Assembly: GCA_038056395.1 (NCBI GenBank)
Contig: JBBUFS010000004.1
Span: 884 to 64,883 of the forward strand
Direction: 5' to 3'
Length of the DNA: 64,000 nucleotides
Source of the DNA: Patescibacteria group bacterium
Lineage (GTDB): Bacteria; Patescibacteriota; Minisyncoccia; Phycocordibacterales; WO2-35-19
Part shown: positions 1 through 64,000 of the stretch, in pieces
How the letters are laid out: every line of letters starts with the position of its first letter
Numbering within the stretch: the stretch's first letter is position 1
Position numbers and translations under genes: made by a program
Notes under the pieces: generated by a model
Seen by the model: only the letters and a program-made list of their open reading frames with translations
Told to the model about the DNA's origin: nothing
The model's database searches: none

Positions 1-110
1 GTGTTTATGGCTTCCCTAGGCTGATTTTTATTTTTTTGCCAAAAAATCACCGATATCAAAACCAAAACGGCAATGACGGTTGATATTATTATTTTTGTTT
101 TTTTATTCAT
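1..110 (-). CDS. 5' fragment of a gene running off the window; N-terminus MNKKTKIIISTVIAVLVLISVIFWQKNKNQ... (signal-anchor/TM-like)
   Basis: Reverse complement of 1..110 reads ATG AAT AAA AAA ACA AAA... and continues open to the window edge; hydrophobic stretch follows the basic N-terminus. Not in the ORF track because it is truncated. Confidence 0.3.
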   Translation of the reverse strand, partial: MNKKTKIIISTVIAVLVLISVIFWQKNKNQPREAIN

Positions 111-149
111 GGGATTTTTATTATTAATTTCTATTCCTAACTCTCCAAA

Positions 150-230
150 CCTCCCTTAAATTAAGGGAGGGTTTAAGGAAGAAAAATGCTAATGCATTTT
201 TCCATAAATCTCCTCTTAACTTAAGAGGAG
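150..230. terminator. Three consecutive perfect hairpins downstream of the giant gene stop: 150-170 cctcccttaa-a-ttaagggagg; 181-202 gaaaaatgc-taat-gcatttttc; 210-230 ctcctcttaa-c-ttaagaggag
   Basis: Inverted repeats with 9-10 nt arms read directly from the sequence, lying between the stop of 287..11314(-) and the next minus-strand start at 110. Confidence 0.45.
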
Positions 231-286
231 TTTGAGGAGTTAGGTTTTGTTTTATAAATTTAAAATTTATCATTTGAAATTAATGT

Positions 287-3200
287 TTATGGCGCCGGTT
301 CAACTATGGGTTCAGGTGTCGGTTCCACTACTGCCGATGGAGTTTCCAACGGAGGCTCGGTAACAGGTACCGGTTCAGGAATTGGTTCAGGAATTATTTC
401 CGGCTTGCCCAGCGAAGCTTCAGCGGAGTTGGGAGTAGTAGTGGCAATCGGCTCTTCTATTATTGGCGGAGTGGTGGAAGCTGCTTGCCCTGAGTCAGTC
501 GAAGGGGTTGGTTCTTCTATTGTTGGAGGCGTTGTGTCTGGAGTGGTGGTAGCGGTGGGAGCAGGAGCGATTCCGGAAGAAGCAATCATGGCCGCCAATT
601 GCTCTTTGTTGACGCAGACATTATCTATGCAAAGCTCTTTGGTCTCCACCTTATCAGCCACCAGACTGCCTGTAATAAGTTTTGTTATCTTGACAAAGCC
701 GTTGCCGATTTCCATTCCGATTTGCTTCAAAAATTCAAACAAACCAAACCACTTGCTTGGCACATCCATGACACTGGCGCCATCCGCAGAAACAAGAGTT
801 TTGGCGCTTTCAACTTCTCTCCAGCCGCTTTTTATATAAGCCATAACCGTCTCTTCGGTATAAGAAGTGGAGGAAGCCGTATCTGATTCAGGAGTATAAA
901 AAGCGGTAGAAGTGGCTCCGCCCACCGCCACCCCGACAATATATCCGCTCTCTATCATTTTGACCGCCACGCCCGGCGTAGTGGAAGAAAGAGCTAGATA
1001 ATCGCCAATTTCAATGGCCCCATTTTCATTTGAAATTTTAACCGGCACCTGCCCGGCGATAGAAACCAAAACATTGTATTGGTTATAATTTTGGTCGCAG
1101 TCCGCGTCATTCACGAAACAAATCGGCCCGTTGCCTATAAAGCCGGGATTGGTGGAAACGATACCAAGGGGCTCCGCTTCCCAAGGTGGCACCTTTGGGG
1201 CATTTCCTAAGGTGCCACCTTGGGAAACAGACCCAGCCCTGACTACACTTTTATCTTTCGTCCTATCAAGCGCCACAATTTCTCCAAACTTCGGCTTATT
1301 ATTCAAATCAGAAATTCTAAAATATTCAGCCATGTCGGCGGCAGAGGTGGTGAAAGCGACCACGCTGGCGCCATTGCCTTGTATTTTGCCTCCTACCGTC
1401 TGGGTGCCATCGGCAAAGGCCACGAAATAGTTGCCGGTGGTTCGGCTGGCATTGGCCACGCCGAGAGTAATCAGCAAGCCGTCGGCATCAGCGCCGGTGT
1501 TGGCATTGTCTATGCGAGCGATATAAGTAGACGCTTGGTTGCCTTGAACTGTAAAGTCGTAAGCCAAAGTGGAGGTGCCTATACCGACGGCGCTATTGGT
1601 GGAATCAACCACAAAGGCAGCGGCGCCCAGTCCGTCATAAAGATTGAGGGCGGTGGTGCTTGAAAGATTCATCCAAAGCCCGCCCTCCGCCGTAAAGCCT
1701 GACAAAAATGTCCCGCCCGAAGAATACATGTTCAAAAGATTGGCCGTCTGGCCGGTGGCCGCCGTTATGTCAACTCCGGCGTTTGTGCTTCCTGCCGTAG
1801 TATCTACTTCAAAGACCGGCGTGCCGCTGGCCATTTGGATTGAAAAAGCGGTGCTTGAAGAAATTTTTTGAGTGAAGCCTCCCCATTGGCTGATAGTAAT
1901 TATATTTCCGCTGATGGAACTGCTGGCGATAGTGAGCAAATCTTTAGCCGTTCCCGCCCCTTGCAAAGAAAAGAGAGCGCCGGGCGCCGCTGTGCCTATG
2001 CCCACATTATTGCTGGAAAAATCATAAACAAATCCTGAACCTTCAATGGCTAAGCCTCCGGCGATGGTGGAAGTGGCGATGGTGGAAGTGGCATTAAAAT
2101 TGCCAAATGTCGGAGTGCTTGTAGCGACGATAGCGCCGGAGGCGTTGGTTGAAAGAAGTGAATTAACAGCCGCGCCAGTGAGAGTGAGAGACGGAGTTGA
2201 AATTGAAGAAGTGGCAATCAAGTTTGCCATCGTTACTGTGCCTCCGTCAAAATATCCGCTTCCGGCCACAGACATTTTATAACCGGGTGTGGTGGAGCCA
2301 ATGCCGAGGTTACCGGCAGAATTGAGAGCCAGCAATGTGGTGGAAGCCGAGTTCACAATATTCAATAAATCTTGAGCGGTTGAGGACGCCCAAATAGTTA
2401 GCCGCGCGTATGGCGTGCTTGTGCCTATGGCGATACCCTCATTTTTGGTGTCCCCGCTTCCGTCTGATTCGCTGTAAAGAGTGAGCAGGGGCAAGCCGTC
2501 AATTGAGGCGGAATAACTTTCAATAGTGCCGGCAGAAGCGGAAGATGTGACCGGCATATCAGCCCAAGAAACTATGCCCGCATCGGAATCAAAACTCTGC
2601 GCTCCCAAGACCAAATTATCAATGGCGGTTTCTCCGGTACTCCAATCATAAGTGATTGCCCCATTGCCCACATCCAATCCGCCAACAATAGTTGTCGTCG
2701 CCGTGCTTGTGCTCATCCAAATATCTCCTAAATGATTGACTCTGAAAAATGTGTTGGTGCTGGAGCCAATAATAAAACTATCCATACCCGCTCCTGCATG
2801 AACTGATAAAGTAGCGTAAGGAGAAGATGTCGCTCCTATTCCAACATTTCCCGTCGCGCCAATAATAGTCAGAGCAGAAGTTGTCGTCGTCGCCGTTCCA
2901 TCAACCGTCGTCGTGGCAAAATACAAATTACCTCCGGCGTTTCTTGTTATCCATTGAGCGATGCCCGCCCCGTCAGTGAGTGATGTTGATGAAGCGACGG
3001 TTAATCGTGCAATTGATGACATTGTGGTAGTGCCGATGCCGACGTTACCCTGACTATTAATACGCATCCTTTCAACCGGGTCTTCTCCTCCTCTGTTCCA
3101 AAATATAAGAGCTGTGACAGTATCACTTGTTCTTATGGCCCTAATACCTGCAAGATTATATGCAGAAGAATTACCCAGTGAAATACCAGCCCCGTCGCTA

Positions 3201-6200
3201 CTATTAGACCTTACTAATAATTGAGATCTGGCATCGCCTTGTGCTGTACCATAAGCACCAAATATCTCGGCCGCAGCTCCACTTTGCACACTAGGTGTGC
3301 CAACTAAGAAAGTACCATTTACGTGTAGTTTCTGCAACGGATTCGCCGTCCCTATCCCCACATTTCCCCCATTAGTCACGACGAAAGAAGTGTTGTGGGC
3401 GATGATGCCGCCGAATTCAATAGGGTCATCATTCCACTCATGTTCAAACTCCATAGATCTAAGATCATTATTGTATTTTTTAAGAAGTTTTTGTTCTTCT
3501 TCAAGAGAAAGAATTTTGCCGCTCTTTTTATATTTCAAATGCCCCGCCACGAAGTTGTGCGTGCCTTCCACTTCTATATCGTAGACCTGTTTTTCCTCCA
3601 GCTTTTCTATTTTCTTTATCTTTTCAAAATTCAAATTATTTTCCAGGGACTGCAGTTTGCCCTCATCATGATTTATTGTTTGCGTCTCTATAACAGCAAT
3701 CTCCTGCCCCTCTTTCAAATCGGAGGTTTTTACCCAAGAATCCTTAATTTGCGGAGAATTTCTCTCAATCCTAATTCCAACTTTATTCAGAGCCCATTTT
3801 AGGATTGATTTCTTATCCACATTGGAATCTGTTGAAACGCTTGACAAACCAAACAGGTTCGCTATACTTGGGACACATTCTCCCCTGCCTCGTTCCGTTT
3901 TCGGAGCGGGGTATGGTTTTTTATAGGAGTTCTTATCGCCAATAATTTTCTGGAAAAGCCCTTCAATCGTCCAGCCGAGACGGGAAAGCAATATATATTT
4001 GTGGGCCAAAGAAGTCAGTGCGCCGGAGAGATTTTCCCTTCCGGCAATTATCACCACTTTTTTACCCAAAGCGTTAAGATCTTTTATAAGCGGAGCAAAG
4101 TCGCCATCGCCAGAAAATAAAACTAGAGTATTAAAATCTTCCGCCAACCGAAGCGCGTCTGTAGCTATTTCTACATCAAAATTAGCTTTCGGCTCCAGAA
4201 GCTCAATACCTTGATCATCAAGACGCTTGGCTTCTGATAGTATTGAATTCCTGATTTTTTCTCCACAGGCCTTCAGCCATCTTGAATTTTGATCATTGTC
4301 CAAAAGGTCAGACAAAGAAATCTTAAAATACTGGACTGGTTTAGTGATAATTGAATATCCCGCTTTTTTGAGAAAATTAAAGAATGAGGGTTGATTTAGA
4401 TTTCGTTCATCTGTTCCATAATAGAAGCGGGTATCATATATGCCTATTTTTTTAAGAGTCCTAATCAATATTTCGAGATTCATAGTTAAACCTCTCTTAA
4501 CAAGCCATGATTTTATATTTGCGTAATCAATAAATGCCATAGCTCCGGACTTTGGCCTGCCTATTTTTTCTCTTACTAAATACGGATGAGTGCCCGTAGT
4601 TTCAATGTATCTGCCCGACTCAGTGGTCAATCTGTAAACGGTACGAACGCCCGTATCCAAAAGGCCGTTTATTATATGATATTCAAATTGGCCGGTTTTC
4701 TGATTCAAAGAAAGCACTTCATCTCCAGGCAAGATGTCTTTGATCGGAACAAACAAACTTTCGTATTCATCTGTTTCAAATTCTTCTCCGTCAGAATCGG
4801 TGTATTTTTTCCTGCGTCTTCTGCGAATTTTTAATAGGGTATCTCCCGTCACGCATTGAGTGGTTGAACCGATGGCAAATGCCGGACCGAGAATGCCCGT
4901 GGGATTTATTGACAACTGAGCCCAAGGCGATGAACTTGCAATCCCCACATTTCCCGTCGCGCCAATTATTGTTAATGCCGAAGTTGTCGTCGTTGCTTCT
5001 CCTGTAATTGTCGTAGTGGCAAAATACAGATTTCCTCCAGCGTTTCTTGTTATCCACTGAGCCACTCCCGCTCCATCAGTGAGAGATGTTGATGAAGCCA
5101 CAGTCAGACGATATTGAGGAGTGGTTGTCCCGATGCCGATTTGACCAGAGGAATCAATCAGCATTCTTGTGGCGATTGCGCCACCGGTTGGTTTGGTCTG
5201 AAACGCAAGCGCGCCCGCGTCATCAGCTCCAGCCCGAGCGCTAGCTATGCTGGCTACACGATTCGTCTGATGGTAAAAATCAATTAGAGCAAAACTTGTG
5301 TTGGTGGTTCTGCTTCCCTGCAGTTCCAGTGAAGAAAGGACATTCTCCGAAGCTCCAGCGGAAATAGTTAAGGATTTATTTACACCAGTGGTCAAACCAG
5401 GACTTTCCGTCCCCACCCCCACATTACCCACCGAGTTAATTATAAAGTATGTAGATGTAGCGGAAGCTCCAGTTGAACTTGCCACAACGAAGAGAGGAAC
5501 AACAGATGCTCCATCGGAGTATGAGGAGACAGAGAGTTTGGCCAGAGGAGAAGTGGTGCCAATGCCTAGGTTACCGTTAAAGACGAAGCCGTCTGTGTCA
5601 GTCAGTCCGTTGCCACCGGAGTTAGTGTGTATTATTCGATTAGCTGTAAATCCAGTTTGATCTGTGTCTGTTAAGGCGAGGAATGTTGAGACTCCTGATC
5701 CCCCACCAACGCAATTATTATTAATAGCAAAACATCCTGCGCTTAAGTTGATGCCGACATTTGATGTAGTGGTGGCTGTTGCGGATATATCAAGACCGGC
5801 TAAAGTGGTAGTGCCAAATCCTTCGGTTGAAACGGAGAGGAGAGATTTGGTTGAAGAGCCAACAGCAAAACCCCAAATATCTCCGGCTTGAGTTTCAATA
5901 CCCAATCGAGCAAACGGGGTGGTGGTGCCAACCCCTGTTTTGCCTTGATTAGTCACAACAAAACTGGTGTTGTGAGCGACGATGCCGTTGGCCACGAAGT
6001 TGTGGGTATTTTCAATTTCAATATCGTAAACTTTTTCCTCTGGCATAATTTCAATCTTTGAAATAACATCCCAAACAGATCTTTTATTGCCGGATACGGC
6101 TATTTTTTGGCCTTCCTTTAGACCCTTCACCTTTGTCCACACCCCACCGCTTGACAAAGATGGCGGCTTGGAATAGAGTGTATCCAATAACGCAACCCCA

Positions 6201-9200
6201 AGCCCTGTGCTTGGGGCTTGTTTTTTATCTGCGCCATTTGCCGTATTTTGATACAAGTTTAGGTCATTTTGGTAGTCATCTATGTTTATATGCAGTATCT
6301 GTCTCAACTCCCAAGCCATATTATTTTCAAACCCGGCAAAAGCTATTTTCTTCCCTTTGTTTATGGAATATTTCTTAAGCGGCAAAAGATCGCTGTCTCC
6401 GCTTACTACAAGTATTGCATCGAGATTTTTTGCGGTTTCTGTAACATCAAGAGTAAGTTCTACATCCATATCTCCCTTCTTTTCCATCACCTCTGCCATC
6501 TTTCCATTTATTTCCTTATTAGTTTTTATGTATTTAAGAGGTTTGGTAATTAAATTAACATACGGCTCAACAAAACTTATGTATTTCAATGTCTTCTCTC
6601 TGGACTCATCGCCTTCTTTCGGTATAGCTGTGTAGAAATTTATAAACTGCAAATCAAAAAACTTGGAAAGTTCTTTCTTCAATTTTGCAAAATCAATTTT
6701 CCAGCCCGCTTTTTTCTGAGCATAGAACATATTTGAGTTGTCATAAAATACTCCAAGTTTTGGCTTGACTGGAAGTTTTTCTGGTTTGGTTTGGGTGAAG
6801 TACGGATGCTCGCTTGTCGTCCTGATGGACTTGCCGGAGGCGGTGGTCAGTTTATAAATTTCTTTTTTGCCTGTGTAAACTACTTGCTTGACTTTGCTCC
6901 AGACAAGTTTGCCTGTTTTGGTATCAAGTGATTGAACTTCATCGCCTTCTTCTATGTCTAATATGGTTGGGTTGTCATAAACATACTCCGTATCCAAATC
7001 CGAAGCACTAAATCCGAAATCCGAAAGTTTGGAATTTGGATCATTTGGATTTGGAATTTGTTTAGAATTTCGAGTTTTGAATTTCGAATTTCTTCGACGC
7101 CTTCGTCGAAGTCTAGTGTCTCCCGTCACGCACTGCGTTGTTGAACCTATGGCAAATGCCGGACCGAGAATGCCCGTGGGATTTATTGACAACTGAGCCC
7201 AAGGTGATGAGCTTGCAATTCCCACATTTCCCGTCGCGCCAATTATTGAAAGCGCTTCTATTGAACTCGTCGCTGTTCCGTCAACCGTGGTAGTGGCAAA
7301 ATACAAATTCCCTCCTGCGTTTCTTGTCACCCATTGAGCTACTCCTGCTCCGTCAGTGAGTGCTGTGCTTGATGCGACAGTTAGACGGTATTGAGGTGTG
7401 GTGGTGCCGATGCCGACGTTGCCAGAAGATGTGATTCGCATTCGTTCAACTTGGTTGGTTACAAAACCCAAGACGTTCGCTGCCGGTGAAAATAATCCGG
7501 TACCAGTGCCTAAGATAGCTAAAGCTGGCACGTTCGCTACGCCACCACTGGTTATGAAGAATTTATTACTAACACCGATGTAGTCCGACGAGGAGCGGTT
7601 GAGATAATCGCCACTTGTACCGATATAAAGGTTAGTTACAACGCGGGCGCTGCCATTAACTTCCAAAGGATAGATAGGACTCGCCGTCCTGATGCCGACA
7701 TTGCCATTAGCCAAAACGGTGAAGAGAGTTGAGGTGGCGGTGCCGCCGGTGGTTGAGGCGATGGTGAAGAGAGGCGTGTTGATGGCGGTGTTGAGATTGT
7801 TTGAAATTGAAAGCAGAGAATATGGTGATGTCGTCCCAATACCGACATTGCCGCTTTGCGCAATGAAGAGAGAGGATGTAGCTGTCAAAGTTGTGCCGAC
7901 GGAATCATAAAATGGAACTTGGCCTTGCAAAGTAGAAGCGCCGACCGAACCAGCTCCGGTGCCCGCGCATATGCCGTTGATTGCGAAACATCCGGCTGAA
8001 AGATTGATGCCTACATTTGATGTGCTTGTGGCTTGACCGATAATATCCAAACCGCGAATTGTGGTTGTTCCAAATCCCCCGCCTGCGATTTCTAGAGCAG
8101 AGATGGTAGTAGTGGCTTCTCCGGTGATTGTTGTGGTGGCGAAATATAAATTCCCTCCGGCGTTCCTAAATGTCCATTGGCCAATGCCTGCTCCGGCTGA
8201 AAGCGAAAGTTGAGGCGAGGTGGAGGAAGATACCGTCAGTTGATAACTGGCGGCAGTGGTAGTGCCGATGAGTATTTGCGAAGTAGTGGCGGACAAACCA
8301 AGTAAGGGATGAGTCCAAGCGTCGTAGGAAGAGAGAGGAGTAAATCCGAATATGGAAGATGAGGCGGCTACATTGAGCGTTCCATCATTTCCGGCCGTGT
8401 AGACGAAACCGTTGGCGGTCAAATTTGAAAGTTTAGGAATACTGGCCGAACCTTCCACGGTAAGATTGCCGCCAAGGTAAGTGTTGTGAGCGATGATGTC
8501 GTTCCCCACGAAGTTGTGAGTGCCTTCCACTTCAATGTCATAGACTTTTTCAGCTGGCAGACGCTTGATCTCAATTACTTTTTCCCAAGCGGCTCTCTCC
8601 CCGTGAATAACAGCTACAGATTCGCCGACTCGCAGATCCCCCGCCACTCTCCACACGCCATCCTTGACAAGATTTTCAGATTTGCTATACTTGCTCTCAA
8701 GAAGCGCTCGTGAGCCAACCAGACTCTCGTCTTTGTGCGAGAAAACAGTAGCTCTAAGGGCGTTTTCTGTTTGGGCCAAAAGCGCGGTCGCGTCTGCTCC
8801 GACTTTTTCATCCGCTTTTTTCTTGCCAATATGAACGCCCCAGGCCGCAAAGTGAGCCGGCGACTTTTTGCCGATTGGAGCGAAATGTATTTCAATATCG
8901 GCAAATTGATTTTTGATGATAGAAGCAATAATTTTATCATGACCGATATACTCGGTATCAATAACAAGCTCGTGAACTGTAGATTTGAGCTTCAACAAAG
9001 CTTCTTTTATGCCGATAGCAAACAAAATCGCATAAAGTTTGCCTGATTTTTTAAATCTTTTCTTGAAATTTTGTTTTATCTCGCGCGGTATTACGACCGA
9101 GATTGAGTTTTCTTGATTTGCCACTGATATGACGGTATCATGATTGAAGTTTTCAATCTTTACTGATTGATCCGCTTCAAATTTGTAAAGCTTTTGGTTC

Positions 9201-11314
9201 GTTTTTAGAGGATATTTTGTGCGGACAAAATACGGATGAACAGCGGTAGTGCGTATGCTTTTGCCGGTAATAGTAGTAATCTTGTATAAATCCTTGATTC
9301 CCATATCCATCAAAGCGTTCACTCGCGACCAAATCAGCTTGCCTGTAATCTGGTCCATTGATTGAATCTCGTCTCCCGGCTCCACATCTTTGATCATCAC
9401 TTCATCATAAATGTATGCCCCTTTGCGTCTTCTCCTTCTCCTTAGTTTTGTGTCTGCCGTCACACAATGCGTCCCGACCGCAAATCCTCCGGCCGGACTT
9501 GTGGTTGCCACCCCCACCAATCCGTTTGCTGTAATAGTCAGAGCAGCCAGGGTAGAAGTGGCTGTGCCGTCAATAGTGGTGGTGGCGAAGTATAGATTAC
9601 CGCCTGCATTCCTCATTGTCCATTGAGCCACACCCGCTCCGGCGGAAAGCGAGAGTTGAGGAGCGGTGGAGGAGGCGACAGTGAGCAAATATTGAGGAGT
9701 GGTAGTGCCAAGACCGAGATTTTTAGAATTATTGTCCCAGACAAAATTACTATCAAATGAGAGATTGCCGCCGTTTGTCCAAAAAGCAGCCCTGTTTGCC
9801 GCGCCACTACCGGTCAGGCCGGCGCCCAGACCGAGGCAGGTGCCATCCATAGCGAAACAACCGTCAGAAATATCAAATCCTCCGGCTGATGTGGTAGTGC
9901 CGGTGCCATTGATAGCTAAATTGCCGCTAAAAGTAGAGGTGGCCGTGGAGGTGCCGGTAAAGTAGGCGCCAACAATTTGTCCCGCCACCGAAAGACTGGC
10001 GTATGGAGAAGTGGTGCCTATACCAAAATTAGTGCCGTCAAAAACAAAACCATCAGTATCGGTCAGGGCAGTGCCAAGCGCATTAGTGTGAATAATCCTG
10101 TTTGCTGTAAAAGCTGATGGCGTATCAGTGAGGGCCAGATAAGTGGAAGCTCCGGAACTGCTTGAGCTGCTAGAAGAACTAGAAGAACTGCCGGCTCTGC
10201 CAACAATTACATCATTTTGTCTGGATATATAATATCTGTTTACATTCGGCGCCAGAGGCGAAATCAAAAACCAATTTTTTAATTCTGCAATTTTAAAATC
10301 TACATATTCTTTGTCAGAGCCAGCCACAAAAACCGTTTTAGCTATTCTTCCTTCTTCTTCTGTTGTAAGAGAGGGTTGGAGTGAGTTATTTGAAATATTA
10401 TTTTCAACAATAATAGTTCCTCCATCTTTCAAAAACCAGGGCCTCACTATTTTATAAGCAGTATCTTTCATCCATCCAGAAATAGATTGCCATCCATCGA
10501 CAGAAAACAAAGAAGAAGCAAGTTGATTACTGCTTTGGTTTACATTTGAAATATTCTCTTTAAATTTTGAAAAATCATTTTGAAATTTATTTATATAAGG
10601 ACTATACAAAAAAGATATTTCTTCCTTGACTTGACCTCCAAAATGAGTTGGGATTGGATTTTTGAAATTTTCTTTACCAAAAATAAAGACTCCTGTAAGC
10701 AATAAAACAAGGGTAATAACGCTGGTATTTATAACAAACTTATCAAAGCTAGACCTCTTTGGGGACCTTTTTATCGCTTCCTCAACACCACTCAGAGCAA
10801 TGTATCTTGCCGTCCTTATATCAAATTTTTTTTCTAAAACCGGAAATAATTCTTTATCATCCTTATAATACAAGGGTTTTATCTCTCCGACATCTCGGGT
10901 ACTCGAGATACGCGATTTTACCTTTTTTTCCGTCAGTAATTCCCTTGGTAAAAAGGAGTCCTCCGAAACCATATTGTCGTCAAATACAGCAACTTTTTCC
11001 CACTTACTTTTTTCTTTATTTTTATCTTTTTCTTCTTCTAGATTTTCAACCTGATTCTCTGATTTTATCTCTAGACCATTTTTTTTTAGCCGGCGAGTTT
11101 TGAGAGTTTTCTTATGGGTTAGTAGATTTTTATTTTTATGATCCAAAATTTCATTTTCCAAAACATACCAGCTTCTACCAACCAAACTAGCAGTGATTTT
11201 TTTTGCTCTGCAAAGTTGTCCGATATAATCACTGGCATAACCAGTGATGTCAGCAGCTCGGCTTGCCGAGATGTATTTTTTACCTTTCAAATAAAGAGAC
11301 TTATTCACACACAT
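287..11314 (-). CDS. Giant (3675 aa precursor, about 2471 aa after splicing) membrane-anchored surface repeat protein interrupted by three inteins. It has an N-terminal HTH_17/excisionase-like segment, one TM helix, long Gly/Thr/Ser-rich beta-repeats (NVGIGTTxP...L.V.G; tail-fibre / Chlorovirus-glycoprotein-like) and a Pro/Thr/Glu-rich C-terminal tail
   Basis: Single uninterrupted ORF. TM segment FVINTSVITLVLLLTGVFIFG. Repeated modules GNVGIGTTTPQYRLTVASSTSLTDGAGVAQWITRNAGGNLYFATTT recur at least 5 times. Three Hint domains carry all intein blocks. C-terminus is ...TPEPIVEPAP. Confidence 0.8.
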   Translation of the reverse strand: MCVNKSLYLKGKKYISASRAADITGYASDYIGQLCRAKKITASLVGRSWYVLENEILDHKNKNLLTHKKTLKTRRLKKNGLEIKSENQVENLEEEKDKNKEKSKWEKVAVFDDNMVSEDSFLPRELLTEKKVKSRISSTRDVGEIKPLYYKDDKELFPVLEKKFDIRTARYIALSGVEEAIKRSPKRSSFDKFVINTSVITLVLLLTGVFIFGKENFKNPIPTHFGGQVKEEISFLYSPYINKFQNDFSKFKENISNVNQSSNQLASSLFSVDGWQSISGWMKDTAYKIVRPWFLKDGGTIIVENNISNNSLQPSLTTEEEGRIAKTVFVAGSDKEYVDFKIAELKNWFLISPLAPNVNRYYISRQNDVIVGRAGSSSSSSSSSSSSGASTYLALTDTPSAFTANRIIHTNALGTALTDTDGFVFDGTNFGIGTTSPYASLSVAGQIVGAYFTGTSTATSTFSGNLAINGTGTTTSAGGFDISDGCFAMDGTCLGLGAGLTGSGAANRAAFWTNGGNLSFDSNFVWDNNSKNLGLGTTTPQYLLTVASSTAPQLSLSAGAGVAQWTMRNAGGNLYFATTTIDGTATSTLAALTITANGLVGVATTSPAGGFAVGTHCVTADTKLRRRRRRKGAYIYDEVMIKDVEPGDEIQSMDQITGKLIWSRVNALMDMGIKDLYKITTITGKSIRTTAVHPYFVRTKYPLKTNQKLYKFEADQSVKIENFNHDTVISVANQENSISVVIPREIKQNFKKRFKKSGKLYAILFAIGIKEALLKLKSTVHELVIDTEYIGHDKIIASIIKNQFADIEIHFAPIGKKSPAHFAAWGVHIGKKKADEKVGADATALLAQTENALRATVFSHKDESLVGSRALLESKYSKSENLVKDGVWRVAGDLRVGESVAVIHGERAAWEKVIEIKRLPAEKVYDIEVEGTHNFVGNDIIAHNTYLGGNLTVEGSASIPKLSNLTANGFVYTAGNDGTLNVAASSSIFGFTPLSSYDAWTHPLLGLSATTSQILIGTTTAASYQLTVSSSTSPQLSLSAGAGIGQWTFRNAGGNLYFATTTITGEATTTISALEIAGGGFGTTTIRGLDIIGQATSTSNVGINLSAGCFAINGICAGTGAGSVGASTLQGQVPFYDSVGTTLTATSSLFIAQSGNVGIGTTSPYSLLSISNNLNTAINTPLFTIASTTGGTATSTLFTVLANGNVGIRTASPIYPLEVNGSARVVTNLYIGTSGDYLNRSSSDYIGVSNKFFITSGGVANVPALAILGTGTGLFSPAANVLGFVTNQVERMRITSSGNVGIGTTTPQYRLTVASSTALTDGAGVAQWVTRNAGGNLYFATTTVDGTATSSIEALSIIGATGNVGIASSSPWAQLSINPTGILGPAFAIGSTTQCVTGDTRLRRRRRRNSKFKTRNSKQIPNPNDPNSKLSDFGFSASDLDTEYVYDNPTILDIEEGDEVQSLDTKTGKLVWSKVKQVVYTGKKEIYKLTTASGKSIRTTSEHPYFTQTKPEKLPVKPKLGVFYDNSNMFYAQKKAGWKIDFAKLKKELSKFFDLQFINFYTAIPKEGDESREKTLKYISFVEPYVNLITKPLKYIKTNKEINGKMAEVMEKKGDMDVELTLDVTETAKNLDAILVVSGDSDLLPLKKYSINKGKKIAFAGFENNMAWELRQILHINIDDYQNDLNLYQNTANGADKKQAPSTGLGVALLDTLYSKPPSLSSGGVWTKVKGLKEGQKIAVSGNKRSVWDVISKIEIMPEEKVYDIEIENTHNFVANGIVAHNTSFVVTNQGKTGVGTTTPFARLGIETQAGDIWGFAVGSSTKSLLSVSTEGFGTTTLAGLDISATATTTSNVGINLSAGCFAINNNCVGGGSGVSTFLALTDTDQTGFTANRIIHTNSGGNGLTDTDGFVFNGNLGIGTTSPLAKLSVSSYSDGASVVPLFVVASSTGASATSTYFIINSVGNVGVGTESPGLTTGVNKSLTISAGASENVLSSLELQGSRTTNTSFALIDFYHQTNRVASIASARAGADDAGALAFQTKPTGGAIATRMLIDSSGQIGIGTTTPQYRLTVASSTSLTDGAGVAQWITRNAGGNLYFATTTITGEATTTTSALTIIGATGNVGIASSSPWAQLSINPTGILGPAFAIGSTTQCVTGDTLLKIRRRRRKKYTDSDGEEFETDEYESLFVPIKDILPGDEVLSLNQKTGQFEYHIINGLLDTGVRTVYRLTTESGRYIETTGTHPYLVREKIGRPKSGAMAFIDYANIKSWLVKRGLTMNLEILIRTLKKIGIYDTRFYYGTDERNLNQPSFFNFLKKAGYSIITKPVQYFKISLSDLLDNDQNSRWLKACGEKIRNSILSEAKRLDDQGIELLEPKANFDVEIATDALRLAEDFNTLVLFSGDGDFAPLIKDLNALGKKVVIIAGRENLSGALTSLAHKYILLSRLGWTIEGLFQKIIGDKNSYKKPYPAPKTERGRGECVPSIANLFGLSSVSTDSNVDKKSILKWALNKVGIRIERNSPQIKDSWVKTSDLKEGQEIAVIETQTINHDEGKLQSLENNLNFEKIKKIEKLEEKQVYDIEVEGTHNFVAGHLKYKKSGKILSLEEEQKLLKKYNNDLRSMEFEHEWNDDPIEFGGIIAHNTSFVVTNGGNVGIGTANPLQKLHVNGTFLVGTPSVQSGAAAEIFGAYGTAQGDARSQLLVRSNSSDGAGISLGNSSAYNLAGIRAIRTSDTVTALIFWNRGGEDPVERMRINSQGNVGIGTTTMSSIARLTVASSTSLTDGAGIAQWITRNAGGNLYFATTTVDGTATTTTSALTIIGATGNVGIGATSSPYATLSVHAGAGMDSFIIGSSTNTFFRVNHLGDIWMSTSTATTTIVGGLDVGNGAITYDWSTGETAIDNLVLGAQSFDSDAGIVSWADMPVTSSASAGTIESYSASIDGLPLLTLYSESDGSGDTKNEGIAIGTSTPYARLTIWASSTAQDLLNIVNSASTTLLALNSAGNLGIGSTTPGYKMSVAGSGYFDGGTVTMANLIATSSISTPSLTLTGAAVNSLLSTNASGAIVATSTPTFGNFNATSTIATSTIAGGLAIEGSGFVYDFSSNNVGIGTAAPGALFSLQGAGTAKDLLTIASSSISGNIITISQWGGFTQKISSSTAFSIQMASGTPVFEVDTTAGSTNAGVDITAATGQTANLLNMYSSGGTFLSGFTAEGGLWMNLSSTTALNLYDGLGAAAFVVDSTNSAVGIGTSTLAYDFTVQGNQASTYIARIDNANTGADADGLLITLGVANASRTTGNYFVAFADGTQTVGGKIQGNGASVVAFTTSAADMAEYFRISDLNNKPKFGEIVALDRTKDKSVVRAGSVSQGGTLGNAPKVPPWEAEPLGIVSTNPGFIGNGPICFVNDADCDQNYNQYNVLVSIAGQVPVKISNENGAIEIGDYLALSSTTPGVAVKMIESGYIVGVAVGGATSTAFYTPESDTASSTSYTEETVMAYIKSGWREVESAKTLVSADGASVMDVPSKWFGLFEFLKQIGMEIGNGFVKITKLITGSLVADKVETKELCIDNVCVNKEQLAAMIASSGIAPAPTATTTPDTTPPTIEEPTPSTDSGQAASTTPPIIEEPIATTTPNSAEASLGKPEIIPEPIPEPVPVTEPPLETPSAVVEPTPEPIVEPAP
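3392..4855 (-). mobile_element. Intein 3 (488 aa); CVTGDTLL...TTGTHPYL...VYDIEVEGTHNFVAG-(40 aa insert)-GGIIAHN | T(+1); contains an NYN/LabA-like nuclease domain
   Basis: Terminal Asn codon at 3394-3392 (frame-consistent). Cys1 codon maps to about 4855-4852; my by-eye indexing here is uncertain by +/-1 nt. Exteins ...AIGSTTQ | TSFVVTNGGNVGIG; same insertion site as intein 2. Confidence 0.75.
3956..4546 (-). other. NYN/LabA-like nuclease domain inside intein 3
   Basis: AMAFIDYANIKSW (FIDxxN), ANFDVEIATDALRLAED, LVLFSGDGDFAPLIKDLNALGKKVVIIAG. All three acidic motifs are conserved. Confidence 0.6.
5969..7132 (-). mobile_element. Intein 2 (388 aa); CVTGDTRL...TTSEHPYF...VYDIEIENTHNFVANGIVAHN | T(+1); contains an NYN/LabA-like nuclease domain
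   Basis: Cys1 codon at 7132-7130, terminal Asn codon at 5971-5969; both frame-consistent with the host ORF. Flanking exteins are ...AIGSTTQ | TSFVVTNQGKTGVGTTTP. Confidence 0.8.
6278..6769 (-). other. NYN/LabA-like (PIN-fold) nuclease domain inside intein 2
   Basis: The three NYN signature motifs appear in order: LGVFYDNSNM (FxDxxN), GDMDVELTLDV (acidic D-x-D/E), ILVVSGDSDLLPLKK (SGDSDxxPL) followed by GKKIAFAG. Pattern match by eye to PF01936-type proteins. Confidence 0.55.
8483..9466 (-). mobile_element. Intein 1 (328 aa), residues 617-944 of the precursor; Cys1 = CVTADT, block B TTAVHPYF, block F/G VYDIEVEGTHNFVGNDIIAHN | T(+1); carries a roughly 170-aa insert of unknown type
   Basis: Codons mapped by reverse-complementing the sequence: tgt(Cys1) at 9466-9464, aac(terminal Asn) at 8485-8483, followed by act (Thr+1). 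In frame with the host ORF. No LAGLIDADG or HNH motifs seen in the insert. Confidence 0.8.
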
Positions 11315-11341
11315 ATTATACTATCTCGGCTTGCCGAGATG
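11257..11341. promoter_or_regulatory. Two identical 17-nt copies of ctcggcttgccgagatg (11257-11273 and 11325-11341). Each is a 6-bp-stem hairpin, and they flank the start codon of the giant gene (ATG at 11314-11312)
   Basis: Exact duplicate read from the sequence: one copy 11 nt upstream of the ATG (mRNA sense), one in codons 14-19. Lies inside the divergent promoter region shared with the HTH gene at 11627. Confidence 0.4.
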
Positions 11342-11512
11342 AATAAAAAAGGTGGGGATAATTTAAAATAAATTTAAAATTTTTAGTTTCTAATTTTCAA
11401 ACAATTTCTAATTTCAAAATATCATATTAAATTACTAACAAAACAGACATTGGTTAATCAATGTATAATCAGCTATTTATTCATTAATAAATAATAAATT
11501 TTAAATTAAAAA

Positions 11513-11548
11513 AATTCTTAAAACTCTTATTAAAGAGTTTTAAGAATT
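11513..11548. promoter_or_regulatory. Perfect 36-nt palindrome aattcttaaaactctt-atta-aagagttttaagaatt in the divergent intergenic region
   Basis: 16-nt arms are exact reverse complements. Located between the giant gene start and the HTH gene start. Confidence 0.4.
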
Positions 11549-11564
11549 ATCCACATTACTAAAC

Positions 11565-11594
11565 TTGCATATTTATTCACAATTATATTATAAT
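11565..11594 (+). promoter_or_regulatory. Sigma70-like promoter candidate TTGCAT-18 nt-TATAAT about 33 nt upstream of the HTH gene
   Basis: ttgcat at 11565-11570, tataat at 11589-11594; very AT-rich surroundings, so specificity is limited. Confidence 0.3.
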
Positions 11595-11626
11595 GTTTAT
11601 ATAGGTTTAATAATGTTTAATTTTTA

Positions 11627-11890
11627 TTGATTTTAAATAATAATATGAATAAATATATAACAATTAAAGACGCTTCTAATATATTAGGTATGTCTAAGAT
11701 CACCCTTAGAAATTGGGACAAGTCCGGCAAGCTCAAGGCCCACCGCCATCCCTTTAATAATTACAGAGTCTATAAATTGGAGGACATTGACAAAGTATTG
11801 GAAATGATTGAGAGTAATATTTTCATCATAAAAAAGAAAAAGAATGAGATTCGCAAGTTGGCTGTTCGCCACTTAGAAGAAAATCAGTAG
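11627..11890 (+). CDS. Small HTH DNA-binding protein, MerR/excisionase (HTH_17) type
   Basis: MNKYITIKDASNILGMSKITLRNWDKSGKLKAHRHPFNNYRVYKLEDIDKV matches the HTH_17 pattern (ylt.keaaellgvs..tl..w...Gkl.a.r.g..rry..edl). Divergent from the giant gene, whose N-terminus carries a similar segment. Confidence 0.6.
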   Translation: MILNNNMNKYITIKDASNILGMSKITLRNWDKSGKLKAHRHPFNNYRVYKLEDIDKVLEMIESNIFIIKKKKNEIRKLAVRHLEENQ

Positions 11891-12399
11891 AGAAAGAGTG
11901 AAAGAAAAAAAGTAAATTTTTCTAAACAATTAGGTAATTTAAATAAAAAAAATATGGTTTTAAAATTATTGGATTTTAGTTTTTAGATATTCCATTTCAG
12001 TTTCAGAAAATACAACAAAACTTTTAATCAAAATTCATCTTCCTTTCTTATTTTTCCCTTCTTTTTTATTTTAAGTGCGGCATAATTAGATTGCTAATTT
12101 GCTGTGATTTTTTTATATAATGAACCAATTCAGATTTTATTTCTTTATAGATTCTCTACAAATTTGATTTTGAAGCAAAAACTTCCTTCTCTCTCCGATC
12201 AAATAAGATTAAACCTTTTGCAAAATTATAAAGAAGATTTCTTTTTTTATTCCAATTGGTCCAATATTAAACAAAAGACTAGCTGGCACAATAATTGGAT
12301 TTTAAATTAGCTCAATCTTACATAAAAAACTACATTTAATAACACCGCTATACAACATTTTCTATATAACATTTTACAATATTTCTATACAAAAATCTA

Positions 12400-12443
12400 T
12401 ACTAAACGCTCAGCGTCTAATATTAGACGCTGAGCGTTTAGTA
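12400..12443. repeat. Perfect 40-44 nt palindrome (ctaaacgctcagcgtctaa-ta-ttagacgctgagcgtttag) immediately upstream of the Y1 transposase; candidate IS200/IS605 end hairpin or REP-like element
   Basis: 19-nt arms at 12402-12420 and 12423-12441 are exact reverse complements; GC-rich relative to surroundings. Confidence 0.6.
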
Positions 12444-12497
12444 GTTATCCACAAGATAAAAATTAAACAGGAGTCCCCTTGTTATAATAAATGCACT

Positions 12498-13151
12498 ATG
12501 AGATACGAAAATTTTGCGGAGAATGAGCACTATCATATATTTGGCAGAGGAATTAATAAAGAAAAAATATTTATTGATGAACAAGATCGAATAAGATTTA
12601 TATTTTTAATCACCCATTTCCAATCCCCTATCAAAATATATAACATATCTTGGTACACTAAGGCCTTTATTAAAAGCGGTTCTTTTAATTTTAGTGCCAA
12701 AAAGAGCGGAACAGAAGAAATACTTAAAAAAAGAAATGTTGAGCTAGTGGCTTTTGCTTTAATGCCAAATCATTTTCATATTTTGATTAAAAATTTAGAG
12801 GATCGTATCCTCTCTGTCTATATGCACCGAATCCTGACCGCTTACAGCAAATATTTTAATGCCAAGTATAATAAAAAAGGTCATGTTTTTGAAGGACCCT
12901 TCGGGGCAGTGTTGGTTGAAAATAATAATCAACTTTTGCACCTATCCGCCTATATCCACAAGAACCCAAAGGAAATTAAGGAGTGGACGAACAATTATGA
13001 TAAATATCCATATTCAAGCTATCAAGATTACATTGGTTCAAACAGATGGGGAGACCTTCTTGTCACTGATATAATCTTAAAACAATTCAAAGACTGGGTT
13101 AAATATAAGGATTTTGTTTCCACTAGTGTGGCTAAAGAGCCCTTATTTTAA
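12498..13151 (+). CDS. IS200/IS605-family Y1 (HUH) transposase / REP-associated tyrosine transposase (RayT-like)
   Basis: YHIFGRGINKEKIFIDEQDRIRF (N-terminal motif), ALMPNHFHILI (HUH motif), GHVFEGPFGAVLVENNNQLLHLSAYIHKNPKE (catalytic Tyr region, YIHxNP). The 3' end overlaps the gatB stop by 9 nt. Confidence 0.65.
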   Translation: MRYENFAENEHYHIFGRGINKEKIFIDEQDRIRFIFLITHFQSPIKIYNISWYTKAFIKSGSFNFSAKKSGTEEILKKRNVELVAFALMPNHFHILIKNLEDRILSVYMHRILTAYSKYFNAKYNKKGHVFEGPFGAVLVENNNQLLHLSAYIHKNPKEIKEWTNNYDKYPYSSYQDYIGSNRWGDLLVTDIILKQFKDWVKYKDFVSTSVAKEPLF

Positions 13152-14594
13152 GCCTGTTTGAGTGATAATTTTTTCAAAAATATCTTTAAGTTTTTGGGGA
13201 TTAGCCGAACCACCGGTAGTTTTCATTCCCTGACCAATTAAAAAATGTAGGGCCGAAGCTTTGCCACTTTTGTATTCCAAAACCACATTTTGATTTTCTG
13301 ATATTATTTTGCTTGCCACCTTGGTGAGTTCTTCCTCATTACTTTTTTGAAATAACCCCCCTTCCTCCACTATGATTTTAGGATCTCGTTCATTTTCTAT
13401 CATTTTACCAAGTATACCTTTGGCTCCACGAGAAGAAATTTCTCCAGCAACAACCATAGAGATAAGATTTGAAAGATGTTTGGGTTTTATAGAGAACCCA
13501 TTTTTGCCAAAACTCGCGATATCACTCACTATATAATTAGAGAGTAACTGAAAATCTTTTTGATCTAGATCAACTGAAGTTTCTTCAAACAAAACGCCAA
13601 ATTTGGGATAAGAAATATAAAAAATAACATCACTCTCTTTTAAGCCATAATCTTTTTTGAATCTCTCTCTTTTTTGGACTGGGGTCTCTTTTATTTCACG
13701 ACGCAAAATTTCTTCGCTAAATTCAGGGAGCTCGCTTAATTTAAGTTTAGGTAAATCAGGGTCTGAAAAATATCGGTAGTCATGGGAATCTTCTTTTGAC
13801 CTTTGTGAAAATGTTATTTGTTTTTTGTCGTCCCAACCCCTGGTCTCCTGAACCACTTTTTTTACTTCACTTCGTTCAGCGCCTTCGGTCTCTTCTAAAA
13901 GTTCAGTTTGTCTTTTAATTTCGTATTCTATGGCTCTTTCAGCAGAACGAAAGGAATTTAGGTTTTTTACTTCTACTTTAGTTCCCAATTTTTTCACCCC
14001 CACTTCGTCAAGACTTCGCGGGGCAAGTGAAATATTGGCTTCAAGCCTCATTTCTCCCTTCTCCATATTAGCTTCGGCTATCCCCAAATATTGCAAAAGA
14101 AGCTGCAGTTCTTGACCAAATTTAACAACTTCGCCGGATGAATGCATTACCGGTTCTGTCACTAGCTCCAAAAGAGGTACTCCGGCCCGATTGAAATCAA
14201 CCAAACTATTTTCGCCTTGGTGAATAGATTTGGCCGTGTCTTCTTCCAGATGAATTCTGGTTATTTTAACTCCAGCAAGTTCGCCGCCAGACACAAGCGG
14301 ATGCTTGTATTGGCTGATTTGATAACCTTTTGGTATATCCGGATAGAAATAATTTTTGCGGTCAAATTCAGAAAAATCAGCCAGTTCCCCTTTCACTGCA
14401 AGCCCTACTCTTAAAACCTGCTTGACCGCTTCTTTATTTATAACTGGCAAAGTACCAGGCTGGCCGGTGCAAATTGGGCAAATATTCACATTGGGGTTTT
14501 TTTCATCCGTATCGTTCTTGCATGAACAGAACATTTTAGTATCAGTTTTCAGTTCAGCGTGTACTTCAAGACCTATAGTGGGTTTATATTCCAT
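13143..14594 (-). CDS. gatB: Aspartyl/glutamyl-tRNA(Asn/Gln) amidotransferase subunit B
   Basis: MEYKPTIGLEVHAELKTDTKMFCSCKNDTDEKNPNVNICPICTGQPGTLPVINKEAV... is a canonical GatB N-terminus; about 480 aa. Confidence 0.9.
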   Translation of the reverse strand: MEYKPTIGLEVHAELKTDTKMFCSCKNDTDEKNPNVNICPICTGQPGTLPVINKEAVKQVLRVGLAVKGELADFSEFDRKNYFYPDIPKGYQISQYKHPLVSGGELAGVKITRIHLEEDTAKSIHQGENSLVDFNRAGVPLLELVTEPVMHSSGEVVKFGQELQLLLQYLGIAEANMEKGEMRLEANISLAPRSLDEVGVKKLGTKVEVKNLNSFRSAERAIEYEIKRQTELLEETEGAERSEVKKVVQETRGWDDKKQITFSQRSKEDSHDYRYFSDPDLPKLKLSELPEFSEEILRREIKETPVQKRERFKKDYGLKESDVIFYISYPKFGVLFEETSVDLDQKDFQLLSNYIVSDIASFGKNGFSIKPKHLSNLISMVVAGEISSRGAKGILGKMIENERDPKIIVEEGGLFQKSNEEELTKVASKIISENQNVVLEYKSGKASALHFLIGQGMKTTGGSANPQKLKDIFEKIITQTGLK

Positions 14595-14625
14595 AAATAC
14601 AGATTAGACGATTGGGTCAATAAGG

Positions 14626-15543
14626 TCAATTATAAATTTTTAATGCCTTATTTGCCATCTCTATCGCCCCTTCTTTTGTTTTGGCAACCGCGAACCATCC
14701 TCCGTTAATGCAAAATACCGCCTCCTTTATTCCGGAAGCTTTTACCAGTTCTTCATCTCTAAGGCCGCGCCAATTTTCCGGAAATTTAACTCTGTCTATA
14801 TAATTATCCAGATTATTCCTGCCAGTTTGGATGCACCATTCCTGCTCCTCTTTTTGGGGATAAATAACAAACTTTATATTTTTATTCTGAGAGACCGCTT
14901 CGTGCCATTCCATATTTTTATCTAAAATTAAAATTTCCGGCTCATTTTGCTCTTTGATTGCTTTTAATGTTTCTCTCTCTCCGTTTATTAAAGCCCCGGC
15001 CCAAGCCATTTCTCTGAGCAATATCTCCTTGGCAAACTGCAGCGCTTTTTCAAATTGTTCACCAAGCAATTTTTCATTTTCCTCAGGGACCAAATTAAAA
15101 GCGCTTATTATATTGCCTATCCTATAATCATAAATATTGTAATCATTATTAGGAACAGAAATGGTTACGCCACTGTCTCTGGCGTCTATCGGCATTACAA
15201 GTTCTTTCTCAATTCTATCGGCAATTTCTTGGTCACCGCAAATTTCCTCCCCATATTTTTTCCAAACTAAACCAAAAGAAGCGTAAGGTATGCCATTTTC
15301 CCTCTTTCCGGCTCCGTTCCTCTGATGATGATCAAATCTATTTTTTTCTGGATCAAAAATTCCGCCCACATCCACCACCATGTCAGCTTTTTCTATAATT
15401 TCTTTTTCTCTACTCCGAATTATTTTAATTTTATTGTCTGTTTTTTCCGCCCAAAGCAAAAGTGCGGCGCAGGCAAAAACATCATCGCTGTGAAAATCGC
15501 CATTATGGGTTATCGCCGTAATTTTCTTTTTAAATAAACTCAT
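14626..15543 (-). CDS. MYG1/UPF0160 family metal-dependent hydrolase
   Basis: ITHNGDFHSDDVFACAALL motif (HxGxFHxD...) and DHHQRNGAG; about 305 aa. Confidence 0.55.
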   Translation of the reverse strand: MSLFKKKITAITHNGDFHSDDVFACAALLLWAEKTDNKIKIIRSREKEIIEKADMVVDVGGIFDPEKNRFDHHQRNGAGKRENGIPYASFGLVWKKYGEEICGDQEIADRIEKELVMPIDARDSGVTISVPNNDYNIYDYRIGNIISAFNLVPEENEKLLGEQFEKALQFAKEILLREMAWAGALINGERETLKAIKEQNEPEILILDKNMEWHEAVSQNKNIKFVIYPQKEEQEWCIQTGRNNLDNYIDRVKFPENWRGLRDEELVKASGIKEAVFCINGGWFAVAKTKEGAIEMANKALKIYN

Positions 15544-17498
15544 GGGGTTTTAGGCGCGTTCAGAGATTTTATTTTTTTATCATATTCAATAACGGTGCGA
15601 ACCAGCTCAGCATGGCTCCAGGTTAGAGGAGTGGCCGATAACGGGTCGCCGGTATAAGGGTTCAGCTGTTCTGATAGCATACCAGACCATGCAAACTTAG
15701 CCGTCCATTCTATATCTTTGGCCGTCTCCTGGAGTTCAGTGATAGAATTGGCAACTGCTATTTTATACTGGGTTAACCAGAGAGTAGTGACAAACCATGG
15801 ATTGCCGGTTGATGAACCTTCAATGTGGGAATATTTGTCCCCCTCGTAGCGGGCAAAACCGCCGATATTGATGCCTTTGTTCAAGCGAGCCGCTAAAATT
15901 TTAAATGCCTCTTTCATTCTGGGGTCGTCGGGAGACAGAACCCCAAAACGGAATGGGCCGTAAAAATTGCTGGCATCTAAGTTTGCATTCTTTTCCAGCT
16001 TGTCGCCAATCAGCTTGAAAAAATATTTATCTTCTTCGTTCCACAAAAGGGAAATAATGGCTTTGCGCAAAGATTCTGCTTCTGAATAAAATCTTTTGGT
16101 ATCTTCCTCTTTGCCTAAAATCTTGGCAAAATGGCCGGCCGAGATAAGGCCCCCGTAAACAACAGAAGCTGTAAACGGCAAAACTCCGTATTGCTCCTCC
16201 CATAAATCATAGCTTGGTAAAGGCAAGCCGGTGGAAACATCCCGATAATGAATCATAAACTCAGCCGCCTTTTTTATAAAGCTGTTATAAATGCTTTCAA
16301 TAAATTCCAGGTCTTTGGCTCTTATATAATGCTCCCAAAGGCCAACCAAAAGAATAGCTGTCTCATCCTCCTGAATGGCCAGCTGACGCTTGCCGTCCTT
16401 GACCCAAGGATGCCATGAACTTCCAAGAGAGTGATCAGGCTGGTATTTGTGCAAGACATAACCTTCTTCCGTTAAAATATCATTGGCAAAGACATAAAAT
16501 CTTTTGGAAACATCATAAAACCCGGCCAAGTCAAAACTCCAAGCGGTAAAACAGGCGTCTCTTGGCCAGATATATCCATAAGTGTCACCGCCATATTGGA
16601 CATTGCCTGAATCAGCTGAGGCTAGAATGCCACCACCATTGTCTGAATGAGCTCTCATCACCAAAAGCGAATCATAAAATAAATTTTTGGCCCGGTCGGA
16701 CAGCCCGGAAAATGACACTTCAACCTGACTGACCCAAGCCTGCCAAAAATCTTTGGTTGTTTCCACCAGATGTTCCGGAGATTTTTCAAAAATATATTCC
16801 AGCAGCTCGCATACTTCCTTATAGGTTTCTGCCGCCGCCACCCAATAATACAAAACGACAGATCCGTTACCGGGGACATCTTTGCTCCAGCCGATAATGG
16901 AATCCACTACCCCGTGCTCAATAGAATTTTTGGAAAGACTGCCGTCTTCGGCATCCTTCCAGGTGCCTTCTTTGCCCTCAGCGCCGCAAAAACCGATGCT
17001 GTAATCATCAAAAGGTTTGTTGCCGCACATGCCTCCAACCAGGAAAACTCTTCTGCCTTTATAATGAATAATGGACTCAATGGTGCTTGAAAAATAAGCG
17101 GTATCGGCGTGATTGGTGTCCCCTATTTTGAATTGCTGATTAAAGAATATTTTCAGCTGACGGGTTCTGGAATCATTATTGCTCAAAGTGATTTTCCTCA
17201 AAAAAATATTTTTTTCGTTGTAAACAATATCGTCCGATTGGATGGAAATTCTGGCTTTTTCATTGAAAGCTTCCGTTTTGGAAACCATGGAATTCCTTTC
17301 ATATTTTATGTCAATCTTCCATTCCCCGTTGTCAATCCAATGCATTCGGCCATCCGCAAAAACCCCAATCTTGTGCATTTGATTGGAGCCAATGTGATTT
17401 TCCTGTCCGGCATAAGGAAAATAAAAATCCCGCACTTGGCCAAATTTATCCAAGCACACCAACATGTTGCCATTCCCTAAAACCATTGAGCGAGCCAT
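15540..17498 (-). CDS. Glycoside hydrolase family 15 (glucoamylase/glucodextranase-like)
   Basis: 652 aa; N-terminus MARSMVLGNGNMLVCLDKFGQVRDFYFPY typical of bacterial/archaeal GH15 N-domains; (alpha/alpha)6 region with WPRD/WEE-type motifs. Confidence 0.65.
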   Translation of the reverse strand: MARSMVLGNGNMLVCLDKFGQVRDFYFPYAGQENHIGSNQMHKIGVFADGRMHWIDNGEWKIDIKYERNSMVSKTEAFNEKARISIQSDDIVYNEKNIFLRKITLSNNDSRTRQLKIFFNQQFKIGDTNHADTAYFSSTIESIIHYKGRRVFLVGGMCGNKPFDDYSIGFCGAEGKEGTWKDAEDGSLSKNSIEHGVVDSIIGWSKDVPGNGSVVLYYWVAAAETYKEVCELLEYIFEKSPEHLVETTKDFWQAWVSQVEVSFSGLSDRAKNLFYDSLLVMRAHSDNGGGILASADSGNVQYGGDTYGYIWPRDACFTAWSFDLAGFYDVSKRFYVFANDILTEEGYVLHKYQPDHSLGSSWHPWVKDGKRQLAIQEDETAILLVGLWEHYIRAKDLEFIESIYNSFIKKAAEFMIHYRDVSTGLPLPSYDLWEEQYGVLPFTASVVYGGLISAGHFAKILGKEEDTKRFYSEAESLRKAIISLLWNEEDKYFFKLIGDKLEKNANLDASNFYGPFRFGVLSPDDPRMKEAFKILAARLNKGINIGGFARYEGDKYSHIEGSSTGNPWFVTTLWLTQYKIAVANSITELQETAKDIEWTAKFAWSGMLSEQLNPYTGDPLSATPLTWSHAELVRTVIEYDKKIKSLNAPKTP

Positions 17499-17525
17499 GA
17501 GATTATTTTAACATAACTCCCCAAT

Positions 17526-17546
17526 CCCCTCTTATCTTAAGAGGGG
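17526..17546. repeat. Hairpin cccctctta-tct-taagagggg; same CCTC(Y)CTTAA...TTAAGRGAGG family as the hairpins at 150 and 210
   Basis: Inverted repeat read from the sequence between the GH15 start and the RelE stop. Confidence 0.4.
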
Positions 17547-17566
17547 GAAAACCAATTCCTTTCCCA

Positions 17567-17607
17567 GAGGGTGACCCTTGAGGATTCTGCCCCAAAGGGT
17601 CACCCTC
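17567..17607. repeat. 41-nt hairpin element gagggtgaccc...gggtcaccctc; an inverted, roughly 85% identical copy of the element at 26230-26270
   Basis: 11-nt perfect arms. Its reverse complement (gagggtgaccctttggggcagaatcctcaagggtcaccctc) aligns with 26230-26270 (gaggatgaccctttggggcagggtcttcaagggtcatcctc) with about 5 mismatches. Confidence 0.55.
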
Positions 17608-17620
17608 AAATTTTCATTTT

Positions 17621-17863
17621 TTACAAATTTTTATAAGTGTTATCGTTTCTTCTATCGATTTTTATTATTTTTACCTCTTTTTCGTTCATATAAAAAACAA
17701 TTCGAGCCTTTCCATTTTTTGCTCTATATAAACCGCCAAAACCTTTCAGTTTTTTAATGTTAAGGGTATGAAATTCTCTATTTGTAATCAATAATGCGTC
17801 TTGTTGAATTTGCAATCTTTCTTTGGGGGAAAATTTTATTAGTGACTTAAGGATTTTGTTCAT
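17621..17863 (-). CDS. Type II toxin, RelE/ParE family
   Basis: 80 aa; ...GLYRAKNGKARIVFYMNEKEVKIIKIDRRNDNTY fits the RelE/ParE C-terminal pattern; overlaps the upstream antitoxin by 17 nt. Confidence 0.65.
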   Translation of the reverse strand: MNKILKSLIKFSPKERLQIQQDALLITNREFHTLNIKKLKGFGGLYRAKNGKARIVFYMNEKEVKIIKIDRRNDNTYKNL

Positions 17864-18107
17864 TAAATTTCTTTATCATTTTGTATACCTTTTCTGCTGA
17901 AACTCCTTTTTTATTTATCTCAGTGAAATCAATGACTGTCTCCCATAAATTGTCATTATCTTCATCAAAAGGAATCATATTAAAAACAGGCCTTGATCGG
18001 CGAACAACAGTAAAAGATTCACCTCTACCTAAGCGATCAATATATCTACTTGTGTTTAACCTCAGATCCTTAAGGCCTATTATTTTATTTCTTATTTTAG
18101 TTAACAT
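17847..18107 (-). CDS. Type II antitoxin, Phd/YefM family
   Basis: 86 aa; LRLNTSRYIDRLGRGESFTVVRRSRPVFNMIP matches the Phd/YefM core (R.nl...ld.v..ge.v.itrrg.pvavl.p). Confidence 0.6.
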   Translation of the reverse strand: MLTKIRNKIIGLKDLRLNTSRYIDRLGRGESFTVVRRSRPVFNMIPFDEDNDNLWETVIDFTEINKKGVSAEKVYKMIKKFNEQNP

Positions 18108-18150
18108 ATATTAAAGTTTACCTAAAGATAAACTTCTGTCAAGCTCTAAA

Positions 18151-19410
18151 TTACACTTCGCTAAATCTCAGTGGCCGAACTCGGTGGAGAGAGACGCCGT
18201 GCTCTTGTTTTTTTTGAGCGTCAGTCAGACGCAGGCGCATATCTTGCATCACATTCATATAGGCAATAAAAGCTTCATAGGGCGATTCGTAGGGAGAAAA
18301 ATATTTATGGACATCGCCGTCATTCCACCACTTGGTGCACATATAATAGAAATGGTCGGAAGTCTGCAATTTTCGCCAATCTTCCAGAAGATCCAAATCA
18401 TCAATATGGACTATTTCTTTTCCTAAAGCATAAACCGTTTCCAAAGCTTGTTTTTGGAGGTCATTTGATATCCAAGCCGACAAATCACGTTCGGTGTCGG
18501 CCCAAGAAACATAGTAAGGCACATCCAGTTCCCCTTTGGCTTCATATCTGCCTATAACTTCCGACGGAGTGGCAAAATTATTATCAGGATTTTTTAAAAT
18601 TTCGGATGGCAGATATTTCAGAAATTCAAAAATGCCTGTGTCTTCCCACTGGTGCTCGCCAAAAGTTTCGTAATCCATAAAAAGATTTATGGTATCGCCA
18701 TTGCCGTTATGAGAAGAAACCCAGTCGGCAAATTTGGGCGCTGTCAATGGCCATCCCTCCCAGCTTTTTTGGGAAAATCTAAAAGCTACATCATCGGAAA
18801 GACGGTAATGTTTGAGCAAAAGTTTTATATTTTCAGTGCCAACCGGCTTGTAAATAAAAGTGGGGCTGCGCCAGCCCAAAATATGGTCAGCCCCTTCGGC
18901 CAAAATGCCTTTGTAGCCCATTTTCTCCGCTATTTTAGCTATTTCGTTTGAATAGATGAGCTCAGTGTTGCGAAAAACAGATGGGGTCACTCCAAACAAG
19001 TCTCTGATTTTTTTGCGATGAAGCCCAACTTGATTTATAAATTCTTCTTCATTATAAATAGAGGCCAAAGAATGATGATAAGTTTCCGAAAGAAGTTCAA
19101 CATTACCGGTATCCGTCAAAGCTTTGAATGAATCTATCACTTCCGGTTTGTATTTTTCAAACTGCTCCAGAGCCACGCCAGAAATGGAAAAACTGATTTT
19201 GAATTCCGGATTATTTTTTATATTTTCGAACAGAACTGCATTAGCCGGCAGATAACATTTACGAGCTACTTTTTCAATAATAGCTTTGTTGTCTAAACTA
19301 GTACCGCTCTCGTCATTGAAATAGGAGCTGTTTTGGCCCACATCAAAAATGCGATACTTGCGCACTCTCAAGGGCTGGTGAACCTGGAAATAAAAACACA
19401 CTGAAGGCAT
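18151..19410 (-). CDS. Glycoside hydrolase family 57 (alpha-amylase / alpha-glucanotransferase-like)
   Basis: N-terminus MPSVCFYFQVHQPLRVR carries the GH57 signature (FhxHQP); 419 aa. Confidence 0.65.
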   Translation of the reverse strand: MPSVCFYFQVHQPLRVRKYRIFDVGQNSSYFNDESGTSLDNKAIIEKVARKCYLPANAVLFENIKNNPEFKISFSISGVALEQFEKYKPEVIDSFKALTDTGNVELLSETYHHSLASIYNEEEFINQVGLHRKKIRDLFGVTPSVFRNTELIYSNEIAKIAEKMGYKGILAEGADHILGWRSPTFIYKPVGTENIKLLLKHYRLSDDVAFRFSQKSWEGWPLTAPKFADWVSSHNGNGDTINLFMDYETFGEHQWEDTGIFEFLKYLPSEILKNPDNNFATPSEVIGRYEAKGELDVPYYVSWADTERDLSAWISNDLQKQALETVYALGKEIVHIDDLDLLEDWRKLQTSDHFYYMCTKWWNDGDVHKYFSPYESPYEAFIAYMNVMQDMRLRLTDAQKKQEHGVSLHRVRPLRFSEV

Positions 19411-20632
19411 TGTCTAAAGAATTATATACTGAAATCAAAGATTCCGCCGCTTTTTTCCAGTGGATAGCTTTCACTTCTTCCCGCCCGTTTTCAGATAAAT
19501 GATTTTTAAATTTTTTATGCCGCAAAACACTTATCACTTTGTCTGCCATGTCGTCAACATCCCAAAAATGGGATTTTAGGGCAGTGGATAGTATTTCACT
19601 GACTCCGGATTCTTTGGAAACCAGCACCGGCACTTGTGAAATCATGGCCTCCAGCGGCACCAAACCGAAAGGTTCGGAGACTGACGGCATCACGAACATG
19701 TCAGCCGCTTTGTAAACCCTGGCCAATTCCTCACCTCTTAAAAATCCGCAGAAAATAAATCTGGCAGACAGGCCGCGGCTGGTCACCATTCTAATCATCT
19801 CCCCTTCCATATCGCCGCTGCCGGAGACCACAAAAAAAGTATTGGGCTCGTAAGCGAGCACTTTTTCCGCCATGGAAACAAAATAATCGGGGCCTTTTTG
19901 CAAAGTGATGCGGCCGACAAATAAAACTATTTGACTGCCATTTTGCTTTAACTTATCCAAATTATGTTCAATCATTGCCGAGTTGTTGTTGAATTCAACG
20001 CCATTGTAAACCACTTTCACTTTTTGGGCTGAGATTCCATACTTATTGACCACTTTATTTTTGGTTCTTTCGGAAACGGCCACAATAACATCCGCCTGAC
20101 GAAAACCTTCAAGCTCTATATTATAAATATCGGCATTGATTTTATCGCTGCCGCTCCGATCAAATTCGGTGGCGTGGATGTGGGCAACAAACGGCTTGCC
20201 GGAAATTTCTTTGGCCGCAATTCCGGCTGGATAAGTAAGCCAGTCATGGGCATGAATGACAGAATGCTTGTGTTTCCTGGCAATGGCTGGCGCGGCCAGC
20301 GCGTAAGACATTACTCTTTCCATCAAATCTCCCGATATAGACGCCGGCAGACCATATTTTTTAACTTCTTTAGAATTTGTGTGGCTGGCATAGCCGGCAA
20401 ATAAACTCCTGATTTGAATTTCGTTCATAAAATCGGTTGATTCATTAGCAAATACAAACTTACACCAAGGAGCAGAAATAGGAATTTTAAAAGGCAAAAC
20501 AAAAGTGAGGTCAACCCCGCTGGAAACCAGAGCTTTAGAAAGACCTTCGCAAGCGACTCCCAAGCCACCGCTGTTAAACGGCGGGAACTCCCAGCCGAAC
20601 ATTAAAACACTTGGTAATTTAAAACTGGCCAC
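19343..20632 (-). CDS. GT-B glycosyltransferase, glycogen/alpha-glucan synthase-like (GT4/GT5)
   Basis: VLMFGWEFPPFNSGGLGVACEGLSKAL (E-x7-GGL motif of glycogen-synthase-like GTs); C-terminal GT1-type region FCGFLRGEELARVYKAADMFVMPSVSEPFGLVPLEAM. Confidence 0.6.
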   Translation of the reverse strand: MASFKLPSVLMFGWEFPPFNSGGLGVACEGLSKALVSSGVDLTFVLPFKIPISAPWCKFVFANESTDFMNEIQIRSLFAGYASHTNSKEVKKYGLPASISGDLMERVMSYALAAPAIARKHKHSVIHAHDWLTYPAGIAAKEISGKPFVAHIHATEFDRSGSDKINADIYNIELEGFRQADVIVAVSERTKNKVVNKYGISAQKVKVVYNGVEFNNNSAMIEHNLDKLKQNGSQIVLFVGRITLQKGPDYFVSMAEKVLAYEPNTFFVVSGSGDMEGEMIRMVTSRGLSARFIFCGFLRGEELARVYKAADMFVMPSVSEPFGLVPLEAMISQVPVLVSKESGVSEILSTALKSHFWDVDDMADKVISVLRHKKFKNHLSENGREEVKAIHWKKAAESLISVYNSLDNAFSVFLFPGSPALESAQVSHF

Positions 20633-20642
20633 TTTATTTTGC

Positions 20643-21689
20643 TTAGGTTTGTTGATTATTGTAAGACATAATGGAAGGATAAATCTTCATCAGCGCGATG
20701 CAGGCGCTGACTACCACCGGACCGATCAAAAATCCAATGACGCCAAAAACTTCTATGCCGCCCAGCATAGAAAAGAGAACGACCATCGGGTGAACTTTTA
20801 TTTTGTCTTTCAAAAAAACAACCGGAATAATATTATCGACCAAACCGACGACAATGGCTCCCCATATTAAAAGCCCCACGCCCGCGCCAATACTGTGAGA
20901 CAAAAACAAATAAACCACCGCCGGCGCCACCACCACTGAAGTTCCCAATATTGGTATGAGAGAAGCGACGCCACCCACAAAACCCCAAAGCACCGGCGAA
21001 CCAATCCCAAAAACAGCAAAACCAATCCCGACAAAAACACCTTGAATAAAGGAAACCAAAATTCGTCCGCGCAAAACAGCGTCAACCGAAGATCTCAATG
21101 TTTGGATAAACTCCTCGTCATGTTCATCGGACAGAGGACTCCAGACCAGCAGGCCCTTTTTTATTTTATCCCCAAAAATGAAAAGGTGGTAAAGAGAAGC
21201 GAGCATCAATATAAAATTCAAAATGCCTCCGAAAACCGCGGCAAAGATAGAATCAAAATGCCCGATGATCCAGTTTAATATATTGCGGGCATATAATTCC
21301 AAGTTGACTTGAGAATCAATCAGACCGGGCAGAAATAAAGAGTTTATTTTATTAACCAGGACGTTTGCCTGAGAAATAAAACCTTGAGAACCCCCCCAAA
21401 AAGCCATGGAATTGTACAAACCAGCCGCTTCCTTTAGGAGGAAAGTTGACATAACTGCAATCGGAATAATTATAAAAACAAGGATTAAAAGGGTGGCGGC
21501 CAAGGCGGCTAATTTCTTCCTGCCATCAAATTTTTCAATTAACCTTTCATATAAAGGGTAAAAAGTAATAGCAAAAACTCCGGAAATAAATATGACACCA
21601 AGAAAAGGTTTAAGAATAAAAAACAACAAAACCAAAAGACCTATAGTCAGCACTATAAAAAAAGTTAACTGTATGGTTTTTTGAGGCAT
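20643..21689 (-). CDS. AI-2E family transporter (PerM/UPF0118) membrane protein
   Basis: 348 aa, about 8 TM segments, architecture and motifs typical of the AI-2E family. Confidence 0.65.
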   Translation of the reverse strand: MPQKTIQLTFFIVLTIGLLVLLFFILKPFLGVIFISGVFAITFYPLYERLIEKFDGRKKLAALAATLLILVFIIIPIAVMSTFLLKEAAGLYNSMAFWGGSQGFISQANVLVNKINSLFLPGLIDSQVNLELYARNILNWIIGHFDSIFAAVFGGILNFILMLASLYHLFIFGDKIKKGLLVWSPLSDEHDEEFIQTLRSSVDAVLRGRILVSFIQGVFVGIGFAVFGIGSPVLWGFVGGVASLIPILGTSVVVAPAVVYLFLSHSIGAGVGLLIWGAIVVGLVDNIIPVVFLKDKIKVHPMVVLFSMLGGIEVFGVIGFLIGPVVVSACIALMKIYPSIMSYNNQQT

Positions 21690-21759
21690 AAATGCAGAAG
21701 AGAAATTTTTTATCCCTTTAACCTGCTTCTATATTTTAACACAATAAAAACAGCAAGGG

Positions 21760-22392
21760 CTAAAATAGTGGAAAACTATGTCTTTTTTTGAATGCTAGAT
21801 TAAAAATTATAGGCAAAATAGAGAGAAAAATGATTAAAAAAATAATTGGCATAATATATTTTTCAATGCCGGGTATTGATGAGCCCAAGAAAAACCCTAA
21901 AAGAGACAAACCCACCGCCCAAAGAAGCGCTCCTATGATATTAAAAATTAAAAATTTCTTATAATTCATTCCTCCTACCCCAGCCAAAATAGGCGCAAAA
22001 GTCCTGACAATCGGCACAAAACGTCCAATAACCACCGTCATGGCCCCGTATTTTTCATAATATTCTTTGGTTTTATCCAAATATTTTTTGTTAAAAAACA
22101 ATGAGTCCTCTTTATTAAAAATCCTGTGTCCCACTTTAGAACCAAACCAGTAGCCAACATTGTCTCCCAGTATAGCCGCCACGCCCACCACCAGAATCAG
22201 CCAGTATACATTAAATAATCCCTGTGAAGCCAAGAGCCCGGCCGTAAAAAGAAGCGACCCGCCGGGCAAAAAGAAACCAAAAAAAACTCCCGATTCGGAA
22301 AATATAATAACAAAAAGTCCCAGATACCCTACCACTCTCACCAATTCAACAATATCTATATTAAAAATGCTCATTAGGTCATTATACCACAC
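21760..22392 (-). CDS. DedA/VTT-domain membrane protein
   Basis: GYLGLFVIIFSESGVFFGFFLPGGSLLFTAGLLA ... YGAMTVVIGRFVPIVRTFAPILAGVGGMNYKKF are classic DedA motifs. Confidence 0.7.
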   Translation of the reverse strand: MWYNDLMSIFNIDIVELVRVVGYLGLFVIIFSESGVFFGFFLPGGSLLFTAGLLASQGLFNVYWLILVVGVAAILGDNVGYWFGSKVGHRIFNKEDSLFFNKKYLDKTKEYYEKYGAMTVVIGRFVPIVRTFAPILAGVGGMNYKKFLIFNIIGALLWAVGLSLLGFFLGSSIPGIEKYIMPIIFLIIFLSILPIIFNLAFKKRHSFPLF

Positions 22393-22717
22393 GCAATCTT
22401 GCCGCTATGCCAAAATAATCAAAATACTTTTGCAAATCTTTGAGATTAGTGCCATATTCTTTGCCCCCTAAAATCGCGTCACAAAACACATCTCTAGCCC
22501 TACCAATTTCACGCAAGCGACCAAACCATCTTTTATCAGAAAGAGTTAAATCAAAAAGTTCCAAAGCTCTATCTGCCGCCTTTTTAAAAAGTTCCGGGTT
22601 TTTGTTTTCTTGTATTCTTGTTCGCGAAACCTCGCTTCCAATATTGCCCATTTGTTCGGCTAGGGAAAAAGCGAACCACCTGCCATTTGCCAAATATTTA
22701 TGTGTTATCTCACTCAT
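22382..22717 (-). CDS. Hypothetical protein (111 aa), possibly in the four-helix-bundle/HEPN-like superfamily
   Basis: No confident family. Stop/start fused with the upstream gene (shared nucleotide 22717) and 11-nt overlap with dedA, so likely co-transcribed. Confidence 0.4.
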   Translation of the reverse strand: MSEITHKYLANGRWFAFSLAEQMGNIGSEVSRTRIQENKNPELFKKAADRALELFDLTLSDKRWFGRLREIGRARDVFCDAILGGKEYGTNLKDLQKYFDYFGIAARLRVV

Positions 22718-23076
22718 TACTTAATAATTAATTTATTTACAATTTCTTTTATTTTTTCCCGCGTTTTTTTATCTTCAACATTTCGTGTCTTGTTTCCAAG
22801 CGCCGGCTTTAAATTTATCATTGAGTCAAATTCAACAAAATCTTCCTCGAAATTTTCCAGATAAAGGTTAATGCCCCAAGTGTCTTTTCTCAAAGAATTT
22901 TCATTTTCCATAAGCAGGGTCTCCATATCCGCATGCAACTCTCCTCCAACTGCCATAATCTCTTGCTCCACATCAACCACCGCTTTTACCATATCGCCAA
23001 ATCCTTTTTCGGCAATTTTCTTTAATTCAACTCTTGTTATCGGTTTTTTAATAATTCTTATTTCTGTCATGTTCAC
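22717..23076 (-). CDS. Hypothetical protein (119 aa)
   Basis: ORF with coding-like composition; first gene of the 23076 -> 18151 minus-strand gene string; no recognisable motif. Confidence 0.4.
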   Translation of the reverse strand: MNMTEIRIIKKPITRVELKKIAEKGFGDMVKAVVDVEQEIMAVGGELHADMETLLMENENSLRKDTWGINLYLENFEEDFVEFDSMINLKPALGNKTRNVEDKKTREKIKEIVNKLIIK

Positions 23077-23115
23077 ATTTTAACCAAAATCCACACAAAA
23101 AGAAAGCTGGCCTAA

Positions 23116-23140
23116 AGTGTCAAAGATGCCCTTTGACACT
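23116..23140 (-). terminator. Hairpin agtgtcaaag-atgcc-ctttgacact downstream of secA
   Basis: Perfect 10-bp inverted repeat 88 nt after the secA stop; on the minus strand it is followed by a cttt-rich stretch. Confidence 0.45.
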
Positions 23141-23227
23141 CCTTATTACCAGAAGATATATAACTCCAAATAGCAGAAACGACATACCAAGAATCCGAAA
23201 GAAAGTTTTGCTTAAATTAAAAAATTT

Positions 23228-25684
23228 TTATGATTTCTTATGATGAGGAGCGTTGATTAATCCGCATTGTTTATATTTATAGACTTTGCCAGTACTAGGA
23301 TTTATTGCGCCACAAGGACAAGGATCATTGCGCCCAATTTTTTTTCCTCCTTCTCCCCTCTCCTTCACAAGGAGAGGAGCTGGGGGTGAGGTCGTAATTT
23401 TAAGAGCTTGATTCTGCACCTCCGCAGCTTCCACCGACACTCCCAGCTGTTCCGTAAGCTTCTTTAAATTTTCTTCAATAGTATTTTCAACATTTTGTTC
23501 CATTTCTTTAAAAAGCTTCAGGCCTTCTCTTTTATATTCAACCAGCGGGTCCCTCTGGCCATAAGCCCGCAAATTAACCGAACCGCGCAAATAATCCATC
23601 ATCTCTAGATGTTCCACCCAAAACATATCAAAAGTCTGCAATTTTAGACTGCGGATTTTTTCATCTTTCTCTTCTGTCAATATCTTTCGGCGGCGCTCGT
23701 AAAAAGTTTTCCTCTGAAAATTTAAAACATCATCATATTCAAGAATATGCTTGCGGGCGTCAAAATTGAGGCCCTCTATTTTTTCCTGAGCGCTCTCCAG
23801 AGATTTGGTAATCAGCCGATTTTCAATGGCTTCATCTTCGGGAATGCCCAGACGGCCCATCATATTTTTGACCGTATCAGCGGCAAAAACTCTCATAATA
23901 TGGTCTTCCATAGAAACAAAAAATTGAGTTTCTCCGGGGTCGCCTTGACGGCCGGACCGGCCGCGAAGTTGGTTGTCTATGCGCCTGGCATCATGCCTCT
24001 CGGTACCTAAAACAAAAAGACCGCCTAAACTTTTAACTTTCTCATGGGCCTCCTTATTGAAAGGAGCGCCTCCGAGTTTTATATCAACTCCGCGGCCAGC
24101 CATGTTGGTGGCCACCGTTACAGCGCCAAACCGGCCAGCCTGAGCGATAATTTCTCCTTCTCTTTCGTGATTTTTGGCGTTCAACATTTCAAAATTAACA
24201 CCTGCCGTTTTCAAATATTCTCCCAGCAGTTCATTCTTTTCAATAGAGATTGTGCCAATCAGGACTGGCTGGCCATTTTTTTGAAGCTCTTTCACTTTTT
24301 GGGCGATAGCCAAAAGTTTGCCTTTTTCGGTCTGGAAAATGAGGTCATTTTTGTCTGCCCTAGCGCCCGGTTTATTGGTTGGTATGGCTATAGTGTTGAG
24401 GCCGTAAACTTTGTAAAACTCTTCAGAAGAAGTGATGGCGGTACCGGTCATGCCCGAAAGTTTTTCGTACATCCTGAAATAATTTTGATAGGTGATGGAG
24501 GCAAAAGTCCGGCTTTCTTTTTGGACGCTGACATTTTCCTTGGCTTCAATGGCTTGATGCAAACCTTCTGACCAGCGCCGGCCCGGTTGTAGCCGGCCCG
24601 TATAGGGATCAACAATAATCACCTCGTCTTCCTTAACCACATAATCTTTATCAATATGATAGAGAGCTTTGGCTTTAATGGCGGTTTCCAGATGATGCAC
24701 CAATTTTATGCCCCCCTCGGCATAAATATTTCCCAAACCCAAAATTTCTTCCGCTTTGCTTATGCCCTCATCAGTTAAAAGCACGGCGTGCATTTTTTCA
24801 TCAACATTGTAATGTTCATTCTCTTTCAATTTATTCGCCACCAAAGCAAATTTTTTATATAAAGAGTCGGATTCCGCCGCCGGCGCGGAAATAATAAGCG
24901 GCGTTCTGGCCTCATCAATCAAAATAGAATCTATTTCATCTACGATGGCAAAGTGATGCCTTTTTTGCCTGACACTTTCATATTTATATTCAAGATTGTC
25001 GCGCAGATAATCAAAACCGAATTCACTGTTGGTGCCGTAAGTAATATCGGCTTCATATGCTTCCACTCTGCTGCAAGGTTTTAAAAATTCATGCACTATT
25101 TTAAAACTGCCTTTCTCATCTCTTTCTTTATCTAGTGTTTCCTCATTTTGATTTTTGATATTTGAATTTTGAATTTTAGCTTCAATATTTGCATTATATA
25201 AAAAGCTTGACTCATGAGCAATTACCGATACGGTAAGTCCCAGGGCATTATATATTTCCCCCATCCAAACAGCATCGCGGCGGGAAAGATAATCATTGAC
25301 CGTCACCACATGCACTCCTTTGCCGGCCAAAGCGTTAAGATAGGCCGGCAGAGTGGCTACTAAAGTTTTGCCCTCTCCAGTGCGCATTTCAGCGATGCCC
25401 CCCTGATGCATCACCATACCGCCCAAAAGTTGGACATCAAAATGTCTTTCATTTAAAGTTCTTTTAGCTGCTTCCCGCACACAAGCAAAAGCTTCCAGCA
25501 AAATATTTTCAAGTGTTTCTCCTTTTTTTAATCTTTCTTTGAATTCAGTAGTTTTATTTTTTAATTCCTCATCAGACAATTTAGAAATAGCTTCCTCAAA
25601 GCCGTTTATTTTGGGAATTAAAGGCGATATTTCTTTTATATATCTTTTACTCGAATCTCCAAATATTTTGTTCAAAAATGACAT
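23228..25684 (-). CDS. secA: Preprotein translocase ATPase SecA
   Basis: 818 aa; HFDVQLLGGMVMHQGGIAEMRTGEGKTLVATLPAYLNALAGKGVHVVTVNDYLSRRD (DEAD-motor and preprotein-binding region); C-terminal zinc finger CPCGAINPSTGKVYKYKQC. Confidence 0.95.
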   Translation of the reverse strand: MSFLNKIFGDSSKRYIKEISPLIPKINGFEEAISKLSDEELKNKTTEFKERLKKGETLENILLEAFACVREAAKRTLNERHFDVQLLGGMVMHQGGIAEMRTGEGKTLVATLPAYLNALAGKGVHVVTVNDYLSRRDAVWMGEIYNALGLTVSVIAHESSFLYNANIEAKIQNSNIKNQNEETLDKERDEKGSFKIVHEFLKPCSRVEAYEADITYGTNSEFGFDYLRDNLEYKYESVRQKRHHFAIVDEIDSILIDEARTPLIISAPAAESDSLYKKFALVANKLKENEHYNVDEKMHAVLLTDEGISKAEEILGLGNIYAEGGIKLVHHLETAIKAKALYHIDKDYVVKEDEVIIVDPYTGRLQPGRRWSEGLHQAIEAKENVSVQKESRTFASITYQNYFRMYEKLSGMTGTAITSSEEFYKVYGLNTIAIPTNKPGARADKNDLIFQTEKGKLLAIAQKVKELQKNGQPVLIGTISIEKNELLGEYLKTAGVNFEMLNAKNHEREGEIIAQAGRFGAVTVATNMAGRGVDIKLGGAPFNKEAHEKVKSLGGLFVLGTERHDARRIDNQLRGRSGRQGDPGETQFFVSMEDHIMRVFAADTVKNMMGRLGIPEDEAIENRLITKSLESAQEKIEGLNFDARKHILEYDDVLNFQRKTFYERRRKILTEEKDEKIRSLKLQTFDMFWVEHLEMMDYLRGSVNLRAYGQRDPLVEYKREGLKLFKEMEQNVENTIEENLKKLTEQLGVSVEAAEVQNQALKITTSPPAPLLVKERGEGGKKIGRNDPCPCGAINPSTGKVYKYKQCGLINAPHHKKS

Positions 25685-25715
25685 AATAAAGTCATATTAT
25701 CACAAAAACAAAAAC

Positions 25716-25739
25716 TCCGCGTAGAGCGGAATTTTTGTT
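25716..25739 (-). promoter_or_regulatory. Short GC hairpin (tccgc-gtaga-gcgga) followed by a U-rich tract, about 30 nt upstream of the secA ATG in the mRNA leader
   Basis: Read from the sequence; on the minus strand: ccgctctacgcgga GUUUUUGUUUUUGUG ... ATG. Confidence 0.25.
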
Positions 25740-25958
25740 AAGTGGGAAAAGAGATTAAGCTCTCCTCTTCTTTGTTGCTTTTTTTTTCTTTGCCATTTTA
25801 GTGAAAGACCCTGCAGACGCAGGATAAATTATTTTTAAGCGCGCTTACTCCGATAAAAATTTATTTTAAATTTTTCGGAATGATCGACCTTGAGTTAATT
25901 ATCGCTCTAAAAAATTTTTAAGTAAATGATTTTTTGCAAAAATGTGGGGATAACTTTT

Positions 25959-26002
25959 AAAAAATAATTTTTGAAATTTTTTATTTTCAAAAATTATTTT
26001 TT
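25959..26002. repeat. Pure A/T inverted repeat, 18-nt arms (aaaaaataatttttgaaa / tttcaaaaattatttttt) with 8-nt spacer
   Basis: Arms are exact reverse complements; located in the 600-nt secA upstream region. Confidence 0.4.
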
Positions 26003-26003
26003 A

Positions 26004-26215
26004 TGTCGCCGCGTGGATGGCGGAAGCGATCTCCAAAACAAATGTCTATGTGAGTGCGAACCGCCACCCGCGCCGCGATACATGCTAAGTATAAATGAAA
26101 ATAAAAAAATATCAACGAAAAATCGCTATTACTAGCGACCTTTCGCAGACATTCATTTGTGTGGAAATTACTATTGCCACACTCACACCGCACAAGTGTA
26201 GCATATTACAAAAAT
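26004..26215. ncRNA. Locally GC-rich (about 55-60%) roughly 210-nt non-coding segment with internal complementarities (gtgtgg...ccacac; gtgagtg...cactcac); candidate structured RNA or gene relic of unknown class
   Basis: Composition contrast with flanking AT-rich DNA. No convincing ORF (the 68-aa track ORF 25987..26193 looks spurious). No match by eye to tRNA, tmRNA, RNase P or SRP consensus. Confidence 0.2.
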
Positions 26216-26229
26216 AATGCAAGGAAATT

Positions 26230-26270
26230 GAGGATGACCCTTTGGGGCAGGGTCTTCAAGGGTCATCCTC
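26230..26270. repeat. 41-nt hairpin element gaggatgaccc...gggtcatcctc (partner of 17567-17607), 24 nt downstream of the stop of 26294..28594(-)
   Basis: See 17567-17607. Confidence 0.55.
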
Positions 26271-26293
26271 TGGGAGAAGGTGCCCTTTGACTT

Positions 26294-28594
26294 TTACGGA
26301 TTTCTCCCTGCTTGTATCTCCTTTATATAATATTCTCCCTTCTCCTTAAAAGACGGGTCTAATTTTATAATATTCTGTATTTCTTGCACTGCCTCCCCTC
26401 TTCTTCCCGCTTGCAAGTAGGCGGCAGTAAGCGTAATTCGGTGCTGCATATTGCCAGAGTCAAGCTCAACTCTTTTCTTAGCTACTTCAATAATTTCCGG
26501 AAACTTTTTGAGGGCCAGCAACACCGTGATATATCTATCATCAAAAATAATTTTTGATTCCGGCATGCCTTTCAAAATTTCATCCGAAAGAGACTTGTTA
26601 TTTGAAGCAAGAAGAGTTAAACCATAAATAAATTTGGCTTCTTCGTACGATGGTTCTAATTCATAAGCGGTTTTAGCCGCCTGTAAAGCTTCTGTGAACT
26701 TGCCGTCAAGAAGAAGATTGCTTGTCAGTTCAAAATATATTTGCTGTTTATTGGGAGAAAGTTTTTTGGCTTCTGTCAATTGTTCAATGGCTTTGCCATA
26801 CCAGCCAAATCTGGAAAGAAAAATTCCATAGAAAAGCCGATAACGGGCATCATTGGGAACTCTTGCCAAATGTTTTACAAAAGCCTTATCCACCGTATCA
26901 AATAATTTCTGCTTCAGCTCTCCTGAAGCGTTTGGATTGGCCGCCACATTAATGGCTGCCTGCGATATATGCTCTAAACTTTCGGAAAAGCCCATGCCAT
27001 ATCCAGCCAGAGGTTTGGCGTAAATTTCAATAGTTCCTATCTTTCCTCCATTATTTAATTTCAAAACCGCCAACAAATCCTTATTTTGCCGCCACGGCGC
27101 ATAAATAACAAAATATACAATCGTTATCGCCAAAATTAATATTAATGCCTCTATGACGGGTTTTAATTTCTCACTCTCAAGTATTTTTTTGATTTTTGTT
27201 GAAATTTTATCCCACCAAAACATTGGTGTTTCCGGCGCGCGAGAATGCACATAAGCCAGAATAGTAAAAAATAATATGTAACTGCTTATCTGATCAAAAA
27301 CAAAAATATTGTTGAATAAATATGCCGAGATAAGGCCCAATATTACGGCCTTGTCTTTTCTCTCCAATAAATCGTCCTTGGCTTTAATTATGTAATAAAA
27401 AAGGGAGAAAATTATTGCCAGATAGGAAAGCAGGCCTAAAGCGCCGCCGGCAATCAGCCAATCAAGATAAGTGTCATGAGCCCGATCAAACCACGGTTCC
27501 TGATTATACATTCGCGGGTCATAATATTTGTTGAAAACAAAATTGAAGCCCTCCTGCCCCCAGCCCAGAATCGGTTTTTCAATAAATCCCTTGATGGCCA
27601 TAGGCCAAACATAGTATCTGCCTTGGGTTTTTATTTCAGAAGGTGAAAGAGAGGAAAATCGACTCAAAACATAGTCATTTTTGACAAAAGCAGCATTCTT
27701 CACGGATAGAAACAAACCCACAAAAATAACGAGGCCTAAAATACTTGCGCCAGCCATTTTTCTTATTTTGTCGCCTTTCTCAGATTTCAACAGCAGAAAA
27801 ACGAAAGTTATAAAAACTCCGCCAATTAAACCCAAAATGGCTCCCCTGGTAGCGGTAAAGTAAAGCACGGTTAAATCAGCCAGAAAAACAATCCCCAATA
27901 AAATTTTCGCCCACAAACTTTTGGACCGGACAAACAGAAGAGCGGCAAAGAAAATATGGAAGACCATATAAATGGCCAGATAAGAAGCGTTGCCCAAAGT
28001 GCCATCTACTCTTACTCCTCCCTGATTGATATTAATCTTTCCGGCGATTTGCAAAAAAGAATAAGTAGCCATAATGGCCGAAGCGCCAAGACTGGTAGCC
28101 AAAAGTCTATTCCATATTTCTTGAGTTTTTAGGACAGAGCTCAAAACCAAAAAATAAGCGCCGAGATGCAAAAGGGTGATGTAACCTTCCATTCTTTCAT
28201 AATTGCTCCAAAAAGCTTTGAATGGATTTTGAGCGAAAATGTCAGCCACCCCCATTGCCAACAGAAACAAAAAAATGGAGCTTAATATCCAAGAAAATTT
28301 TGGCCGATAAGATTCGTCTCTGATGGCCAATACCAGATAACAGGCAAAGATGATTTCAACAATAATCCTAAAAACAAAAGCTTTGCCTGTAATAAAAGGA
28401 AAGAAAAGCGAGGATGCAACAATAAACGGCACAAACGGTATGGCAAAAAGCCCGGCCAAAATAATATATCTGAGTTGATTGTTAGACATAAATGCAAGTA
28501 TACCAAATATAAAAATAAAATGAAAAGATAGAAAAAATTTCTTATTTCTGTTATTATAACTCATTATGGAATTGACGGTTATTAGACCACACAA
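26294..28594 (-). CDS. Polytopic membrane protein with O-antigen-ligase/Wzy_C-type domain and C-terminal TPR repeats; candidate oligosaccharyl (O-)transferase or ligase
   Basis: 766 aa; about 12 TM helices, FTATRGAILGLIGG (Wzy_C signature region); C-terminal TPR-like repeats (AIEQLTEAKKLSPNKQQIYFELTSNLLLDGKFTEALQAAKTAYELEPSYEEAKFIYGLTL...). Confidence 0.6.
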   Translation of the reverse strand: MCGLITVNSIMSYNNRNKKFFLSFHFIFIFGILAFMSNNQLRYIILAGLFAIPFVPFIVASSLFFPFITGKAFVFRIIVEIIFACYLVLAIRDESYRPKFSWILSSIFLFLLAMGVADIFAQNPFKAFWSNYERMEGYITLLHLGAYFLVLSSVLKTQEIWNRLLATSLGASAIMATYSFLQIAGKININQGGVRVDGTLGNASYLAIYMVFHIFFAALLFVRSKSLWAKILLGIVFLADLTVLYFTATRGAILGLIGGVFITFVFLLLKSEKGDKIRKMAGASILGLVIFVGLFLSVKNAAFVKNDYVLSRFSSLSPSEIKTQGRYYVWPMAIKGFIEKPILGWGQEGFNFVFNKYYDPRMYNQEPWFDRAHDTYLDWLIAGGALGLLSYLAIIFSLFYYIIKAKDDLLERKDKAVILGLISAYLFNNIFVFDQISSYILFFTILAYVHSRAPETPMFWWDKISTKIKKILESEKLKPVIEALILILAITIVYFVIYAPWRQNKDLLAVLKLNNGGKIGTIEIYAKPLAGYGMGFSESLEHISQAAINVAANPNASGELKQKLFDTVDKAFVKHLARVPNDARYRLFYGIFLSRFGWYGKAIEQLTEAKKLSPNKQQIYFELTSNLLLDGKFTEALQAAKTAYELEPSYEEAKFIYGLTLLASNNKSLSDEILKGMPESKIIFDDRYITVLLALKKFPEIIEVAKKRVELDSGNMQHRITLTAAYLQAGRRGEAVQEIQNIIKLDPSFKEKGEYYIKEIQAGRNP

Positions 28595-29384
28595 AACATT
28601 TAGTTTGAAGGATATTAAAGAGCTCTGGCAATACAGAGAGCTTTTGTATTTTTTTACCTGGCGTGATTTAAAGGTTCGTTATAAGCAGACCTTTATAGGT
28701 GTGGCTTGGGCCATATTTCAGCCATTTATTACCATGGTGATTTTTTCCATATTCTTCGGCGGGCTAGCCAAAATGCCTTCCGACGGAGTACCTTATCCCA
28801 TTTTTGTTTTTGTCGGCCTTTTGTTTTGGCAATTTTTCTCCAGCGCCCTCTCTGAAACAAGCGGTTCTCTCATTGGTAACCAATCTATTATTACCAAAGT
28901 TTATTTTCCTCGCTTAATTTTGCCGGTCTCCGGTGTAATAACCAAATTTATAGACTTTTTAATCGCCACCCTAATATTGATAGGCCTTATGTTTTATTAC
29001 GGATATACGCCCCATATTTCGGGCCTTTTGATTTTGCCTCTTCTGCTTCTGATTACTTTCATGGCCTCTATAGGGTTGGGACTTTTTTTGGCAGCCATAA
29101 ATGTTAAATACAGAGATGTGAGGTATGCTTTGCCTTTTTTTATACAGATACTTTTGTTTCTTACTCCGGTTATTTATCCCGCTTCCATCGCCGGCAAATA
29201 TTCTTTTCTTCTGGCCATTAATCCCATGATGGGTGTTATTCAAAGCGCCAGAGCGGCCATACTCGGCACTTCACCCATCAACTGGTTACTGGTGGAAATT
29301 TCTCTGGCGGGCACGTTTGTTCTTCTTATATTCGGAATATACATATTTAAAAAAACCGAGCGCTACTTTGCCGACATAATATAG
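28566..29384 (+). CDS. ABC-2 type polysaccharide/teichoic-acid export permease (Wzm/TagG-like)
   Basis: ELWQYRELLYFFTWRDLKVRYKQTFIGVAWAIFQPF is the classic ABC-2 permease N-terminus; 6 TM segments. Confidence 0.8.
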   Translation: MELTVIRPHKTFSLKDIKELWQYRELLYFFTWRDLKVRYKQTFIGVAWAIFQPFITMVIFSIFFGGLAKMPSDGVPYPIFVFVGLLFWQFFSSALSETSGSLIGNQSIITKVYFPRLILPVSGVITKFIDFLIATLILIGLMFYYGYTPHISGLLILPLLLLITFMASIGLGLFLAAINVKYRDVRYALPFFIQILLFLTPVIYPASIAGKYSFLLAINPMMGVIQSARAAILGTSPINWLLVEISLAGTFVLLIFGIYIFKKTERYFADII

Positions 29385-29393
29385 ACGAAAATT

Positions 29394-30671
29394 ATGGAAA
29401 AACCGATTATAGAAATTAGAAATATAAGCAAAAAATATAATATCGCCCATCAGCGTGGTGGCTATGTGGCTTTGCGCGATGTTTTGATGAATGTGCTTAA
29501 ATCCCCCTTCTATTTTTTGAAATCAAAAGCCAAGCAAGTTGCCGGATTTGAAAAAAAGGAAGAATTCTGGGCCCTTAAAGATGTCAATTTTTCGGTTCAA
29601 AAAGGCGAAGTGGTGGGAATTATAGGGGCCAACGGCGCGGGCAAATCCACCCTGCTTAAAATCCTCTCTCAAATCACCCCCCCGACCGAGGGCGAGATTA
29701 TTTTACGAGGCAGAGTCGGCTCGCTTTTGGAAGTCGGCACGGGCTTTCATCCGGAATTGACCGGCCGGGAAAATATATTTTTGAATGGAGCTATTTTGGG
29801 CATGAAGAAAAAGGAGATAGCCCAAAAATTTGACGAGATTGTGGAGTTTGCCGGCATAGGAAAATTTTTGGACACACCAGTCAAATATTATTCAAGCGGT
29901 ATGTATGTACGACTGGCTTTTTCAGTAGCCGCTTATATGGAACCGGATATTTTGATAATTGATGAAGTTCTGGCCGTGGGCGACGCCGAGTTCCAAAAAA
30001 AATGTTTGGGTAAGATGGAGGAAATAACAAAAGAAGAAGGCAGAACTATTCTTTTTGTAAGCCATAATATGGAGGCCATAAGAAGAATGTGCAGCCACTG
30101 CATTCTTTTGGATAAGGGAAAAATCACTTTCAAAGGAAATACGGGAGATACTTTGTCGGCTTATGATAAAAGCGACACAAAACTTGGAATAAACAAAGGA
30201 GGAAACAGAAAAAATCAAAGCCGAAGAGGTTCGGGGACTTTGAGTTTTACTGATATAAAAATTTTGGATGATTTAAACAAAGAAAGAAACATTTTTAAGA
30301 CGGGAGAGGCCGTCAGATTCAAAATGTCTTATGTTGTTTGTGAAGAAATGCGGGGGCTTCATGCCAGCGTTTGTTTTTTTTCAAACAAAACCAGGGAGTT
30401 GCTCACTAGCATACGTTATGAAATAAAAAGCGGCGTCGTGGCAAAAAATGAAACCGGCACGGCAACTATAGAAGTAGAGCTGACGATTATAAGGCCGGGT
30501 GAATACTCATTGTATTTTTGGCTGGGTGACGAAGCGGCCACCAAACAAGGCACTCCAACAAACTACGATATTGTTGACGGCATAACCAAACCGCTTATTA
30601 TAGAAGCTAAAAATGAAGAAGAAAAAAAACTGACTGGTAGCTTCTCCTTGCCTTCAAAAATTATAAAATAG
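29394..30671 (+). CDS. ABC transporter ATP-binding protein, Wzt/TagH-like, with C-terminal extension (possible carbohydrate-binding domain)
   Basis: Walker A GANGAGKST, signature YSSGMYVRLAFSVA, Walker B ILIIDEVLAVGD; about 170-aa C-terminal beta-rich extension. Confidence 0.85.
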   Translation: MEKPIIEIRNISKKYNIAHQRGGYVALRDVLMNVLKSPFYFLKSKAKQVAGFEKKEEFWALKDVNFSVQKGEVVGIIGANGAGKSTLLKILSQITPPTEGEIILRGRVGSLLEVGTGFHPELTGRENIFLNGAILGMKKKEIAQKFDEIVEFAGIGKFLDTPVKYYSSGMYVRLAFSVAAYMEPDILIIDEVLAVGDAEFQKKCLGKMEEITKEEGRTILFVSHNMEAIRRMCSHCILLDKGKITFKGNTGDTLSAYDKSDTKLGINKGGNRKNQSRRGSGTLSFTDIKILDDLNKERNIFKTGEAVRFKMSYVVCEEMRGLHASVCFFSNKTRELLTSIRYEIKSGVVAKNETGTATIEVELTIIRPGEYSLYFWLGDEAATKQGTPTNYDIVDGITKPLIIEAKNEEEKKLTGSFSLPSKIIK

Positions 30672-31191
30672 ATTTTACCATCATAACGCTGTTTATATAT
30701 TTGCCGTTAAAAAGAAAGAGTTCTTTTCTAACATCTTCTATTGTAAAACCGTTTTTGGTAAATGCTTTGATTGAACCGGTGTTATTTTCATATGCCCCAG
30801 CTATAATTTTATGCAACTTTAATCTATTAAAAGAAAAATCAGACAAAAGACCAATGGCCTCACTGGCATAGCCATGACCCCAAGAATCTTTGTCGCCAAT
30901 CATAATTCCGATTTCAGCAAATTTATGATGTTTGTTTATAGGACCTAATTTTATATTGCCTATATGCTTATCAGAATCTTTACGAATAATAGCCAAAAAT
31001 ATATAACTGGAATCTTTCAAGACATTATTAATATATTCTCTTAAGTTTTTTGACGTATGTTTAGAAAACCTGCTCTCCAGATATTGGTTGACTTCCGGAT
31101 CATTAAGCCAACCGACATATTCTTTGGTGGCGTCGGAGATTTCAACCGGTCTTAAATAAATAAGGGTTCCCTCTAATTTTATTTTTTTCAT
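30661..31191 (-). CDS. GNAT family N-acetyltransferase (RimL-like; a PseH-like role is possible)
   Basis: 176 aa; ...IGNIKLGPINKHHKFAEIGIMIGDKDSWGHGYASEAIGLLSDFSFNRLKLHKIIAGAYENNTGSIKAFTKNGF is a typical GNAT core. Confidence 0.7.
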   Translation of the reverse strand: MKKIKLEGTLIYLRPVEISDATKEYVGWLNDPEVNQYLESRFSKHTSKNLREYINNVLKDSSYIFLAIIRKDSDKHIGNIKLGPINKHHKFAEIGIMIGDKDSWGHGYASEAIGLLSDFSFNRLKLHKIIAGAYENNTGSIKAFTKNGFTIEDVRKELFLFNGKYINSVMMVKSIL

Positions 31192-31222
31192 TCTTGTTAG
31201 ATTGGTTCGGCAAAAATAATAA

Positions 31223-32293
31223 TTAAAAATATACTGCCTCGGCCATATGGGCAGTTTGTTTGAAAAGGTCTTGCCGCCACGCCGGATTATTGTTGAAATA
31301 ATTGTCTTTCATGGCATGGGTCAATCTAGACAATGCCTCATCTCGAATAAAATATGGTATTGTTGCAAGTTCTTTTTTATCTATGGGGCAAATATCTTGG
31401 TATGCATTAAGAAAAATATTTTTAGCTTCCGCTGCCACTTTTGAATAGTCGGTTAGATTATTAAATATAATATATTGTCGCGCCATTCTGTGGAGAGCAA
31501 AAGCGAGAGAGCGTGTTTTTTCAAGATAATGCAATGAATCAAAATCAATAATTGCTGCTATTTTTTTGCCGTTAGCTAAAAGATTGTGGGGATGAAGGTC
31601 AAAATGAACAATGCCCCAAGCGGTACTGCGCGGTTTTTGTTTTATAACATTGCGAACATCTTTAAGAATAAAATCCTCTTTAACCAGAAGATCAGCATGA
31701 AACTGGTCCTTTGGATTATTTTTCTGCTGGTGGCGCGCCTCTTGAAATATCTTTTTCCATATAGAAAGATTATACGACCTTAATTCTCTGACTTTTTTTA
31801 GCAATGAAAGCTTTTTTCGCTGCTTGCCCGTTATAGGCAGACAAGCCAGGGCTTTATCCAATTTACCAATTTCCCTGCCAGCGCTTTCAATCTCTTGGCG
31901 CGTCCCCCGATAATGGTCGGCATTGAGAAATATAAAAAGCGCGTATGGGTTATTCTCATCTATAACAAATAATTGTTTGCTTTGGGACGGCACCAAATGT
32001 GGCACATTCACTCCTTTGATAGAAAGTTTTTCCATAAGTTTAAGAGTTTCCCCTATCGCCGCCTGATTTCTAACACCCATATAACGCCGAAGCAAATATG
32101 TGTTTTTGTTTGTCGTAATCTTAAAATTATTGCTGTTGATTTCCGCTTCATCAACTTGTTCAATAGTTAAAATATTTTGGGGTTCAATGCCATAGCAGGA
32201 ACCGGCAATGTTCTTCACATTTTCGGCCTCTTTTTGGCTGACAGGTCTATAATGTATCTTCCACTTGCTGTGATTGTTGGGCTGAAAAATCAT
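31223..32293 (-). CDS. Aminoglycoside-phosphotransferase (APH)/choline-kinase-fold kinase
   Basis: GIVHFDLHPHNLL ... IIDFDS (catalytic loop HxDxxxxN and DFD motif of the APH/ChoK family). Confidence 0.6.
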   Translation of the reverse strand: MIFQPNNHSKWKIHYRPVSQKEAENVKNIAGSCYGIEPQNILTIEQVDEAEINSNNFKITTNKNTYLLRRYMGVRNQAAIGETLKLMEKLSIKGVNVPHLVPSQSKQLFVIDENNPYALFIFLNADHYRGTRQEIESAGREIGKLDKALACLPITGKQRKKLSLLKKVRELRSYNLSIWKKIFQEARHQQKNNPKDQFHADLLVKEDFILKDVRNVIKQKPRSTAWGIVHFDLHPHNLLANGKKIAAIIDFDSLHYLEKTRSLAFALHRMARQYIIFNNLTDYSKVAAEAKNIFLNAYQDICPIDKKELATIPYFIRDEALSRLTHAMKDNYFNNNPAWRQDLFKQTAHMAEAVYF

Positions 32294-32389
32294 GCATTAA
32301 AATATACCATAGAACCCCAAAACAAACCAGCATTTAATTTATAAAGTGTCAATATATAACAAAAATTTCGTCTCGAGTAATATAAGGAC

Positions 32390-33013
32390 ATGGGCGTGAA
32401 AAATGCTGAAAAAATAAAAGCTGTTATTTTTGACTGGGCGGGAGTGTTTTGTTCTCCTGGTGAACTTTTTTCACATCCAGCCCTAGCGACTCAAACAGGC
32501 CTGAATGTTGACGAAATGGGTGAACAGACCGCATCTATCCAACACGCTTATTATACCGGCACGATAAACAGCAAAGAATTTTGGGAGCAATCTTCCAATC
32601 TTTTGGGTCCTGCAGGTTTGTCCGAAACAGAATTGCGCGACGCATATCTTGCTTCTTACAGAATCTATCCGGAAATGCTTGGGCTTGCTTTAAATCTCAA
32701 ACAGAAATATAAAACATTGCTTCTTTCTAATTTAACGGCTGAAATGACGGAAGATATTAAAAAAAAATATGGAGTAAAAAAATATTTTCATCATGCTATT
32801 TTTTCAAACGAAGTCGGCTTGATGAAACCGGACCCTAAAATTTTTGAACTTGCCGTTGAAAAAATTAATATTCCGATAAAAAACATTGTTTTTATTGACG
32901 ACTCGCAAACCAATATCAAAGTCGCTGAGCATCTCGGTTTCCATATAATATTGTTCAAAAATCCGACTCAATGCCGGCAAGAGCTGAGAGATTTGGGGGT
33001 AACTATAATTTAA
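32390..33013 (+). CDS. HAD-superfamily hydrolase (subfamily IA)
   Basis: AVIFDWAGVF (motif I DxD-like), LLSNLT, VFIDDSQTNIKVAEHLG (motif IV). Confidence 0.7.
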   Translation: MGVKNAEKIKAVIFDWAGVFCSPGELFSHPALATQTGLNVDEMGEQTASIQHAYYTGTINSKEFWEQSSNLLGPAGLSETELRDAYLASYRIYPEMLGLALNLKQKYKTLLLSNLTAEMTEDIKKKYGVKKYFHHAIFSNEVGLMKPDPKIFELAVEKINIPIKNIVFIDDSQTNIKVAEHLGFHIILFKNPTQCRQELRDLGVTII

Positions 33014-33016
33014 TTA

Positions 33017-34309
33017 TTAAACCGGTTTATTGCGCGGTTTTATAACGGGACCCTCAAGCAAGGTTCCAACTTTTCCGTTTTTTAATGCGCTACTCATAAT
33101 CGCAAAAACTTTTTCCAATCGTCGCGATACTTCTGCGATGTGAGAGGTGGTGTGAGAATAATTCATAACATTGGAACAACTCGTCAAAATACCAGCTTTG
33201 GCTGTCTCTTGAATAAACAAACTTTTGAGAACGAGATCATCATTTCCGTCGTTGTCCTTGAAAACAAATACCGGATGAGGACCGATACCCACGGCTTTCG
33301 TCGGGATTTTATATTCATTGGCAAGGGCATTGTAATTTTTGATCAGCAGATTCCCGGTTTCCCACAATCTTTTTTGAATATTGTTTCGCTTCATAAAATC
33401 AAGGGTTGCCAACGCGGCCGCGATACTTGGCAGATAACCGGCATAGGTAAATGAAAAAAATATGTCACCAGCATTCAAAGTCGCCATAATTTCTCGCTTA
33501 CCGCCCAATACCGAGAGTGGTTCGCCGTTGGAAATCGCTTTTCCATAACAAACCAGATCCGGAATGACACCGAAATATTCCGCGGCGCCACCCATGGCCA
33601 AACGAAAACCAGTAACCAGCTCATCAAAAACCAGCACCGCTTTATGTTTGCTGGCTAGTATTTTTATTCCTTCAAGAAAACCGGGGTGTGGCAGAGCAGA
33701 ACTGACTGGCTCAAGAATAATCGCGGCTATTTGATTGGGATAATCGTTTAGAATTTTTTCAAGACTAGGCAAATCATTGTATTTAAACTCATGGCTTAAA
33801 TTCTTAACCGCCTCCGGAATACCTCTGTTGCGGAGAGGATTGGTGGCAATTGCCCAATCCGGCCAGCCGTGATAGCCGCACTTGGCAACATGGTCGCGCC
33901 CGGTGTAAGCTCGAGCCACTCTGATAGCGGCAGTAGTAACATCAGAACCATTGAGACCAAAACGCACCATCTCGATATAAGGCAGCAGGCCGACAATCTT
34001 TTCAGCCAAGACGACTTCAAGATCGCCTGGTATGGAAAAAATTGTCCCTTTTTGGCGTTGACGGAGAACCGATCGTTCAATAAGCGGATGTTGGTAACCC
34101 AAAATGATCGCTCCCAATGAGGAAGCGAGATCAATATATTTGTTACCATCAACATCCCAGACTTCGCAGCCTTTGCCTCTTATGATTGCGTAGGGCGACA
34201 CCCCTTCCACAAATTGATCAGGAGATTTGCTTAAGGTTTGGGAAGCCCGCGGAATCACTTTTTTTGCTCTTTCCAGTAATCTTTTTGAATTTAAGGTTCT
34301 TCTTTTCAT
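33017..34309 (-). CDS. Class III (GSA-aminomutase-like) PLP-dependent aminotransferase
   Basis: 430 aa; ...GSDVTTAAIRVARAYTGRDHVAKCGYHGWPDW... and general class-III aminotransferase architecture. Confidence 0.7.
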   Translation of the reverse strand: MKRRTLNSKRLLERAKKVIPRASQTLSKSPDQFVEGVSPYAIIRGKGCEVWDVDGNKYIDLASSLGAIILGYQHPLIERSVLRQRQKGTIFSIPGDLEVVLAEKIVGLLPYIEMVRFGLNGSDVTTAAIRVARAYTGRDHVAKCGYHGWPDWAIATNPLRNRGIPEAVKNLSHEFKYNDLPSLEKILNDYPNQIAAIILEPVSSALPHPGFLEGIKILASKHKAVLVFDELVTGFRLAMGGAAEYFGVIPDLVCYGKAISNGEPLSVLGGKREIMATLNAGDIFFSFTYAGYLPSIAAALATLDFMKRNNIQKRLWETGNLLIKNYNALANEYKIPTKAVGIGPHPVFVFKDNDGNDDLVLKSLFIQETAKAGILTSCSNVMNYSHTTSHIAEVSRRLEKVFAIMSSALKNGKVGTLLEGPVIKPRNKPV

Positions 34310-34336
34310 TGTAATACAGCTCTTGTTTCTAAAATA

Positions 34337-35104
34337 TTATTTTTTAAAATTAAAGCAATTTTTTTTCCAGCTACTAAATCCGTCATGCCGTCTATATTTT
34401 TTATTTATATCAATCAGGGAATCATTTTGTTTCAATACTTTCAAAATATCTTCTAAGACAAAATCTCTGGGCAAGAGTTTTAACAGATTGTTGATAAGTT
34501 TGATATCATCCTTATAATCAACCGTAAACCTAAATCTTGATATATCTTTCTCGTTGTTTAAGTTGGCTATTCTAAACCGCCGAGGATTGTCTCTGATATG
34601 GGCGGTAACATGTTCTCGCTCATGCGATTTTTTAGCTTTTTTCCACATGTTCTTTAAAATATTAAAGGAAAAGACTTCAACATCCAGACCATCCGGAAAG
34701 GTTGGTGGGATAACATTACTGGCATAATCAACTTTTTCCCGAAAAAAAATATTTATTACTTTATCAATAATCTGCGGATCGGTTAGAGGGCAGTCGGCGT
34801 TAATTCTGATGATCACAGAATAGTTGCGATAAAACAACGCGCATTGATAAAATCTGTCCAGAACATCATTTTCCGAACCGCGAAAACAATCAACGCCGAT
34901 TTTCCGGCATAATTTTTCCGTAACATCGTCTTCTCTTCTATCAGTAGTAGCGACAACAATTTTGCCTATTTTTTTTGCTTGACCAACTCTAATCAAAACA
35001 TTTTCAAGAATTGTTCGGCCCCCGGCTTTCATTAAAATCTTGCCGGGCAAGCGAGTAGAATTCATTCTGGCTTGAATAATGCAAATTGTTTTTATTTTTT
35101 CCAT
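34337..35104 (-). CDS. SpsF/PseF-type cytidylyltransferase (CMP-sugar synthetase family)
   Basis: ICIIQARMNSTRLPGKILMKAGGRTILENVLIRV is the acylneuraminate-cytidylyltransferase-family N-terminus. Confidence 0.65.
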   Translation of the reverse strand: MEKIKTICIIQARMNSTRLPGKILMKAGGRTILENVLIRVGQAKKIGKIVVATTDRREDDVTEKLCRKIGVDCFRGSENDVLDRFYQCALFYRNYSVIIRINADCPLTDPQIIDKVINIFFREKVDYASNVIPPTFPDGLDVEVFSFNILKNMWKKAKKSHEREHVTAHIRDNPRRFRIANLNNEKDISRFRFTVDYKDDIKLINNLLKLLPRDFVLEDILKVLKQNDSLIDINKKYRRHDGFSSWKKNCFNFKK

Positions 35105-36000
35105 AAGCTGGGAAATATTATGCTTTTTTCGACATCAACAAAATTTTCTTTCAATTCTTTTATGCAGTTATCGCAATCCTTATTCTTATCTGCTATATCT
35201 ATGTCTTCTTTTAGCTGATCTAGATCATCCACGCCAAAAACCGTATAATTTATATCTTTGTTTTTGCAGGAAAACAGAAGAGCCGCTTGTTGTCTAGACA
35301 GATTATATTTATTTATAATTTTATCAAGCTTTTTCAAATATGGCTTGGCAATTTCCAAATATGGAGGAATTTTCTCCTCTGACATAAAAAACAGACCCTG
35401 TAAAAAAGCGCTGCGCGCAAAAACTGTCACATTATTTTTTTGGGCAATTTCAAAAAAATTTGTTTTGTTTAATCTTTGGTCAAAAATGCTATACGGCACT
35501 TGTATATAATCAAATTTATTGAGTTCAACCGCATAGACAGCATCGTTTTCTTCATAAATAGAAACGCCTATGTTTTTGACTAATTTTTGTTTTTTAAGGT
35601 TTACCATAGCGTCAACCGTTTTATTATCATATATATATGCCGGAGTATGAAAAAGATAACCATCCACATAATTTCTATTTAATCTTTTTAATGATTCCTC
35701 CAGATTGTTAGCTATAATATCGAGAGCTTCTCCGTGAGATTCAGACATAATATTCGGTTTTAATTTAGTAATAATCTTTATTTCCGCGCTTAAATTTCTA
35801 GTTTTAATAAATTCCCCTAAAATTTCTTCCGCTTCGCCGTAATTATAGGCAGTATCAAAAATCCTTATGCCCTTTTGCCAAGCATAATCAAGCATGGCAA
35901 GAGATTTCTCTCTTGCCGGTTTTCCATTTGGATTGTTAATTCCGTAATTTAAACCAAATTGAACCGTGCCCAGTATTAATTTGTTTAATAAGCTATTCAT
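35092..36000 (-). CDS. Aldo/keto reductase
   Basis: LGTVQFGLNYGINN ... GIRIFDTAYNYGEAEEILG ... AKR fold motifs. Confidence 0.75.
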   Translation of the reverse strand: MNSLLNKLILGTVQFGLNYGINNPNGKPAREKSLAMLDYAWQKGIRIFDTAYNYGEAEEILGEFIKTRNLSAEIKIITKLKPNIMSESHGEALDIIANNLEESLKRLNRNYVDGYLFHTPAYIYDNKTVDAMVNLKKQKLVKNIGVSIYEENDAVYAVELNKFDYIQVPYSIFDQRLNKTNFFEIAQKNNVTVFARSAFLQGLFFMSEEKIPPYLEIAKPYLKKLDKIINKYNLSRQQAALLFSCKNKDINYTVFGVDDLDQLKEDIDIADKNKDCDNCIKELKENFVDVEKSIIFPSLWKK

Positions 36001-36083
36001 TAAATTTTGTTAATTATATCATTAAAAATATAATATTGCTAGTGTTTATAATGTAATTTGATATATAATAGCAAACATTAAAT

Positions 36084-36962
36084 ATGAGAAGGACGAACCA
36101 GCTTGTAAAGCATAAATTGGGATTTTTCCAAGTTAAAAATAAGCCAACCCAAAAAGAATTGGAGAATTTTTATTCAAAACAATATTATCAAAACGAACGT
36201 GGCAGTTATCGCTCTCAATATTCCAACGAAGAAATAAAGTATTTTAATGCGAAAGATGAACAAAGGTTTGAAATTATTTCTAAACTGATTCCGAAAGGCA
36301 AACGCCTTTTAGATATAGGTTGCGGAGAGGGTTATATGATTGATTTTTTTAAAAAGGGAGGATGGGATGTTTTGGGTTTAGATTATAGCGGATTTGGTTG
36401 TTCAAAAATGAACCCCGCCTGTCTTTCCATGGTAAAGATCGGCGACATCTACAGGAGCATAGATGAACTCATAAGCAAAAAAGGAAAATTTGATGTAATC
36501 AGCTTGAAAAATGTTTTGGAGCATGTGCTTGAACCAGAAATACTCTTAAAAAAAATAAAAAAACTTGCCCGCAGTAACACGATCCTGATTGTTACGGTAC
36601 CGAATGATTTTTCATTTTATCAAAATTTTTTGTTGAAAGAAAAAATGATTGATAATCCGTTTTGGGTGATTATCCCGGACCATATCTCTTATTTTGAAAA
36701 AAACAGTTTAAAAAAAATCTGCAGCTATGCCGGCTGGCAAGAAAAAGAAGTAGTGGCTGATTTTCCAATAGACATATTTTTATCAAATCCCCATTCCAAT
36801 TATATCAAAGATAAGTCCAAGGGACCGGCCGCCCATCAGGCCAGGATTAAATTGGAAAATTTGTTTAATAATGTGTCAATCAAAGCAACGATTAATCTTT
36901 ACAAAGCAATGGCCGAACTTGGTTTTGGAAGACAGATTACCGGGTACTACAAAATTAAATAG
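36084..36962 (+). CDS. Class I SAM-dependent methyltransferase
   Basis: RLLDIGCGEGYMIDFF (motif I), VISLKNVLEHVLEP (motif II/III). Confidence 0.65.
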   Translation: MRRTNQLVKHKLGFFQVKNKPTQKELENFYSKQYYQNERGSYRSQYSNEEIKYFNAKDEQRFEIISKLIPKGKRLLDIGCGEGYMIDFFKKGGWDVLGLDYSGFGCSKMNPACLSMVKIGDIYRSIDELISKKGKFDVISLKNVLEHVLEPEILLKKIKKLARSNTILIVTVPNDFSFYQNFLLKEKMIDNPFWVIIPDHISYFEKNSLKKICSYAGWQEKEVVADFPIDIFLSNPHSNYIKDKSKGPAAHQARIKLENLFNNVSIKATINLYKAMAELGFGRQITGYYKIK

Positions 36963-36985
36963 GCCATTTATCCGATTTTTATATT

Positions 36986-37672
36986 TTAATCATTCAATTC
37001 CCTTATAATTTCAAAGGCCTCCGCACATTCATATCCAACATTCATACCCCGATATTTAGCAAGAATCCTTATTCCCTCGTAAGATCGAGGGTGGGGGTAT
37101 GAGCGCATTTCATTCCTATATATTTTTAATGCCTCTATTTTTCTATCTATAAAACTAGTTATATTATTATAAAAATTTGGCATAAATGTTTTTCCAGAGT
37201 TTTTATTTTCCCATTCGGTAGAAGAGGGAGTTTCAAAAGTAAAAATCTTTTTTACAAAAAATCCTGGCTGAGGCCGACAAGCAGTGAGAACCGCTTGAAA
37301 AGTCAGTTTGTGGTCAATATTCAAATCTCCGCCATGGTGGGTATAAATTATATCCGGCCTTATTTTATTTATATATTTTTCAACAATTTTAGCAATTGAA
37401 AGAAGCGGAATAGAATCAAATTGATTATCGGGAAGTTTTTCCAAAAACAAATTTTTAAATCCCAATTTTTTGCTTACTTGTTCTGCCTGTTTTTCCCTTC
37501 TTTTTGTGTCAGTTGAAGTGGCGGTACTGCGAGAAAGTTCCCCATCGCCCAAAATAAGGGCGGAGACTTCATCTTTCTCCGCCACATGTTTGAGTATGGT
37601 CCCGCCGATGCCCAGTATTTCATCATCCGGGTGAGCGACAATAACCATTATTTTTTTTCCTCCTGTTTTCAT
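36986..37672 (-). CDS. PIG-L/LmbE family N-acetyl-sugar deacetylase
   Basis: IMVIVAHPDDEILGIGGTILKHVAEKDEVSALILGDGE. The probable start is the ATG at 37672 (GGAGG 8 nt upstream), forming an ATGA overlap with the stop of the upstream formyltransferase; the track ORF extends to 37744. Confidence 0.7.
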   Translation of the reverse strand: MKTGGKKIMVIVAHPDDEILGIGGTILKHVAEKDEVSALILGDGELSRSTATSTDTKRREKQAEQVSKKLGFKNLFLEKLPDNQFDSIPLLSIAKIVEKYINKIRPDIIYTHHGGDLNIDHKLTFQAVLTACRPQPGFFVKKIFTFETPSSTEWENKNSGKTFMPNFYNNITSFIDRKIEALKIYRNEMRSYPHPRSYEGIRILAKYRGMNVGYECAEAFEIIRELND

Positions 37673-38340
37673 TTCTCTTTTATTTCTACCGACACTTTGA
37701 GGCCGGTTTTTGTTTTCTCGGCTTCCGAAAATTCCATTCTCCATTTTTCTCCCTCAATAAAGGCCTTGGGATATTCCGGAGCGTCAAGCATACGAACGAT
37801 ATCATAAATTTCTTCCATTGGCATGGTTTCCAAAATCTTTCCGTCTTCGGGCTTACGCCGCTTAAAGGAAACAATTTTCCCTTTTTGTGGCTTCGGCTTT
37901 GGATTACTCTTTGCGATAAGGGGGATCATTTCGCCGAAAATCATTTCCGAGGCGCGGATATATATCTCCTCCGCCGTTCCGAACAGGGAAAGCTTGCGTT
38001 TGAGATAAACAGGTCCAGTATCCAATCCCCCATCCACTTTGAGAGCTGTTATTTTAGTCCTTTTGTGTCCGCGAACAATCAGATTTTGGAGCGGACTGCC
38101 GCCGCGGCCATATGGAAGATCAGTCATATGGAAAACCACGCACTCAAAATTTGACCATATCTCTTCCGGAATAATCCATGACCAGTGTGGAACAAAGATA
38201 TATCTCGGATTTATTTTCTTTATCTTATTGAGCGTCAGATCCTCCTTGCGCGCAATAAGATGGAAGTTTTTCTTTCGACCGAAATATTTCTTAAAAAAAG
38301 ATATATTCCAGGGCCTAATAGTGGCTATTATGTAATTCAT
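37669..38340 (-). CDS. Formyltransferase-family protein (Fmt N-terminal-domain-like; sugar N-formyltransferase candidate)
   Basis: VFHMTDLPYGRGGSPLQNLIVRGHKRTKITALKVDGGLDTGPVYLK corresponds to the formyl_trans_N catalytic region (HxSLLPxxRG...N...G...D.G.DTG). Confidence 0.6.
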   Translation of the reverse strand: MNYIIATIRPWNISFFKKYFGRKKNFHLIARKEDLTLNKIKKINPRYIFVPHWSWIIPEEIWSNFECVVFHMTDLPYGRGGSPLQNLIVRGHKRTKITALKVDGGLDTGPVYLKRKLSLFGTAEEIYIRASEMIFGEMIPLIAKSNPKPKPQKGKIVSFKRRKPEDGKILETMPMEEIYDIVRMLDAPEYPKAFIEGEKWRMEFSEAEKTKTGLKVSVEIKEK

Positions 38341-38434
38341 ATGGTTTCTCTCCGTTGTTTAGAATAATACAAATAATAACTTAAAGCAACTTGACAAAGT
38401 ATATAATATTTTTATAATCAAACGCTAGACGTCT

Positions 38435-39004
38435 TTGAAAAGGAGAGCTACACTAATGACCATGATGGATCTTGTAAATGAATTCATTGATTTGTATAAG
38501 AGTTCGCCCGAAACAGTCCCAAAAAATACAGACGGCATTGTTGTGCTTATGGGGCCGGCACGTCGGGTGGATATTTCTAGAATAAACCTTGGGTTGAATA
38601 TACTCAGGACTTTGAGTAACCCGGTTCCCATAATTTTCAGCGGAGTAACGGAAGAGAGAGAAGAAATTCTTTCCCTTATGGAGCGGCTCGGCTCGCCAAA
38701 ATCGCTGACTCATTTCCAGGATTGCGGCAAGACTGGCGTTGCCAACACCAAAACCCAGTTTGAAACTTTGATTGCCGATCCGCTGACCAAAGACCTCAGA
38801 AGATTGGCCATTGTAACGAGCGTGTGGCATATTCCCAGAGTAAAGAGGACCGCTGCAAAATTCCTCCCGCCTGAAACCCGGTTTGTTGTGGCTGGAAATC
38901 CTGATGGAAGCAATGATTGCGACTCATTCGTTTTGGTCATGGGCGAGATAAGAAAAATCATTGAGTATTCGGCCAGGGGAGACATTTCGGCCAAGCCACG
39001 CTAG
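38435..39004 (+). CDS. YdcF/DUF218-family protein
   Basis: GIVVLMGPA ... IIFSG ... IVTSVWHIPRV pattern of DUF218 (ElyC/SanA/YdcF). Confidence 0.5.
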   Translation: MKRRATLMTMMDLVNEFIDLYKSSPETVPKNTDGIVVLMGPARRVDISRINLGLNILRTLSNPVPIIFSGVTEEREEILSLMERLGSPKSLTHFQDCGKTGVANTKTQFETLIADPLTKDLRRLAIVTSVWHIPRVKRTAAKFLPPETRFVVAGNPDGSNDCDSFVLVMGEIRKIIEYSARGDISAKPR

Positions 39005-39015
39005 TCGCAATTTTT

Positions 39016-39723
39016 CTATTTTTCTTTCACCTTTATTTTTATTATATTTTTTAAATCTGTAAGCGACTTTACTTTTATACAGTCATTCACTCCCGGATGC
39101 GAAAGCTGCCTATCTACCAACACCGGAATAAGCCCTGCCAAACGGGCCGGTATTATATCAAGTTCATAATCGTCTCCAACATAATAAATATTTCCGTAAT
39201 TCCCAATCATGCCATGCAAAAGTTCTTCAAAAAATTTAGGGTCCGGTTTTGCATATCTTGATTGCGACGAACTGCGTACAATATCAAAATATTTCAAAAT
39301 TCCCGTTTCCTGCAATATTTTTTCAAGTCCCGCAGTCCAGTTGGCAAGAATCCCCAGCAGTATTTTTTCATTATGAAAATACTGGAGTGTTTCCAGCACA
39401 TCCTCATAAATCGCGTATTTGGCGCAAGTGTCAATTTTCTTATTCAAGGCTTGCGCCTGCCCGTCAAGTGACTTAAGCCCTAAAATTTCCAATAATTCTT
39501 TATTGTATAAAATGTAATACTTTTCTCTTTCTTCTTTTGAGTTAAATTGGGGGTGAATAAATTTATGCTTATCGTAGACAATATCCAACGCTTTTTGGAC
39601 TGATTTGACAGAGACATTTTTATTGAATTCTTTGCAAGCAAATTGGCTGATTGTCTCTTCAAGATTTTTTTTAAAAATAAGCGTTTTGTAGCAGTCAAAT
39701 ATTATGTAAATCTTTGATTTCAT
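39016..39723 (-). CDS. HAD-superfamily hydrolase
   Basis: IYIIFDCYKTLI (DxY/DxD motif I), GILANWT, IYYVGDDYELDIIPARLAG (motif IV). Confidence 0.65.
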   Translation of the reverse strand: MKSKIYIIFDCYKTLIFKKNLEETISQFACKEFNKNVSVKSVQKALDIVYDKHKFIHPQFNSKEEREKYYILYNKELLEILGLKSLDGQAQALNKKIDTCAKYAIYEDVLETLQYFHNEKILLGILANWTAGLEKILQETGILKYFDIVRSSSQSRYAKPDPKFFEELLHGMIGNYGNIYYVGDDYELDIIPARLAGLIPVLVDRQLSHPGVNDCIKVKSLTDLKNIIKIKVKEK

Positions 39724-40742
39724 ATATTTGTTATTCTGCCTTGTTTTTTGAGTTTTGCGTACCGTAACTGCGGAACGATATGTTCTCCAAATAGACGCAT
39801 GATAAAACCGTCCTTATAATCCAGCGCCGGCCGTTTATTTTCCAGAAAATAATCTATTGCAGCCAAAGCTTCATTGAATCCCAGCATGGCCCTAAAAATT
39901 GTGGTGCTGGATATCCTGGCATTTATTTCAATAACGCAAGGTTGGTGATTTTTATCTCTTCGAAGCTGCACATTGCACGGACCGATTGCCCCAACGCTTT
40001 CGGCCGTTTTTTTTGCGACATCCGCCATATCTTTTTGGTGGTTGGCAATAGCATGCCAAGTCATGCCGAATTTAAGCTTTCTTAGCATGGTTATCGCCCC
40101 AAGCGCCCGCGAATCCTTTGTCAAAAATACACCCACCGTATATTCTTCATCTTTGCCATTGTCAATATATTCCTGAATTATCGGATTGGACACATTTGGC
40201 CACTTCTTATCCAGCTCCTTTTTATTTTTGATGATGTAAAAATCTTTTGAGCCGCTTCCGTGTCTCGGCTTCAAAACAAGCGGCCATCCATATTTTTTTA
40301 TGAGCTTATCGGCGCCGTTTTTTGTTGTGTAGGTTTCCGGCACTCTTATGTTATTTTTTGACAAAAATCGGTAAGTTGCTAATTTATCCTGATTGCAAAT
40401 ATCCAAAACTTTCTCGGGCTGAACCACAAAATAAGCCTTGGTGCTTGCTTTCAACCTTTCAACATTTTTAGCGATAACAATCTGCTCCGCCTCAAAGCAA
40501 CTGAATACTATATCAATTTTTTCCTTATTGCAGATGGTTATGATATCTTTGAGAAATTTCTTTTCATCTCCAAGCACCGGCTCAATAATATAGCCCTTGT
40601 CGGCAAGAAATAATCCGCAACTTTCCGCGTTTATGTCTGTGGCAATTATTCGCATTTTCCGACCAAACATTCTAAGCGACTTAATCACTCCCTGTCCGAT
40701 ATCCCCGCTACTCGCGGTAACCAAAATATTTATTTTTTTCAT
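39720..40742 (-). CDS. ATP-grasp domain ligase
   Basis: WPLVLKPRHGSGSKDFYIIKNKKEL ... PIIQEYI ... VIEINARISSTTIFRA (ATP-grasp motifs). Probable start MKKINILV at about 40742; the track ORF extends to 40814. Confidence 0.65.
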   Translation of the reverse strand: MKKINILVTASSGDIGQGVIKSLRMFGRKMRIIATDINAESCGLFLADKGYIIEPVLGDEKKFLKDIITICNKEKIDIVFSCFEAEQIVIAKNVERLKASTKAYFVVQPEKVLDICNQDKLATYRFLSKNNIRVPETYTTKNGADKLIKKYGWPLVLKPRHGSGSKDFYIIKNKKELDKKWPNVSNPIIQEYIDNGKDEEYTVGVFLTKDSRALGAITMLRKLKFGMTWHAIANHQKDMADVAKKTAESVGAIGPCNVQLRRDKNHQPCVIEINARISSTTIFRAMLGFNEALAAIDYFLENKRPALDYKDGFIMRLFGEHIVPQLRYAKLKKQGRITNI

Positions 40743-40746
40743 TAAA

Positions 40747-41802
40747 TTATTTCGCAATAAGCCGCCAAGACAGAGGCGTGCCGGACTTGATATCGATTTT
40801 AGCGCGCCGACCAATAACGCTATCTAAATATTTTGGAGACAAACCATAGCCAGGACGGATAGAACGAATGTTGCTCTTAGAAAAAATTTCTCCCTTTTTC
40901 ACATCCTTGACTACAAATAAAGATCGACGATACACACTATATTGCTTCTCTCGAGGAGTCAGTTTATAACACGGGCGACCAACGGCTTTTTCTACCTGAC
41001 GGATAGATTCTACGAGTTCTTTAAACTCTGCCGGTTCCAGAGAAAATCCGGCATCAGGACCACCTTCAGAACGTTTGAGTGTCAGATGCTTTTCAATAAT
41101 ACAGGCGCCCAAAGCCACCCCCGCGATTGAAGAGATGGCGCCGAGAGAATGGTCGGATAGTCCGGGAACTACCTTAAATTTTTTGGCCAAATCAGGTATG
41201 GTCGCCAAATTCATTTGTTCGGCTGTAGCCGGATAGGAAGTGACGCAATGCAATACTGCCACCGCCGGTGCGCCGTTTGCTCTTAAAGTTTTGACTGCCA
41301 GCTCAATTTCCTTTACTGAAGCCATGCCCCGCGAAATTATAACAGGTTTCTTTGTTTGGCCTATTTTTTTAAGCAACCCGATATCCGGAACTTCAAAAGA
41401 GGCCACTTTATAGAGAGACACTTTGAGCTTATTCAAGAAATCCACCGCTGTCTCATCAAAAGGGGTGGAAAAAAATACAAGACCCCTGTTCTCGGCATAT
41501 TTTTTAAGTTTTGCCTGCCATTCCCATGGCGTATAGGCCCATTTATATAAATCATAAAGGGTCTTTTTGTCCCAGAGATTGTCGGTCTTAACTTTAAACC
41601 ATTTTAGGTCGCTATCAATTGTCATCGTGTCTGGTGTGTAAGTTTGCAATTTGACAGCATCAGCCCCGGCTTTGGCCGCCGCATCTATGATTCTCAAAGC
41701 TTTTTTATAATCATGATTATGATTGCCCGACATTTCCGCCACGATAAAAACCGGTTTATTTCTGCCAATTATTCTCCGTCCTATTTTAAATTGACTAGAC
41801 AT
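40747..41802 (-). CDS. pseI: Nonulosonic acid synthase, pseudaminic acid synthase-like (NeuB/PseI family)
   Basis: FKIGRRIIGRNKPVFIVAEMSGNHNHDYKKALRIIDAAAKAGADAVKLQTYTPDTMT ... LWDKKTLYDLYKWAYTPWEW ... GLSDHSLG; close to C. jejuni PseI motif order. Confidence 0.8.
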   Translation of the reverse strand: MSSQFKIGRRIIGRNKPVFIVAEMSGNHNHDYKKALRIIDAAAKAGADAVKLQTYTPDTMTIDSDLKWFKVKTDNLWDKKTLYDLYKWAYTPWEWQAKLKKYAENRGLVFFSTPFDETAVDFLNKLKVSLYKVASFEVPDIGLLKKIGQTKKPVIISRGMASVKEIELAVKTLRANGAPAVAVLHCVTSYPATAEQMNLATIPDLAKKFKVVPGLSDHSLGAISSIAGVALGACIIEKHLTLKRSEGGPDAGFSLEPAEFKELVESIRQVEKAVGRPCYKLTPREKQYSVYRRSLFVVKDVKKGEIFSKSNIRSIRPGYGLSPKYLDSVIGRRAKIDIKSGTPLSWRLIAK

Positions 41803-42940
41803 AATTAAAAAATTTCTTAACGATTAAACACACATATAAAATACCCAATCTTGAAAGTTGCGGGTGAAGCGGTAAAGTAAGGCAGGACTCCTGGTATAAC
41901 TCTTCGTTTGGCAAGGCAAATTTTTTATAGCCATTATTTCTATAGTATGGATGCGAATAAACAGCCGGATAATGAATCGTATTCCCTATTCCAGCTTTTT
42001 TTAAATAAGCCATCAACCCACCTCGCCGATTTGAATCTTTCAAACGAATAACAAAAATATGCCAAGATGATAGGGCCTCGTGTTCAACGGGTAATATTAT
42101 ATCTTTTATTTCTTTTAATTTTTTTATATAAACGGCGGTTAATTTGCGTCTTTTTTTTACAAAATTATCCAGCCGCTTTAATTGGCTTACTCCTAAACCA
42201 GCAGCAATATCCGACAAGCGATAATTAAATCCTAACTCTATCACGCTATTAAATCCATTCTTGTCTTTCACAATACCATGAGAGCGAAAATATTTCAGTT
42301 TTTCATAATATTTAATATCATTAGTCAAAACAGCGCCCCCCTCTCCCGTGGTTATGTGTTTAACCGGATGAAAACTAAACACAGTCATATCGGCAAGTGT
42401 TCCCGTTTTCTTTCCTTTATATAAAGCGCCAAGAGAGTGACAAGCGTCTTCAATCACAATCAACTTATCCTTTTTGGCAATTTTTTTTATTGCATCCATA
42501 TTGGACGGATGTCCGGCAAAATCCACCGGCGCAATCGCCTTGGTTTTTTTTGTAATAAGAGACTCTATTTTATTTTCATCAATATTATATGTATCCAATC
42601 TAATATCACAAAAAACGGGTTTGGCTCCGGTCGCCAAAATCATATTTGATGTTGCCGCAAAAGTATTGGGAGTGGTAATAACTTCATCCCCCGTTTTTAG
42701 ACCGGCCGCCAAATACGCAATATGGAGTCCAGCAGTGCCACTGCTTACAGCCACCGCATATTTTGCTCCGCAATATTCTGCCAGCTTCTCTTCAAATTTT
42801 TTTACTTTAGGACCCTGAGTGAGCCAATCCGATTCTAACACTTTAACTACAGAAGATATATCTGCATTATTAACGCTTTGGCGACCATATGACGCTAAAC
42901 CAGTCCGGCTATTTTTCTTATGTCCTTTGTAGTGAGCCAT
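41795..42940 (-). CDS. pseC: DegT/DnrJ/EryC1 PLP aminotransferase, PseC-like (UDP-4-keto-6-deoxy-sugar 4-aminotransferase)
   Basis: YGRQSVNNADISSVVKVLESDWLTQGPKVKKFEEKLAEYCGAKYAVAVSSGTAGLHIA ... FSFHPVKHITTGEGG. Confidence 0.8.
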   Translation of the reverse strand: MAHYKGHKKNSRTGLASYGRQSVNNADISSVVKVLESDWLTQGPKVKKFEEKLAEYCGAKYAVAVSSGTAGLHIAYLAAGLKTGDEVITTPNTFAATSNMILATGAKPVFCDIRLDTYNIDENKIESLITKKTKAIAPVDFAGHPSNMDAIKKIAKKDKLIVIEDACHSLGALYKGKKTGTLADMTVFSFHPVKHITTGEGGAVLTNDIKYYEKLKYFRSHGIVKDKNGFNSVIELGFNYRLSDIAAGLGVSQLKRLDNFVKKRRKLTAVYIKKLKEIKDIILPVEHEALSSWHIFVIRLKDSNRRGGLMAYLKKAGIGNTIHYPAVYSHPYYRNNGYKKFALPNEELYQESCLTLPLHPQLSRLGILYVCLIVKKFFNYV

Positions 42941-43881
42941 TTTTTATTGAGATCGCTTGTGTAAAGAAAATCTTTGCCTAGCGGTTTTTTAAGTTTATAT
43001 TTTAATACATGCGCCGTGCTTGGTGTGTGAGGAATGATTACATAATAATCGCCTAAATCGTGAGTCCTAATAGCTTCCTCTTGGGTTATCAGAGTTTCAT
43101 GGATTTTCTCTCCCGGCCTCATCCCCACTACTTTAATTTTTTTATCCGGAGCTAGAGCTTTAAATAGATCGGAAATTTTCATTGAAGGAACCTTCGGCAC
43201 AAATATTTCACCCCCTACCATATTCTTGATGGCGTATGATACTAAATCAAAGCATTGATCCAATGTGATCCAAAAACGAGTCATGTCGTTGTCGGTAACA
43301 TGCAGCGGATCGTTATCTTTACGATTTAATATCGTGTCAATAACACTTCCCCTGCTGCCAATTACATTGCCATAACGAACAACGCTTAAACATGTATTAT
43401 TACCTTTTGAATAAACATTGCTTGATATAAAAAGCTTCTCCGCGCACATCTTGCTGGCCCCGTAAAGATTAACGGGACTTACCGCCTTATCGGTAGAGAT
43501 AAGAAGGATCTTCCCGACTTCCCTGTCTAGAGCGGCTGTTACAATATTTTGAGTGCCTAAAATATTTGTTTGAATCGCTTCAAATGGGTTGTATTCCAAA
43601 GCTGGCACCTGCTTTAATGCGGCGGCATGCACCACGATATCCACACCATCAAAAGCCATACGCAACCTTGATAAGTCTCTAATATCCCCCAAGAAAAAAC
43701 GCAATATATTATTATAAGCCGCCAATTCCTGTTGCATCTTAAATTGTTTTAATTCGTCCCGACTAAAAATAATAATCTTTTTGGGCTTGAAATTAGTAAG
43801 AAGAAACTTAATAAAACTCTGGCCAAAAGAGCCGGTGCCTCCGGTTATTAGAATGGTTTTGTTGTTATACATGGTATACAT
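42895..43881 (-). CDS. pseB: UDP-GlcNAc 4,6-dehydratase (inverting), PseB/FlaA1/CapD-short type
   Basis: ILITGGTGSFGQSFIKFLL...KKIIIFSRDELKQFKM ... DGVDIVVHAAALKQVP ... YGASKMCAEKL; near-identical motif layout to C. jejuni PseB. Confidence 0.85.
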   Translation of the reverse strand: MYTMYNNKTILITGGTGSFGQSFIKFLLTNFKPKKIIIFSRDELKQFKMQQELAAYNNILRFFLGDIRDLSRLRMAFDGVDIVVHAAALKQVPALEYNPFEAIQTNILGTQNIVTAALDREVGKILLISTDKAVSPVNLYGASKMCAEKLFISSNVYSKGNNTCLSVVRYGNVIGSRGSVIDTILNRKDNDPLHVTDNDMTRFWITLDQCFDLVSYAIKNMVGGEIFVPKVPSMKISDLFKALAPDKKIKVVGMRPGEKIHETLITQEEAIRTHDLGDYYVIIPHTPSTAHVLKYKLKKPLGKDFLYTSDLNKKWLTTKDIRKIAGLV

Positions 43882-43990
43882 ATAAACATTTTATTATTTA
43901 TTTTGCAACAAAAAACATATGCGTATCTGCCCGCGATATGGTATTGAGAAAGGCCTCGAGCCATGATAAAATGGCCAAATTAAAGATAAA

Positions 43991-45988
43991 ATGGACGAAA
44001 AAACCAAAAATATAAACGATCCAAACAATCCGGTGATCCTTTTTATTCCCGAGGCCGGAATATATCCTTTTATAAGAGGGCTTTCTGTTTTGGGTGATTC
44101 CATAGTAAAACAGGGCGGTAAAGTGTTTGTTACTTATGATCCGGGAATTATGCTGCGCTCCCCTATTATGGTAAAGCATAAAATGCCGGTGAACGCTTCG
44201 TTGGAACAAAGAGCTGAAATATGCAAAAAAAATACGGAGATTTTGAAAAAAGTTTTGTCAAAATATAAATTTTCACCAATAGATATTTCTGAATTGGTTG
44301 ATGAAAAGCTTATGCAAGAAATAGAAAGTTTGGTTGCCGATAAAAATAACGATTTGGAAAACATAATTTATAGAGGTTTTCCCGTTGGAAAAGTCGCTCA
44401 GTACGACTTTATGCTTGAAACCAAATTTCCATACTCTCCAATCCTTTCCAATGAACGTAAGGCTTTGTATTCGGCCTATATAAAAAACACGGCTCTGACC
44501 ATAGCCATAACTGACCGTATTTGCCAAAAACACAAGCCCTCTCTGCTTGTAACATTTAATGAATACGCCCAAAGTCAGGCTGTGAGATATAGCGCAGATA
44601 CTCACAACATATCGCGTATGGCCTTAACATATCCGGTGCATTTTAATATAGATGCATCAAGATTTCTAATTTGGAAATCCACATTTTCATTATTTTTTTA
44701 TCTTCATTGTCAAAAGTGGAACGACATAAAAGATATTCCCATAGTTCCGCAATATATAAAAGAATGTTGGGATGATGTTGTGTTTCGCCTTTTTGGCGCG
44801 GGGGGGTCGCATATATTTTCCACCAGAAAGGAAGGCGACCCGGCTAATGTCTTCAATAAATTAAAACTGGATCCAAAAAAGAAAACTGTTGTGGCCTATT
44901 CCAGCAGTCGCGATGAACGTCCAGGTTTGGACACCATAATGAAAGTGTGGGGGGAAGATTCGAAGGTTGTCGACGCTTTTCAAAATCAAACAGAATGGCT
45001 TTCGGTTTTGCGCGAATACGCCGCCAAACGGGATGATATTCAAATTGTGGTCCGCATTCATCCGCGAGAAGGCAAGAGGCAGTTTGGTTTTGATTCCCAA
45101 CATCTGAAACAGCTTAAAGAAAAATTCACCGAAAACGCTTCAAATTTTATTATTGTTTGGCCAGATGATCCTATTTCAAGTTATGACCTGGTGGAACTGG
45201 CTGATATTTGTTTGATAGCTTGGTCTTCTATGGGCCATGAAGCGACCAGACTGGGAGTGCCGGTGCTTTCGTATGCCAGCAATCTGACTTATGTGGATGA
45301 TGATTTTATGCAAGTCGCCACTACCCCGGAAGAATACTTGAAAAAATTGGATTATATTATTGATATGAAATATGCTTGGCGACACCTTGTTAAAGCAGTG
45401 CGTTTTTACCATTGGCGCACTTTTATTCCTTCGCTTGATTTGGGAGAAACTGTTCCTGTTGATTTTGGAGATGACACTATATGGCCGGAGGCTCCAGAGT
45501 CTATGGTTCCAGTAATAAACGATATTTTATCAGGCAAACAAGACCTTATTTCTTACAATATAAAAAAATGGCAAGATTCTCTGAATGATGATTCCCTAAA
45601 AGAAGAATCTGAGGCCATGCGAAAAGGAATACGCTATTTTTTGGATAAAATATTTTACCCGCCAGCTGCTCCTAAAAATAATTTCTTAACAAAATTATAT
45701 AAACGAGTTTTGTATAAATTGATAAGAATTTGGCATCGCCTATCCTGGAATAGAAAATATCCAACCAAGAAAAAAGAGTATGATTTTACCGACTACAAGC
45801 TTGAGTACTACGATAATAAGTCCCGCGCCGAAGAGTTTCGCCTAAGAACCGAGGGGGACAAAAATTTGCGTGTTATCATTGCCGATGGACTTTATGCCGT
45901 ATTGGCGCACAATGGAAAGTTATCGCGTCGCATGTCTCCCATGGTTATTAAATTAGCCAAAATGCACTATGAATCAAGAGAGTATTAA
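43991..45988 (+). CDS. Capsule-polysaccharide-biosynthesis (KpsS/KpsC/LpsZ, PF05159-like) family protein; candidate CMP-nonulosonate (Pse/Kdo-type) glycosyltransferase
   Basis: C-terminal region IQIVVRIHPREGKR...IIVWPDDPISSYDLVELADICLIAWSSMGHEATRLGVPVLSY matches the KpsS/KpsC conserved block (KpHP...lyeLl..ad.VvtinSt.G.EAl..gkPV). Confidence 0.5.
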   Translation: MDEKTKNINDPNNPVILFIPEAGIYPFIRGLSVLGDSIVKQGGKVFVTYDPGIMLRSPIMVKHKMPVNASLEQRAEICKKNTEILKKVLSKYKFSPIDISELVDEKLMQEIESLVADKNNDLENIIYRGFPVGKVAQYDFMLETKFPYSPILSNERKALYSAYIKNTALTIAITDRICQKHKPSLLVTFNEYAQSQAVRYSADTHNISRMALTYPVHFNIDASRFLIWKSTFSLFFYLHCQKWNDIKDIPIVPQYIKECWDDVVFRLFGAGGSHIFSTRKEGDPANVFNKLKLDPKKKTVVAYSSSRDERPGLDTIMKVWGEDSKVVDAFQNQTEWLSVLREYAAKRDDIQIVVRIHPREGKRQFGFDSQHLKQLKEKFTENASNFIIVWPDDPISSYDLVELADICLIAWSSMGHEATRLGVPVLSYASNLTYVDDDFMQVATTPEEYLKKLDYIIDMKYAWRHLVKAVRFYHWRTFIPSLDLGETVPVDFGDDTIWPEAPESMVPVINDILSGKQDLISYNIKKWQDSLNDDSLKEESEAMRKGIRYFLDKIFYPPAAPKNNFLTKLYKRVLYKLIRIWHRLSWNRKYPTKKKEYDFTDYKLEYYDNKSRAEEFRLRTEGDKNLRVIIADGLYAVLAHNGKLSRRMSPMVIKLAKMHYESREY

Positions 45989-46919
45989 AAAAGAAAACGC
46001 GCCTATTGCTCTATTCGTTTATAACCGTCCAGAGCATACTAAGAGAACAATTAGTGCTTTGAAGCAGAATAATCTTGCTAAAGAGAGCGATCTTTTTATT
46101 TTCAGTGACGGCTCCCAACTTCGTCGAGACTCCGCTGGGCAAGGGAAAGATGAAGAAGCGAAACTTAAAGTTCAAAAAGTGAGAGATTATATAAAAACGG
46201 TTTCCGGATTCAGAAAAGTGGAGATTATTGAAAGAAGCGAAAATTTTGGTTTAGCAAAATCTATAATTTCCGGAGTGACAGAAATTGTAAATAAATACGG
46301 CAGAGTTATTGTACTGGAAGACGATTTGGTCACTTCTCCCCATTTTTTGGAATACATGAATGATGCCCTTGATTTGTATGAAAAAGAAGAAAAAGTCATA
46401 AGCATACACGGATATATTTATCCCATAAAAAAAGATCTGCCGGAGACATTTTTTATAAAAGGAGCGGACTGCTGGGGCTGGGCCACCTGGAAAAGAGGGT
46501 GGGGTCTGTTTGAATCGGATGGAAAAAATCTATTAGCGGAATTAGAAAAAAGAAATTTGATAAAAGAATTTGATTTTGACGGCGCTTATAATTACTCGGG
46601 TATGCTTAAAAGGCAAATTGAAGGAAAGAATGATTCCTGGGCCGTTCGCTGGTATGCTTCGGCCTTCCTTAAAAACAAGCTGACTCTTTATCCGGGCCAG
46701 TCTCTTGTTCAAAACATAGGGCAAGACGCCAGCGGCACCCATAAAGGCGACTCAAACGCACACCGGGTTATTGTTTCGGATAGAAAAATAAATGTTGAAA
46801 AAATTGAAATTATTGAAAATGGAAAAATTAAGAAAAGTATTATACAATATTTCAAGTCCCTAAAGCCAAGCGTTTTCGAAAGAATCAAATTGAAAATTTT
46901 GTTAAAAAATTCTAAATGA
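45969..46919 (+). CDS. GT-A-fold glycosyltransferase (GT2-like)
   Basis: PIALFVYNRPEHTKRTISAL N-terminal GT-A strand/helix, VLEDDLV (DxD-like). Confidence 0.45.
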   Translation: MNQESIKKENAPIALFVYNRPEHTKRTISALKQNNLAKESDLFIFSDGSQLRRDSAGQGKDEEAKLKVQKVRDYIKTVSGFRKVEIIERSENFGLAKSIISGVTEIVNKYGRVIVLEDDLVTSPHFLEYMNDALDLYEKEEKVISIHGYIYPIKKDLPETFFIKGADCWGWATWKRGWGLFESDGKNLLAELEKRNLIKEFDFDGAYNYSGMLKRQIEGKNDSWAVRWYASAFLKNKLTLYPGQSLVQNIGQDASGTHKGDSNAHRVIVSDRKINVEKIEIIENGKIKKSIIQYFKSLKPSVFERIKLKILLKNSK

Positions 46920-46928
46920 ATAAAAAAT

Positions 46929-47690
46929 ATGAAAGAAAAAATAAAATCTTTTGTCAAGAAATTTTCAGAAATATTATTTAAATATGAATGTCTTCTGGCA
47001 TCTAGGTGGGCGTCAAAAGCGCACGAACATCTAAAGTGGGCTCAATGGAGAATACTGCCACAGCCAGAATTTTTTGACCATCATATTGACTTGTATTATC
47101 AATGGCTGGAAAAAAAAGATCCTCTTTGGACAGAAAGGGGTGTTTTTAGTGGTTTGGCATTAAAAGGAAACAATGTTTTAGAATTGGCCTGCGGAGACGG
47201 TTTTAACGCCAGAAATTTTTACAGCTTAAAATCAAAACAAATCATCGCATGCGATTTTGATCCAAAAGCAATAAGAACGGCAAAAAATAAAAACCCGGCT
47301 TCCAATGTTGAATATATCCTGGCCGATATAAGAAGTGAAATGCCCCAAGGAAAATTTGATAACATTATATGGGATGCGGCAATTGAACACTTCACCCCAA
47401 AAGAAATAAACAATATTCTAAAAGAAATAAAAACACGATTGAATAAGGAGGGCATATTGAGCGGCTACACAATAGTCAAAAAAGACGACGGCCAAAAATC
47501 TTTGTCACACCATGAATACGAGTTTGAAAATAAAGAGGATTTATTAAATTTTTTGGCGCCCTTTTTTAAAAACGTGACAGTTTTTGAAACTATATTTCCT
47601 AGCCGCCACAATTTGTATTTTTGGGCTTCAGATGAAAGCGATCTCCCATTCGCAAAAAACTGGAAGCATTCCATAAGCCATAATGATTAA
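46929..47690 (+). CDS. Class I SAM-dependent methyltransferase
   Basis: VLELACGDGFNARNF (motif I), IIWDAAIEHFTPKE. Confidence 0.65.
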   Translation: MKEKIKSFVKKFSEILFKYECLLASRWASKAHEHLKWAQWRILPQPEFFDHHIDLYYQWLEKKDPLWTERGVFSGLALKGNNVLELACGDGFNARNFYSLKSKQIIACDFDPKAIRTAKNKNPASNVEYILADIRSEMPQGKFDNIIWDAAIEHFTPKEINNILKEIKTRLNKEGILSGYTIVKKDDGQKSLSHHEYEFENKEDLLNFLAPFFKNVTVFETIFPSRHNLYFWASDESDLPFAKNWKHSISHND

Positions 47691-48474
47691 AAACCTTATA
47701 AAAAATATCACCCCGCCTATTATTTTAAAACTCATAAAAGGAAGACCGAGGTACGGGTTTTTTGGAAATTATAAAGCTTGGCATGAAGCGCGGGCGGATT
47801 CCGGAGGTTATGATGATGAAAAAATTTTGGAAAAAGTAAAAGATTCTTTGCTTAAAGTTAAAAACGGCCAAGCGGCATACGAAAGGGACTCGGTTTTGTT
47901 TGATAAAATTCAATATTCTTGGCCGGTTCTTTCTGCTCTATTATGGATTGCTTCGCAAAACAACAATGAATTGATTTTGATTGATTTTGGAGGCTCTCTC
48001 GGCAGCAGCTATTTCCAGAATATGGGATTTTTGAAGCATCTCAAAAAGTTAAAGTGGAATATTGTTGAACAGAAAAATTTCGTTGAATGCGGCAGAAAAT
48101 TTTTTGAAGATGAACATCTTAAATTTTTTGGCGATATTGAAGATTGCTTAAAAGAAAATAATATCAATGTTTTCTTGGCTTCAAGTTCATTCCAATATCT
48201 TGAAGATCCTTACGCTTTTATGAAAAAGATAGTTGACCTTGATTTTAAATATATCGTTATAGACAGGACTCCATATTTCAAAGAAGAAGACCTTATCACC
48301 GTGCAAAAAGTAAATCCCAAAATCTATGACGCTAGTTATCCGGCTTGGATTATAAATGAAAGTAAATTTATTAAAATTCTTGAGCCGAAATATGATTTGA
48401 TTGCCGATTGGCAATCTTCTTTTGAAAAAATCGCGCTGCGGGGATTTATTCTAAGAAATAAAAAAAATGAATAA
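47683..48474 (+). CDS. Methyltransferase-like protein (TIGR04325-like family often adjacent to radical-SAM/sugar-modifying genes)
   Basis: LIDFGGSLGSSYF (glycine-rich motif I-like), FLASSSFQYLEDPYAFMKKI; family call from memory only. Confidence 0.4.
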   Translation: MIKNLIKNITPPIILKLIKGRPRYGFFGNYKAWHEARADSGGYDDEKILEKVKDSLLKVKNGQAAYERDSVLFDKIQYSWPVLSALLWIASQNNNELILIDFGGSLGSSYFQNMGFLKHLKKLKWNIVEQKNFVECGRKFFEDEHLKFFGDIEDCLKENNINVFLASSSFQYLEDPYAFMKKIVDLDFKYIVIDRTPYFKEEDLITVQKVNPKIYDASYPAWIINESKFIKILEPKYDLIADWQSSFEKIALRGFILRNKKNE

Positions 48475-50020
48475 AACCGCAAACAAAAAAGGCCCGGTTA
48501 TACTGGTGCCCAAAGATATTTCTTTTATTTTTCCATTTGGGTATGCATATCTGGCCGGTTATTTGATTGAAAAAGGCGAGGAGGTAAAGATTTTGTTCAG
48601 GCCCAATAATCCCTCCGATTTTAAAAAATTTGTCCGGCAAATAATTGATTTGAAGCCGGTATTAGTCGGTTTCGGCACTATTTATCCAGATCTTTATCCG
48701 ATCAAAGAGTTAGTGGGGCTTTTAAACAAAGCCGGCAGAAATTTCCCTGTCGTTGTCGGCGGCCAGATGGTAACCCCCACTCCGGATTTTGCCGTAGAAA
48801 TAACCGGAGCGGACTTCGGGGTAATCGGTGAAGGGGAAATTATTTTATACGAGCTGGTTAAAGCTTTGCGCCAAGACCAGGACGTTCATCAAGTCAAAGG
48901 TATCATAATCAATGAGAACGGCAAATTATTTTCTACCGGTCCGGGCGATTTTATAAAAAATATGTCCAAATTGCCGAAAATTCCGTATGATTTATTCCCC
49001 TCCGACAAATGGCTGAATATCGGGCGATATTATGTCGGGAAAGCCCAGCCCCATTGGCGGTACAATGATAAGGTGGTTGCCATTCACGGCGGCCGAGGAT
49101 GCCCTTTCAATTGCAATTTCTGCTACCATCATAGTCTGCCGCGTTATCGCTCCATAGACGATATGTTTGAAGGGGTGGAAATGTTGATAGAAAAATATAA
49201 CGCCAATATGTTGTATTTTGCCGATGATTTGGTATTAGCCACTCCGACCAGAGCCAAAGAATTGACCGAGGCGATAAGGCGGCTCGGCCGGAAAATTGAA
49301 TATTCGGTTTCCTGTCGTTTTGACATTTTAGATCGGCTGAGCGATGAAATGCTGCGCGAAATGAAAGAAACCGGCTGCCGGATCATGGGACTTGGCATTG
49401 AATCAGGTTCGCCAAGAATGCTTGGCATTATTGATAAAAGAATTACTCCTGAACAAATTATAAGAGGCATGCGGCGCTTGAAAGACGCCGGTATTCTGTC
49501 ATCAGTAAGCATTATGGTCGGACAATACACCGAAACCCCGGAAGATGTCCAGAAATCAATGGATTTGATGCTGGAAACTTTGAAGTACGACAAGAATGCT
49601 TTCTATGCTTTCTCTATCACCACCCCTTTCCCCGGCACTCAGTTGTACGGCATCGCCTTGGAGAAAAAGATAATCAAAGATCATTTGGATTTTTATAGAA
49701 AATTTAATTCAGAAAAAGGAATTGGCGGATTGTCGGTAAACCTTTCAGCCATGAGCGATGAAGAAGTGGTGGCCATGCATCAAAAAATAAAGAACGCTTA
49801 TTTGAAAAGAAAAAGGGAGCTGGTCGGCCGGAAAGTGATAGCGGCGGAAGCCGTCCGTTATTTTACCTATCGAGTTTACAACAAAATAGCCAGGAGAATC
49901 ATAGATCGACTGCCAGCGGGACAGCCGTTCGCGCTCATCAAAAAAATATACCACGAAAGCCACAATGCCATTCAGTTTTTGTTTGATAAATTGAGGCTTT
50001 ATTTATTGGATGTCAAATAA
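48467..50020 (+). CDS. Cobalamin(B12)-binding-domain radical SAM enzyme (class B radical SAM, probable methyltransferase)
   Basis: N-terminal B12-binding-like Rossmann region (VLVGFGTIYP...VVVGG...), radical SAM cluster motif GGRGCPFNCNFCYHH (CxxxCxxC), 517 aa. Confidence 0.75.
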   Translation: MNKTANKKGPVILVPKDISFIFPFGYAYLAGYLIEKGEEVKILFRPNNPSDFKKFVRQIIDLKPVLVGFGTIYPDLYPIKELVGLLNKAGRNFPVVVGGQMVTPTPDFAVEITGADFGVIGEGEIILYELVKALRQDQDVHQVKGIIINENGKLFSTGPGDFIKNMSKLPKIPYDLFPSDKWLNIGRYYVGKAQPHWRYNDKVVAIHGGRGCPFNCNFCYHHSLPRYRSIDDMFEGVEMLIEKYNANMLYFADDLVLATPTRAKELTEAIRRLGRKIEYSVSCRFDILDRLSDEMLREMKETGCRIMGLGIESGSPRMLGIIDKRITPEQIIRGMRRLKDAGILSSVSIMVGQYTETPEDVQKSMDLMLETLKYDKNAFYAFSITTPFPGTQLYGIALEKKIIKDHLDFYRKFNSEKGIGGLSVNLSAMSDEEVVAMHQKIKNAYLKRKRELVGRKVIAAEAVRYFTYRVYNKIARRIIDRLPAGQPFALIKKIYHESHNAIQFLFDKLRLYLLDVK

Positions 50021-50744
50021 AATAATGGGAAAGATTTCCGAGACAATAAAAAAACAACAATTCAATCCGGGACTCTTGGGTGTCTTTATCAATCCTTTTT
50101 ATCTTGTCAGACGAGAGTTGTACCGAAACATATTTTCATTGGCAAAACACATAAAAGGCCGTGTTCTTGATATCGGGTGCGGCAGCAAGCCTTACCAAAA
50201 ACTTTTTACGGATGCCAAAGAGTATGCGGGGATGGAATTTGATTCGGAAGCTAACAGGGCTAAAAAACAAGCTGATATTTTTTACGATGGCAAACGCTTC
50301 CCTTTTGAAGATTCCCGGTTTGATTCGGTTATAGCCACAGAAGTGTTGGAACATGTATTCAATCCGGATGAATTTGCAAACGAAATAAATCGGGTGCTCA
50401 AGAAAGGCGGGAATGTTCTTCTGACTGTTCCATTTGTTTGGGACGAGCATGAACAGCCTTATGATTACGCCAGATATTCTTCGTTTGGTCTTTCCCATCT
50501 TCTCCAAAAACACGGCTTTAAAATAATGGAAATGCGCAAGACGCTTGGCGACATAAGAGTTGTATTTCAGCTGATAAATTGCTATGTGCATAAAATAATT
50601 CCCGTGAAAAATTATCGTTTTAGATTATGTTTTTATGTTTTATTTATCGCGCCGTTCACTATCGCGGGTATTTTGATATCTTTTATTCTGCCGAAAAACC
50701 AGGATCTTTATATGAATAATATAATTCTGGCCAAAAAAATATGA
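50010..50744 (+). CDS. Class I SAM-dependent methyltransferase (Methyltransf_11-like)
   Basis: RVLDIGCGSKPY (motif I), FDSVIATEVLEHVFNPDEFANEINRVLKKGGNVLLTVP. Confidence 0.7.
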   Translation: MSNKIMGKISETIKKQQFNPGLLGVFINPFYLVRRELYRNIFSLAKHIKGRVLDIGCGSKPYQKLFTDAKEYAGMEFDSEANRAKKQADIFYDGKRFPFEDSRFDSVIATEVLEHVFNPDEFANEINRVLKKGGNVLLTVPFVWDEHEQPYDYARYSSFGLSHLLQKHGFKIMEMRKTLGDIRVVFQLINCYVHKIIPVKNYRFRLCFYVLFIAPFTIAGILISFILPKNQDLYMNNIILAKKI

Positions 50745-51691
50745 CCAGAAATTTCTGCACTTATTTTGATAAAAATTATCTTTTGAAAGGTCTGGCTTTG
50801 CACGGTTCTCTTTTGGAATTTTGTCCAAATTTTCATCTTTGGATTCTGTGTTTTGACGATGAAAGTCACGATGCCTTGAAAAAATTAAATTTGCTGAAAA
50901 CCAGTCTCATAAAACTTTCTGATTTTGAAGATGAAAAACTTTTGGCGGTTAAAAGCGGTCGTAAAATATCCGAATATTGCTGGACATGTACTCCTTCCCT
51001 ACCCCTTTATATTTTCAAGCAAAATCCGGATTTGGAAATGCTGGCTTATCTGGACGCTGATTTGTATTTTTACAATTCTCCAAACGAAATTTATGAAGAA
51101 TTTGGTCATAATTCAATAATGATAATTCCTCACAATTTTTCAAAAGACCAAAAATTCAGGGAGAAAACCAGCGGCATTTATAATGTAGGCATGCTTATTT
51201 TCAAAAATGACGCTAACGCTTTGGAGTGTTTAAATTGGTGGCGGGATAAATGTCTGGAGTGGTGCTTTGATTATTATGAAGATGGTAAGTTTGGCGATCA
51301 ACTTTACTTAAACGATTGGCTAAAAAGATTCAAAGGTGTCCATGTTTTAAAAAATCCCGGAGCAAATGTGGCCTCTTGGAATATCAGAAATTATGATTCT
51401 TCAAAATGGCCACTTATTTTTTATCACTTCCATGGGATAAGATTGTTCAATGTTTTTGGAAAAATAAAAGCAAAAAATCAAAATATCAATGGTATTGAAA
51501 ATAAATTTATTTTTACAAAATATTCTCAAACCCTTACTAATTGTTTGCATAATATTAAAAAAATAGACAAAAATTTTAATTGCAGGACAGAAAGCAATAT
51601 AAAATACTTGTTTTGGATAATAAAATATTTCTTGCAAAGAATAAAAAGTGTGTTATCTCTGTTTAATATCTTTCTGCTTATAAAAATATGA
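50741..51691 (+). CDS. GT-A-fold nucleotide-diphospho-sugar transferase (GT8-like)
   Basis: FCTYFDKNYLLKGLALHGSL...LWILCFDDES ... AYLDADLYFY (DxD). Confidence 0.45.
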   Translation: MTRNFCTYFDKNYLLKGLALHGSLLEFCPNFHLWILCFDDESHDALKKLNLLKTSLIKLSDFEDEKLLAVKSGRKISEYCWTCTPSLPLYIFKQNPDLEMLAYLDADLYFYNSPNEIYEEFGHNSIMIIPHNFSKDQKFREKTSGIYNVGMLIFKNDANALECLNWWRDKCLEWCFDYYEDGKFGDQLYLNDWLKRFKGVHVLKNPGANVASWNIRNYDSSKWPLIFYHFHGIRLFNVFGKIKAKNQNINGIENKFIFTKYSQTLTNCLHNIKKIDKNFNCRTESNIKYLFWIIKYFLQRIKSVLSLFNIFLLIKI

Positions 51692-52228
51692 TAATTTTTT
51701 GATTATGGGTATTTGGAGTGGCAATAAATTTTTAGGTAATTTATTTAATGGGAAAAATTTTTCTATCTGATTTTCTCTTTTTTTTCCTTTTAGTTCAGCC
51801 GTAAAAACAAAAGAAAATTCATGACCCCTAGGAGATTCACCAATATTTTTTCCAAAAGGTCTTTCAAACCAATCAAAAAAAGATTCTTTAGTTATTGGCA
51901 TTTTGATTTCTTCTTTACAAACTCTTTCTATGGTATTTCCTATCTTTTCCGTAGGAATACATACCCGACCGGGAATATGCCAACCCTTAAAAAATTTATC
52001 TTTCCTATAAGTTAAAAATATTTCTGGATTTTTGTCCTTATTTTTGATAACTATAACTTCGGCACAAACCGTACCAAAAACTTGACACCAAGCTTCAAAA
52101 ACTGGGAGTGGTGTCGGGAAAGAGAGTTTATTTATTAACCTTACTAGTTCTTTTTCTTCTTGGCTTGTTAAAGAAGTCATTAGATATAGTATCAAACCTC
52201 TGTGATATTTATAGCCTGGGCCGGGCAA
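51653..52228 (-). CDS. NUDIX-like hydrolase (degenerate Nudix box)
   Basis: KGWHIPGRVCIPTEKIGNTIERVCKEEIKM approximates GX5EX7REUXEEXGU with one insertion. The probable start is an internal Met (MTSLTSQEEK...), which avoids overlap with the upstream gene. Confidence 0.4.
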   Translation of the reverse strand: MPGPGYKYHRGLILYLMTSLTSQEEKELVRLINKLSFPTPLPVFEAWCQVFGTVCAEVIVIKNKDKNPEIFLTYRKDKFFKGWHIPGRVCIPTEKIGNTIERVCKEEIKMPITKESFFDWFERPFGKNIGESPRGHEFSFVFTAELKGKKRENQIEKFFPLNKLPKNLLPLQIPIIKKLSYFYKQKDIKQR

Positions 52229-52419
52229 CCCTCTGCCGCTTCTTTCACTTTTTTTAATTGTTCATCGGTTAATTCTATTAACAATGTCTCTACCAGCTCG
52301 CCATTTTCGTTTAGTTTGCCCTTAAAATCTTTTTCATCGTACTTAAACAATTCCGGCGCGCAGTTCATGCAGAAACTGCAGCCGATGCATTCGTTTTGAT
52401 TTATGGTTATTTTAGCCAT
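52192..52419 (-). CDS. Small [4Fe-4S] ferredoxin
   Basis: 75 aa; CIGCSFCMNC...C(P) cysteine pattern; immediately downstream of, and overlapping, a radical SAM gene. Confidence 0.65.
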   Translation of the reverse strand: MAKITINQNECIGCSFCMNCAPELFKYDEKDFKGKLNENGELVETLLIELTDEQLKKVKEAAEGCPAQAINITEV

Positions 52420-53911
52420 GTAAAGATTTTAATCTATTATATCTCTTTGCCGACAATTGAAAAAATTTCTTTAACCAGACTATAGTTCGCACTTCAACTG
52501 GCCAGCGCCAAAAGTTGTTTTTGAATCGAAAAATAATCAGGATTCTAAATAATTTAATCAGCAGATGCCGCGCGACATTTTTTGGCGATTTGTCAGTCAG
52601 AGATTTCAATCTCTTGCCATACCAGGCAAATGGACTCAGCTCGTGGATAATTTCATATTCTTTGTGGTTTTTAATCCAGGGCAGGCGCGCCTTGCCCCAA
52701 AAATAGCTTCCCCATTCTTCCAGTGTTTGAGGCGGTTTAAACCCCAAGTCCAAGGCTTTATTAAATAAAATCGTACCAGGATATGGAATATAAATCCATA
52801 AAGGATAAAAGGCGGCCTTGTTGTAAATTTTTTGCAATTTTAATATCAGGTCAACGGTTTCTTGTCTCTCGGTTATAGTTTCAGTCGGCCAGCCAATGAC
52901 AAACGACAGCATTAATTTTAAATCCAGAGATTTGGCCACTTCTACCGCCTTGATAGTTTGTTCAACCGTAATGCCTTTTCGGATAACCTCCCGCAAAATA
53001 CGGTCGGAACCGCTTTCGCAGCCCACCCGCAGTTCGCATAAACCGCTGTCTTTCAATTCTTTCAAAAAAACATAATCAAAATAATCCACTCGGGCGTCAA
53101 TTGAATATTTTATTTTAAGTTTTTTTTCTTTTATAAGTCGCCCGAATTCCAAAGCGCGACTCCGGTCTACCACAAAATTGTCATCGTGAATAACAAAATA
53201 ATTTATGCCATAATTTTTGTGCAAAAATTCCAGCTCTTCAAAGGCCTTTTGAGCAGTCTTGGCCCGCCATTTGCGTTTGTTAAAAAATAAGTTATAGCAA
53301 AAACTGCACGGGAAAGGGCATCCTTTGCTGGTATAAAAATCTATTACCCGTTCGCCGGGATTATGCGACAGAGCTTTAACATAACGCTCCACTGGAATTA
53401 AATCCCAAGCCGGCCTGGGCAATTCGTTCATATCAAGAAAATCTTCCGAAATTTTATTTATTCTAGCCCGGCCTTTTTCTTTCCAACCCAAATTTTCTAT
53501 ATTATCAAAAAACAAATTGTGTTCCAATGTTTCTAATAACAATTTCAATGTTTTCTCTCCTTCATTAATAACAACAAAGTCAATTGAGGGGTGCGCCAAA
53601 GTTTGCTCCGGAAAAAAAGTGGGGTGAATGCCGCCGACTATTATTTTTACATTTGAATCAATAGCTCTTATTTTTTGGCTGATTTTTATAATTTGCAAAA
53701 TGCAGCTGCCTGTCAGCATGCTAAAACCAACGGCCAAAGGTTTTTTCTCTTTAATTAAATCGCAAAGCTTATCTGCCGAACTGAAACGCAAATCAACAAT
53801 TTGGACATCAAAATCGCCTCTTATGTAAGCGGCCAAACTTATTAAACCAAGCGGCGCATAAGCCGCCTCATTTAACCCGTTTTCCGGCTGAATCAAAATA
53901 ATTTTTCTCAT
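52412..53911 (-). CDS. Cobalamin(B12)-binding-domain radical SAM enzyme (second copy, class B-like)
   Basis: ILIQPE...LGLISLAAY...VGFSMLTG...IIVGGIHPT (B12-binding-like) and YTSKGCPFPCSFCYN (CxxxCxxC); 499 aa. Confidence 0.75.
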   Translation of the reverse strand: MRKIILIQPENGLNEAAYAPLGLISLAAYIRGDFDVQIVDLRFSSADKLCDLIKEKKPLAVGFSMLTGSCILQIIKISQKIRAIDSNVKIIVGGIHPTFFPEQTLAHPSIDFVVINEGEKTLKLLLETLEHNLFFDNIENLGWKEKGRARINKISEDFLDMNELPRPAWDLIPVERYVKALSHNPGERVIDFYTSKGCPFPCSFCYNLFFNKRKWRAKTAQKAFEELEFLHKNYGINYFVIHDDNFVVDRSRALEFGRLIKEKKLKIKYSIDARVDYFDYVFLKELKDSGLCELRVGCESGSDRILREVIRKGITVEQTIKAVEVAKSLDLKLMLSFVIGWPTETITERQETVDLILKLQKIYNKAAFYPLWIYIPYPGTILFNKALDLGFKPPQTLEEWGSYFWGKARLPWIKNHKEYEIIHELSPFAWYGKRLKSLTDKSPKNVARHLLIKLFRILIIFRFKNNFWRWPVEVRTIVWLKKFFQLSAKRYNRLKSLHG

Positions 53912-53915
53912 TAGA

Positions 53916-55010
53916 TTAAATATTGAAAGATTTTCTATATAAATCCAAATTTTGCTCTTTGTCCGGCAAAGCTAAAACATTTTTTCTGGCCTCTTCGCCT
54001 ATTTTTATGCCAAAGTCCCTATTTTGAATCAGTTTTATCATTGCTGCCGCCAGTGCTTTTTCATCGTCAACTTTTATGATAATTCCGCTTTCTTTATTTT
54101 CAATTATCTCGCCGGCACATCCTACATCAGTCATAATTATGGGCAAACCAAAACTGGCCGCTTCAACAACCACCATTCCCCAACCTTCATAATTTGAAGT
54201 AAGCAGAAAAGCGTCGGCTTGTTTATAAAATTCTTCTAAATTATTTTGCCATCCCAAAAATTTTATTTTATTTTCTATTTTTAATTTTTTACTTAAATTT
54301 TCCAGTTTATTTCTTTCTGGTCCGTCACCCGCAATCAAAAGATTGATATTAGAATAGTTTTTTATAACTTCTTTCATCACCTGAATCTGCAGAGAAATAT
54401 TTTTTACATTTACCAATCTGCCGGCCGTTAAAAATATAAATTTATTATTTTCTTTTTTGTTTTTTTCGCTCAAATCTTTTTCACTGATTGGCGAGTAAAT
54501 CGGCACCACCATGATTTTTTCTGACATCAAACCAAGTTTAATTAAACTGTCTTTTGTTCTTTTGCTAACCACTCTGACCGAATCGGCTTTTTTAAGCAGA
54601 AATTTTCCCAAATAATATCTTAATCCGTTCAAAAAGCTTTCTTTCCGCCAGTATGGAGAACCGAAATAATCTCCGTGAATTTGAATTTGTAATTTTAATT
54701 TGTATTTTTTAGCCAACAGCCAAGCGACAAATCCCAACTCAAAAGGATCTTGGGCGCTAACAATATCGTGGATGTATTTATTGATCATTTTCTTGCCCAA
54801 AAAATAAGCGCTAAACAAATAATTCAATTTGCTGAATGAATTGGTCGGGGCGATAAGTATATTTTCAAATTCAAGACTTTTATAACCGCGCGGCGTTAAA
54901 ACAATAAGGTCAAACCTTTCAAATAAATTGGCATAGTCCAAAACTCTTTGCCGAGATTTTGATTCTTCTGAAAACAGTTTTTTTTCCAAACTGATGCTTA
55001 AAATTTTCAT
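53916..55010 (-). CDS. Glycosyltransferase family 4 (GT-B, group 1)
   Basis: FLTAGRLVNVKNISLQIQVM...LLIAGDGPE...FLLTSNYEGWGMVVVEAASFGLPIIMTDVGCAGEII (E-x7-E region). Confidence 0.8.
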   Translation of the reverse strand: MKILSISLEKKLFSEESKSRQRVLDYANLFERFDLIVLTPRGYKSLEFENILIAPTNSFSKLNYLFSAYFLGKKMINKYIHDIVSAQDPFELGFVAWLLAKKYKLKLQIQIHGDYFGSPYWRKESFLNGLRYYLGKFLLKKADSVRVVSKRTKDSLIKLGLMSEKIMVVPIYSPISEKDLSEKNKKENNKFIFLTAGRLVNVKNISLQIQVMKEVIKNYSNINLLIAGDGPERNKLENLSKKLKIENKIKFLGWQNNLEEFYKQADAFLLTSNYEGWGMVVVEAASFGLPIIMTDVGCAGEIIENKESGIIIKVDDEKALAAAMIKLIQNRDFGIKIGEEARKNVLALPDKEQNLDLYRKSFNI

Positions 55011-55019
55011 TTTTATATA

Positions 55020-55745
55020 TTATAATCTGCCGTTTAACTTATACCTTAAGCGAAAAATATCAACAAACATTCTTATTGAATCGCCAAAAAGCGACACTTT
55101 AGAATTTCTGTTGTCTCGCCAGATAATATCTATTGGTTGAATTTTAAGGCCATGAACTAAAGATACAATAATTAGTTCAGTATCAATAAAAAAACCGTTT
55201 TCACTTAAAAAAGGCATAATCAAATTAAATTTTTCTTTGCTAATAGCTTTAAAGCCGCATTGATGGTCAATAAAAGGCGATTTGAAAATAATTTGAACCA
55301 TAAAATTAAAAACTTTTGAAGCAAACCTCCTGGTTATTTTGTCCGAAAACACTTGCGATTTTTGCCCCCGCCTATTACCTATGGCCATATCGTTTTTGCC
55401 TATAGCTATGCTTTCTATGAGGGGCTTAAGAAAATTTAAATCAGACGCCAAATCTATATCCATAAAGGCGAGAATATCCACGTCGCTTTTTGACCAAGCT
55501 GTTCTTATAGCCAAACCTTTACCTTTCTGTCCAATTTTAAGGCAGCGAACTTGATTGTATCTGTGGGATAATTCCCTGCAGATATCCTGCGAATTATCAG
55601 TGCTGGCGTTGTCTGCTAAAGTGATTGAATAATCATATGGAAAATTTGATTGGCGTAAAAAATCCGCGAGTGTTTTTACGGATTTTTCCAAAATTTTCTC
55701 TTCATTATAAAGGGGAATAACAATATCAACCTTCATTTCTGCCAT
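55020..55745 (-). CDS. Glycosyltransferase family 2 (Dpm1/GtrB-like)
   Basis: VDIVIPLYNEEKIL ... ADNASTDNS ... MDIDLASD (DxD). Start placed at the internal Met (MAEMKVDIV) to avoid overlap with the upstream gene; the track ORF extends to 55823. Confidence 0.75.
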   Translation of the reverse strand: MAEMKVDIVIPLYNEEKILEKSVKTLADFLRQSNFPYDYSITLADNASTDNSQDICRELSHRYNQVRCLKIGQKGKGLAIRTAWSKSDVDILAFMDIDLASDLNFLKPLIESIAIGKNDMAIGNRRGQKSQVFSDKITRRFASKVFNFMVQIIFKSPFIDHQCGFKAISKEKFNLIMPFLSENGFFIDTELIIVSLVHGLKIQPIDIIWRDNRNSKVSLFGDSIRMFVDIFRLRYKLNGRL

Positions 55746-55758
55746 TATAACAGGCAAA

Positions 55759-56808
55759 TTACAATCCCTCAATAGCTCTAATAATATCGCGGCCAAGTTT
55801 AATGGGAGATAATTTTTCTTCATATAAATGGTACCCGTTATTTGCGATTTTTTGTATTAAATTCTCATCATTTTTCAATTCCAATATTTTCTTCGCCAAG
55901 TCCTTCGGGTCGGCATTGTTTGCCATCAAACAATTTTCCCTATCAGTTAATAATTCTGAAACCGCGGCATTTTGACCAGTAACATATGGCAAACCCATAG
56001 CTAACGATTCAAAGGCCTTATGCGGAATTGTCCTCTGCAAACGAACATGGTTTCCGAATTGACCCAAGGAAACATGGCATTCAAGCATTTTCTCCCGCAA
56101 TTCATTAATTGGTAAATATTGATTAACCCATTTAAGGTTGTTTGGCTTTAAGGACTTAATTAGCGATTCAATATTTTCCTCCACCACACCACTACCTATA
56201 ATAAGAAATTCTACGTTGTTGTCTTCTAAAAGTTTTGCCGCCTGAACAATATATTCAATCCCCGCTTCCGGCAAAAACATACCTCTGAATAAAACCTTGA
56301 ATTTCTCTCTTTTTTTAATATCTGAATCGAGATGAAATATTTCTTCATCTGTTCCCGTAAAAATTCTGACGACCTTTTCACCTGATAAATTAAATTTTTT
56401 TATAAAATAATTTTTTTGAGCTTCTGACTCAACCAAGATCAAATCGGCGCATTTTGCCGCCAACCAATCAATAAATAAAACCGACCATTTCATAAAAAAA
56501 TTATATTTATATAAATTTCTGGAGAGAATTTCGCCTTCATATAAAGTGCATAGGGCATCAAAAATTACGGGCTTTTTGGAAATAAGTTTGGCCAACCAAA
56601 CAACCACATGGCCGGGATAACCGACTATCAAATAATCGTAATCATTTCTGATTTTCCAGTGTTTAAAAAATAATCTGACAAATTTTATGAACCCGCGCGA
56701 AGCATCGCGGCATTCTATGATTTCAACGCCATTTTGCTTCAACCCGTCAATATAGGTCTTATTGCGGCCAAAATCAGGCCTATATATGCCAAAATAGCAG
56801 ATTTTCAT
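55759..56808 (-). CDS. GT-B-fold glycosyltransferase (GT1/GT4-like); paralogue of 61346..62395
   Basis: 349 aa, N-terminus MKICYFGIYRPDFGRN; C-terminal ...FRGMFLPEAGIEYIVQAAKLL...FLIIGSG...FESLAMGLPYVTG. Confidence 0.6.
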   Translation of the reverse strand: MKICYFGIYRPDFGRNKTYIDGLKQNGVEIIECRDASRGFIKFVRLFFKHWKIRNDYDYLIVGYPGHVVVWLAKLISKKPVIFDALCTLYEGEILSRNLYKYNFFMKWSVLFIDWLAAKCADLILVESEAQKNYFIKKFNLSGEKVVRIFTGTDEEIFHLDSDIKKREKFKVLFRGMFLPEAGIEYIVQAAKLLEDNNVEFLIIGSGVVEENIESLIKSLKPNNLKWVNQYLPINELREKMLECHVSLGQFGNHVRLQRTIPHKAFESLAMGLPYVTGQNAAVSELLTDRENCLMANNADPKDLAKKILELKNDENLIQKIANNGYHLYEEKLSPIKLGRDIIRAIEGL

Positions 56809-56840
56809 AAAGCGTAATTATGTGATATATTAGCATAATT

Positions 56841-57899
56841 ATGGGGAAAATTCCTAATAAATTAGCTGGTACAATGCTGGTTTTTGGCGGTGCCGGATTC
56901 ATAGGATCAAATTTTATACGATATATTTTGGATAAAAACGGGGCAGTAAAGATCGTAAATATTGATCTGCTCACCTATTCGGGAGATCTTCAAAACCTCA
57001 AAGATGTTGAAAAAAATTCAAACTACACGTTTATTAAGGGTGATGTGGCAGATACCATTCTCGTTAATCGTTTAGCCAAAAAATACAAACCGGATTATAT
57101 AATAAATTTTGCAGCTGAAACTCATGTGGACAGAAGCATTCATGTTGGGGCTCGGGAATTTATAGAAACAAACATTGTCGGTGTTTTTAATATACTTGAA
57201 GCGATAAAAACATATAAAGTTAAAAAATATGTTCAGGTGAGTACCGACGAGGTTTACGGATCGCTTCCTTTGGATTCAAAAAATAAATTTGACGAATCAA
57301 GCCCCATTCTTCCAAACGCTCCTTACGCGGCCACAAAAGCGGGAGGAGATTTGTTATGTAATGCTTATTACTCTACCTGGAAATTACCGGTAGTGGTAAC
57401 CCACTGCTCAAACAATTACGGCCCTTACCAGTATCCGGAAAAGCTTATTCCTTTTTTTGTTTTAAGAATGATTGAAAATAAAAAGCTGCCGATGTACGGG
57501 GACGGTAAAAATGTCAGGGACTGGATTCATGTGGAGGATCACTGCCGAGCTCTTGAATTGTGTTTGTTAAACGGAGTACCTGGACAGGTATACAACATCG
57601 GAGCCGATAATGAAAAAAATAACTTGGAAATCGCAGGCCTTATCCTTTCTTTTTTTGGGCGGGACAAATCATGGCTTGAGTTTGTTTCCGACCGCCCGGG
57701 GCATGATCGCCGATATGCCATAAACAATTCAAAAATAAAAAGAGAACTTGGGTGGAAACCTTTGAAAGAATTCGATGAAGAATTTAAAAAAACCGTAAAC
57801 TGGTATATTGAAAATCCGAAATGGATCGATCATATTAGAAAAAAAACCAATGTCTTTAATCCCCATATTGATTTATGGAGAAAACATAAAATAAAATGA
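56841..57899 (+). CDS. rfbB: dTDP-glucose 4,6-dehydratase
   Basis: MLVFGGAGFIGSNFIRYIL...DLLTYSGDLQNL...FAAETHVDRSI...VSTDEVYG...YAATKAGGDLL...YGDGKNVRDWIHVEDHC; the actual start may be the Met at 56874. Confidence 0.9.
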   Translation: MGKIPNKLAGTMLVFGGAGFIGSNFIRYILDKNGAVKIVNIDLLTYSGDLQNLKDVEKNSNYTFIKGDVADTILVNRLAKKYKPDYIINFAAETHVDRSIHVGAREFIETNIVGVFNILEAIKTYKVKKYVQVSTDEVYGSLPLDSKNKFDESSPILPNAPYAATKAGGDLLCNAYYSTWKLPVVVTHCSNNYGPYQYPEKLIPFFVLRMIENKKLPMYGDGKNVRDWIHVEDHCRALELCLLNGVPGQVYNIGADNEKNNLEIAGLILSFFGRDKSWLEFVSDRPGHDRRYAINNSKIKRELGWKPLKEFDEEFKKTVNWYIENPKWIDHIRKKTNVFNPHIDLWRKHKIK

Positions 57900-58621
57900 A
57901 GGGCATAATCTTAGCTGGAGGCAAAGGCACCCGCCTGCTACCTCTCACCAAAATCACCAATAAGCATCTACTACCCCTCTTTAACCGAGCGATGATAGAT
58001 TATCCTCTGCAGACTCTCCTTCGGGCCGGTATCAAAGATATTTTGGTTGTCTCAGGCAGAGAACATGCAGGAGATTTCATTGAATACCTCGGTTCAGGTA
58101 AGGATTTCGGCGCCAAACTAACTTATAAAGTCCAGGAAGATGCCGGAGGTATCGCTCAAGCACTTTTGCTTGCCGAAGATTTCAGTTGTGGTGATTTCGT
58201 TACTGTTATATTGGGCGATAATGTATTTGGAAACAGCTTCTCGAACAAGCTTAAAAATTTTACAGGAGGAGCGAAAGTTTTCTTGAAAAAAGTTTTCGAC
58301 CCGGAACGTTTTGGTGTAGCAGTTTTGAGTGGCAAAAAAGTAACCGAAATAATAGAAAAACCGAAAAAAGCTCCGTCAAATTTTGCTGTCACCGGCGTTT
58401 ATCAGTACGATAACAAAGTGTTTAATATCATAAAAACACTCAAACCTTCCGCTCGGGGCGAATTTGAACAAACAGATGTAAATAATGTTTATATAAATAA
58501 GGGTGAGATGAAAGCCGAATTTATTTCTGGTTTTTGGTCCGATGCGGGGACTTTTGATTCAATGTTTAAAACAATTAACTGGGCAGTTAAAAAAAACGAT
58601 CATGAAAATAAAACTAAATAA
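57896..58621 (+). CDS. rfbA: Glucose-1-phosphate thymidylyltransferase (short form)
   Basis: MKGIILAGGKGTRLLPLTKITNKHLLPLFNRAMIDYPLQTLLRAGIKDILVV ... VILGDNVF ... EKPKKAPSNFAVTGVY. Confidence 0.85.
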   Translation: MKGIILAGGKGTRLLPLTKITNKHLLPLFNRAMIDYPLQTLLRAGIKDILVVSGREHAGDFIEYLGSGKDFGAKLTYKVQEDAGGIAQALLLAEDFSCGDFVTVILGDNVFGNSFSNKLKNFTGGAKVFLKKVFDPERFGVAVLSGKKVTEIIEKPKKAPSNFAVTGVYQYDNKVFNIIKTLKPSARGEFEQTDVNNVYINKGEMKAEFISGFWSDAGTFDSMFKTINWAVKKNDHENKTK

Positions 58622-59441
58622 AGTACTCATAACGGGAGCGGACGGAATGGTGGGGAGTTATGCCGATTTTGGAATTAAAACAAACAGAAGGTCTCTGGAT
58701 GTAATCGACCTCAAGGAGGTTTTAGCTGTATGCAAAAAATATAAGCCCGAAGCCATTATTCATCTAGCGGCCGAAACCGATGTCGATAGGTGCGAACGAG
58801 ATCCGGAGTATGCTTACACGGTAAATTCTATTGGCACCTATAATATGGCAGTGGCCGCTAAAGAATTAGGTATTAAATTAGTCTATGTTTCCACTGCTGG
58901 AGTATTCGATGGTCAGAAAAAGACTCCTTATAACGAAAAAGATGAACCTAACCCCCAAAATTATTATGGCCGGTCGAAATTTTTAGGAGAGCTGATAATC
59001 AAAGGAATGTTGAAAGACTATATTATTGCACGAGTGTGTTGGATGTTTGGAGGCGGGCCGGAAAAAGACCAGAAATTTGTAGCAAAAATAATCAGGCAGT
59101 TAGATAAAAAAGAAATTAAAGTTGTTACTGATCAAATTGGTTCGCCTACTTTTGGTAAAGATCTCATTACTAGCATAAAAAAACTTATCAAAAAAGATGC
59201 AAAAGGAATATATAATCTTGCTAATCGAGATATTTGTTCGAGATATGAGTTTGCAGAGGCTATTGTAAAAATTTTAAAAAAGAATACAAAAATATTACCA
59301 GTTAAAATGAATGATTTTAAAATGGACGCTTTCCGAACATATAATGAGAGTATGGTTTCAAAAATTAAAACCCAAAGAAATTGGCAGGGTGCCTTAAAAG
59401 AATACTTGGAAACGGAGTGGAAAAGTTATGAAAAAATTTAA
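58602..59441 (+). CDS. rfbD: dTDP-4-dehydro-6-deoxyhexose reductase (RmlD family)
   Basis: VLITGADGMVGS...IIHLAAETDVDRCERDPEYAYTVNSIGTYNMA...YGRSKFLGE. Start at the internal Met MKIKLNKVLITG; the track ORF begins at 58542 and overlaps rfbA. Confidence 0.75.
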   Translation: MKIKLNKVLITGADGMVGSYADFGIKTNRRSLDVIDLKEVLAVCKKYKPEAIIHLAAETDVDRCERDPEYAYTVNSIGTYNMAVAAKELGIKLVYVSTAGVFDGQKKTPYNEKDEPNPQNYYGRSKFLGELIIKGMLKDYIIARVCWMFGGGPEKDQKFVAKIIRQLDKKEIKVVTDQIGSPTFGKDLITSIKKLIKKDAKGIYNLANRDICSRYEFAEAIVKILKKNTKILPVKMNDFKMDAFRTYNESMVSKIKTQRNWQGALKEYLETEWKSYEKI

Positions 59442-60729
59442 ACTCAAAAAAAGATGCGGGATGTGCAGTGGTAAAGATTTTTTTGAAATTCTTAACATCG
59501 GGGAAATGCCTCCGGCTAACGCTTTTTTAGAGAAAAAGGATTTTGATAAGGAAGAGAGTTTCCCTTTGGGTGTGCAGCTATGTAAAAATTGCAAATCTTT
59601 ACAGCTCCGCCAGGTAATTTCTCCCAAGCTTATTTTTCAGGATTATTGTTATGCAACAAGAGCAAGCAAACCGCTGGTGGAACATTTTCATCGGCTAGCA
59701 GAAGAGATTGCAAATAATTATGTCCAATCTTCAAATGATCTTGTAATAGAGATCGGCAGTAATGATGGTGCCTTATTATCAAAAATTAAAGATCGATGTC
59801 GAGTATTGGGAATTGATCCAGCGAGCAATATGGCAAAGACCGCTATCCAAGAAGGGGTACCAACTCTTGTTGAATTTTTTGACACCAAACTTTCAGAAAA
59901 AATCAAATCTGAAATGAAAGAAGCAAGGGTAATAGTGGCAAATAATGTAATGGCTCATATAGAAGACCTTAGAGATGTCTTTTCCGGCGTAAAAAAACTG
60001 CTCTCGCCGGAAGGAAAATTTATTTTTGAAGTCCATTGGGTCGGCAATCTCTTAAATGAAGGAGGATTTGATCAGATATACCATGAACATCTTTACTACC
60101 ATTCATTGCATAGTTTGCAGGTATTATTAAATTCTTTGGGTATGACAGTAAACGATGTAAAATTAGTGCCCATTCATGGAGAATCTATAAGAGTTTATGC
60201 GGGAAATTCAGGAACATCTTCTGAAGCGGTACGCAAACTTTTGGATTGTGAAATTGAAATGGGACTTTTAGATACAAAAACTTATCAAAATTTTTCCAAA
60301 AAGGTTGAATCAAACAAAGGAAAACTTAATAAACTTCTAGCAAAGCTGAAAAAAGACGGCAAAAAAATAGTGGGTTATGGGGCGCCAGCCAAAGGTAATA
60401 CATTGTTAAATTATTTTAAGATAGGACCGGAGATACTAGATTACATAACCGACACTACTCCTTCTAAGCAAGGCAAATATACTCCTGGGACTCATATTTT
60501 AGTTGTCTCTCCGGAAATATTATTGAAAGATCTCCCTGATTACGCACTTCTGCTTTCTTGGAATTATGCTGATGCAATACTAGAGAAAGAAAAGGAACTA
60601 AGAAAAAAAGGTTTAAAATTCATTATTCCTGTTCCAGAAGTTAGGATTGTAGAACTTTGCAATGATAAACCATTCGAAAACCTAGCAAATTTTTCCATAA
60701 ATTCGGTAGCCAAGGCAATAATCCCCTAA
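59428..60729 (+). CDS. NDP-hexose C-methyltransferase (TylC3/NovU-like; zinc-ribbon N-domain + MTase + C-methyltransferase C-terminal domain)
   Basis: CGMCSGKDFFEILNIGEMPPANAF...CKNCKSLQL (Cys4 ribbon), VIEIGSNDGALL (motif I), C-terminal domain ...IVGYGAPAKGNTLLNYF... Confidence 0.75.
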   Translation: MKKFKLKKRCGMCSGKDFFEILNIGEMPPANAFLEKKDFDKEESFPLGVQLCKNCKSLQLRQVISPKLIFQDYCYATRASKPLVEHFHRLAEEIANNYVQSSNDLVIEIGSNDGALLSKIKDRCRVLGIDPASNMAKTAIQEGVPTLVEFFDTKLSEKIKSEMKEARVIVANNVMAHIEDLRDVFSGVKKLLSPEGKFIFEVHWVGNLLNEGGFDQIYHEHLYYHSLHSLQVLLNSLGMTVNDVKLVPIHGESIRVYAGNSGTSSEAVRKLLDCEIEMGLLDTKTYQNFSKKVESNKGKLNKLLAKLKKDGKKIVGYGAPAKGNTLLNYFKIGPEILDYITDTTPSKQGKYTPGTHILVVSPEILLKDLPDYALLLSWNYADAILEKEKELRKKGLKFIIPVPEVRIVELCNDKPFENLANFSINSVAKAIIP

Positions 60730-61336
60730 ATGTGAAGCCGTCGGATACGGGAGCAAAGACAACTTCAAGCCCCAAAGCCGAAAGCCAATCCAAAAAATCA
60801 ATATGGGACCAGTAACGCAGATGCTCTGACGGGTGATAAATCCACTGAGTAAAAAATCTGCCCCCAAACATCAGTCCGTAACGAAATTGATAAGAGGCGC
60901 TGTTGGGAACAGTTATCAAAAAATATTTAGTACAGGGTTTTAAGGCTTTGATAATCTGTTCTGGATTGCGAGTGTGTTCTAGAACTTCGCTTAAAATTAA
61001 ATAATCAAATTGGTCTGGTAATTTTATACTGTCAATTTTTTCCAGATTAATTTCAAAACTGTTTATCCCCAATTCCCGATATTGATCAAGAACCGTTTTT
61101 GAGATATCAGCCACTGAAACCATACAATTTTTTTCTTTTAATTTGAGTGGCAGCAGCGAATTGCCACAACCAATATCGGCTATTTTGGATTTAGTTGGAA
61201 TAATATCAAGCATGATTTTCTCTCTGGGTTTCAATCCGGAATTAAGCTTCCAACCACGAAATTGCCAATAATCGTTATAATCGATTTCTTTTACATTTTG
61301 AAAATCCGGTTTTCTGATCCAAGGTGATGAAAACAT
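60641..61336 (-). CDS. Class I SAM-dependent methyltransferase
   Basis: IADIGCGNSLLPLKL (motif I), FDYLILSEVLEHTRNPEQIIKAL. Its 3' end overlaps the convergent C-methyltransferase gene by about 89 nt. Confidence 0.65.
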   Translation of the reverse strand: MFSSPWIRKPDFQNVKEIDYNDYWQFRGWKLNSGLKPREKIMLDIIPTKSKIADIGCGNSLLPLKLKEKNCMVSVADISKTVLDQYRELGINSFEINLEKIDSIKLPDQFDYLILSEVLEHTRNPEQIIKALKPCTKYFLITVPNSASYQFRYGLMFGGRFFTQWIYHPSEHLRYWSHIDFLDWLSALGLEVVFAPVSDGFTFRGLLPWLPNLWKNLLGFRMVYHCKVLQS

Positions 61337-61345
61337 GGTACAAAT

Positions 61346-62395
61346 TTATTTATTGACATACTTACTTATTATACTTATCAAAGACTGGGCTGTGGGTGTC
61401 GGAAAATATCTTGATACCGCTTTATATCCCTTATCTGCAAGCATTTCCCTTTTTTTAGAATCATACGCCAACATTTTAATACCATTAGCTATTGATTGAG
61501 GATCGTTTTTAACAAATAATATTTCTTCATCAGAAAAAATCTCCCTCAAAGCCGGAGAATTCATATTTATAACCGCTTTTTTTGCCGCTAATCCTTCATA
61601 CACTTTATTAGGAATGGCTCGCATTGCCCGGTCAACATCCCCGAACAACCCCAAAACAACATCCGCTTCGGCCATATATTCATTGACGCGGGAAAGTGAA
61701 ACTCTACGGCCTACGATTTCAAGATTGGAAAGATTATAATTTTCAACCAATTTTTGAATTTTTTTAAAGCCGGCGCCATCCCCTATCATCCGAAAACGGA
61801 TTTTGGGATCGTCAACGCAAATTTTGGCCGCTTCAATAATTTTATCCACGCCCTGCGCGGGAATATAGGAGCCATGCCAATGAACCAAGAAGTAATCTTT
61901 TTTTGCCACATGCATGGGGTGAATTATTTTATCATTAACGCCGAGATAAACCGGGTGGATTTTCTTGCCGTTCAGCCCCCACCATGAAGCCCAGTATTGC
62001 CTGTGGGCATCCGTATCGGTGATAGCCGCGGTGGCAAATACCATACTGAGCCAATCGATCACAAGAAGTTTAACGGCTCGCGGATGCCACCAGGCCACTT
62101 CTTGACGATCATTAACAACGCAGTCAAACATGGAATAAAAAGCGTCGCAAATCACCGGTTTGGATGAGACCAATCTGGCCAGAATGGTCGCAACGGGCGA
62201 TGGGTAGGCGGCATACACGCAATCATATTCATTATGCAGGGCGCGAAGGACTTTCCATAATTTGAAATATCTTTGGGGGTCCTGCCAATCCGTTCGGCAC
62301 TGTATCACCTCTACACCAATCTGGCTCAGCCCCGACAACAGAATGTCGTTTCTGGAATAATTTGGGTTATATATGCCGAAATAGCAGATTTTCAT
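61346..62395 (-). CDS. GT-B-fold glycosyltransferase (GT1/GT4-like); paralogue of 55759..56808
   Basis: 349 aa, N-terminus MKICYFGIYNPNYSRN; ...FRMIGDGAGFKKI...IPNKVYEGLAAKKAVIN. Confidence 0.6.
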   Translation of the reverse strand: MKICYFGIYNPNYSRNDILLSGLSQIGVEVIQCRTDWQDPQRYFKLWKVLRALHNEYDCVYAAYPSPVATILARLVSSKPVICDAFYSMFDCVVNDRQEVAWWHPRAVKLLVIDWLSMVFATAAITDTDAHRQYWASWWGLNGKKIHPVYLGVNDKIIHPMHVAKKDYFLVHWHGSYIPAQGVDKIIEAAKICVDDPKIRFRMIGDGAGFKKIQKLVENYNLSNLEIVGRRVSLSRVNEYMAEADVVLGLFGDVDRAMRAIPNKVYEGLAAKKAVINMNSPALREIFSDEEILFVKNDPQSIANGIKMLAYDSKKREMLADKGYKAVSRYFPTPTAQSLISIISKYVNK

Positions 62396-63837
62396 TTTGC
62401 GGAAATATTTTTATTCAAAATCGAATACTTATAAAAATTTAATGACAAATGATATTTGACAAATAATGTCTTGTCAGAGCTATTGAATTTATTTGTGGCA
62501 ATAATAATCTCATCTGCCACACCCCGCCTTATCACCTCCAATTGCTTACTGCCTATAATTATTTCTGGGAGCGGTTCAAAATATTGATAATAATTATTGC
62601 CTTTCATAAAAATCACCACTTCCGGAGTATCATAAAAAAAGACTGATTTGGAAGATGGCAATTGCTCAAAATATTTTTGCCAATCGGCCGTTTTCTTTGA
62701 GGCATAAGCCGAGGCCACCCAAGAATCAAAGCAAATTTGATAAACGCCAAAAGCTATCAATAACGAAAAAAGAGTTGCGAGAGAGACAGAGATTAATTTT
62801 TTAGGCGGAGAGAAAAGCGATAAAAGAGCCGAAGGGAAAAATATGAGAGAAATTATTTGGGCGGGATAAAAATATCGAAACATGCCAGTGGTGCGCAAAT
62901 AAGCCAACATGCACAGCAAAGAAAATATGGCTGCGGTCGCCTCTTCGGGATAAATCGTTATTTTTCGTTTAATTCTTGTCCATAAAGAAATTAGCCAGAT
63001 TGTGATCACTATAAGAAGATATAGTGGGCCGATGCTGGTAAAGAAATTCTTGGCATTTTTGATTATTACGCCAAACATTTCTCCAAAAGTGTAATAATAT
63101 GGATTTGCGTAGAAAGAAAAAATTTCTGTAAACGAATCACCCGCCTGAAATTGGGTCGCAAACCATAAAATTATTGGTATTAAAATTGCAATAACGCCCA
63201 CAAACAAATCGGATACTTTAAGAGAAATTTGTTTTCTGCCTATAAACAAACCGCCGATAAGAGCCGGAATAAATATAAGAAAAAGCGGTTTTGTCGCTAT
63301 GGCCAAGCCGGCGCTTAATCCTGCCAGTATCACATATTTTCTTTTTGGTTCCGTGGTTGTTCTGACAAAATAAATAAATAATAAAGCCAGAAAAACAAAA
63401 AATAATCCCGGAGTTTCACCCAACACGCTCTTGCCATTGCCATATAGTGGTGGAAAGGCGACTAATAAAGCCAGAGAGAGCAGGGCCAAATTGGGCCCAA
63501 ATAATTTTTTAATAAGAAAATATCCCGTCGCGGCAAGACCTAAAATAAATAAAACCATCAACAGACGCGCCTGCAAAATTCCAAATCCAAAAACCTTAAA
63601 GACGCCGGCCAAAGGATAAATAACCGGATATTCAACGGTAAATTTTGATATATGTAAAATCTCGCTGGGAGAAAAACGCATGGCAACCAAGCCGTTATCG
63701 GCAAGATTTTTTGCAATTTGCATGTATATTCCCTCGTCATACCAAACCGAAGGACTTTCAGTAAGTTTATATGTTGAAGCAAACAAAATACCAAGAAACA
63801 TAATCGCGATTATGATAACATCTCTATGAGCTTTCAT
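62392..63837 (-). CDS. GT-C membrane glycosyltransferase (GT39/GT83, ArnT/PMT-like)
   Basis: 481 aa, about 11 TM helices; N-terminal loop VWYDEGIYMQIAKNLADNG (DE motif in first extracytoplasmic loop as in PMT/ArnT). Confidence 0.65.
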   Translation of the reverse strand: MKAHRDVIIIAIMFLGILFASTYKLTESPSVWYDEGIYMQIAKNLADNGLVAMRFSPSEILHISKFTVEYPVIYPLAGVFKVFGFGILQARLLMVLFILGLAATGYFLIKKLFGPNLALLSLALLVAFPPLYGNGKSVLGETPGLFFVFLALLFIYFVRTTTEPKRKYVILAGLSAGLAIATKPLFLIFIPALIGGLFIGRKQISLKVSDLFVGVIAILIPIILWFATQFQAGDSFTEIFSFYANPYYYTFGEMFGVIIKNAKNFFTSIGPLYLLIVITIWLISLWTRIKRKITIYPEEATAAIFSLLCMLAYLRTTGMFRYFYPAQIISLIFFPSALLSLFSPPKKLISVSLATLFSLLIAFGVYQICFDSWVASAYASKKTADWQKYFEQLPSSKSVFFYDTPEVVIFMKGNNYYQYFEPLPEIIIGSKQLEVIRRGVADEIIIATNKFNSSDKTLFVKYHLSLNFYKYSILNKNISAK

Positions 63838-64000
63838 ATAAAGTTTAAGCCCATGATTATAACAAATTATGCCTAATGTTTCAATTATAAGAAAAGTTCT
63901 AACTTTTTTACCGGCTTCTCTGCCGGCAAAAATATATCACGCGGCATCGCTAGTGCCGGCCTTCAAAACAATTTTGAATAAGATTATTTTATCCAGAATC

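What the first reader, a model, noticed from the sequence alone, without database searches (positions are those of the whole stretch)
26294..32293. Wzy_C membrane protein with TPR tail plus Wzm/Wzt and separate kinase/methyltransferases: resembles a Gram-positive S-layer/protein O-glycosylation system
Wzy_C/O-antigen-ligase-like proteins include protein O-oligosaccharyltransferases (PglL/PilO/WsaB). Here one is fused to a C-terminal TPR region (a protein-interaction module) and sits beside Wzm and a Wzt with a C-terminal extension, as in ABC-transporter-dependent glycan pathways where chain length is set by a terminal cap read by the Wzt C-domain. An APH-fold kinase and numerous methyltransferases nearby parallel the WbdD-type kinase/methyltransferase chain terminators and the WsaE methyl cap of S-layer glycans. 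The adjacent Ser/Thr-rich giant surface protein is a plausible acceptor.
Basis: inference. Interest (0 to 1): 0.65.

Follow-up and report, generated by a model that had tools for sequence, protein, structure and literature searches.

The report
Conserved glycan ligase beside variable sugar island
An uncultured ultra-small bacterium (Patescibacteria) carries a highly conserved membrane enzyme that most likely moves finished sugar chains from a lipid carrier onto a cell-surface acceptor, probably proteins, and it sits between a housekeeping secretion gene and a strain-specific block of sugar-synthesis genes.

Summary
Window 26294-32293 encodes a Wzy_C membrane protein with a TPR tail, Wzm, a Wzt with a carbohydrate-binding domain (CBD), a GNAT and an APH-fold kinase. 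The Wzy_C protein is 731 aa and starts at ATG 28489, not at the TTG.

The 731-aa protein has a WaaL-like fold, an invariant Arg/Arg/His triad, and a 13th helix that places about seven TPRs outside the cell. It belongs to a large Parcubacteria family found in at least 590 species.

It lies upstream of secA in 50 of 52 loci, often with murB between them. On its other side is a hypervariable glycan island served by Wzx, Wzm/Wzt or a PglK-like exporter. This pattern fits an en bloc ligase that tolerates many glycans, not a polymerase.

The Wzt nucleotide-binding domain (NBD) is 70-85% identical among relatives, but the CBD cannot be aligned. That fits reading of a glycan-specific cap.

The kinase is not WbdD-like. 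It travels with a nonulosonic-acid biosynthesis cassette.

The "adjacent" giant protein is 15 kb away and contains three inteins.

A protein acceptor is plausible but unproven. The system is a new member of a known kind, of moderate interest.

The parts
26294..28489 (-). Wzy_C-TPR glycan ligase, 731 aa. It has a 12-TM WaaL-like core (Wzy_C domain at aa 201-357), a Lys-rich amphipathic helix at 424-437, a 13th TM at about 445-465, and about seven TPR-like repeats at aa 487-731.
   Evidence: Pfam. Identical 731-aa NCBI protein and orthologs. AF2 model with pLDDT 86 and pTM 0.83. Foldseek match to WaaL 7tpg, TM-score 0.66. Profile hit to 7tpg/7tpj aligning R215/R291/H338 with WaaL R191/R265/H313. 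Invariant residues.
26294..27031 (-). TPR tail of the ligase (aa 487-731), predicted to be extracytoplasmic.
   Evidence: TPR Pfam families. Matches to consensus TPR proteins, the OGT TPR domain and MamA. Five K/R residues in the loop before TM13, and the WaaL N-in/C-in topology. A tail is present in 77 of 80 orthologous loci.
28490..28565 (.). 76-bp divergent intergenic region between the ligase gene and wzm, with back-to-back promoter-like hexamers.
   Evidence: Consensus matches only: + strand 28529-28557 and - strand 28526-28497, both with an extended TG. The same 75-145 bp divergent spacing occurs in four related loci.
28566..29384 (+). Wzm, the ABC-2 permease of a glycan exporter (6 TM).
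   Evidence: Pfam ABC2_membrane. NCBIfam Wzm/RfbD-like. 65-88% identical in 12 or more related loci.
29394..30671 (+). Wzt, with a nucleotide-binding domain (aa 1-262) and a C-terminal carbohydrate-binding domain (aa 263-425; nt 30180-30671).
   Evidence: ABC_tran plus Wzt_C. A. aeolicus Wzt 8dku, E 1e-66. CBD model matches 2r5o, 8dky and 5hno. NBD 70-85% identical but CBD unalignable in 18 orthologs. Only 5 CBD homologs in the protein database.
30661..31191 (-). GNAT N-acetyltransferase, weakly PseH-like. Probably part of nonulosonic-acid synthesis.
   Evidence: Acetyltransf_3. NCBIfam PseH at 44 bits, below the cutoff of 93.
31223..32293 (-). APH-fold small-molecule kinase, part of a conserved precursor-biosynthesis cassette. 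It is not a WbdD-type terminator.
   Evidence: Pfam APH. Best matches are homoserine kinase II. Homolog contexts L089-L091. Absent from 80 ligase loci.
32390..43881 (.). Nonulosonic-acid (Pse/Leg-type) biosynthesis and decoration genes. They encode HAD, a class-III aminotransferase, a CTP_transf_3 cytidylyltransferase, AKR, a methyltransferase, PIG-L, a formyltransferase, DUF218, HAD, ATP-grasp, NeuB, a DegT aminotransferase and a PseB-like dehydratase.
   Evidence: Pfam. NCBIfam.
43991..63837 (.). Rest of the glycan island. It contains a 665-aa protein weakly like the BFO_1060 glycosyltransferase family. It also has GT2, GT4 and GT8-like transferases and four methyltransferases. Two B12-radical-SAM enzymes, NUDIX and dTDP-sugar genes follow, and a PMT_2 GT-C protein sits at 62392-63837. 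The island runs to the window edge.
   Evidence: Pfam. NCBIfam.
23228..25684 (-). secA, the conserved downstream neighbour of the ligase gene.
   Evidence: Pfam. secA is downstream on the same strand in 50 of 52 species-level loci.
287..11314 (-). Giant 3675-aa protein, Ser/Thr/Gly-rich, single-pass, with three inteins. It is only a speculative acceptor.
   Evidence: Composition and the single TM. Intein/Hint/NYN domains. Intein boundaries. No evidence links it to the ligase.

Best explanation
The 731-aa protein is a WaaL/PglL-type (GT-C_B, Wzy_C family) en bloc glycan ligase of a monoderm Patescibacterium.

Proposed mechanism:
1. A glycan containing a decorated nonulosonic acid is built on a polyprenyl-diphosphate carrier at the inner face of the membrane by enzymes of the adjoining island.
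2. The Wzt C-terminal carbohydrate-binding domain recognises a glycan-specific terminal feature, and Wzm/Wzt exports the finished chain.
3. At the outer face the ligase binds the lipid diphosphate through R215 and R291. With H338 as the catalytic residue, it transfers the whole chain to an acceptor.
4. The extracytoplasmic TPR domain, tethered by a 13th helix next to the catalytic loop, docks that acceptor. The acceptor is most probably Ser/Thr (or Tyr) residues of secreted surface proteins, as with WsaB/WsfB in S-layer glycosylation and PglL/PglS in Gram-negative bacteria.

Shown here: domain content, fold, catalytic residues, conservation, synteny, exporter swapping and the CBD fold. Inferred: the lipid carrier, the identity of the cap, the role of the TPR domain, and a protein acceptor.
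For: - Wzy_C scores above Pfam's gathering cutoff.
- The AF2 model is confident (pLDDT 86). Its TM core superposes on WaaL 7tpg (E 2e-5, TM-score 0.66 over 454 columns).
- WaaL is the only PDB family hit by a TM-only profile. The alignment places R215, R291 and H338 on WaaL R191, R265 and H313.
- Spacing of the triad matches E. coli WaaL R215/R288/H338 and N. meningitidis PglL R224/R298/H349 (PMC3643930).
- The triad is invariant across 40 orthologs and across 8 sequences only 40-51% identical.
- The family is large and conserved: 2638 representatives at E<1e-30, at least 590 GTDB species, and all of the top 80 are Parcubacteria.
- The flanking island differs between relatives.
- The neighbouring exporter is Wzx in 25, Wzm/Wzt in 12 and a PglK-like ABC in 6 of 61 loci. 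One conserved enzyme serving many glycans and three export routes is how WaaL and PglL behave, not Wzy.
- Support for a protein acceptor:
  - The TPR tail is on the outside.
  - PglS also has a periplasmic C-terminal domain, described on a 13-helix model (PMC12800693).
  - WsfB and PglL carry a C-terminal TPR, and WsaB has a TPR partner, WsaA (PMC2943079).
  - secA lies downstream in 50 of 52 loci.
  - Patescibacteria are reported to lack LPS, so the WaaL acceptor should be absent (established knowledge, not tested here).
- The Wzt CBD fold is confirmed. The pattern of a conserved NBD with a hypervariable CBD matches serotype-specific cap reading in E. coli O8/O9a (established knowledge).
Against: - No acceptor has been identified.
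- The PglL-specific motif PglL_A (PF15864) and Wzy_C_2 are not detected even at E<=10. No curated NCBIfam subfamily claims the protein; the best is IctB at 59 bits against a cutoff of 366.
- No pilin-like gene (1 motif match in 80 loci) and no recognisable S-layer gene lies next to the ligase.
- In 28 of about 50 loci murB lies between the ligase gene and secA. That linkage could equally point to a cell-wall acceptor.
- The extracytoplasmic loops are very highly conserved. This could reflect one fixed non-protein acceptor.
- Synteny in small, streamlined genomes may be historical rather than functional.
- No initiating phosphoglycosyltransferase is present in the window.
Confidence: 0.5

Rival explanations
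1. The enzyme uses the same chemistry but has a non-protein acceptor. It would be a WaaL-like ligase that attaches the exported glycan to a membrane glycolipid anchor, or to peptidoglycan or lipid II. That would make a secondary cell-wall polymer or a lipoglycan. The TPR domain would then act as a scaffold toward the wall or other envelope enzymes.
For: - The closest solved structure is WaaL, a lipid-acceptor ligase.
- PglL-specific motifs are absent.
- murB lies directly downstream in 28 of about 50 loci.
- The outer loops are extremely conserved, for example FFPFITGK, WSNYERMEG, NQGGVRVDGTLGNASY and GWGQEGFNFVFNKYYDP. This fits one invariant acceptor.
- TPR domains also scaffold polysaccharide export machines (reference 99 cited in PMC2943079).
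Against: - No Wzy_C-family enzyme is known to ligate to peptidoglycan; LCP enzymes do that in monoderms (established knowledge).
- Lipid A-core is reported absent in this group (established knowledge).
- The only monoderm systems known with Wzy_C plus TPR plus Wzm/Wzt glycosylate S-layer proteins.
Confidence: 0.3
2. The protein is a Wzy-type repeat-unit polymerase for the glycan island, not a ligase.
For: - Wzy_C is shared with Wzy polymerases, and there is a weak NCBIfam glyco_rpt_poly hit (20.5 bits).
- In Wzx-type loci (L004, L006) no other Wzy candidate is seen within 10 kb.
Against: - Polymerases co-vary with their repeat unit. This protein stays 57-80% identical while the island changes completely.
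- It is paired with Wzm/Wzt or PglK-like exporters in 18 loci, where the glycan is finished before export and no Wzy is needed.
- The glyco_rpt_poly score is half the cutoff of 40.
Confidence: 0.08
3. The APH kinase, with a methyltransferase, would be a WbdD-like terminator that caps the chain with phosphate or methyl-phosphate, and the Wzt CBD would read that cap.
For: - Wzt has a genuine CBD, so some cap probably exists.
- Kinase and methyltransferase genes lie within the island.
- In two related loci a methyltransferase gene directly follows wzt: L001 and L007.
Against: - The APH is a stand-alone 356-aa protein with no fused methyltransferase. No WbdD chain is matched at E<=1.
- Its best families are homoserine kinase II and, weakly, Kdo kinase.
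- Its homologs always sit between a HAD/class-III aminotransferase pair and a CTP_transf_3 gene (4-bp overlap in L089), with NeuB and PseB/PseC-like genes nearby. One such locus uses a PglK-like exporter instead of Wzt.
- No APH homolog is found in 80 ligase loci, including 12 with Wzm/Wzt.
- A Wzt whose CBD is 63% identical has entirely different neighbours, a pyruvyltransferase and an MBOAT.
Confidence: 0.05

Closest known systems
WsaB (Geobacillus stearothermophilus) and WsfB (Paenibacillus alvei) S-layer O-oligosaccharyltransferases, with their slg clusters
   Same: The host is a monoderm. The membrane enzyme has a Wzy_C domain, with a TPR either fused (WsfB) or encoded alongside (WsaA). 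A Wzm/Wzt exporter, whose Wzt is proposed to read a terminal cap, lies in the same cluster (PMC2943079).
   Different: No S-layer structural gene lies beside the ligase here. The ligase is a core, syntenic gene (ligase, sometimes murB, then secA) at the edge of a replaceable island, and in relatives it is paired with Wzx or PglK-like exporters instead. Direct sequence similarity to WsaB/WsfB could not be tested. The glycan is nonulosonic-acid based, not a rhamnan.
PglL (Neisseria) and PglS (Acinetobacter) general O-oligosaccharyltransferases
   Same: Both have a Wzy_C core with the Arg/Arg/His triad, an extra extracytoplasmic C-terminal domain and extreme tolerance of glycan structure (PMC3643930; PMC12800693). 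An invariant acidic residue, D399, lies 61 residues after the catalytic His. In PglL and PglS the corresponding E404 and E379 lie 55 residues after it.
   Different: The PglL_A and Wzy_C_2 signatures are absent. The C-terminal domain here is a roughly 245-aa TPR solenoid. The host is monoderm, and no pilin gene is adjacent.
WaaL O-antigen ligase (Cupriavidus metallidurans, PDB 7TPG/7TPJ)
   Same: It is the best and only solved structural and sequence match for the TM core. The diphosphate-binding arginines and the catalytic histidine align.
   Different: WaaL has no 13th helix or TPR domain, and its acceptor is lipid A-core, which this lineage is reported to lack. Sequence identity is only about 16%.
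Wzm/Wzt O-antigen ABC transporters with a carbohydrate-binding domain (E. coli O9a, Aquifex aeolicus, Raoultella terrigena)
   Same: Wzm, the Wzt NBD and a C-terminal jelly-roll CBD are all present. The NBD is conserved and the CBD is glycan-specific.
   Different: The cap recognised here is unknown. The host has no outer membrane or LPS. This CBD is very rare, with 5 homologs found.
TPR-bearing protein glycosyltransferases of other folds (TMTC1-4, TfpW, OGT)
   Same: The architecture is a glycosyltransferase fused to a TPR array on the side of the membrane where the acceptor protein is met. These appeared as search results. OGT TPR structures are among the Foldseek hits to the tail.
   Different: The catalytic folds and donors are unrelated. 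The comparison is an analogy only.

Membership tests
Wzy_C / WaaL-type GT-C_B ligase superfamily | Pfam Wzy_C (PF04932) domain above the gathering score | tested here: met
   72-73 bits against a cutoff of 31.7, covering aa 201-357.
Wzy_C / WaaL-type GT-C_B ligase superfamily | 12-TM WaaL-like fold with a large outer loop between TM9 and TM10 | tested here: met
   AF2 model with pLDDT 86. Foldseek hit to 7tpg_B at E 2e-5, TM-score 0.66 over 454 columns.
Wzy_C / WaaL-type GT-C_B ligase superfamily | Conserved Arg, Arg, His (E. coli WaaL R215/R288/H338) | tested here: met
   R215, R291 and H338 are invariant. They align with CmWaaL R191, R265 and H313. Spacing matches the residues listed in PMC3643930.
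PglL/PilO/PglS O-oligosaccharyltransferases | PglL_A motif (PF15864) and/or Wzy_C_2 (PF11846) | tested here: not met
   Neither is reported at E<=0.001 or at E<=10.
PglL/PilO/PglS O-oligosaccharyltransferases | Additional C-terminal extracytoplasmic domain after an extra TM helix | tested here: met
   TM13 at about 445-465 is followed by aa 487-731 on the outside. This compares with PglS residues 438-548. The domain type differs: here it is TPR.
PglL/PilO/PglS O-oligosaccharyltransferases | Demonstrated transfer of glycan to Ser/Thr of a protein | not testable with these tools
   This needs glycoproteomics or heterologous reconstitution.
WsaB/WsfB S-layer O-OTase systems | Wzy_C enzyme with a fused or adjacent TPR, in a cluster with wzm/wzt, in a monoderm | tested here: met
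   The monoderm status of Patescibacteria comes from established knowledge.
WsaB/WsfB S-layer O-OTase systems | S-layer (acceptor) structural gene in or next to the cluster | tested here: inconclusive
   No recognisable S-layer gene lies in the 64-kb window. The only large surface-type protein is 15 kb away.
WsaB/WsfB S-layer O-OTase systems | Sequence relatedness to WsaB/WsfB closer than to other Wzy_C proteins | not tested
WaaL sensu stricto (LPS O-antigen ligase) | Lipid A-core acceptor present in the organism | not testable with these tools
   Only 64 kb of the genome is available. Patescibacteria are reported to lack LPS synthesis (established knowledge). No WaaL equivalog hit appears in NCBIfam.
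Wzy O-antigen polymerase | Co-variation with the repeat unit, and dependence on the Wzx pathway | tested here: not met
   The protein is 57-80% identical across loci with unrelated islands. It is paired with Wzm/Wzt (12 loci) or a PglK-like ABC (6 loci) as well as Wzx (25 loci). TIGR04370 scores 20.5 bits against a cutoff of 40.
Wzm/Wzt cap-reading ABC exporter | ABC-2 permease plus an NBD with a C-terminal Wzt_C carbohydrate-binding jelly-roll | tested here: met
   Pfam. 8dku at E 1e-66. The CBD model's top 14 hits are all Wzt CBDs.
Wzm/Wzt cap-reading ABC exporter | CBD specificity varies with the glycan while the NBD is conserved | tested here: met
   In 18 orthologs the NBD is 70-85% identical, the tail is 153-170 aa, and BLASTP on the CBD gives E>0.009.
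WbdD-type chain terminator | Bifunctional kinase and methyltransferase with a coiled-coil, functionally tied to Wzt | tested here: not met
   The APH is a single 356-aa domain. No WbdD match in the PDB at E<=1. It travels with a NeuB/cytidylyltransferase cassette, not with wzt.

The most novel reading that the evidence does not exclude
Parcubacteria may carry a lineage-wide general protein O-glycosylation system. One core Wzy_C-TPR oligosaccharyltransferase, encoded just upstream of secA, would decorate newly secreted surface proteins such as the S-layer, pili or giant adhesin-like proteins. The glycans would be strain-specific and hypervariable, delivered by any of three exporter types. This would be the CPR counterpart of O-antigen variation, and a likely determinant of host attachment and phage susceptibility in these episymbionts.
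Probability: 0.35. Interest if true: 0.7.

Novelty: new member of a known kind. Interest (0 to 1): 0.45.

Why it matters
Patescibacteria are a large, almost uncultured part of bacterial diversity. They live attached to other cells, and their surface chemistry is essentially unknown.

A single, nearly universal ligase next to a replaceable glycan island gives a concrete handle. The ligase gene can serve as a genomic marker to find and catalogue surface-glycan islands in metagenomes. The enzyme is an obvious target for heterologous reconstitution, in the way PglL and PglS are used.

If the acceptor is protein, the work would extend Wzy_C-type O-glycosylation to a new major lineage. It might also provide a glycan-tolerant O-oligosaccharyltransferase for bioconjugation.

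The chemistry and logic are those of known WaaL/PglL/WsaB systems, so this extends known biology rather than adding a new principle.

Tried and rejected
- A single-sequence phmmer search of the ligase against PDB found only TPR proteins. A TM-only profile was needed to reach WaaL.
- I tried to identify the Wzt cap by finding Wzt proteins that share this CBD. Only 5 homologs exist, all on contigs of 2.7 kb or less. The one readable context has a pyruvyltransferase and an MBOAT, with no counterpart in the window. The cap stays unknown.
- I looked for a WbdD relationship for the APH and rejected it.
- I looked for pilin-like genes (class III signal motif) in 80 loci and found 1 dubious match. Adjacent-pilin logic, as for PilO and TfpO, does not apply.
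- An Rfam gathering-threshold scan of the whole window found nothing. The 609-bp gap between the ligase gene and secA has no credible ORF.
- Literature searches for Patescibacteria, Parcubacteria or Saccharibacteria with O-antigen ligase or protein glycosylation found nothing relevant.
- The polymerase reading was considered and rejected, for the reasons given under the rival explanations.
- No initiating phosphoglycosyltransferase (Bac_transf or Glycos_transf_4) was found among the window's ORFs.

Full report
**What is in the sequence**

The window is from a Patescibacteria (Parcubacteria/Paceibacteria, Zambryskibacteria-like) genome. The 731-aa protein is identical to an NCBI entry named [quoted passage not shown], and its closest relatives carry Zambryskibacteria or Paceibacterota labels.

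These are Wzy_C plus TPR (26294-28594, -), ABC2_membrane (28566-29384, +), ABC_tran plus Wzt_C (29394-30671, +), GNAT (30661-31191, -) and APH (31223-32293, -).

The listed TTG start would make the Wzy_C gene overlap wzm head-to-head. The deposited protein and about 100 orthologs are 731 aa, so the start is ATG 28489. This leaves a 76-bp divergent intergenic region.

To the right, from 32.4 kb to the window edge, lies a glycan island of at least 35 kb.
- It begins with a nonulosonic-acid pathway: PseB-like dehydratase, DegT aminotransferase, NeuB and a CTP_transf_3 cytidylyltransferase.
- That pathway comes with formyl-, acetyl- and methyl-transferases, ATP-grasp, two HAD genes, PIG-L and an AKR.
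- Further right are glycosyltransferases, two B12-radical-SAM enzymes, dTDP-sugar genes and a PMT_2 GT-C protein.

To the left is a housekeeping block: secA, DUF5674, VTT/DedA, AI-2E, a glycogen-synthase-like GT, GH57, GH15, MYG1 and gatB. An IS200-like gene follows, and only then the giant protein.

**The Wzy_C-TPR protein**

An AlphaFold2 model built from 40 orthologs is confident (pLDDT 86, pTM 0.83).
- It shows a 12-helix membrane core with a large loop between helices 9 and 10.
- A Lys-rich amphipathic helix follows (aa 424-437), then a 13th transmembrane helix (about 445-465).
- The rest is an all-helical solenoid of about seven TPR-like repeats (aa 487-731).

Foldseek matches the core to the WaaL O-antigen ligase 7tpg (E 2e-5, TM-score 0.66 over 454 columns). 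It matches the tail to consensus TPR proteins, the OGT TPR domain and MamA.

A profile of the membrane part alone, built from 8 sequences that are 40-51% identical, hits only WaaL in the whole PDB (E 4.6e-5). That alignment places R215, R291 and H338 on WaaL R191, R265 and H313.

The spacing is that of the functional triad reported for E. coli WaaL (R215/R288/H338) and N. meningitidis PglL (R224/R298/H349) (PMC3643930). All three residues are invariant in both alignments.

With the WaaL topology (N-in, C-in after 12 helices) and five K/R residues in the loop before helix 13, the TPR domain lies outside the cell. This is the same side as the catalytic loop. That placement is inferred from the model and the positive-inside rule. 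It has not been measured.

**Comparative genomics**

The family is very large and unusually conserved for a Wzy_C protein.
- There are 10,023 cluster representatives at E<1e-3 and 2,638 at E<1e-30. The best 150 are 42-66% identical, and most are 700-800 aa long.
- In one-genome-per-species GTDB contigs, at least 590 stretches encode a relative. The 80 best are all Patescibacteria/Parcubacteria, including Zambryski-, Campbell-, Lloyd-, Taylor-, Kaiser-, Nomura-, Vogel- and Yonath-bacteria.
- The TPR tail is present in 77 of 80 loci.
- secA lies downstream on the same strand in 50 of 52 loci that have enough sequence, with a median gap of 1.1 kb.
- In 28 of those loci the gap holds murB, confirmed by Pfam. 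In this window the gap is 609 bp with no credible ORF and two hairpins.

On the other side of the gene the content is not conserved.
- Relatives 58-77% identical to the window protein have rhamnose/GT10/radical-SAM islands, or methyltransferase/ATP-grasp/DUF362 islands, where this window has a nonulosonic-acid island.
- The nearest exporter within 6 kb is a Wzx flippase in 25 loci and Wzm/Wzt in 12 (never both). A PglK-like fused ABC exporter is found in 6 more, out of 61 loci.

So one conserved enzyme sits at a fixed chromosomal position and serves unrelated glycans and three export routes. That is the signature of a glycan-tolerant en bloc ligase such as WaaL or PglL. It is incompatible with a repeat-unit polymerase.

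**Wzm/Wzt**

Wzt matches the full-length Aquifex aeolicus Wzt (8dku) at E 1e-66, with the alignment running into the C-domain.

A model of residues 263-425 (pLDDT 82) retrieves Wzt carbohydrate-binding domains as its top 14 PDB hits. These are E. coli O9a 2r5o, A. aeolicus 8dky and 6o14, and the Kdo-cap-binding R. terrigena 5hno and 5hnp.

Among 18 Wzt orthologs beside the ligase gene, the nucleotide-binding domain is 70-85% identical to this one. The tail is always 153-170 aa, yet the C-domain is unalignable by BLASTP (E>0.009). Only five proteins in the 5.8-billion-protein collection share this particular C-domain.

This mosaic fits a domain that reads a glycan-specific terminal feature, as established for O8/O9a. 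I could not identify the feature here. The one readable context of a similar C-domain has a pyruvyltransferase and an MBOAT that are absent from this window. A terminal nonulosonic acid, by analogy with the Kdo cap, is a reasonable guess and no more than that.

**The kinase and methyltransferases**

The APH protein is a stand-alone 356-aa enzyme.
- Its best relatives are type II homoserine kinases (PDB 2ppq at E 6e-6; NCBIfam 62 bits, far below the cutoff). There is a faint Kdo-kinase signal.
- No WbdD chain is matched at E<=1.
- Its family is small, with 32 hits.
- In three independent loci its homologs lie in the same cassette as here.
  - The order is class-III aminotransferase, HAD on the opposite strand, APH, then CTP_transf_3.
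  - APH and CTP_transf_3 overlap by 4 bp in L089.
  - AKR, DUF218, NeuB and PseB/PseC-like genes lie nearby.
- One of these loci uses a PglK-like exporter and has no wzt.
- No APH homolog occurs in any of the 80 ligase loci, 12 of which have Wzm/Wzt.

The kinase is therefore part of a nucleotide-sugar or substituent precursor pathway tied to the nonulosonic acid. It is not a WbdD-type terminator.

A methyl cap remains possible in principle. In two related loci a methyltransferase gene directly follows wzt. Nothing singles out any of this window's methyltransferases.

**The proposed acceptor**

The giant 3675-aa protein is 15 kb away, not adjacent.
- It has a charged N-terminal region of about 200 aa that I take to be cytoplasmic, and one transmembrane helix.
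- It then has long Ser/Thr/Gly-rich stretches, up to 32% S+T per 200 aa.
- It is interrupted by three canonical inteins: C617-N944, C1395-N1782 and C2154-N2641. Each is followed by Thr, and inteins 2 and 3 carry NYN-domain inserts.

It is a conceivable substrate, but I have no evidence linking it to the ligase.

**Which acceptor?**

Several points favour a protein.
- The outside-facing TPR array fits that role. TPRs dock protein acceptors in OGT, TMTC1-4 and TfpW.
- WsfB and PglL carry a C-terminal TPR, and WsaB has a TPR partner, WsaA.
- PglS, like this protein, has an extra extracytoplasmic C-terminal domain.
- The link to secA is deep.
- The lineage is reported to lack the lipid A-core acceptor of WaaL (established knowledge).

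Other points count against it, or favour a wall or lipid acceptor.
- PglL_A and Wzy_C_2 signatures are absent even at E<=10, and no curated subfamily fits.
- No S-layer or pilin gene is adjacent.
- murB is frequently linked.
- The outer loops are almost invariant, which would suit a single fixed acceptor.

I put the en bloc ligase function at about 0.8. Within that, I put a protein acceptor at about 0.5-0.6, a non-protein acceptor at about 0.3, and a polymerase at under 0.1.

**Comparison with known systems, and novelty**

The system works like the ABC-transporter-dependent S-layer glycosylation systems of Geobacillus and Paenibacillus, and like the PglL/PglS general O-glycosylation systems. 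Structurally the enzyme is closest to WaaL.

It passes the tests for the Wzy_C/WaaL-type superfamily and for a CBD-bearing Wzm/Wzt exporter. It fails the sequence test for the PglL subfamily and the tests for Wzy and WbdD. Its relation to WsaB/WsfB could not be tested.

I found no paper that discusses this family in Patescibacteria.

I rate it a new member of a known kind. It is an uncharacterised but conventionally built ligase family. What is new here is its near-universal, position-fixed association with secA (and often murB) and with a hypervariable glycan island in Parcubacteria.

**Verdict**

Interest is 0.45. The system is useful and testable, but it is not surprising to a glycobiologist.

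Noticed in passing
window 287-11314 (-); inteins at nt 8483-9466, 5969-7132 and 3392-4855: The giant 3675-aa Ser/Thr/Gly-rich single-pass protein is interrupted by three canonical inteins: C617-N944, C1395-N1782 and C2154-N2641, each with Thr at +1. Each intein begins CVT[AG]DT followed by an Arg run. Inteins 2 and 3 carry NYN-domain inserts and sit at the same repeated extein motif (AIGSTTQ|C...AHN|TSFVVTN). Inteins in a surface-type repeat protein are unusual.
   Followed up: partly
L014-L087, between the ligase gene and secA (e.g. L034 10513-11541); window 25685-26293: In 28 of about 50 related loci murB lies between the Wzy_C-TPR gene and secA on the same strand. In this window and its close relatives murB is missing from that position, leaving a 609-bp non-coding gap.
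   Followed up: partly
window 25707-25739 and 26115-26146 (- strand): Two 14-bp-stem hairpins followed by T-runs lie in the gap between the ligase gene and secA. One is just after the ligase gene and looks like a terminator. The other ends 23 nt upstream of the secA start codon and might be a leader or attenuator-like element.
   Followed up: no
window 31223-36000; L089 6092-9853; L091 6026-10784; L090 1309-4631: A conserved cassette recurs in distant Patescibacteria, including Uhrbacteria. Its order is class-III aminotransferase (glutamate-1-semialdehyde aminomutase-like), HAD on the opposite strand, APH kinase, CTP_transf_3 and then AKR. It always lies with NeuB/PseB/PseC-like genes. It looks like an uncharacterised branch of nonulosonic-acid biosynthesis or decoration.
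   Followed up: partly
window 30180-30671 vs L001, L007, L008 etc.: There appears to be a recombination breakpoint inside wzt. The NBD is up to 85% identical to relatives, while the CBD is unalignable. This particular CBD has only 5 homologs among 5.8 billion proteins.
   Followed up: yes
L040, L046, L047, L063, L070, L079 (upstream of the ligase gene); L089 64-1860: A PglK-like fused ABC exporter (ABC_membrane plus ABC_tran, about 595 aa) replaces Wzx or Wzm/Wzt next to the ligase gene in six species. This is a third export route for the same ligase.
   Followed up: partly
window 62392-63837 (-); L032 216-1541: A PMT_2 (ArnT/PMT-like GT-C) membrane glycosyltransferase of 481 aa sits at the far end of the island. 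A 37%-identical homolog lies directly upstream of the ligase gene in L032. It may be a second outer-face glycosyltransferase, possibly fed by the GT2 at 55020-55823.
   Followed up: no
window 48467-50020 (+) and 52412-53911 (-): Two B12-binding radical SAM enzymes lie inside the glycan island. Together with a C-methyltransferase (59428-60729) and four other SAM methyltransferases, they suggest heavily C- and O-methylated sugars.
   Followed up: no
window 43991-45988 (+): A 665-aa protein has no Pfam domain. It has weak NCBIfam hits to the BFO_1060 glycosyltransferase family (E 1e-5) and to 'surface carbohydrate biosynthesis protein'. It is a candidate nonulosonic-acid transferase.
   Followed up: no
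window 12498-13151 (+): An IS200-like Y1 transposase gene lies between gatB and the giant protein gene. Around 10-14 kb, GC content drops to 31-32%.
   Followed up: no

What the first reader, a model, noticed from the sequence alone, without database searches (positions are those of the whole stretch)
30661..45988. Pseudaminic-acid-type pathway with unusual tailoring set and a KpsS-like candidate transferase; no PseG
PseB (ILITGGTGSFG...IFSRDELKQ), PseC (YGRQSV...WLTQGP), PseI (FKIGRRIIGRNKPVFIVAEMSGNHN), an SpsF/PseF-type cytidylyltransferase and a GNAT are present; a PseG-type UDP-sugar hydrolase is not. Interleaved are a PIG-L deacetylase, a formyltransferase, an ATP-grasp ligase, a class-III aminotransferase, two HAD phosphatases and an aldo/keto reductase. 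This is consistent with N-deacetylation and re-acylation (for example N-formyl or aminoacyl) of the nonulosonate. The KpsS/KpsC-family gene is a candidate retaining CMP-nonulosonate transferase, by analogy to KpsS-like pseudaminyltransferases in Acinetobacter capsule loci.
Basis: partly seen in the sequence, partly recalled or inferred. Interest (0 to 1): 0.6.

Follow-up and report, generated by a model that had tools for sequence, protein, structure and literature searches.

The report
Pseudaminic-acid sugar locus in a CPR bacterium
A groundwater Patescibacteria genome carries a real pseudaminic-acid (bacterial sialic-acid-like sugar) pathway with extra tailoring genes and no PseG, next to a large uncharacterised enzyme that probably attaches the sugar but is not a KpsS/KpsC-family member.

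Summary
The gene list is largely right. PseB, PseC and PseI each pass NCBI's equivalog cut-offs, so this is a Pse route, not a Leg route. No PseG occurs in the 64-kb window or in 10 kb beyond its right end. All named tailoring genes are present.

The GNAT is not PseH-grade. The 'formyltransferase' belongs to the 1ZGH family and appears to lack the catalytic Asn. The cytidylyltransferase is SpsF-type, not PseF-type.

The 'KpsS/KpsC-family' gene (43991-45988) matches no Capsule_synth model. It is a confidently modelled GT-B protein with invariant HP and SS motifs, from a large uncharacterised family (4802 clusters at 50% identity). Its nearest curated relative is the Tannerella forsythia Pse/Leg-transferase family (NF046086). 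Similarity to KpsC is remote and confined to the nucleotide-binding domain.

NeuB-type genes lie within 10 kb in 23 of 47 related loci. A 75%-identical homologue sits beside a Leg/Neu-type cassette instead. It is therefore most likely a CMP-nonulosonate transferase; whether it retains or inverts is unknown.

The host is a Patescibacteria MAG, and the locus adjoins Wzm/Wzt and a Wzy_C protein. Verdict: a new variant of a known kind, of moderate interest.

The parts
42895..43881 (-). PseB, inverting UDP-GlcNAc 4,6-dehydratase. First gene of the pse operon, divergent from the 665-aa gene.
   Evidence: TIGR03589 442.7 bits (cut-off 407.75). LegB 63 bits, FnlA 256 bits, both below their cut-offs. 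Polysacc_synt_2 E 2.3e-94.
41795..42940 (-). PseC aminotransferase.
   Evidence: TIGR03588 436.8 bits (cut-off 423.5). LegC-family model 259.8 bits against 420.
40747..41802 (-). PseI pseudaminic acid synthase.
   Evidence: TIGR03586 470.9 bits (cut-off 340.25). NeuB model 324 bits against 399.65.
39720..40814 (-). ATP-grasp ligase in the pse operon. The true start is probably about 25 codons into the ORF.
   Evidence: NF009402 259.8 bits (cut-off 218). PDB 2PN1 E 3e-12. A 27%-identical ATP-grasp sits next to PseI in L004.
39016..39723 (-). HAD phosphatase, last gene of the pse operon.
   Evidence: Pfam Hydrolase and HAD_2.
38435..39004 (+). DUF218 protein on the opposite strand.
   Evidence: PF02698 E 3.2e-7.
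37669..38340 (-). Formyltransferase-like protein of the 1ZGH family. Appears to lack the catalytic Asn.
   Evidence: PDB 1ZGH E 1.4e-78; PseJ (6CI2) only E 3e-4. More than 7900 homologues at E<=1e-20.
36986..37744 (-). PIG-L/LmbE sugar N-deacetylase, overlapping the formyltransferase-like gene.
   Evidence: PF02585 E 4e-27. Diacetylchitobiose deacetylase E 4e-13. The same overlapping pair occurs in L051, L052 and L053 at 46-61% identity.
36084..36962 (+). SAM-dependent methyltransferase.
   Evidence: Methyltransf_23 E 1.1e-21. A 29%-identical homologue lies beside the class-III aminotransferase in L053.
35092..36000 (-). Aldo/keto reductase.
   Evidence: PF00248 E 2.3e-40. Occurs fused to CTP_transf_3 in L052 and in a Vibrio cluster (PMC7371886).
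34337..35104 (-). SpsF-type cytidylyltransferase, the probable CMP-nonulosonate synthetase (PseF role).
   Evidence: PF02348 E 1e-33. No PseF hit. PDB 6OEW E 2e-47. 40% identical to the cytidylyltransferase lying between PseC and PseG in L004. [quoted passage not shown]
33017..34309 (-). Class-III (GSA-aminomutase-like) aminotransferase.
   Evidence: PF00202 E 1.3e-46. NF004856 351.9 bits, below its cut-off of 486. PDB hits include GSA aminomutases and aminoglycoside C-6' aminotransferases. Occurs fused to CTP_transf_3 in L002.
32390..33013 (+). Second HAD phosphatase.
   Evidence: Pfam Hydrolase E 1.8e-17.
31223..32293 (-). APH/homoserine-kinase-like kinase.
   Evidence: PF01636 E 1.8e-15. 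Homoserine kinase models 54-62 bits, far below their cut-offs. PDB 2PPQ E 5.7e-6.
30661..31191 (-). GNAT N-acetyltransferase. A possible but unproven PseH substitute.
   Evidence: Acetyltransf_3 E 3.1e-26. PseH 44.4 bits against 93.1. SpeG and AAC(6') are the top PDB hits; C. jejuni PseH E 2.4e-5.
43882..43990 (.). 109-bp divergent intergenic region. DNA homology to the Leg/Neu-type relative L048 starts at 43963.
   Evidence: blastn of the window against L048 aligns 43963-45967 and 46002-50026 at 78-80%, with nothing upstream.
43991..45988 (+). 665-aa GT-B protein of an uncharacterised family.
   Evidence: AF2 pLDDT 90.8. GT-B fold hits. HP357-358, SS396-397 and TSSxDE304-309 are conserved in 240 sequences. 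NF046086 is hit by 21 of 37 members. Association with nonulosonate cassettes.
45969..46919 (+). GT2-like 316-aa protein, translationally coupled to the 665-aa gene.
   Evidence: Glycos_transf_2 E 2.1e-5. It occurs in the same locus as the GT-B gene in 12 of 47 related loci, and downstream of it in L048-L050.
46929..50020 (+). Conserved right arm: methyltransferase, TIGR04325 methyltransferase and a B12-radical SAM enzyme.
   Evidence: The three are 80-88% identical in L048 and L049.
28566..30671 (+). Wzm (28566-29384) and Wzt with a C-terminal Wzt_C carbohydrate-binding domain (29394-30671), forming an ABC exporter abutting the cassette.
   Evidence: ABC2_membrane E 1.8e-16, ABC_tran E 8.5e-25, Wzt_C E 3.2e-13.
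26294..28594 (-). Wzy_C (O-antigen-ligase/O-OTase type) membrane protein with TPR repeats.
   Evidence: PF04932 E 7.2e-20 plus TPR families.

Best explanation
The region is a CMP-pseudaminic-acid-type nonulosonate biosynthesis cassette in a groundwater Patescibacteria MAG. It lies inside a larger ABC-transporter-dependent surface-glycan locus.

Shown by family models: PseB, PseC and PseI make the Pse backbone from UDP-GlcNAc.

Inferred from synteny and genetics elsewhere: the SpsF-type cytidylyltransferase activates the sugar with CTP.

Inferred, chemistry unknown: several modules tailor the N-acyl and possibly other substituents. These are the formyltransferase-like/PIG-L pair, the ATP-grasp plus HAD pair, the aldo/keto reductase with the class-III aminotransferase, the kinase with the GNAT, and a methyltransferase. 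These modules recur in Pse/NulO loci of other phyla.

Inferred from motifs, distant homology and context: the divergently transcribed 665-aa GT-B protein binds the CMP-sugar through its HP and SS motifs and transfers the Pse derivative to the glycan. It may act as a chain-terminating cap, because Wzt carries a carbohydrate-binding domain and family members occur fused to methyltransferase and glycosyltransferase modules. A Wzy_C enzyme would then ligate the exported glycan.

The UDP-sugar hydrolase step (PseG) has no identifiable gene here.
For: - Pse core: three equivalog models pass their cut-offs.
- Host: the 665-aa protein and the formyltransferase-like protein are 100% identical to NCBI 'Patescibacteria group bacterium' proteins. 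The contigs come from Hainich groundwater.
- Cytidylyltransferase: it is 40% identical to the cytidylyltransferase in a canonical pseB-pseC-CTP-pseG order in L004. SpsF is the activation step for Leg in B. subtilis (PMC7439481).
- GT-B protein, structure and motifs: the model has pLDDT 90.8 and a GT-B fold. R355, H357, P358, R359, S396 and S397 are at least 97% conserved in 240 sequences.
- GT-B protein, homology: its only curated relatives are NF046086 (21 of 37 members, best E 4.6e-10) and TIGR04396 (9 of 37). NF046086 is named after BFO_1060, the strain FDC 92A2 homologue of the genetically validated T. forsythia Pse and Leg transferases (PMC5420450).
- GT-B protein, context: a NeuB-family gene lies within 10 kb in 23 of 47 related loci, and in 7 of 8 close relatives that have adequate upstream sequence. 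The gene directly follows a cytidylyltransferase in L001 and L002.
- Cassette swap: L048 keeps the GT-B gene (75% amino-acid identity) and the downstream genes (75-88%), but carries a Leg/Neu-type cassette. The breakpoint lies 28 nt upstream of the start codon.
- Cap idea: Wzt_C is present. A Wzt homologue lies near the family in 8 of 47 loci. Family members occur fused to methyltransferase, Glyco_trans_1_2 and GT1 domains.
- Tailoring: the formyltransferase-like/PIG-L pair follows PseI/NeuB directly in L051 and L052 and follows PseC and WbqC in L053. CTP_transf_3 occurs fused to the class-III aminotransferase and to the aldo/keto reductase.
Against: - No biochemical data exist for any gene here.
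- PseG is missing and PseH is not recognisable. The pathway as annotated is incomplete unless these genes lie elsewhere or have been replaced.
- The GT-B protein falls far below the NF046086 cut-off (24.8 bits against 200).
- Its fold hits are generic: UDP-GlcNAc 2-epimerases, TagF and KpsC score alike.
- About half of the more distant family loci show no NeuB gene within 10 kb, including most Planctomycetes loci and L005.
- A 75%-identical enzyme sits beside a stereochemically different nonulosonate pathway, with no donor-specific block of divergence. This needs either relaxed donor specificity or a role other than nonulosonate transfer.
- The adjacent GT2-like gene is an alternative transferase.
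Confidence: 0.6

Rival explanations
1. One reading: the 665-aa protein is a KpsS/KpsC-family (Capsule_synth; GT107/GT118-like) retaining CMP-nonulosonate transferase that uses an Asp nucleophile in a double-displacement mechanism.
For: - KpsC structures (6MGD, 8FUX, 8FUW, 6MGB, 6MGC) give the highest target-normalised TM-scores (0.46-0.53) among the top 50 matches listed. KrkA GT140 (9YFX) is also hit.
- hhalign against 29 Capsule_synth proteins aligns the HP motifs (RIHPRE against VKEHPxQ) with E 1.6e-4.
- A nearly invariant D308-E309 sits after the first strand of the C-terminal Rossmann domain. The reference paper places the QxxxD nucleophile in that domain; that it occupies this same topological position is my inference.
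Against: - No Capsule_synth hit for the window protein at E<=1, and only 3 of 37 family members hit it.
- hhalign probability is only 51% and is limited to the nucleotide-binding domain. Against a single Capsule_synth sequence it is 2%.
- The PDB profile search does not find KpsC.
- The motif is T/S-S-S-x-D-E, not QxxxD.
- For the C-terminal domain modelled alone, epimerases and TagF score better than KpsC.
Confidence: 0.12
2. The 665-aa protein is a TagB/TagF-like phosphotransferase. It would transfer a phospho-alcohol from a CDP-activated donor, made by the kinase and the SpsF-type cytidylyltransferase, onto the glycan. It would not transfer the nonulosonate.
For: - TagF structures are among the best hits for the C-terminal domain (E about 1e-4, TMq about 0.52).
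- The T. forsythia relatives were reported to carry a TagB-like domain (PMC5420450).
- The window has a kinase, a cytidylyltransferase, an aminotransferase and phosphatases that could make and process a CDP-amino-alcohol.
Against: - Close relatives (L001, L048, L050) sit beside plain NeuC-NeuB-NeuA cassettes. No homologue of the window's kinase was found in any related locus.
- No Glyphos_transf Pfam hit.
- The T. forsythia relatives are genetically tied to loss of the nonulosonate itself.
Confidence: 0.1
3. The 665-aa GT-B protein is the missing UDP-sugar hydrolase, a functional analogue of PseG or NeuC. That would explain why PseG is absent.
For: - The best Foldseek E-values are to UDP-GlcNAc 2-epimerases, including hydrolysing NeuC (5XVS, 5ZLR).
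- It is the only window protein with even a faint (non-significant) score on a PseG HMM.
- Epimerase_2 is weakly hit by 7 of 37 family members.
Against: - Family members coexist with a bona fide PseG (L002, L004, L014, L037) or NeuC (L001, L003, L007, L011, L013, L048, L050) in the same locus.
- Fusions to glycosyltransferase and methyltransferase modules point to polymer-level chemistry.
- The protein is about twice the size of PseG.
Confidence: 0.05
4. The adjacent GT2-like 316-aa protein (45969-46919) is the nonulosonate transferase. The 665-aa protein would have another role in the glycan, for example adding the acceptor sugar or regulating chain length.
For: - The two genes are translationally coupled.
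- They co-occur in 12 of 47 loci, mostly close relatives with nonulosonate cassettes.
Against: - The GT2-like gene is absent from distant Pse loci that keep the 665-aa family next to the cytidylyltransferase (L002, L004).
- It has no sialyltransferase-type motifs or family hits.
- The 665-aa protein carries the HP/SS signature.
Confidence: 0.08

Closest known systems
Tannerella forsythia Pse/Leg-derivative transferases Tanf_01245 / TFUB4_00887 / BFO_1060 (NCBIfam NF046086)
   Same: - This is the only curated family that the 665-aa family hits with significant E-values (21 of 37 members, best 4.6e-10; window protein 1.1e-5 over residues 177-429).
- Both are GT-B type with an HP motif and an acidic D/E-D/E-G-like motif.
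- Both are encoded directly next to the CMP-nonulosonate biosynthesis locus.
- In both, near-identical enzymes are paired with either a Pse or a Leg cassette in related strains.
   Different: - 665 aa against about 445 aa, with an extra helical and beta-rich C-terminal extension.
- The score is far below the family cut-off (24.8 against 200 bits).
- The acidic motif is D-E-R-x-G rather than a contiguous D/E-D/E-G.
- No N-terminal donor-specific block of divergence is seen.
Retaining ulosonic-acid transferases: KpsC (GT107), WbbB (GT99), KpsS1 Pse transferase (GT118), KrkA (GT140)
   Same: [quoted passage not shown]
- KpsC and KrkA are among the Foldseek hits.
- The HP regions align in profile-profile comparison.
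- WbbB caps an ABC-transporter-exported glycan, which is the role proposed here.
   Different: - No Capsule_synth membership.
- The QxxxD motif is not present as such.
- Similarity is restricted to the nucleotide-binding domain.
- Mechanism and stereochemistry are unknown.
Canonical CMP-Pse pathway PseB-PseC-PseH-PseG-PseI-PseF (Campylobacter jejuni / Helicobacter pylori)
   Same: PseB, PseC and PseI are equivalog-grade members.
   Different: - No PseG.
- The GNAT is not PseH-grade.
- The cytidylyltransferase is SpsF-type, not TIGR03584.
- Nine extra genes are interleaved.
Accessory sets in other Pse loci: Legionella pneumophila Sg6/Sg12 O-antigen cluster, the Vibrio B9-25K2 nab cluster, and the Desulfosporosinus lacus flagellin island (L052)
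   Same: - The class-III aminotransferase, SpsF-type cytidylyltransferase, aldo/keto reductase and GNAT sit next to PseB/PseC/NeuB, with Wzm/Wzt in Legionella (PMC3694923).
- An SpsF::aldo/keto-reductase fusion is proposed to replace NeuA (PMC7371886).
- PseI is followed by the formyltransferase-like and PIG-L genes in L052.
   Different: - Those loci keep PseG (HMM E 3.4e-54 in L052).
- They use Capsule_synth or Maf proteins as candidate transferases, not the 665-aa family.
PseJ, the N-formyltransferase of a Pse pathway (PDB 6CI2 and related entries)
   Same: Both carry a Formyl_trans_N core in a Pse context, which gives a precedent for an N-formyl Pse.
   Different: - Only E 3e-4 to PseJ, against E 1.4e-78 to the uncharacterised 1ZGH protein.
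- The catalytic Asn appears to be replaced (V-F-H).
- It is always paired with a PIG-L deacetylase.
C. jejuni Cj1438 ATP-dependent amidoligase plus Cj1435 HAD phosphatase (glucuronamide decoration)
   Same: An ATP-dependent amide-forming ligase (shown for Cj1438) next to a HAD phosphatase in a glycan locus. The window also has an aminotransferase and a kinase that could supply a phosphorylated amine.
   Different: No detectable sequence relationship was tested or shown. The substrate could equally be an amino group of the nonulosonate, as in aminoacylation.

Membership tests
KpsS/KpsC (Pfam Capsule_synth PF05159; GT107/GT118) | Significant match to the Capsule_synth / KpsS / KpsC family models | tested here: not met
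   No hit at E<=1 for the window protein. No NCBIfam KpsS or KpsC hit. Only 3 of 37 family members hit it, best E 0.0017.
KpsS/KpsC and related retaining transferases (GT99/107/118/140) | [quoted passage not shown] | tested here: met
   H357-P358 are 99-100% conserved in 240 sequences. The motif aligns with the Capsule_synth HP motif in hhalign.
KpsS/KpsC and related retaining transferases (GT99/107/118/140) | QxxxD motif (carboxylate-binding Gln plus nucleophilic Asp), as defined in PMC12887879 | tested here: not met
   The conserved motif at the start of the C-terminal domain is T/S304-S-S-x-D308-E309, with no Gln at D-4. Whether D308 is structurally equivalent to the nucleophile could not be tested.
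KpsS/KpsC and related retaining transferases (GT99/107/118/140) | Modified GT-B fold closest to KpsC, WbbB or KrkA | tested here: inconclusive
KpsS/KpsC and related retaining transferases (GT99/107/118/140) | Retention of anomeric configuration | not testable with these tools
   Requires product NMR.
BFO_1060 family nonulosonate transferases (NF046086) | Score above the curated cut-off (200 bits) | tested here: not met
   24.8 bits, E 1.1e-5. 21 of 37 family members hit it at E<=0.01, best 4.6e-10. This makes it a distant relative, not a member.
BFO_1060 family nonulosonate transferases (NF046086) | Encoded beside the CMP-nonulosonate biosynthesis genes, with Pse or Leg cassettes exchangeable between relatives | tested here: met
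   The window gene is 109 bp from pseB. L048 carries a Leg/Neu-type cassette at the same place. NeuB lies within 10 kb in 23 of 47 loci.
BFO_1060 family nonulosonate transferases (NF046086) | Loss of the terminal nonulosonate on gene deletion | not testable with these tools
   This is genetics in T. forsythia only (PMC5420450).
CMP-pseudaminic acid pathway | PseB, PseC and PseI equivalogs | tested here: met
   442.7 against 407.75; 436.8 against 423.5; 470.9 against 340.25 bits.
CMP-pseudaminic acid pathway | PseG UDP-sugar hydrolase | tested here: not met
   Absent from the window and from 10 kb beyond its right end. The rest of the genome was not available.
CMP-pseudaminic acid pathway | PseH N-acetyltransferase | tested here: inconclusive
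   The GNAT scores 44.4 bits against 93.1. C. jejuni PseH gives E 2.4e-5, but SpeG and AAC(6') score better.
CMP-pseudaminic acid pathway | PseF cytidylyltransferase (TIGR03584) | tested here: not met
   No hit at E<=1e-5. An SpsF-type enzyme is present instead, and its role is inferred from synteny and from PMC7439481.
Sugar N-formyltransferases (Formyl_trans_N; PseJ, ArnA, VioF) | Pfam domains above threshold | tested here: met
   Formyl_trans_N 33.1 bits against 26.1; Formyl_trans_C_2 65.6 bits against 27.
Sugar N-formyltransferases (Formyl_trans_N; PseJ, ArnA, VioF) | Catalytic Asn-His-Asp triad (N-x-H...D) | tested here: not met
   The sequence reads C-V-V-F-H...L-D-T-G (alignment). By comparison with E. 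coli Fmt C-I-N-V-H, recalled from my own knowledge and not aligned with a tool, Asn is replaced by Val while His and Asp are kept.
ABC-transporter-dependent glycan assembly with terminal-cap recognition | Wzm, plus Wzt carrying a C-terminal carbohydrate-binding domain | tested here: met
   ABC2_membrane, ABC_tran and Wzt_C (E 3.2e-13) at 28566-30671.
ABC-transporter-dependent glycan assembly with terminal-cap recognition | A dedicated chain-terminating enzyme | not testable with these tools
   This role is only inferred for the 665-aa protein, from fusions and from Wzt co-occurrence in 8 of 47 loci.

The most novel reading that the evidence does not exclude
The 665-aa protein founds a widespread glycosyltransferase family, not yet characterised biochemically, that transfers CMP-activated nonulosonic acids (Pse, Leg or Neu types). 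At least 4800 clusters at 50% identity occur across Patescibacteria, Bdellovibrionota, Spirochaetes, Desulfovibrionaceae, Planctomycetes, Cyanobacteria and Proteobacteria. In CPR bacteria it would cap an ABC-transporter-exported surface glycan. In addition, CPR Pse pathways would run without a PseG homologue, using a non-orthologous UDP-sugar hydrolase.
Probability: 0.4. Interest if true: 0.65.

Novelty: new variant of a known kind. Interest (0 to 1): 0.5.

Why it matters
Few nonulosonic-acid transferases are known: Maf, KpsS1 (GT118) and the T. forsythia enzymes. This scarcity limits glyco-engineering and the prediction of surface glycans from genomes. A large, motif-defined GT-B family that tracks Pse, Leg and Neu cassettes across many phyla would be a useful new handle.

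The two full-text searches I ran on nonulosonic or pseudaminic acids in Patescibacteria/CPR returned one paper, which mentions each term once, and none. A sialic-acid-like cap on an ultra-small, probably episymbiotic cell could bear on host attachment or phage evasion.

PseG-less Pse loci in three CPR contigs point to a missing enzyme. The ubiquitous formyltransferase-like/PIG-L pair (more than 7900 homologues) is an uncharacterised tailoring step that is open to biochemistry.

Tried and rejected
- The full-length Foldseek TM-scores are low, which I attribute to hinge and insertion differences. A second model of the C-terminal domain alone did not separate KpsC from TagF or the epimerases.
- A profile search of the PDB sequences found nothing real.
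- hhalign of the family against a single Capsule_synth sequence gave 2% probability. Only the profile-profile version gave a marginal signal.
- The metagenome scan with the single protein returned only 3 loci.
- A donor-specific divergent segment, as in the T. forsythia enzymes, was looked for between Pse-linked and Leg/Neu-linked homologues and not found.
- The idea that the formyltransferase-like/PIG-L pair replaces PseG or PseH was rejected. In Desulfosporosinus the pair coexists with PseG and a PseH-like GNAT.
- A gene family shared by the three PseG-less CPR loci that could replace PseG was looked for and not found.
- Literature searches for the PIG-L/formyltransferase/ATP-grasp module in nonulosonate clusters found no functional study.

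Full report
**What is there**

The span 30661-45988 holds 16 ORFs. The first 15 lie in four minus-strand mini-operons, separated by three single plus-strand genes:
- pseB-pseC-pseI-ATP-grasp-HAD (43881 to 39016)
- DUF218 (+)
- formyltransferase-like/PIG-L (38340 to 36986, overlapping)
- SAM methyltransferase (+)
- aldo/keto reductase, CTP_transf_3, class-III aminotransferase (36000 to 33017)
- HAD (+)
- APH-type kinase, GNAT (32293 to 30661)

The sixteenth gene, of 665 aa (43991-45988, +), is transcribed divergently from pseB across a 109-bp spacer.

The window comes from a Patescibacteria MAG. The 665-aa and formyltransferase-like proteins are 100% identical to NCBI 'Patescibacteria group bacterium' proteins on a 92.9-kb contig. 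Sibling contigs come from Hainich groundwater.

**The Pse core is real**

- PseB, PseC and PseI each exceed the curated equivalog cut-offs (442.7 against 407.75; 436.8 against 423.5; 470.9 against 340.25 bits).
- The competing LegB, LegC-family and NeuB models fall well below theirs.

**What is missing or weaker than stated**

- No PseG-like protein exists in any ORF of 150 aa or more in the window by Pfam or NCBIfam.
- tblastn with two PseG proteins found none. A PseG HMM built from four loci found none either. There is none in the 10 kb beyond the right end.
- The GNAT is SpeG/AAC(6')-like, and PseH scores only 44 bits against 93.
- The cytidylyltransferase is SpsF-type with no PseF hit. It is 40% identical to the enzyme in a canonical pseB-pseC-CTP-pseG order in L004.
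- SpsF is genetically the activation step for legionaminic acid in B. subtilis (PMC7439481). A Vibrio SpsF::aldo/keto-reductase fusion has been proposed to replace NeuA (PMC7371886). I therefore assign it the PseF role by inference.

**The tailoring genes**

- The formyltransferase-like protein is 1ZGH-like (E 1.4e-78) and only marginally PseJ-like. Its motif reads V-F-H where Fmt-type enzymes have N-x-H. That comparison rests on my own knowledge of E. coli Fmt, so its chemistry is uncertain.
- It has more than 7900 homologues at E<=1e-20.
- It is followed by an overlapping PIG-L gene in Acetivibrio (L051), in a Desulfosporosinus flagellin island (L052) and in a CPR Jacksonbacteria locus (L053). 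The pair lies directly downstream of PseI/NeuB in L051 and L052. In L053 it follows PseC and WbqC, and NeuB lies about 7 kb away.
- L052 also has PseG (HMM E 3.4e-54) and a PseH-like GNAT. The pair is therefore an add-on, not a PseG or PseH substitute.
- CTP_transf_3 occurs fused to the class-III aminotransferase (L002) and to the aldo/keto reductase (L052). The same trio is listed in the L. pneumophila Sg6/Sg12 O-antigen cluster (PMC3694923). The set is recurrent but uncharacterised.
- 'Deacetylate and re-acylate' is plausible. So is amidation by the ATP-grasp with a phosphorylated amine followed by HAD dephosphorylation, on the Cj1438/Cj1435 model (PMC11800397). An oxidise-then-transaminate step by the aldo/keto reductase and the aminotransferase is also possible. 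None of these could be tested here.

**The 'KpsS-like' gene: sequence evidence**

- It has no Pfam family at E<=0.001. At E<=1 the only hit is DUF354 (E 0.12).
- It has no solved-structure relative by sequence.
- It belongs to a large family with 4802 clusters at E<=1e-3 in the 50%-identity library.
- The family spans Patescibacteria, Bdellovibrionales, Holosporaceae, Treponema, Desulfovibrionaceae, Planctomycetes, Cyanobacteria, Polyangia and Proteobacteria.
- In 240 sequences the conserved signature is G133, K145, Y192, D262, T/S304-S-S-x-D308-E309, F330, W336, R355-x-H357-P358-R359-E360, W390-P391, S396-S397-Y398-D399, E417, R420, G422 and R471.
- From my own knowledge, an HP motif followed about 40 residues later by an SS pair is the CMP-phosphate-binding arrangement of GT-B sialyltransferases such as PmST1.

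**The 'KpsS-like' gene: structure evidence**

- The AF2 model is confident (pLDDT 90.8) and has a GT-B fold.
- Foldseek hits UDP-GlcNAc 2-epimerases, KpsC (best TM-scores, 0.46-0.53) and KrkA.
- For the C-terminal domain alone, epimerases, TagF and KpsC score alike.

**The 'KpsS-like' gene: family tests**

- Capsule_synth is hit by 3 of 37 members.
- hhalign against 29 Capsule_synth proteins gives 51% probability, E 1.6e-4, over the HP-containing domain only.
- The QxxxD motif that defines the retaining Kdo-transferase group (PMC12887879) is absent as such.
- By contrast, NCBIfam NF046086 'BFO_1060 family glycosyltransferase' is hit by 21 of 37 members (best E 4.6e-10; window protein 1.1e-5). 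TIGR04396 is hit by 9 of 37.
- BFO_1060 is the strain FDC 92A2 homologue of Tanf_01245 and TFUB4_00887. Deletion of either removes the terminal Pse or Leg derivative from the T. forsythia O-glycan (PMC5420450).
- The window protein is thus a distant relative of validated nonulosonate transferases, not a KpsS/KpsC member.

**Context evidence**

- A NeuB-family gene lies within 10 kb in 23 of 47 related loci. Among relatives of at least 38% identity with adequate upstream sequence, the figure is 7 of 8.
- The cassettes differ in type: Neu-type (L001), Leg-type (L003) and Pse-type (L002, L004, L008).
- The most telling case is L048/L049 from the same aquifer. The GT-B gene (75% amino-acid identity) and the four downstream genes (75-88%) are conserved at 78-80% DNA identity from 28 nt upstream of the start codon. 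Upstream, the Pse cassette is replaced by a PglF-like dehydratase, an aminotransferase, NeuC, NeuB and NeuA.
- This mirrors the Pse/Leg strain dimorphism of T. forsythia. However, no donor-specific block of divergence is visible, which is a caveat.

**System-level reading (inferred)**

- The cassette abuts Wzm and a Wzt with a Wzt_C carbohydrate-binding domain, and a Wzy_C/TPR protein.
- Rhamnose-pathway genes, many glycosyltransferases, methyltransferases and B12-radical SAM enzymes follow.
- Family members occur fused to methyltransferase and glycosyltransferase modules. A Wzt homologue lies near the family in 8 of 47 loci.
- This fits an ABC-transporter-dependent glycan whose non-reducing end is capped by the Pse derivative, as β-Kdo caps the WbbB product. 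The Wzy_C enzyme would then ligate the glycan to a protein or lipid.

**Open point**

Three CPR Pse-type loci (the window, L008 and L053) lack PseG within 9-10 kb. CPR Leg/Neu-type loci keep NeuC, and non-CPR Pse loci keep PseG. Either PseG is encoded elsewhere or a non-homologous hydrolase is used. No shared candidate emerged.

**Verdict**

It is wrong on the KpsS/KpsC family assignment, and 'retaining' has no support. This is a new variant of a known kind of locus. Its most interesting element is an uncharacterised but very widespread candidate nonulosonate-transferase family, here in a CPR bacterium.

Noticed in passing
window 287-11314 (-): A giant 3675-aa ORF with no Pfam family on record. 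Its GC content (44-48%) is well above the rest of the window (31-41%). It may be a surface protein.
   Followed up: no
window 12498-13151 (+): An IS200-like Y1 transposase in a 31-32% GC stretch, between the giant ORF and housekeeping genes (gatB, secA).
   Followed up: no
window 43963-50026 vs L048 9970-16704: Cassette swap. A sibling Hainich CPR contig keeps the 665-aa gene and four downstream genes at 78-80% DNA identity, but has a Leg/Neu-type nonulosonate cassette upstream instead of the Pse cassette. The breakpoint is 28 nt before the start codon.
   Followed up: yes
window 37669-38340 (-) and 36986-37744 (-); L051, L052, L053: A formyltransferase-like protein (1ZGH family, apparently lacking the catalytic Asn) and a PIG-L deacetylase form a highly conserved overlapping gene pair. 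It lies directly downstream of PseI/NeuB in two Firmicutes loci and within a Pse-type cassette in a CPR locus. The formyltransferase-like protein has more than 7900 homologues. One homologue (P0402) is fused to a GNAT.
   Followed up: partly
L002 8136-10004; L052 1-1507: The SpsF-type cytidylyltransferase occurs fused to a class-III aminotransferase (Polyangia) and to an aldo/keto reductase (Desulfosporosinus). In the window the three are adjacent, separate genes.
   Followed up: partly
window 48467-50020 (+), 52412-53911 (-); L046 2494-4671: B12-binding radical SAM enzymes and at least seven SAM methyltransferases lie inside the glycan locus. One sibling-contig gene fuses GT2 to a B12-radical SAM domain. 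This suggests unusual (C-)methylation of the glycan.
   Followed up: no
window 26294-28594 (-): A Wzy_C (O-antigen ligase/O-OTase type) protein with C-terminal TPR repeats lies next to Wzm/Wzt, in a phylum not expected to make LPS. It may be a protein O-oligosaccharyltransferase or a polymer ligase.
   Followed up: no
L008 3446-4507 and 4492-5583: A related CPR Pse-type locus has two NeuB-family paralogues side by side, plus WbuX/HisH/WbuZ acetamidino genes, and no PseG.
   Followed up: partly
window 51653-52228 (-): A NUDIX hydrolase lies in the glycan locus. On chemical grounds only, it could act with a HAD phosphatase as a UDP-sugar hydrolase replacing PseG.
   Followed up: no
L005 6502-7941: A 479-aa Capsule_synth protein lies 2 kb from a 53%-identical homologue of the 665-aa protein, in a CPR locus with no NeuB within 10 kb. 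The two families therefore coexist and are not interchangeable.
   Followed up: partly
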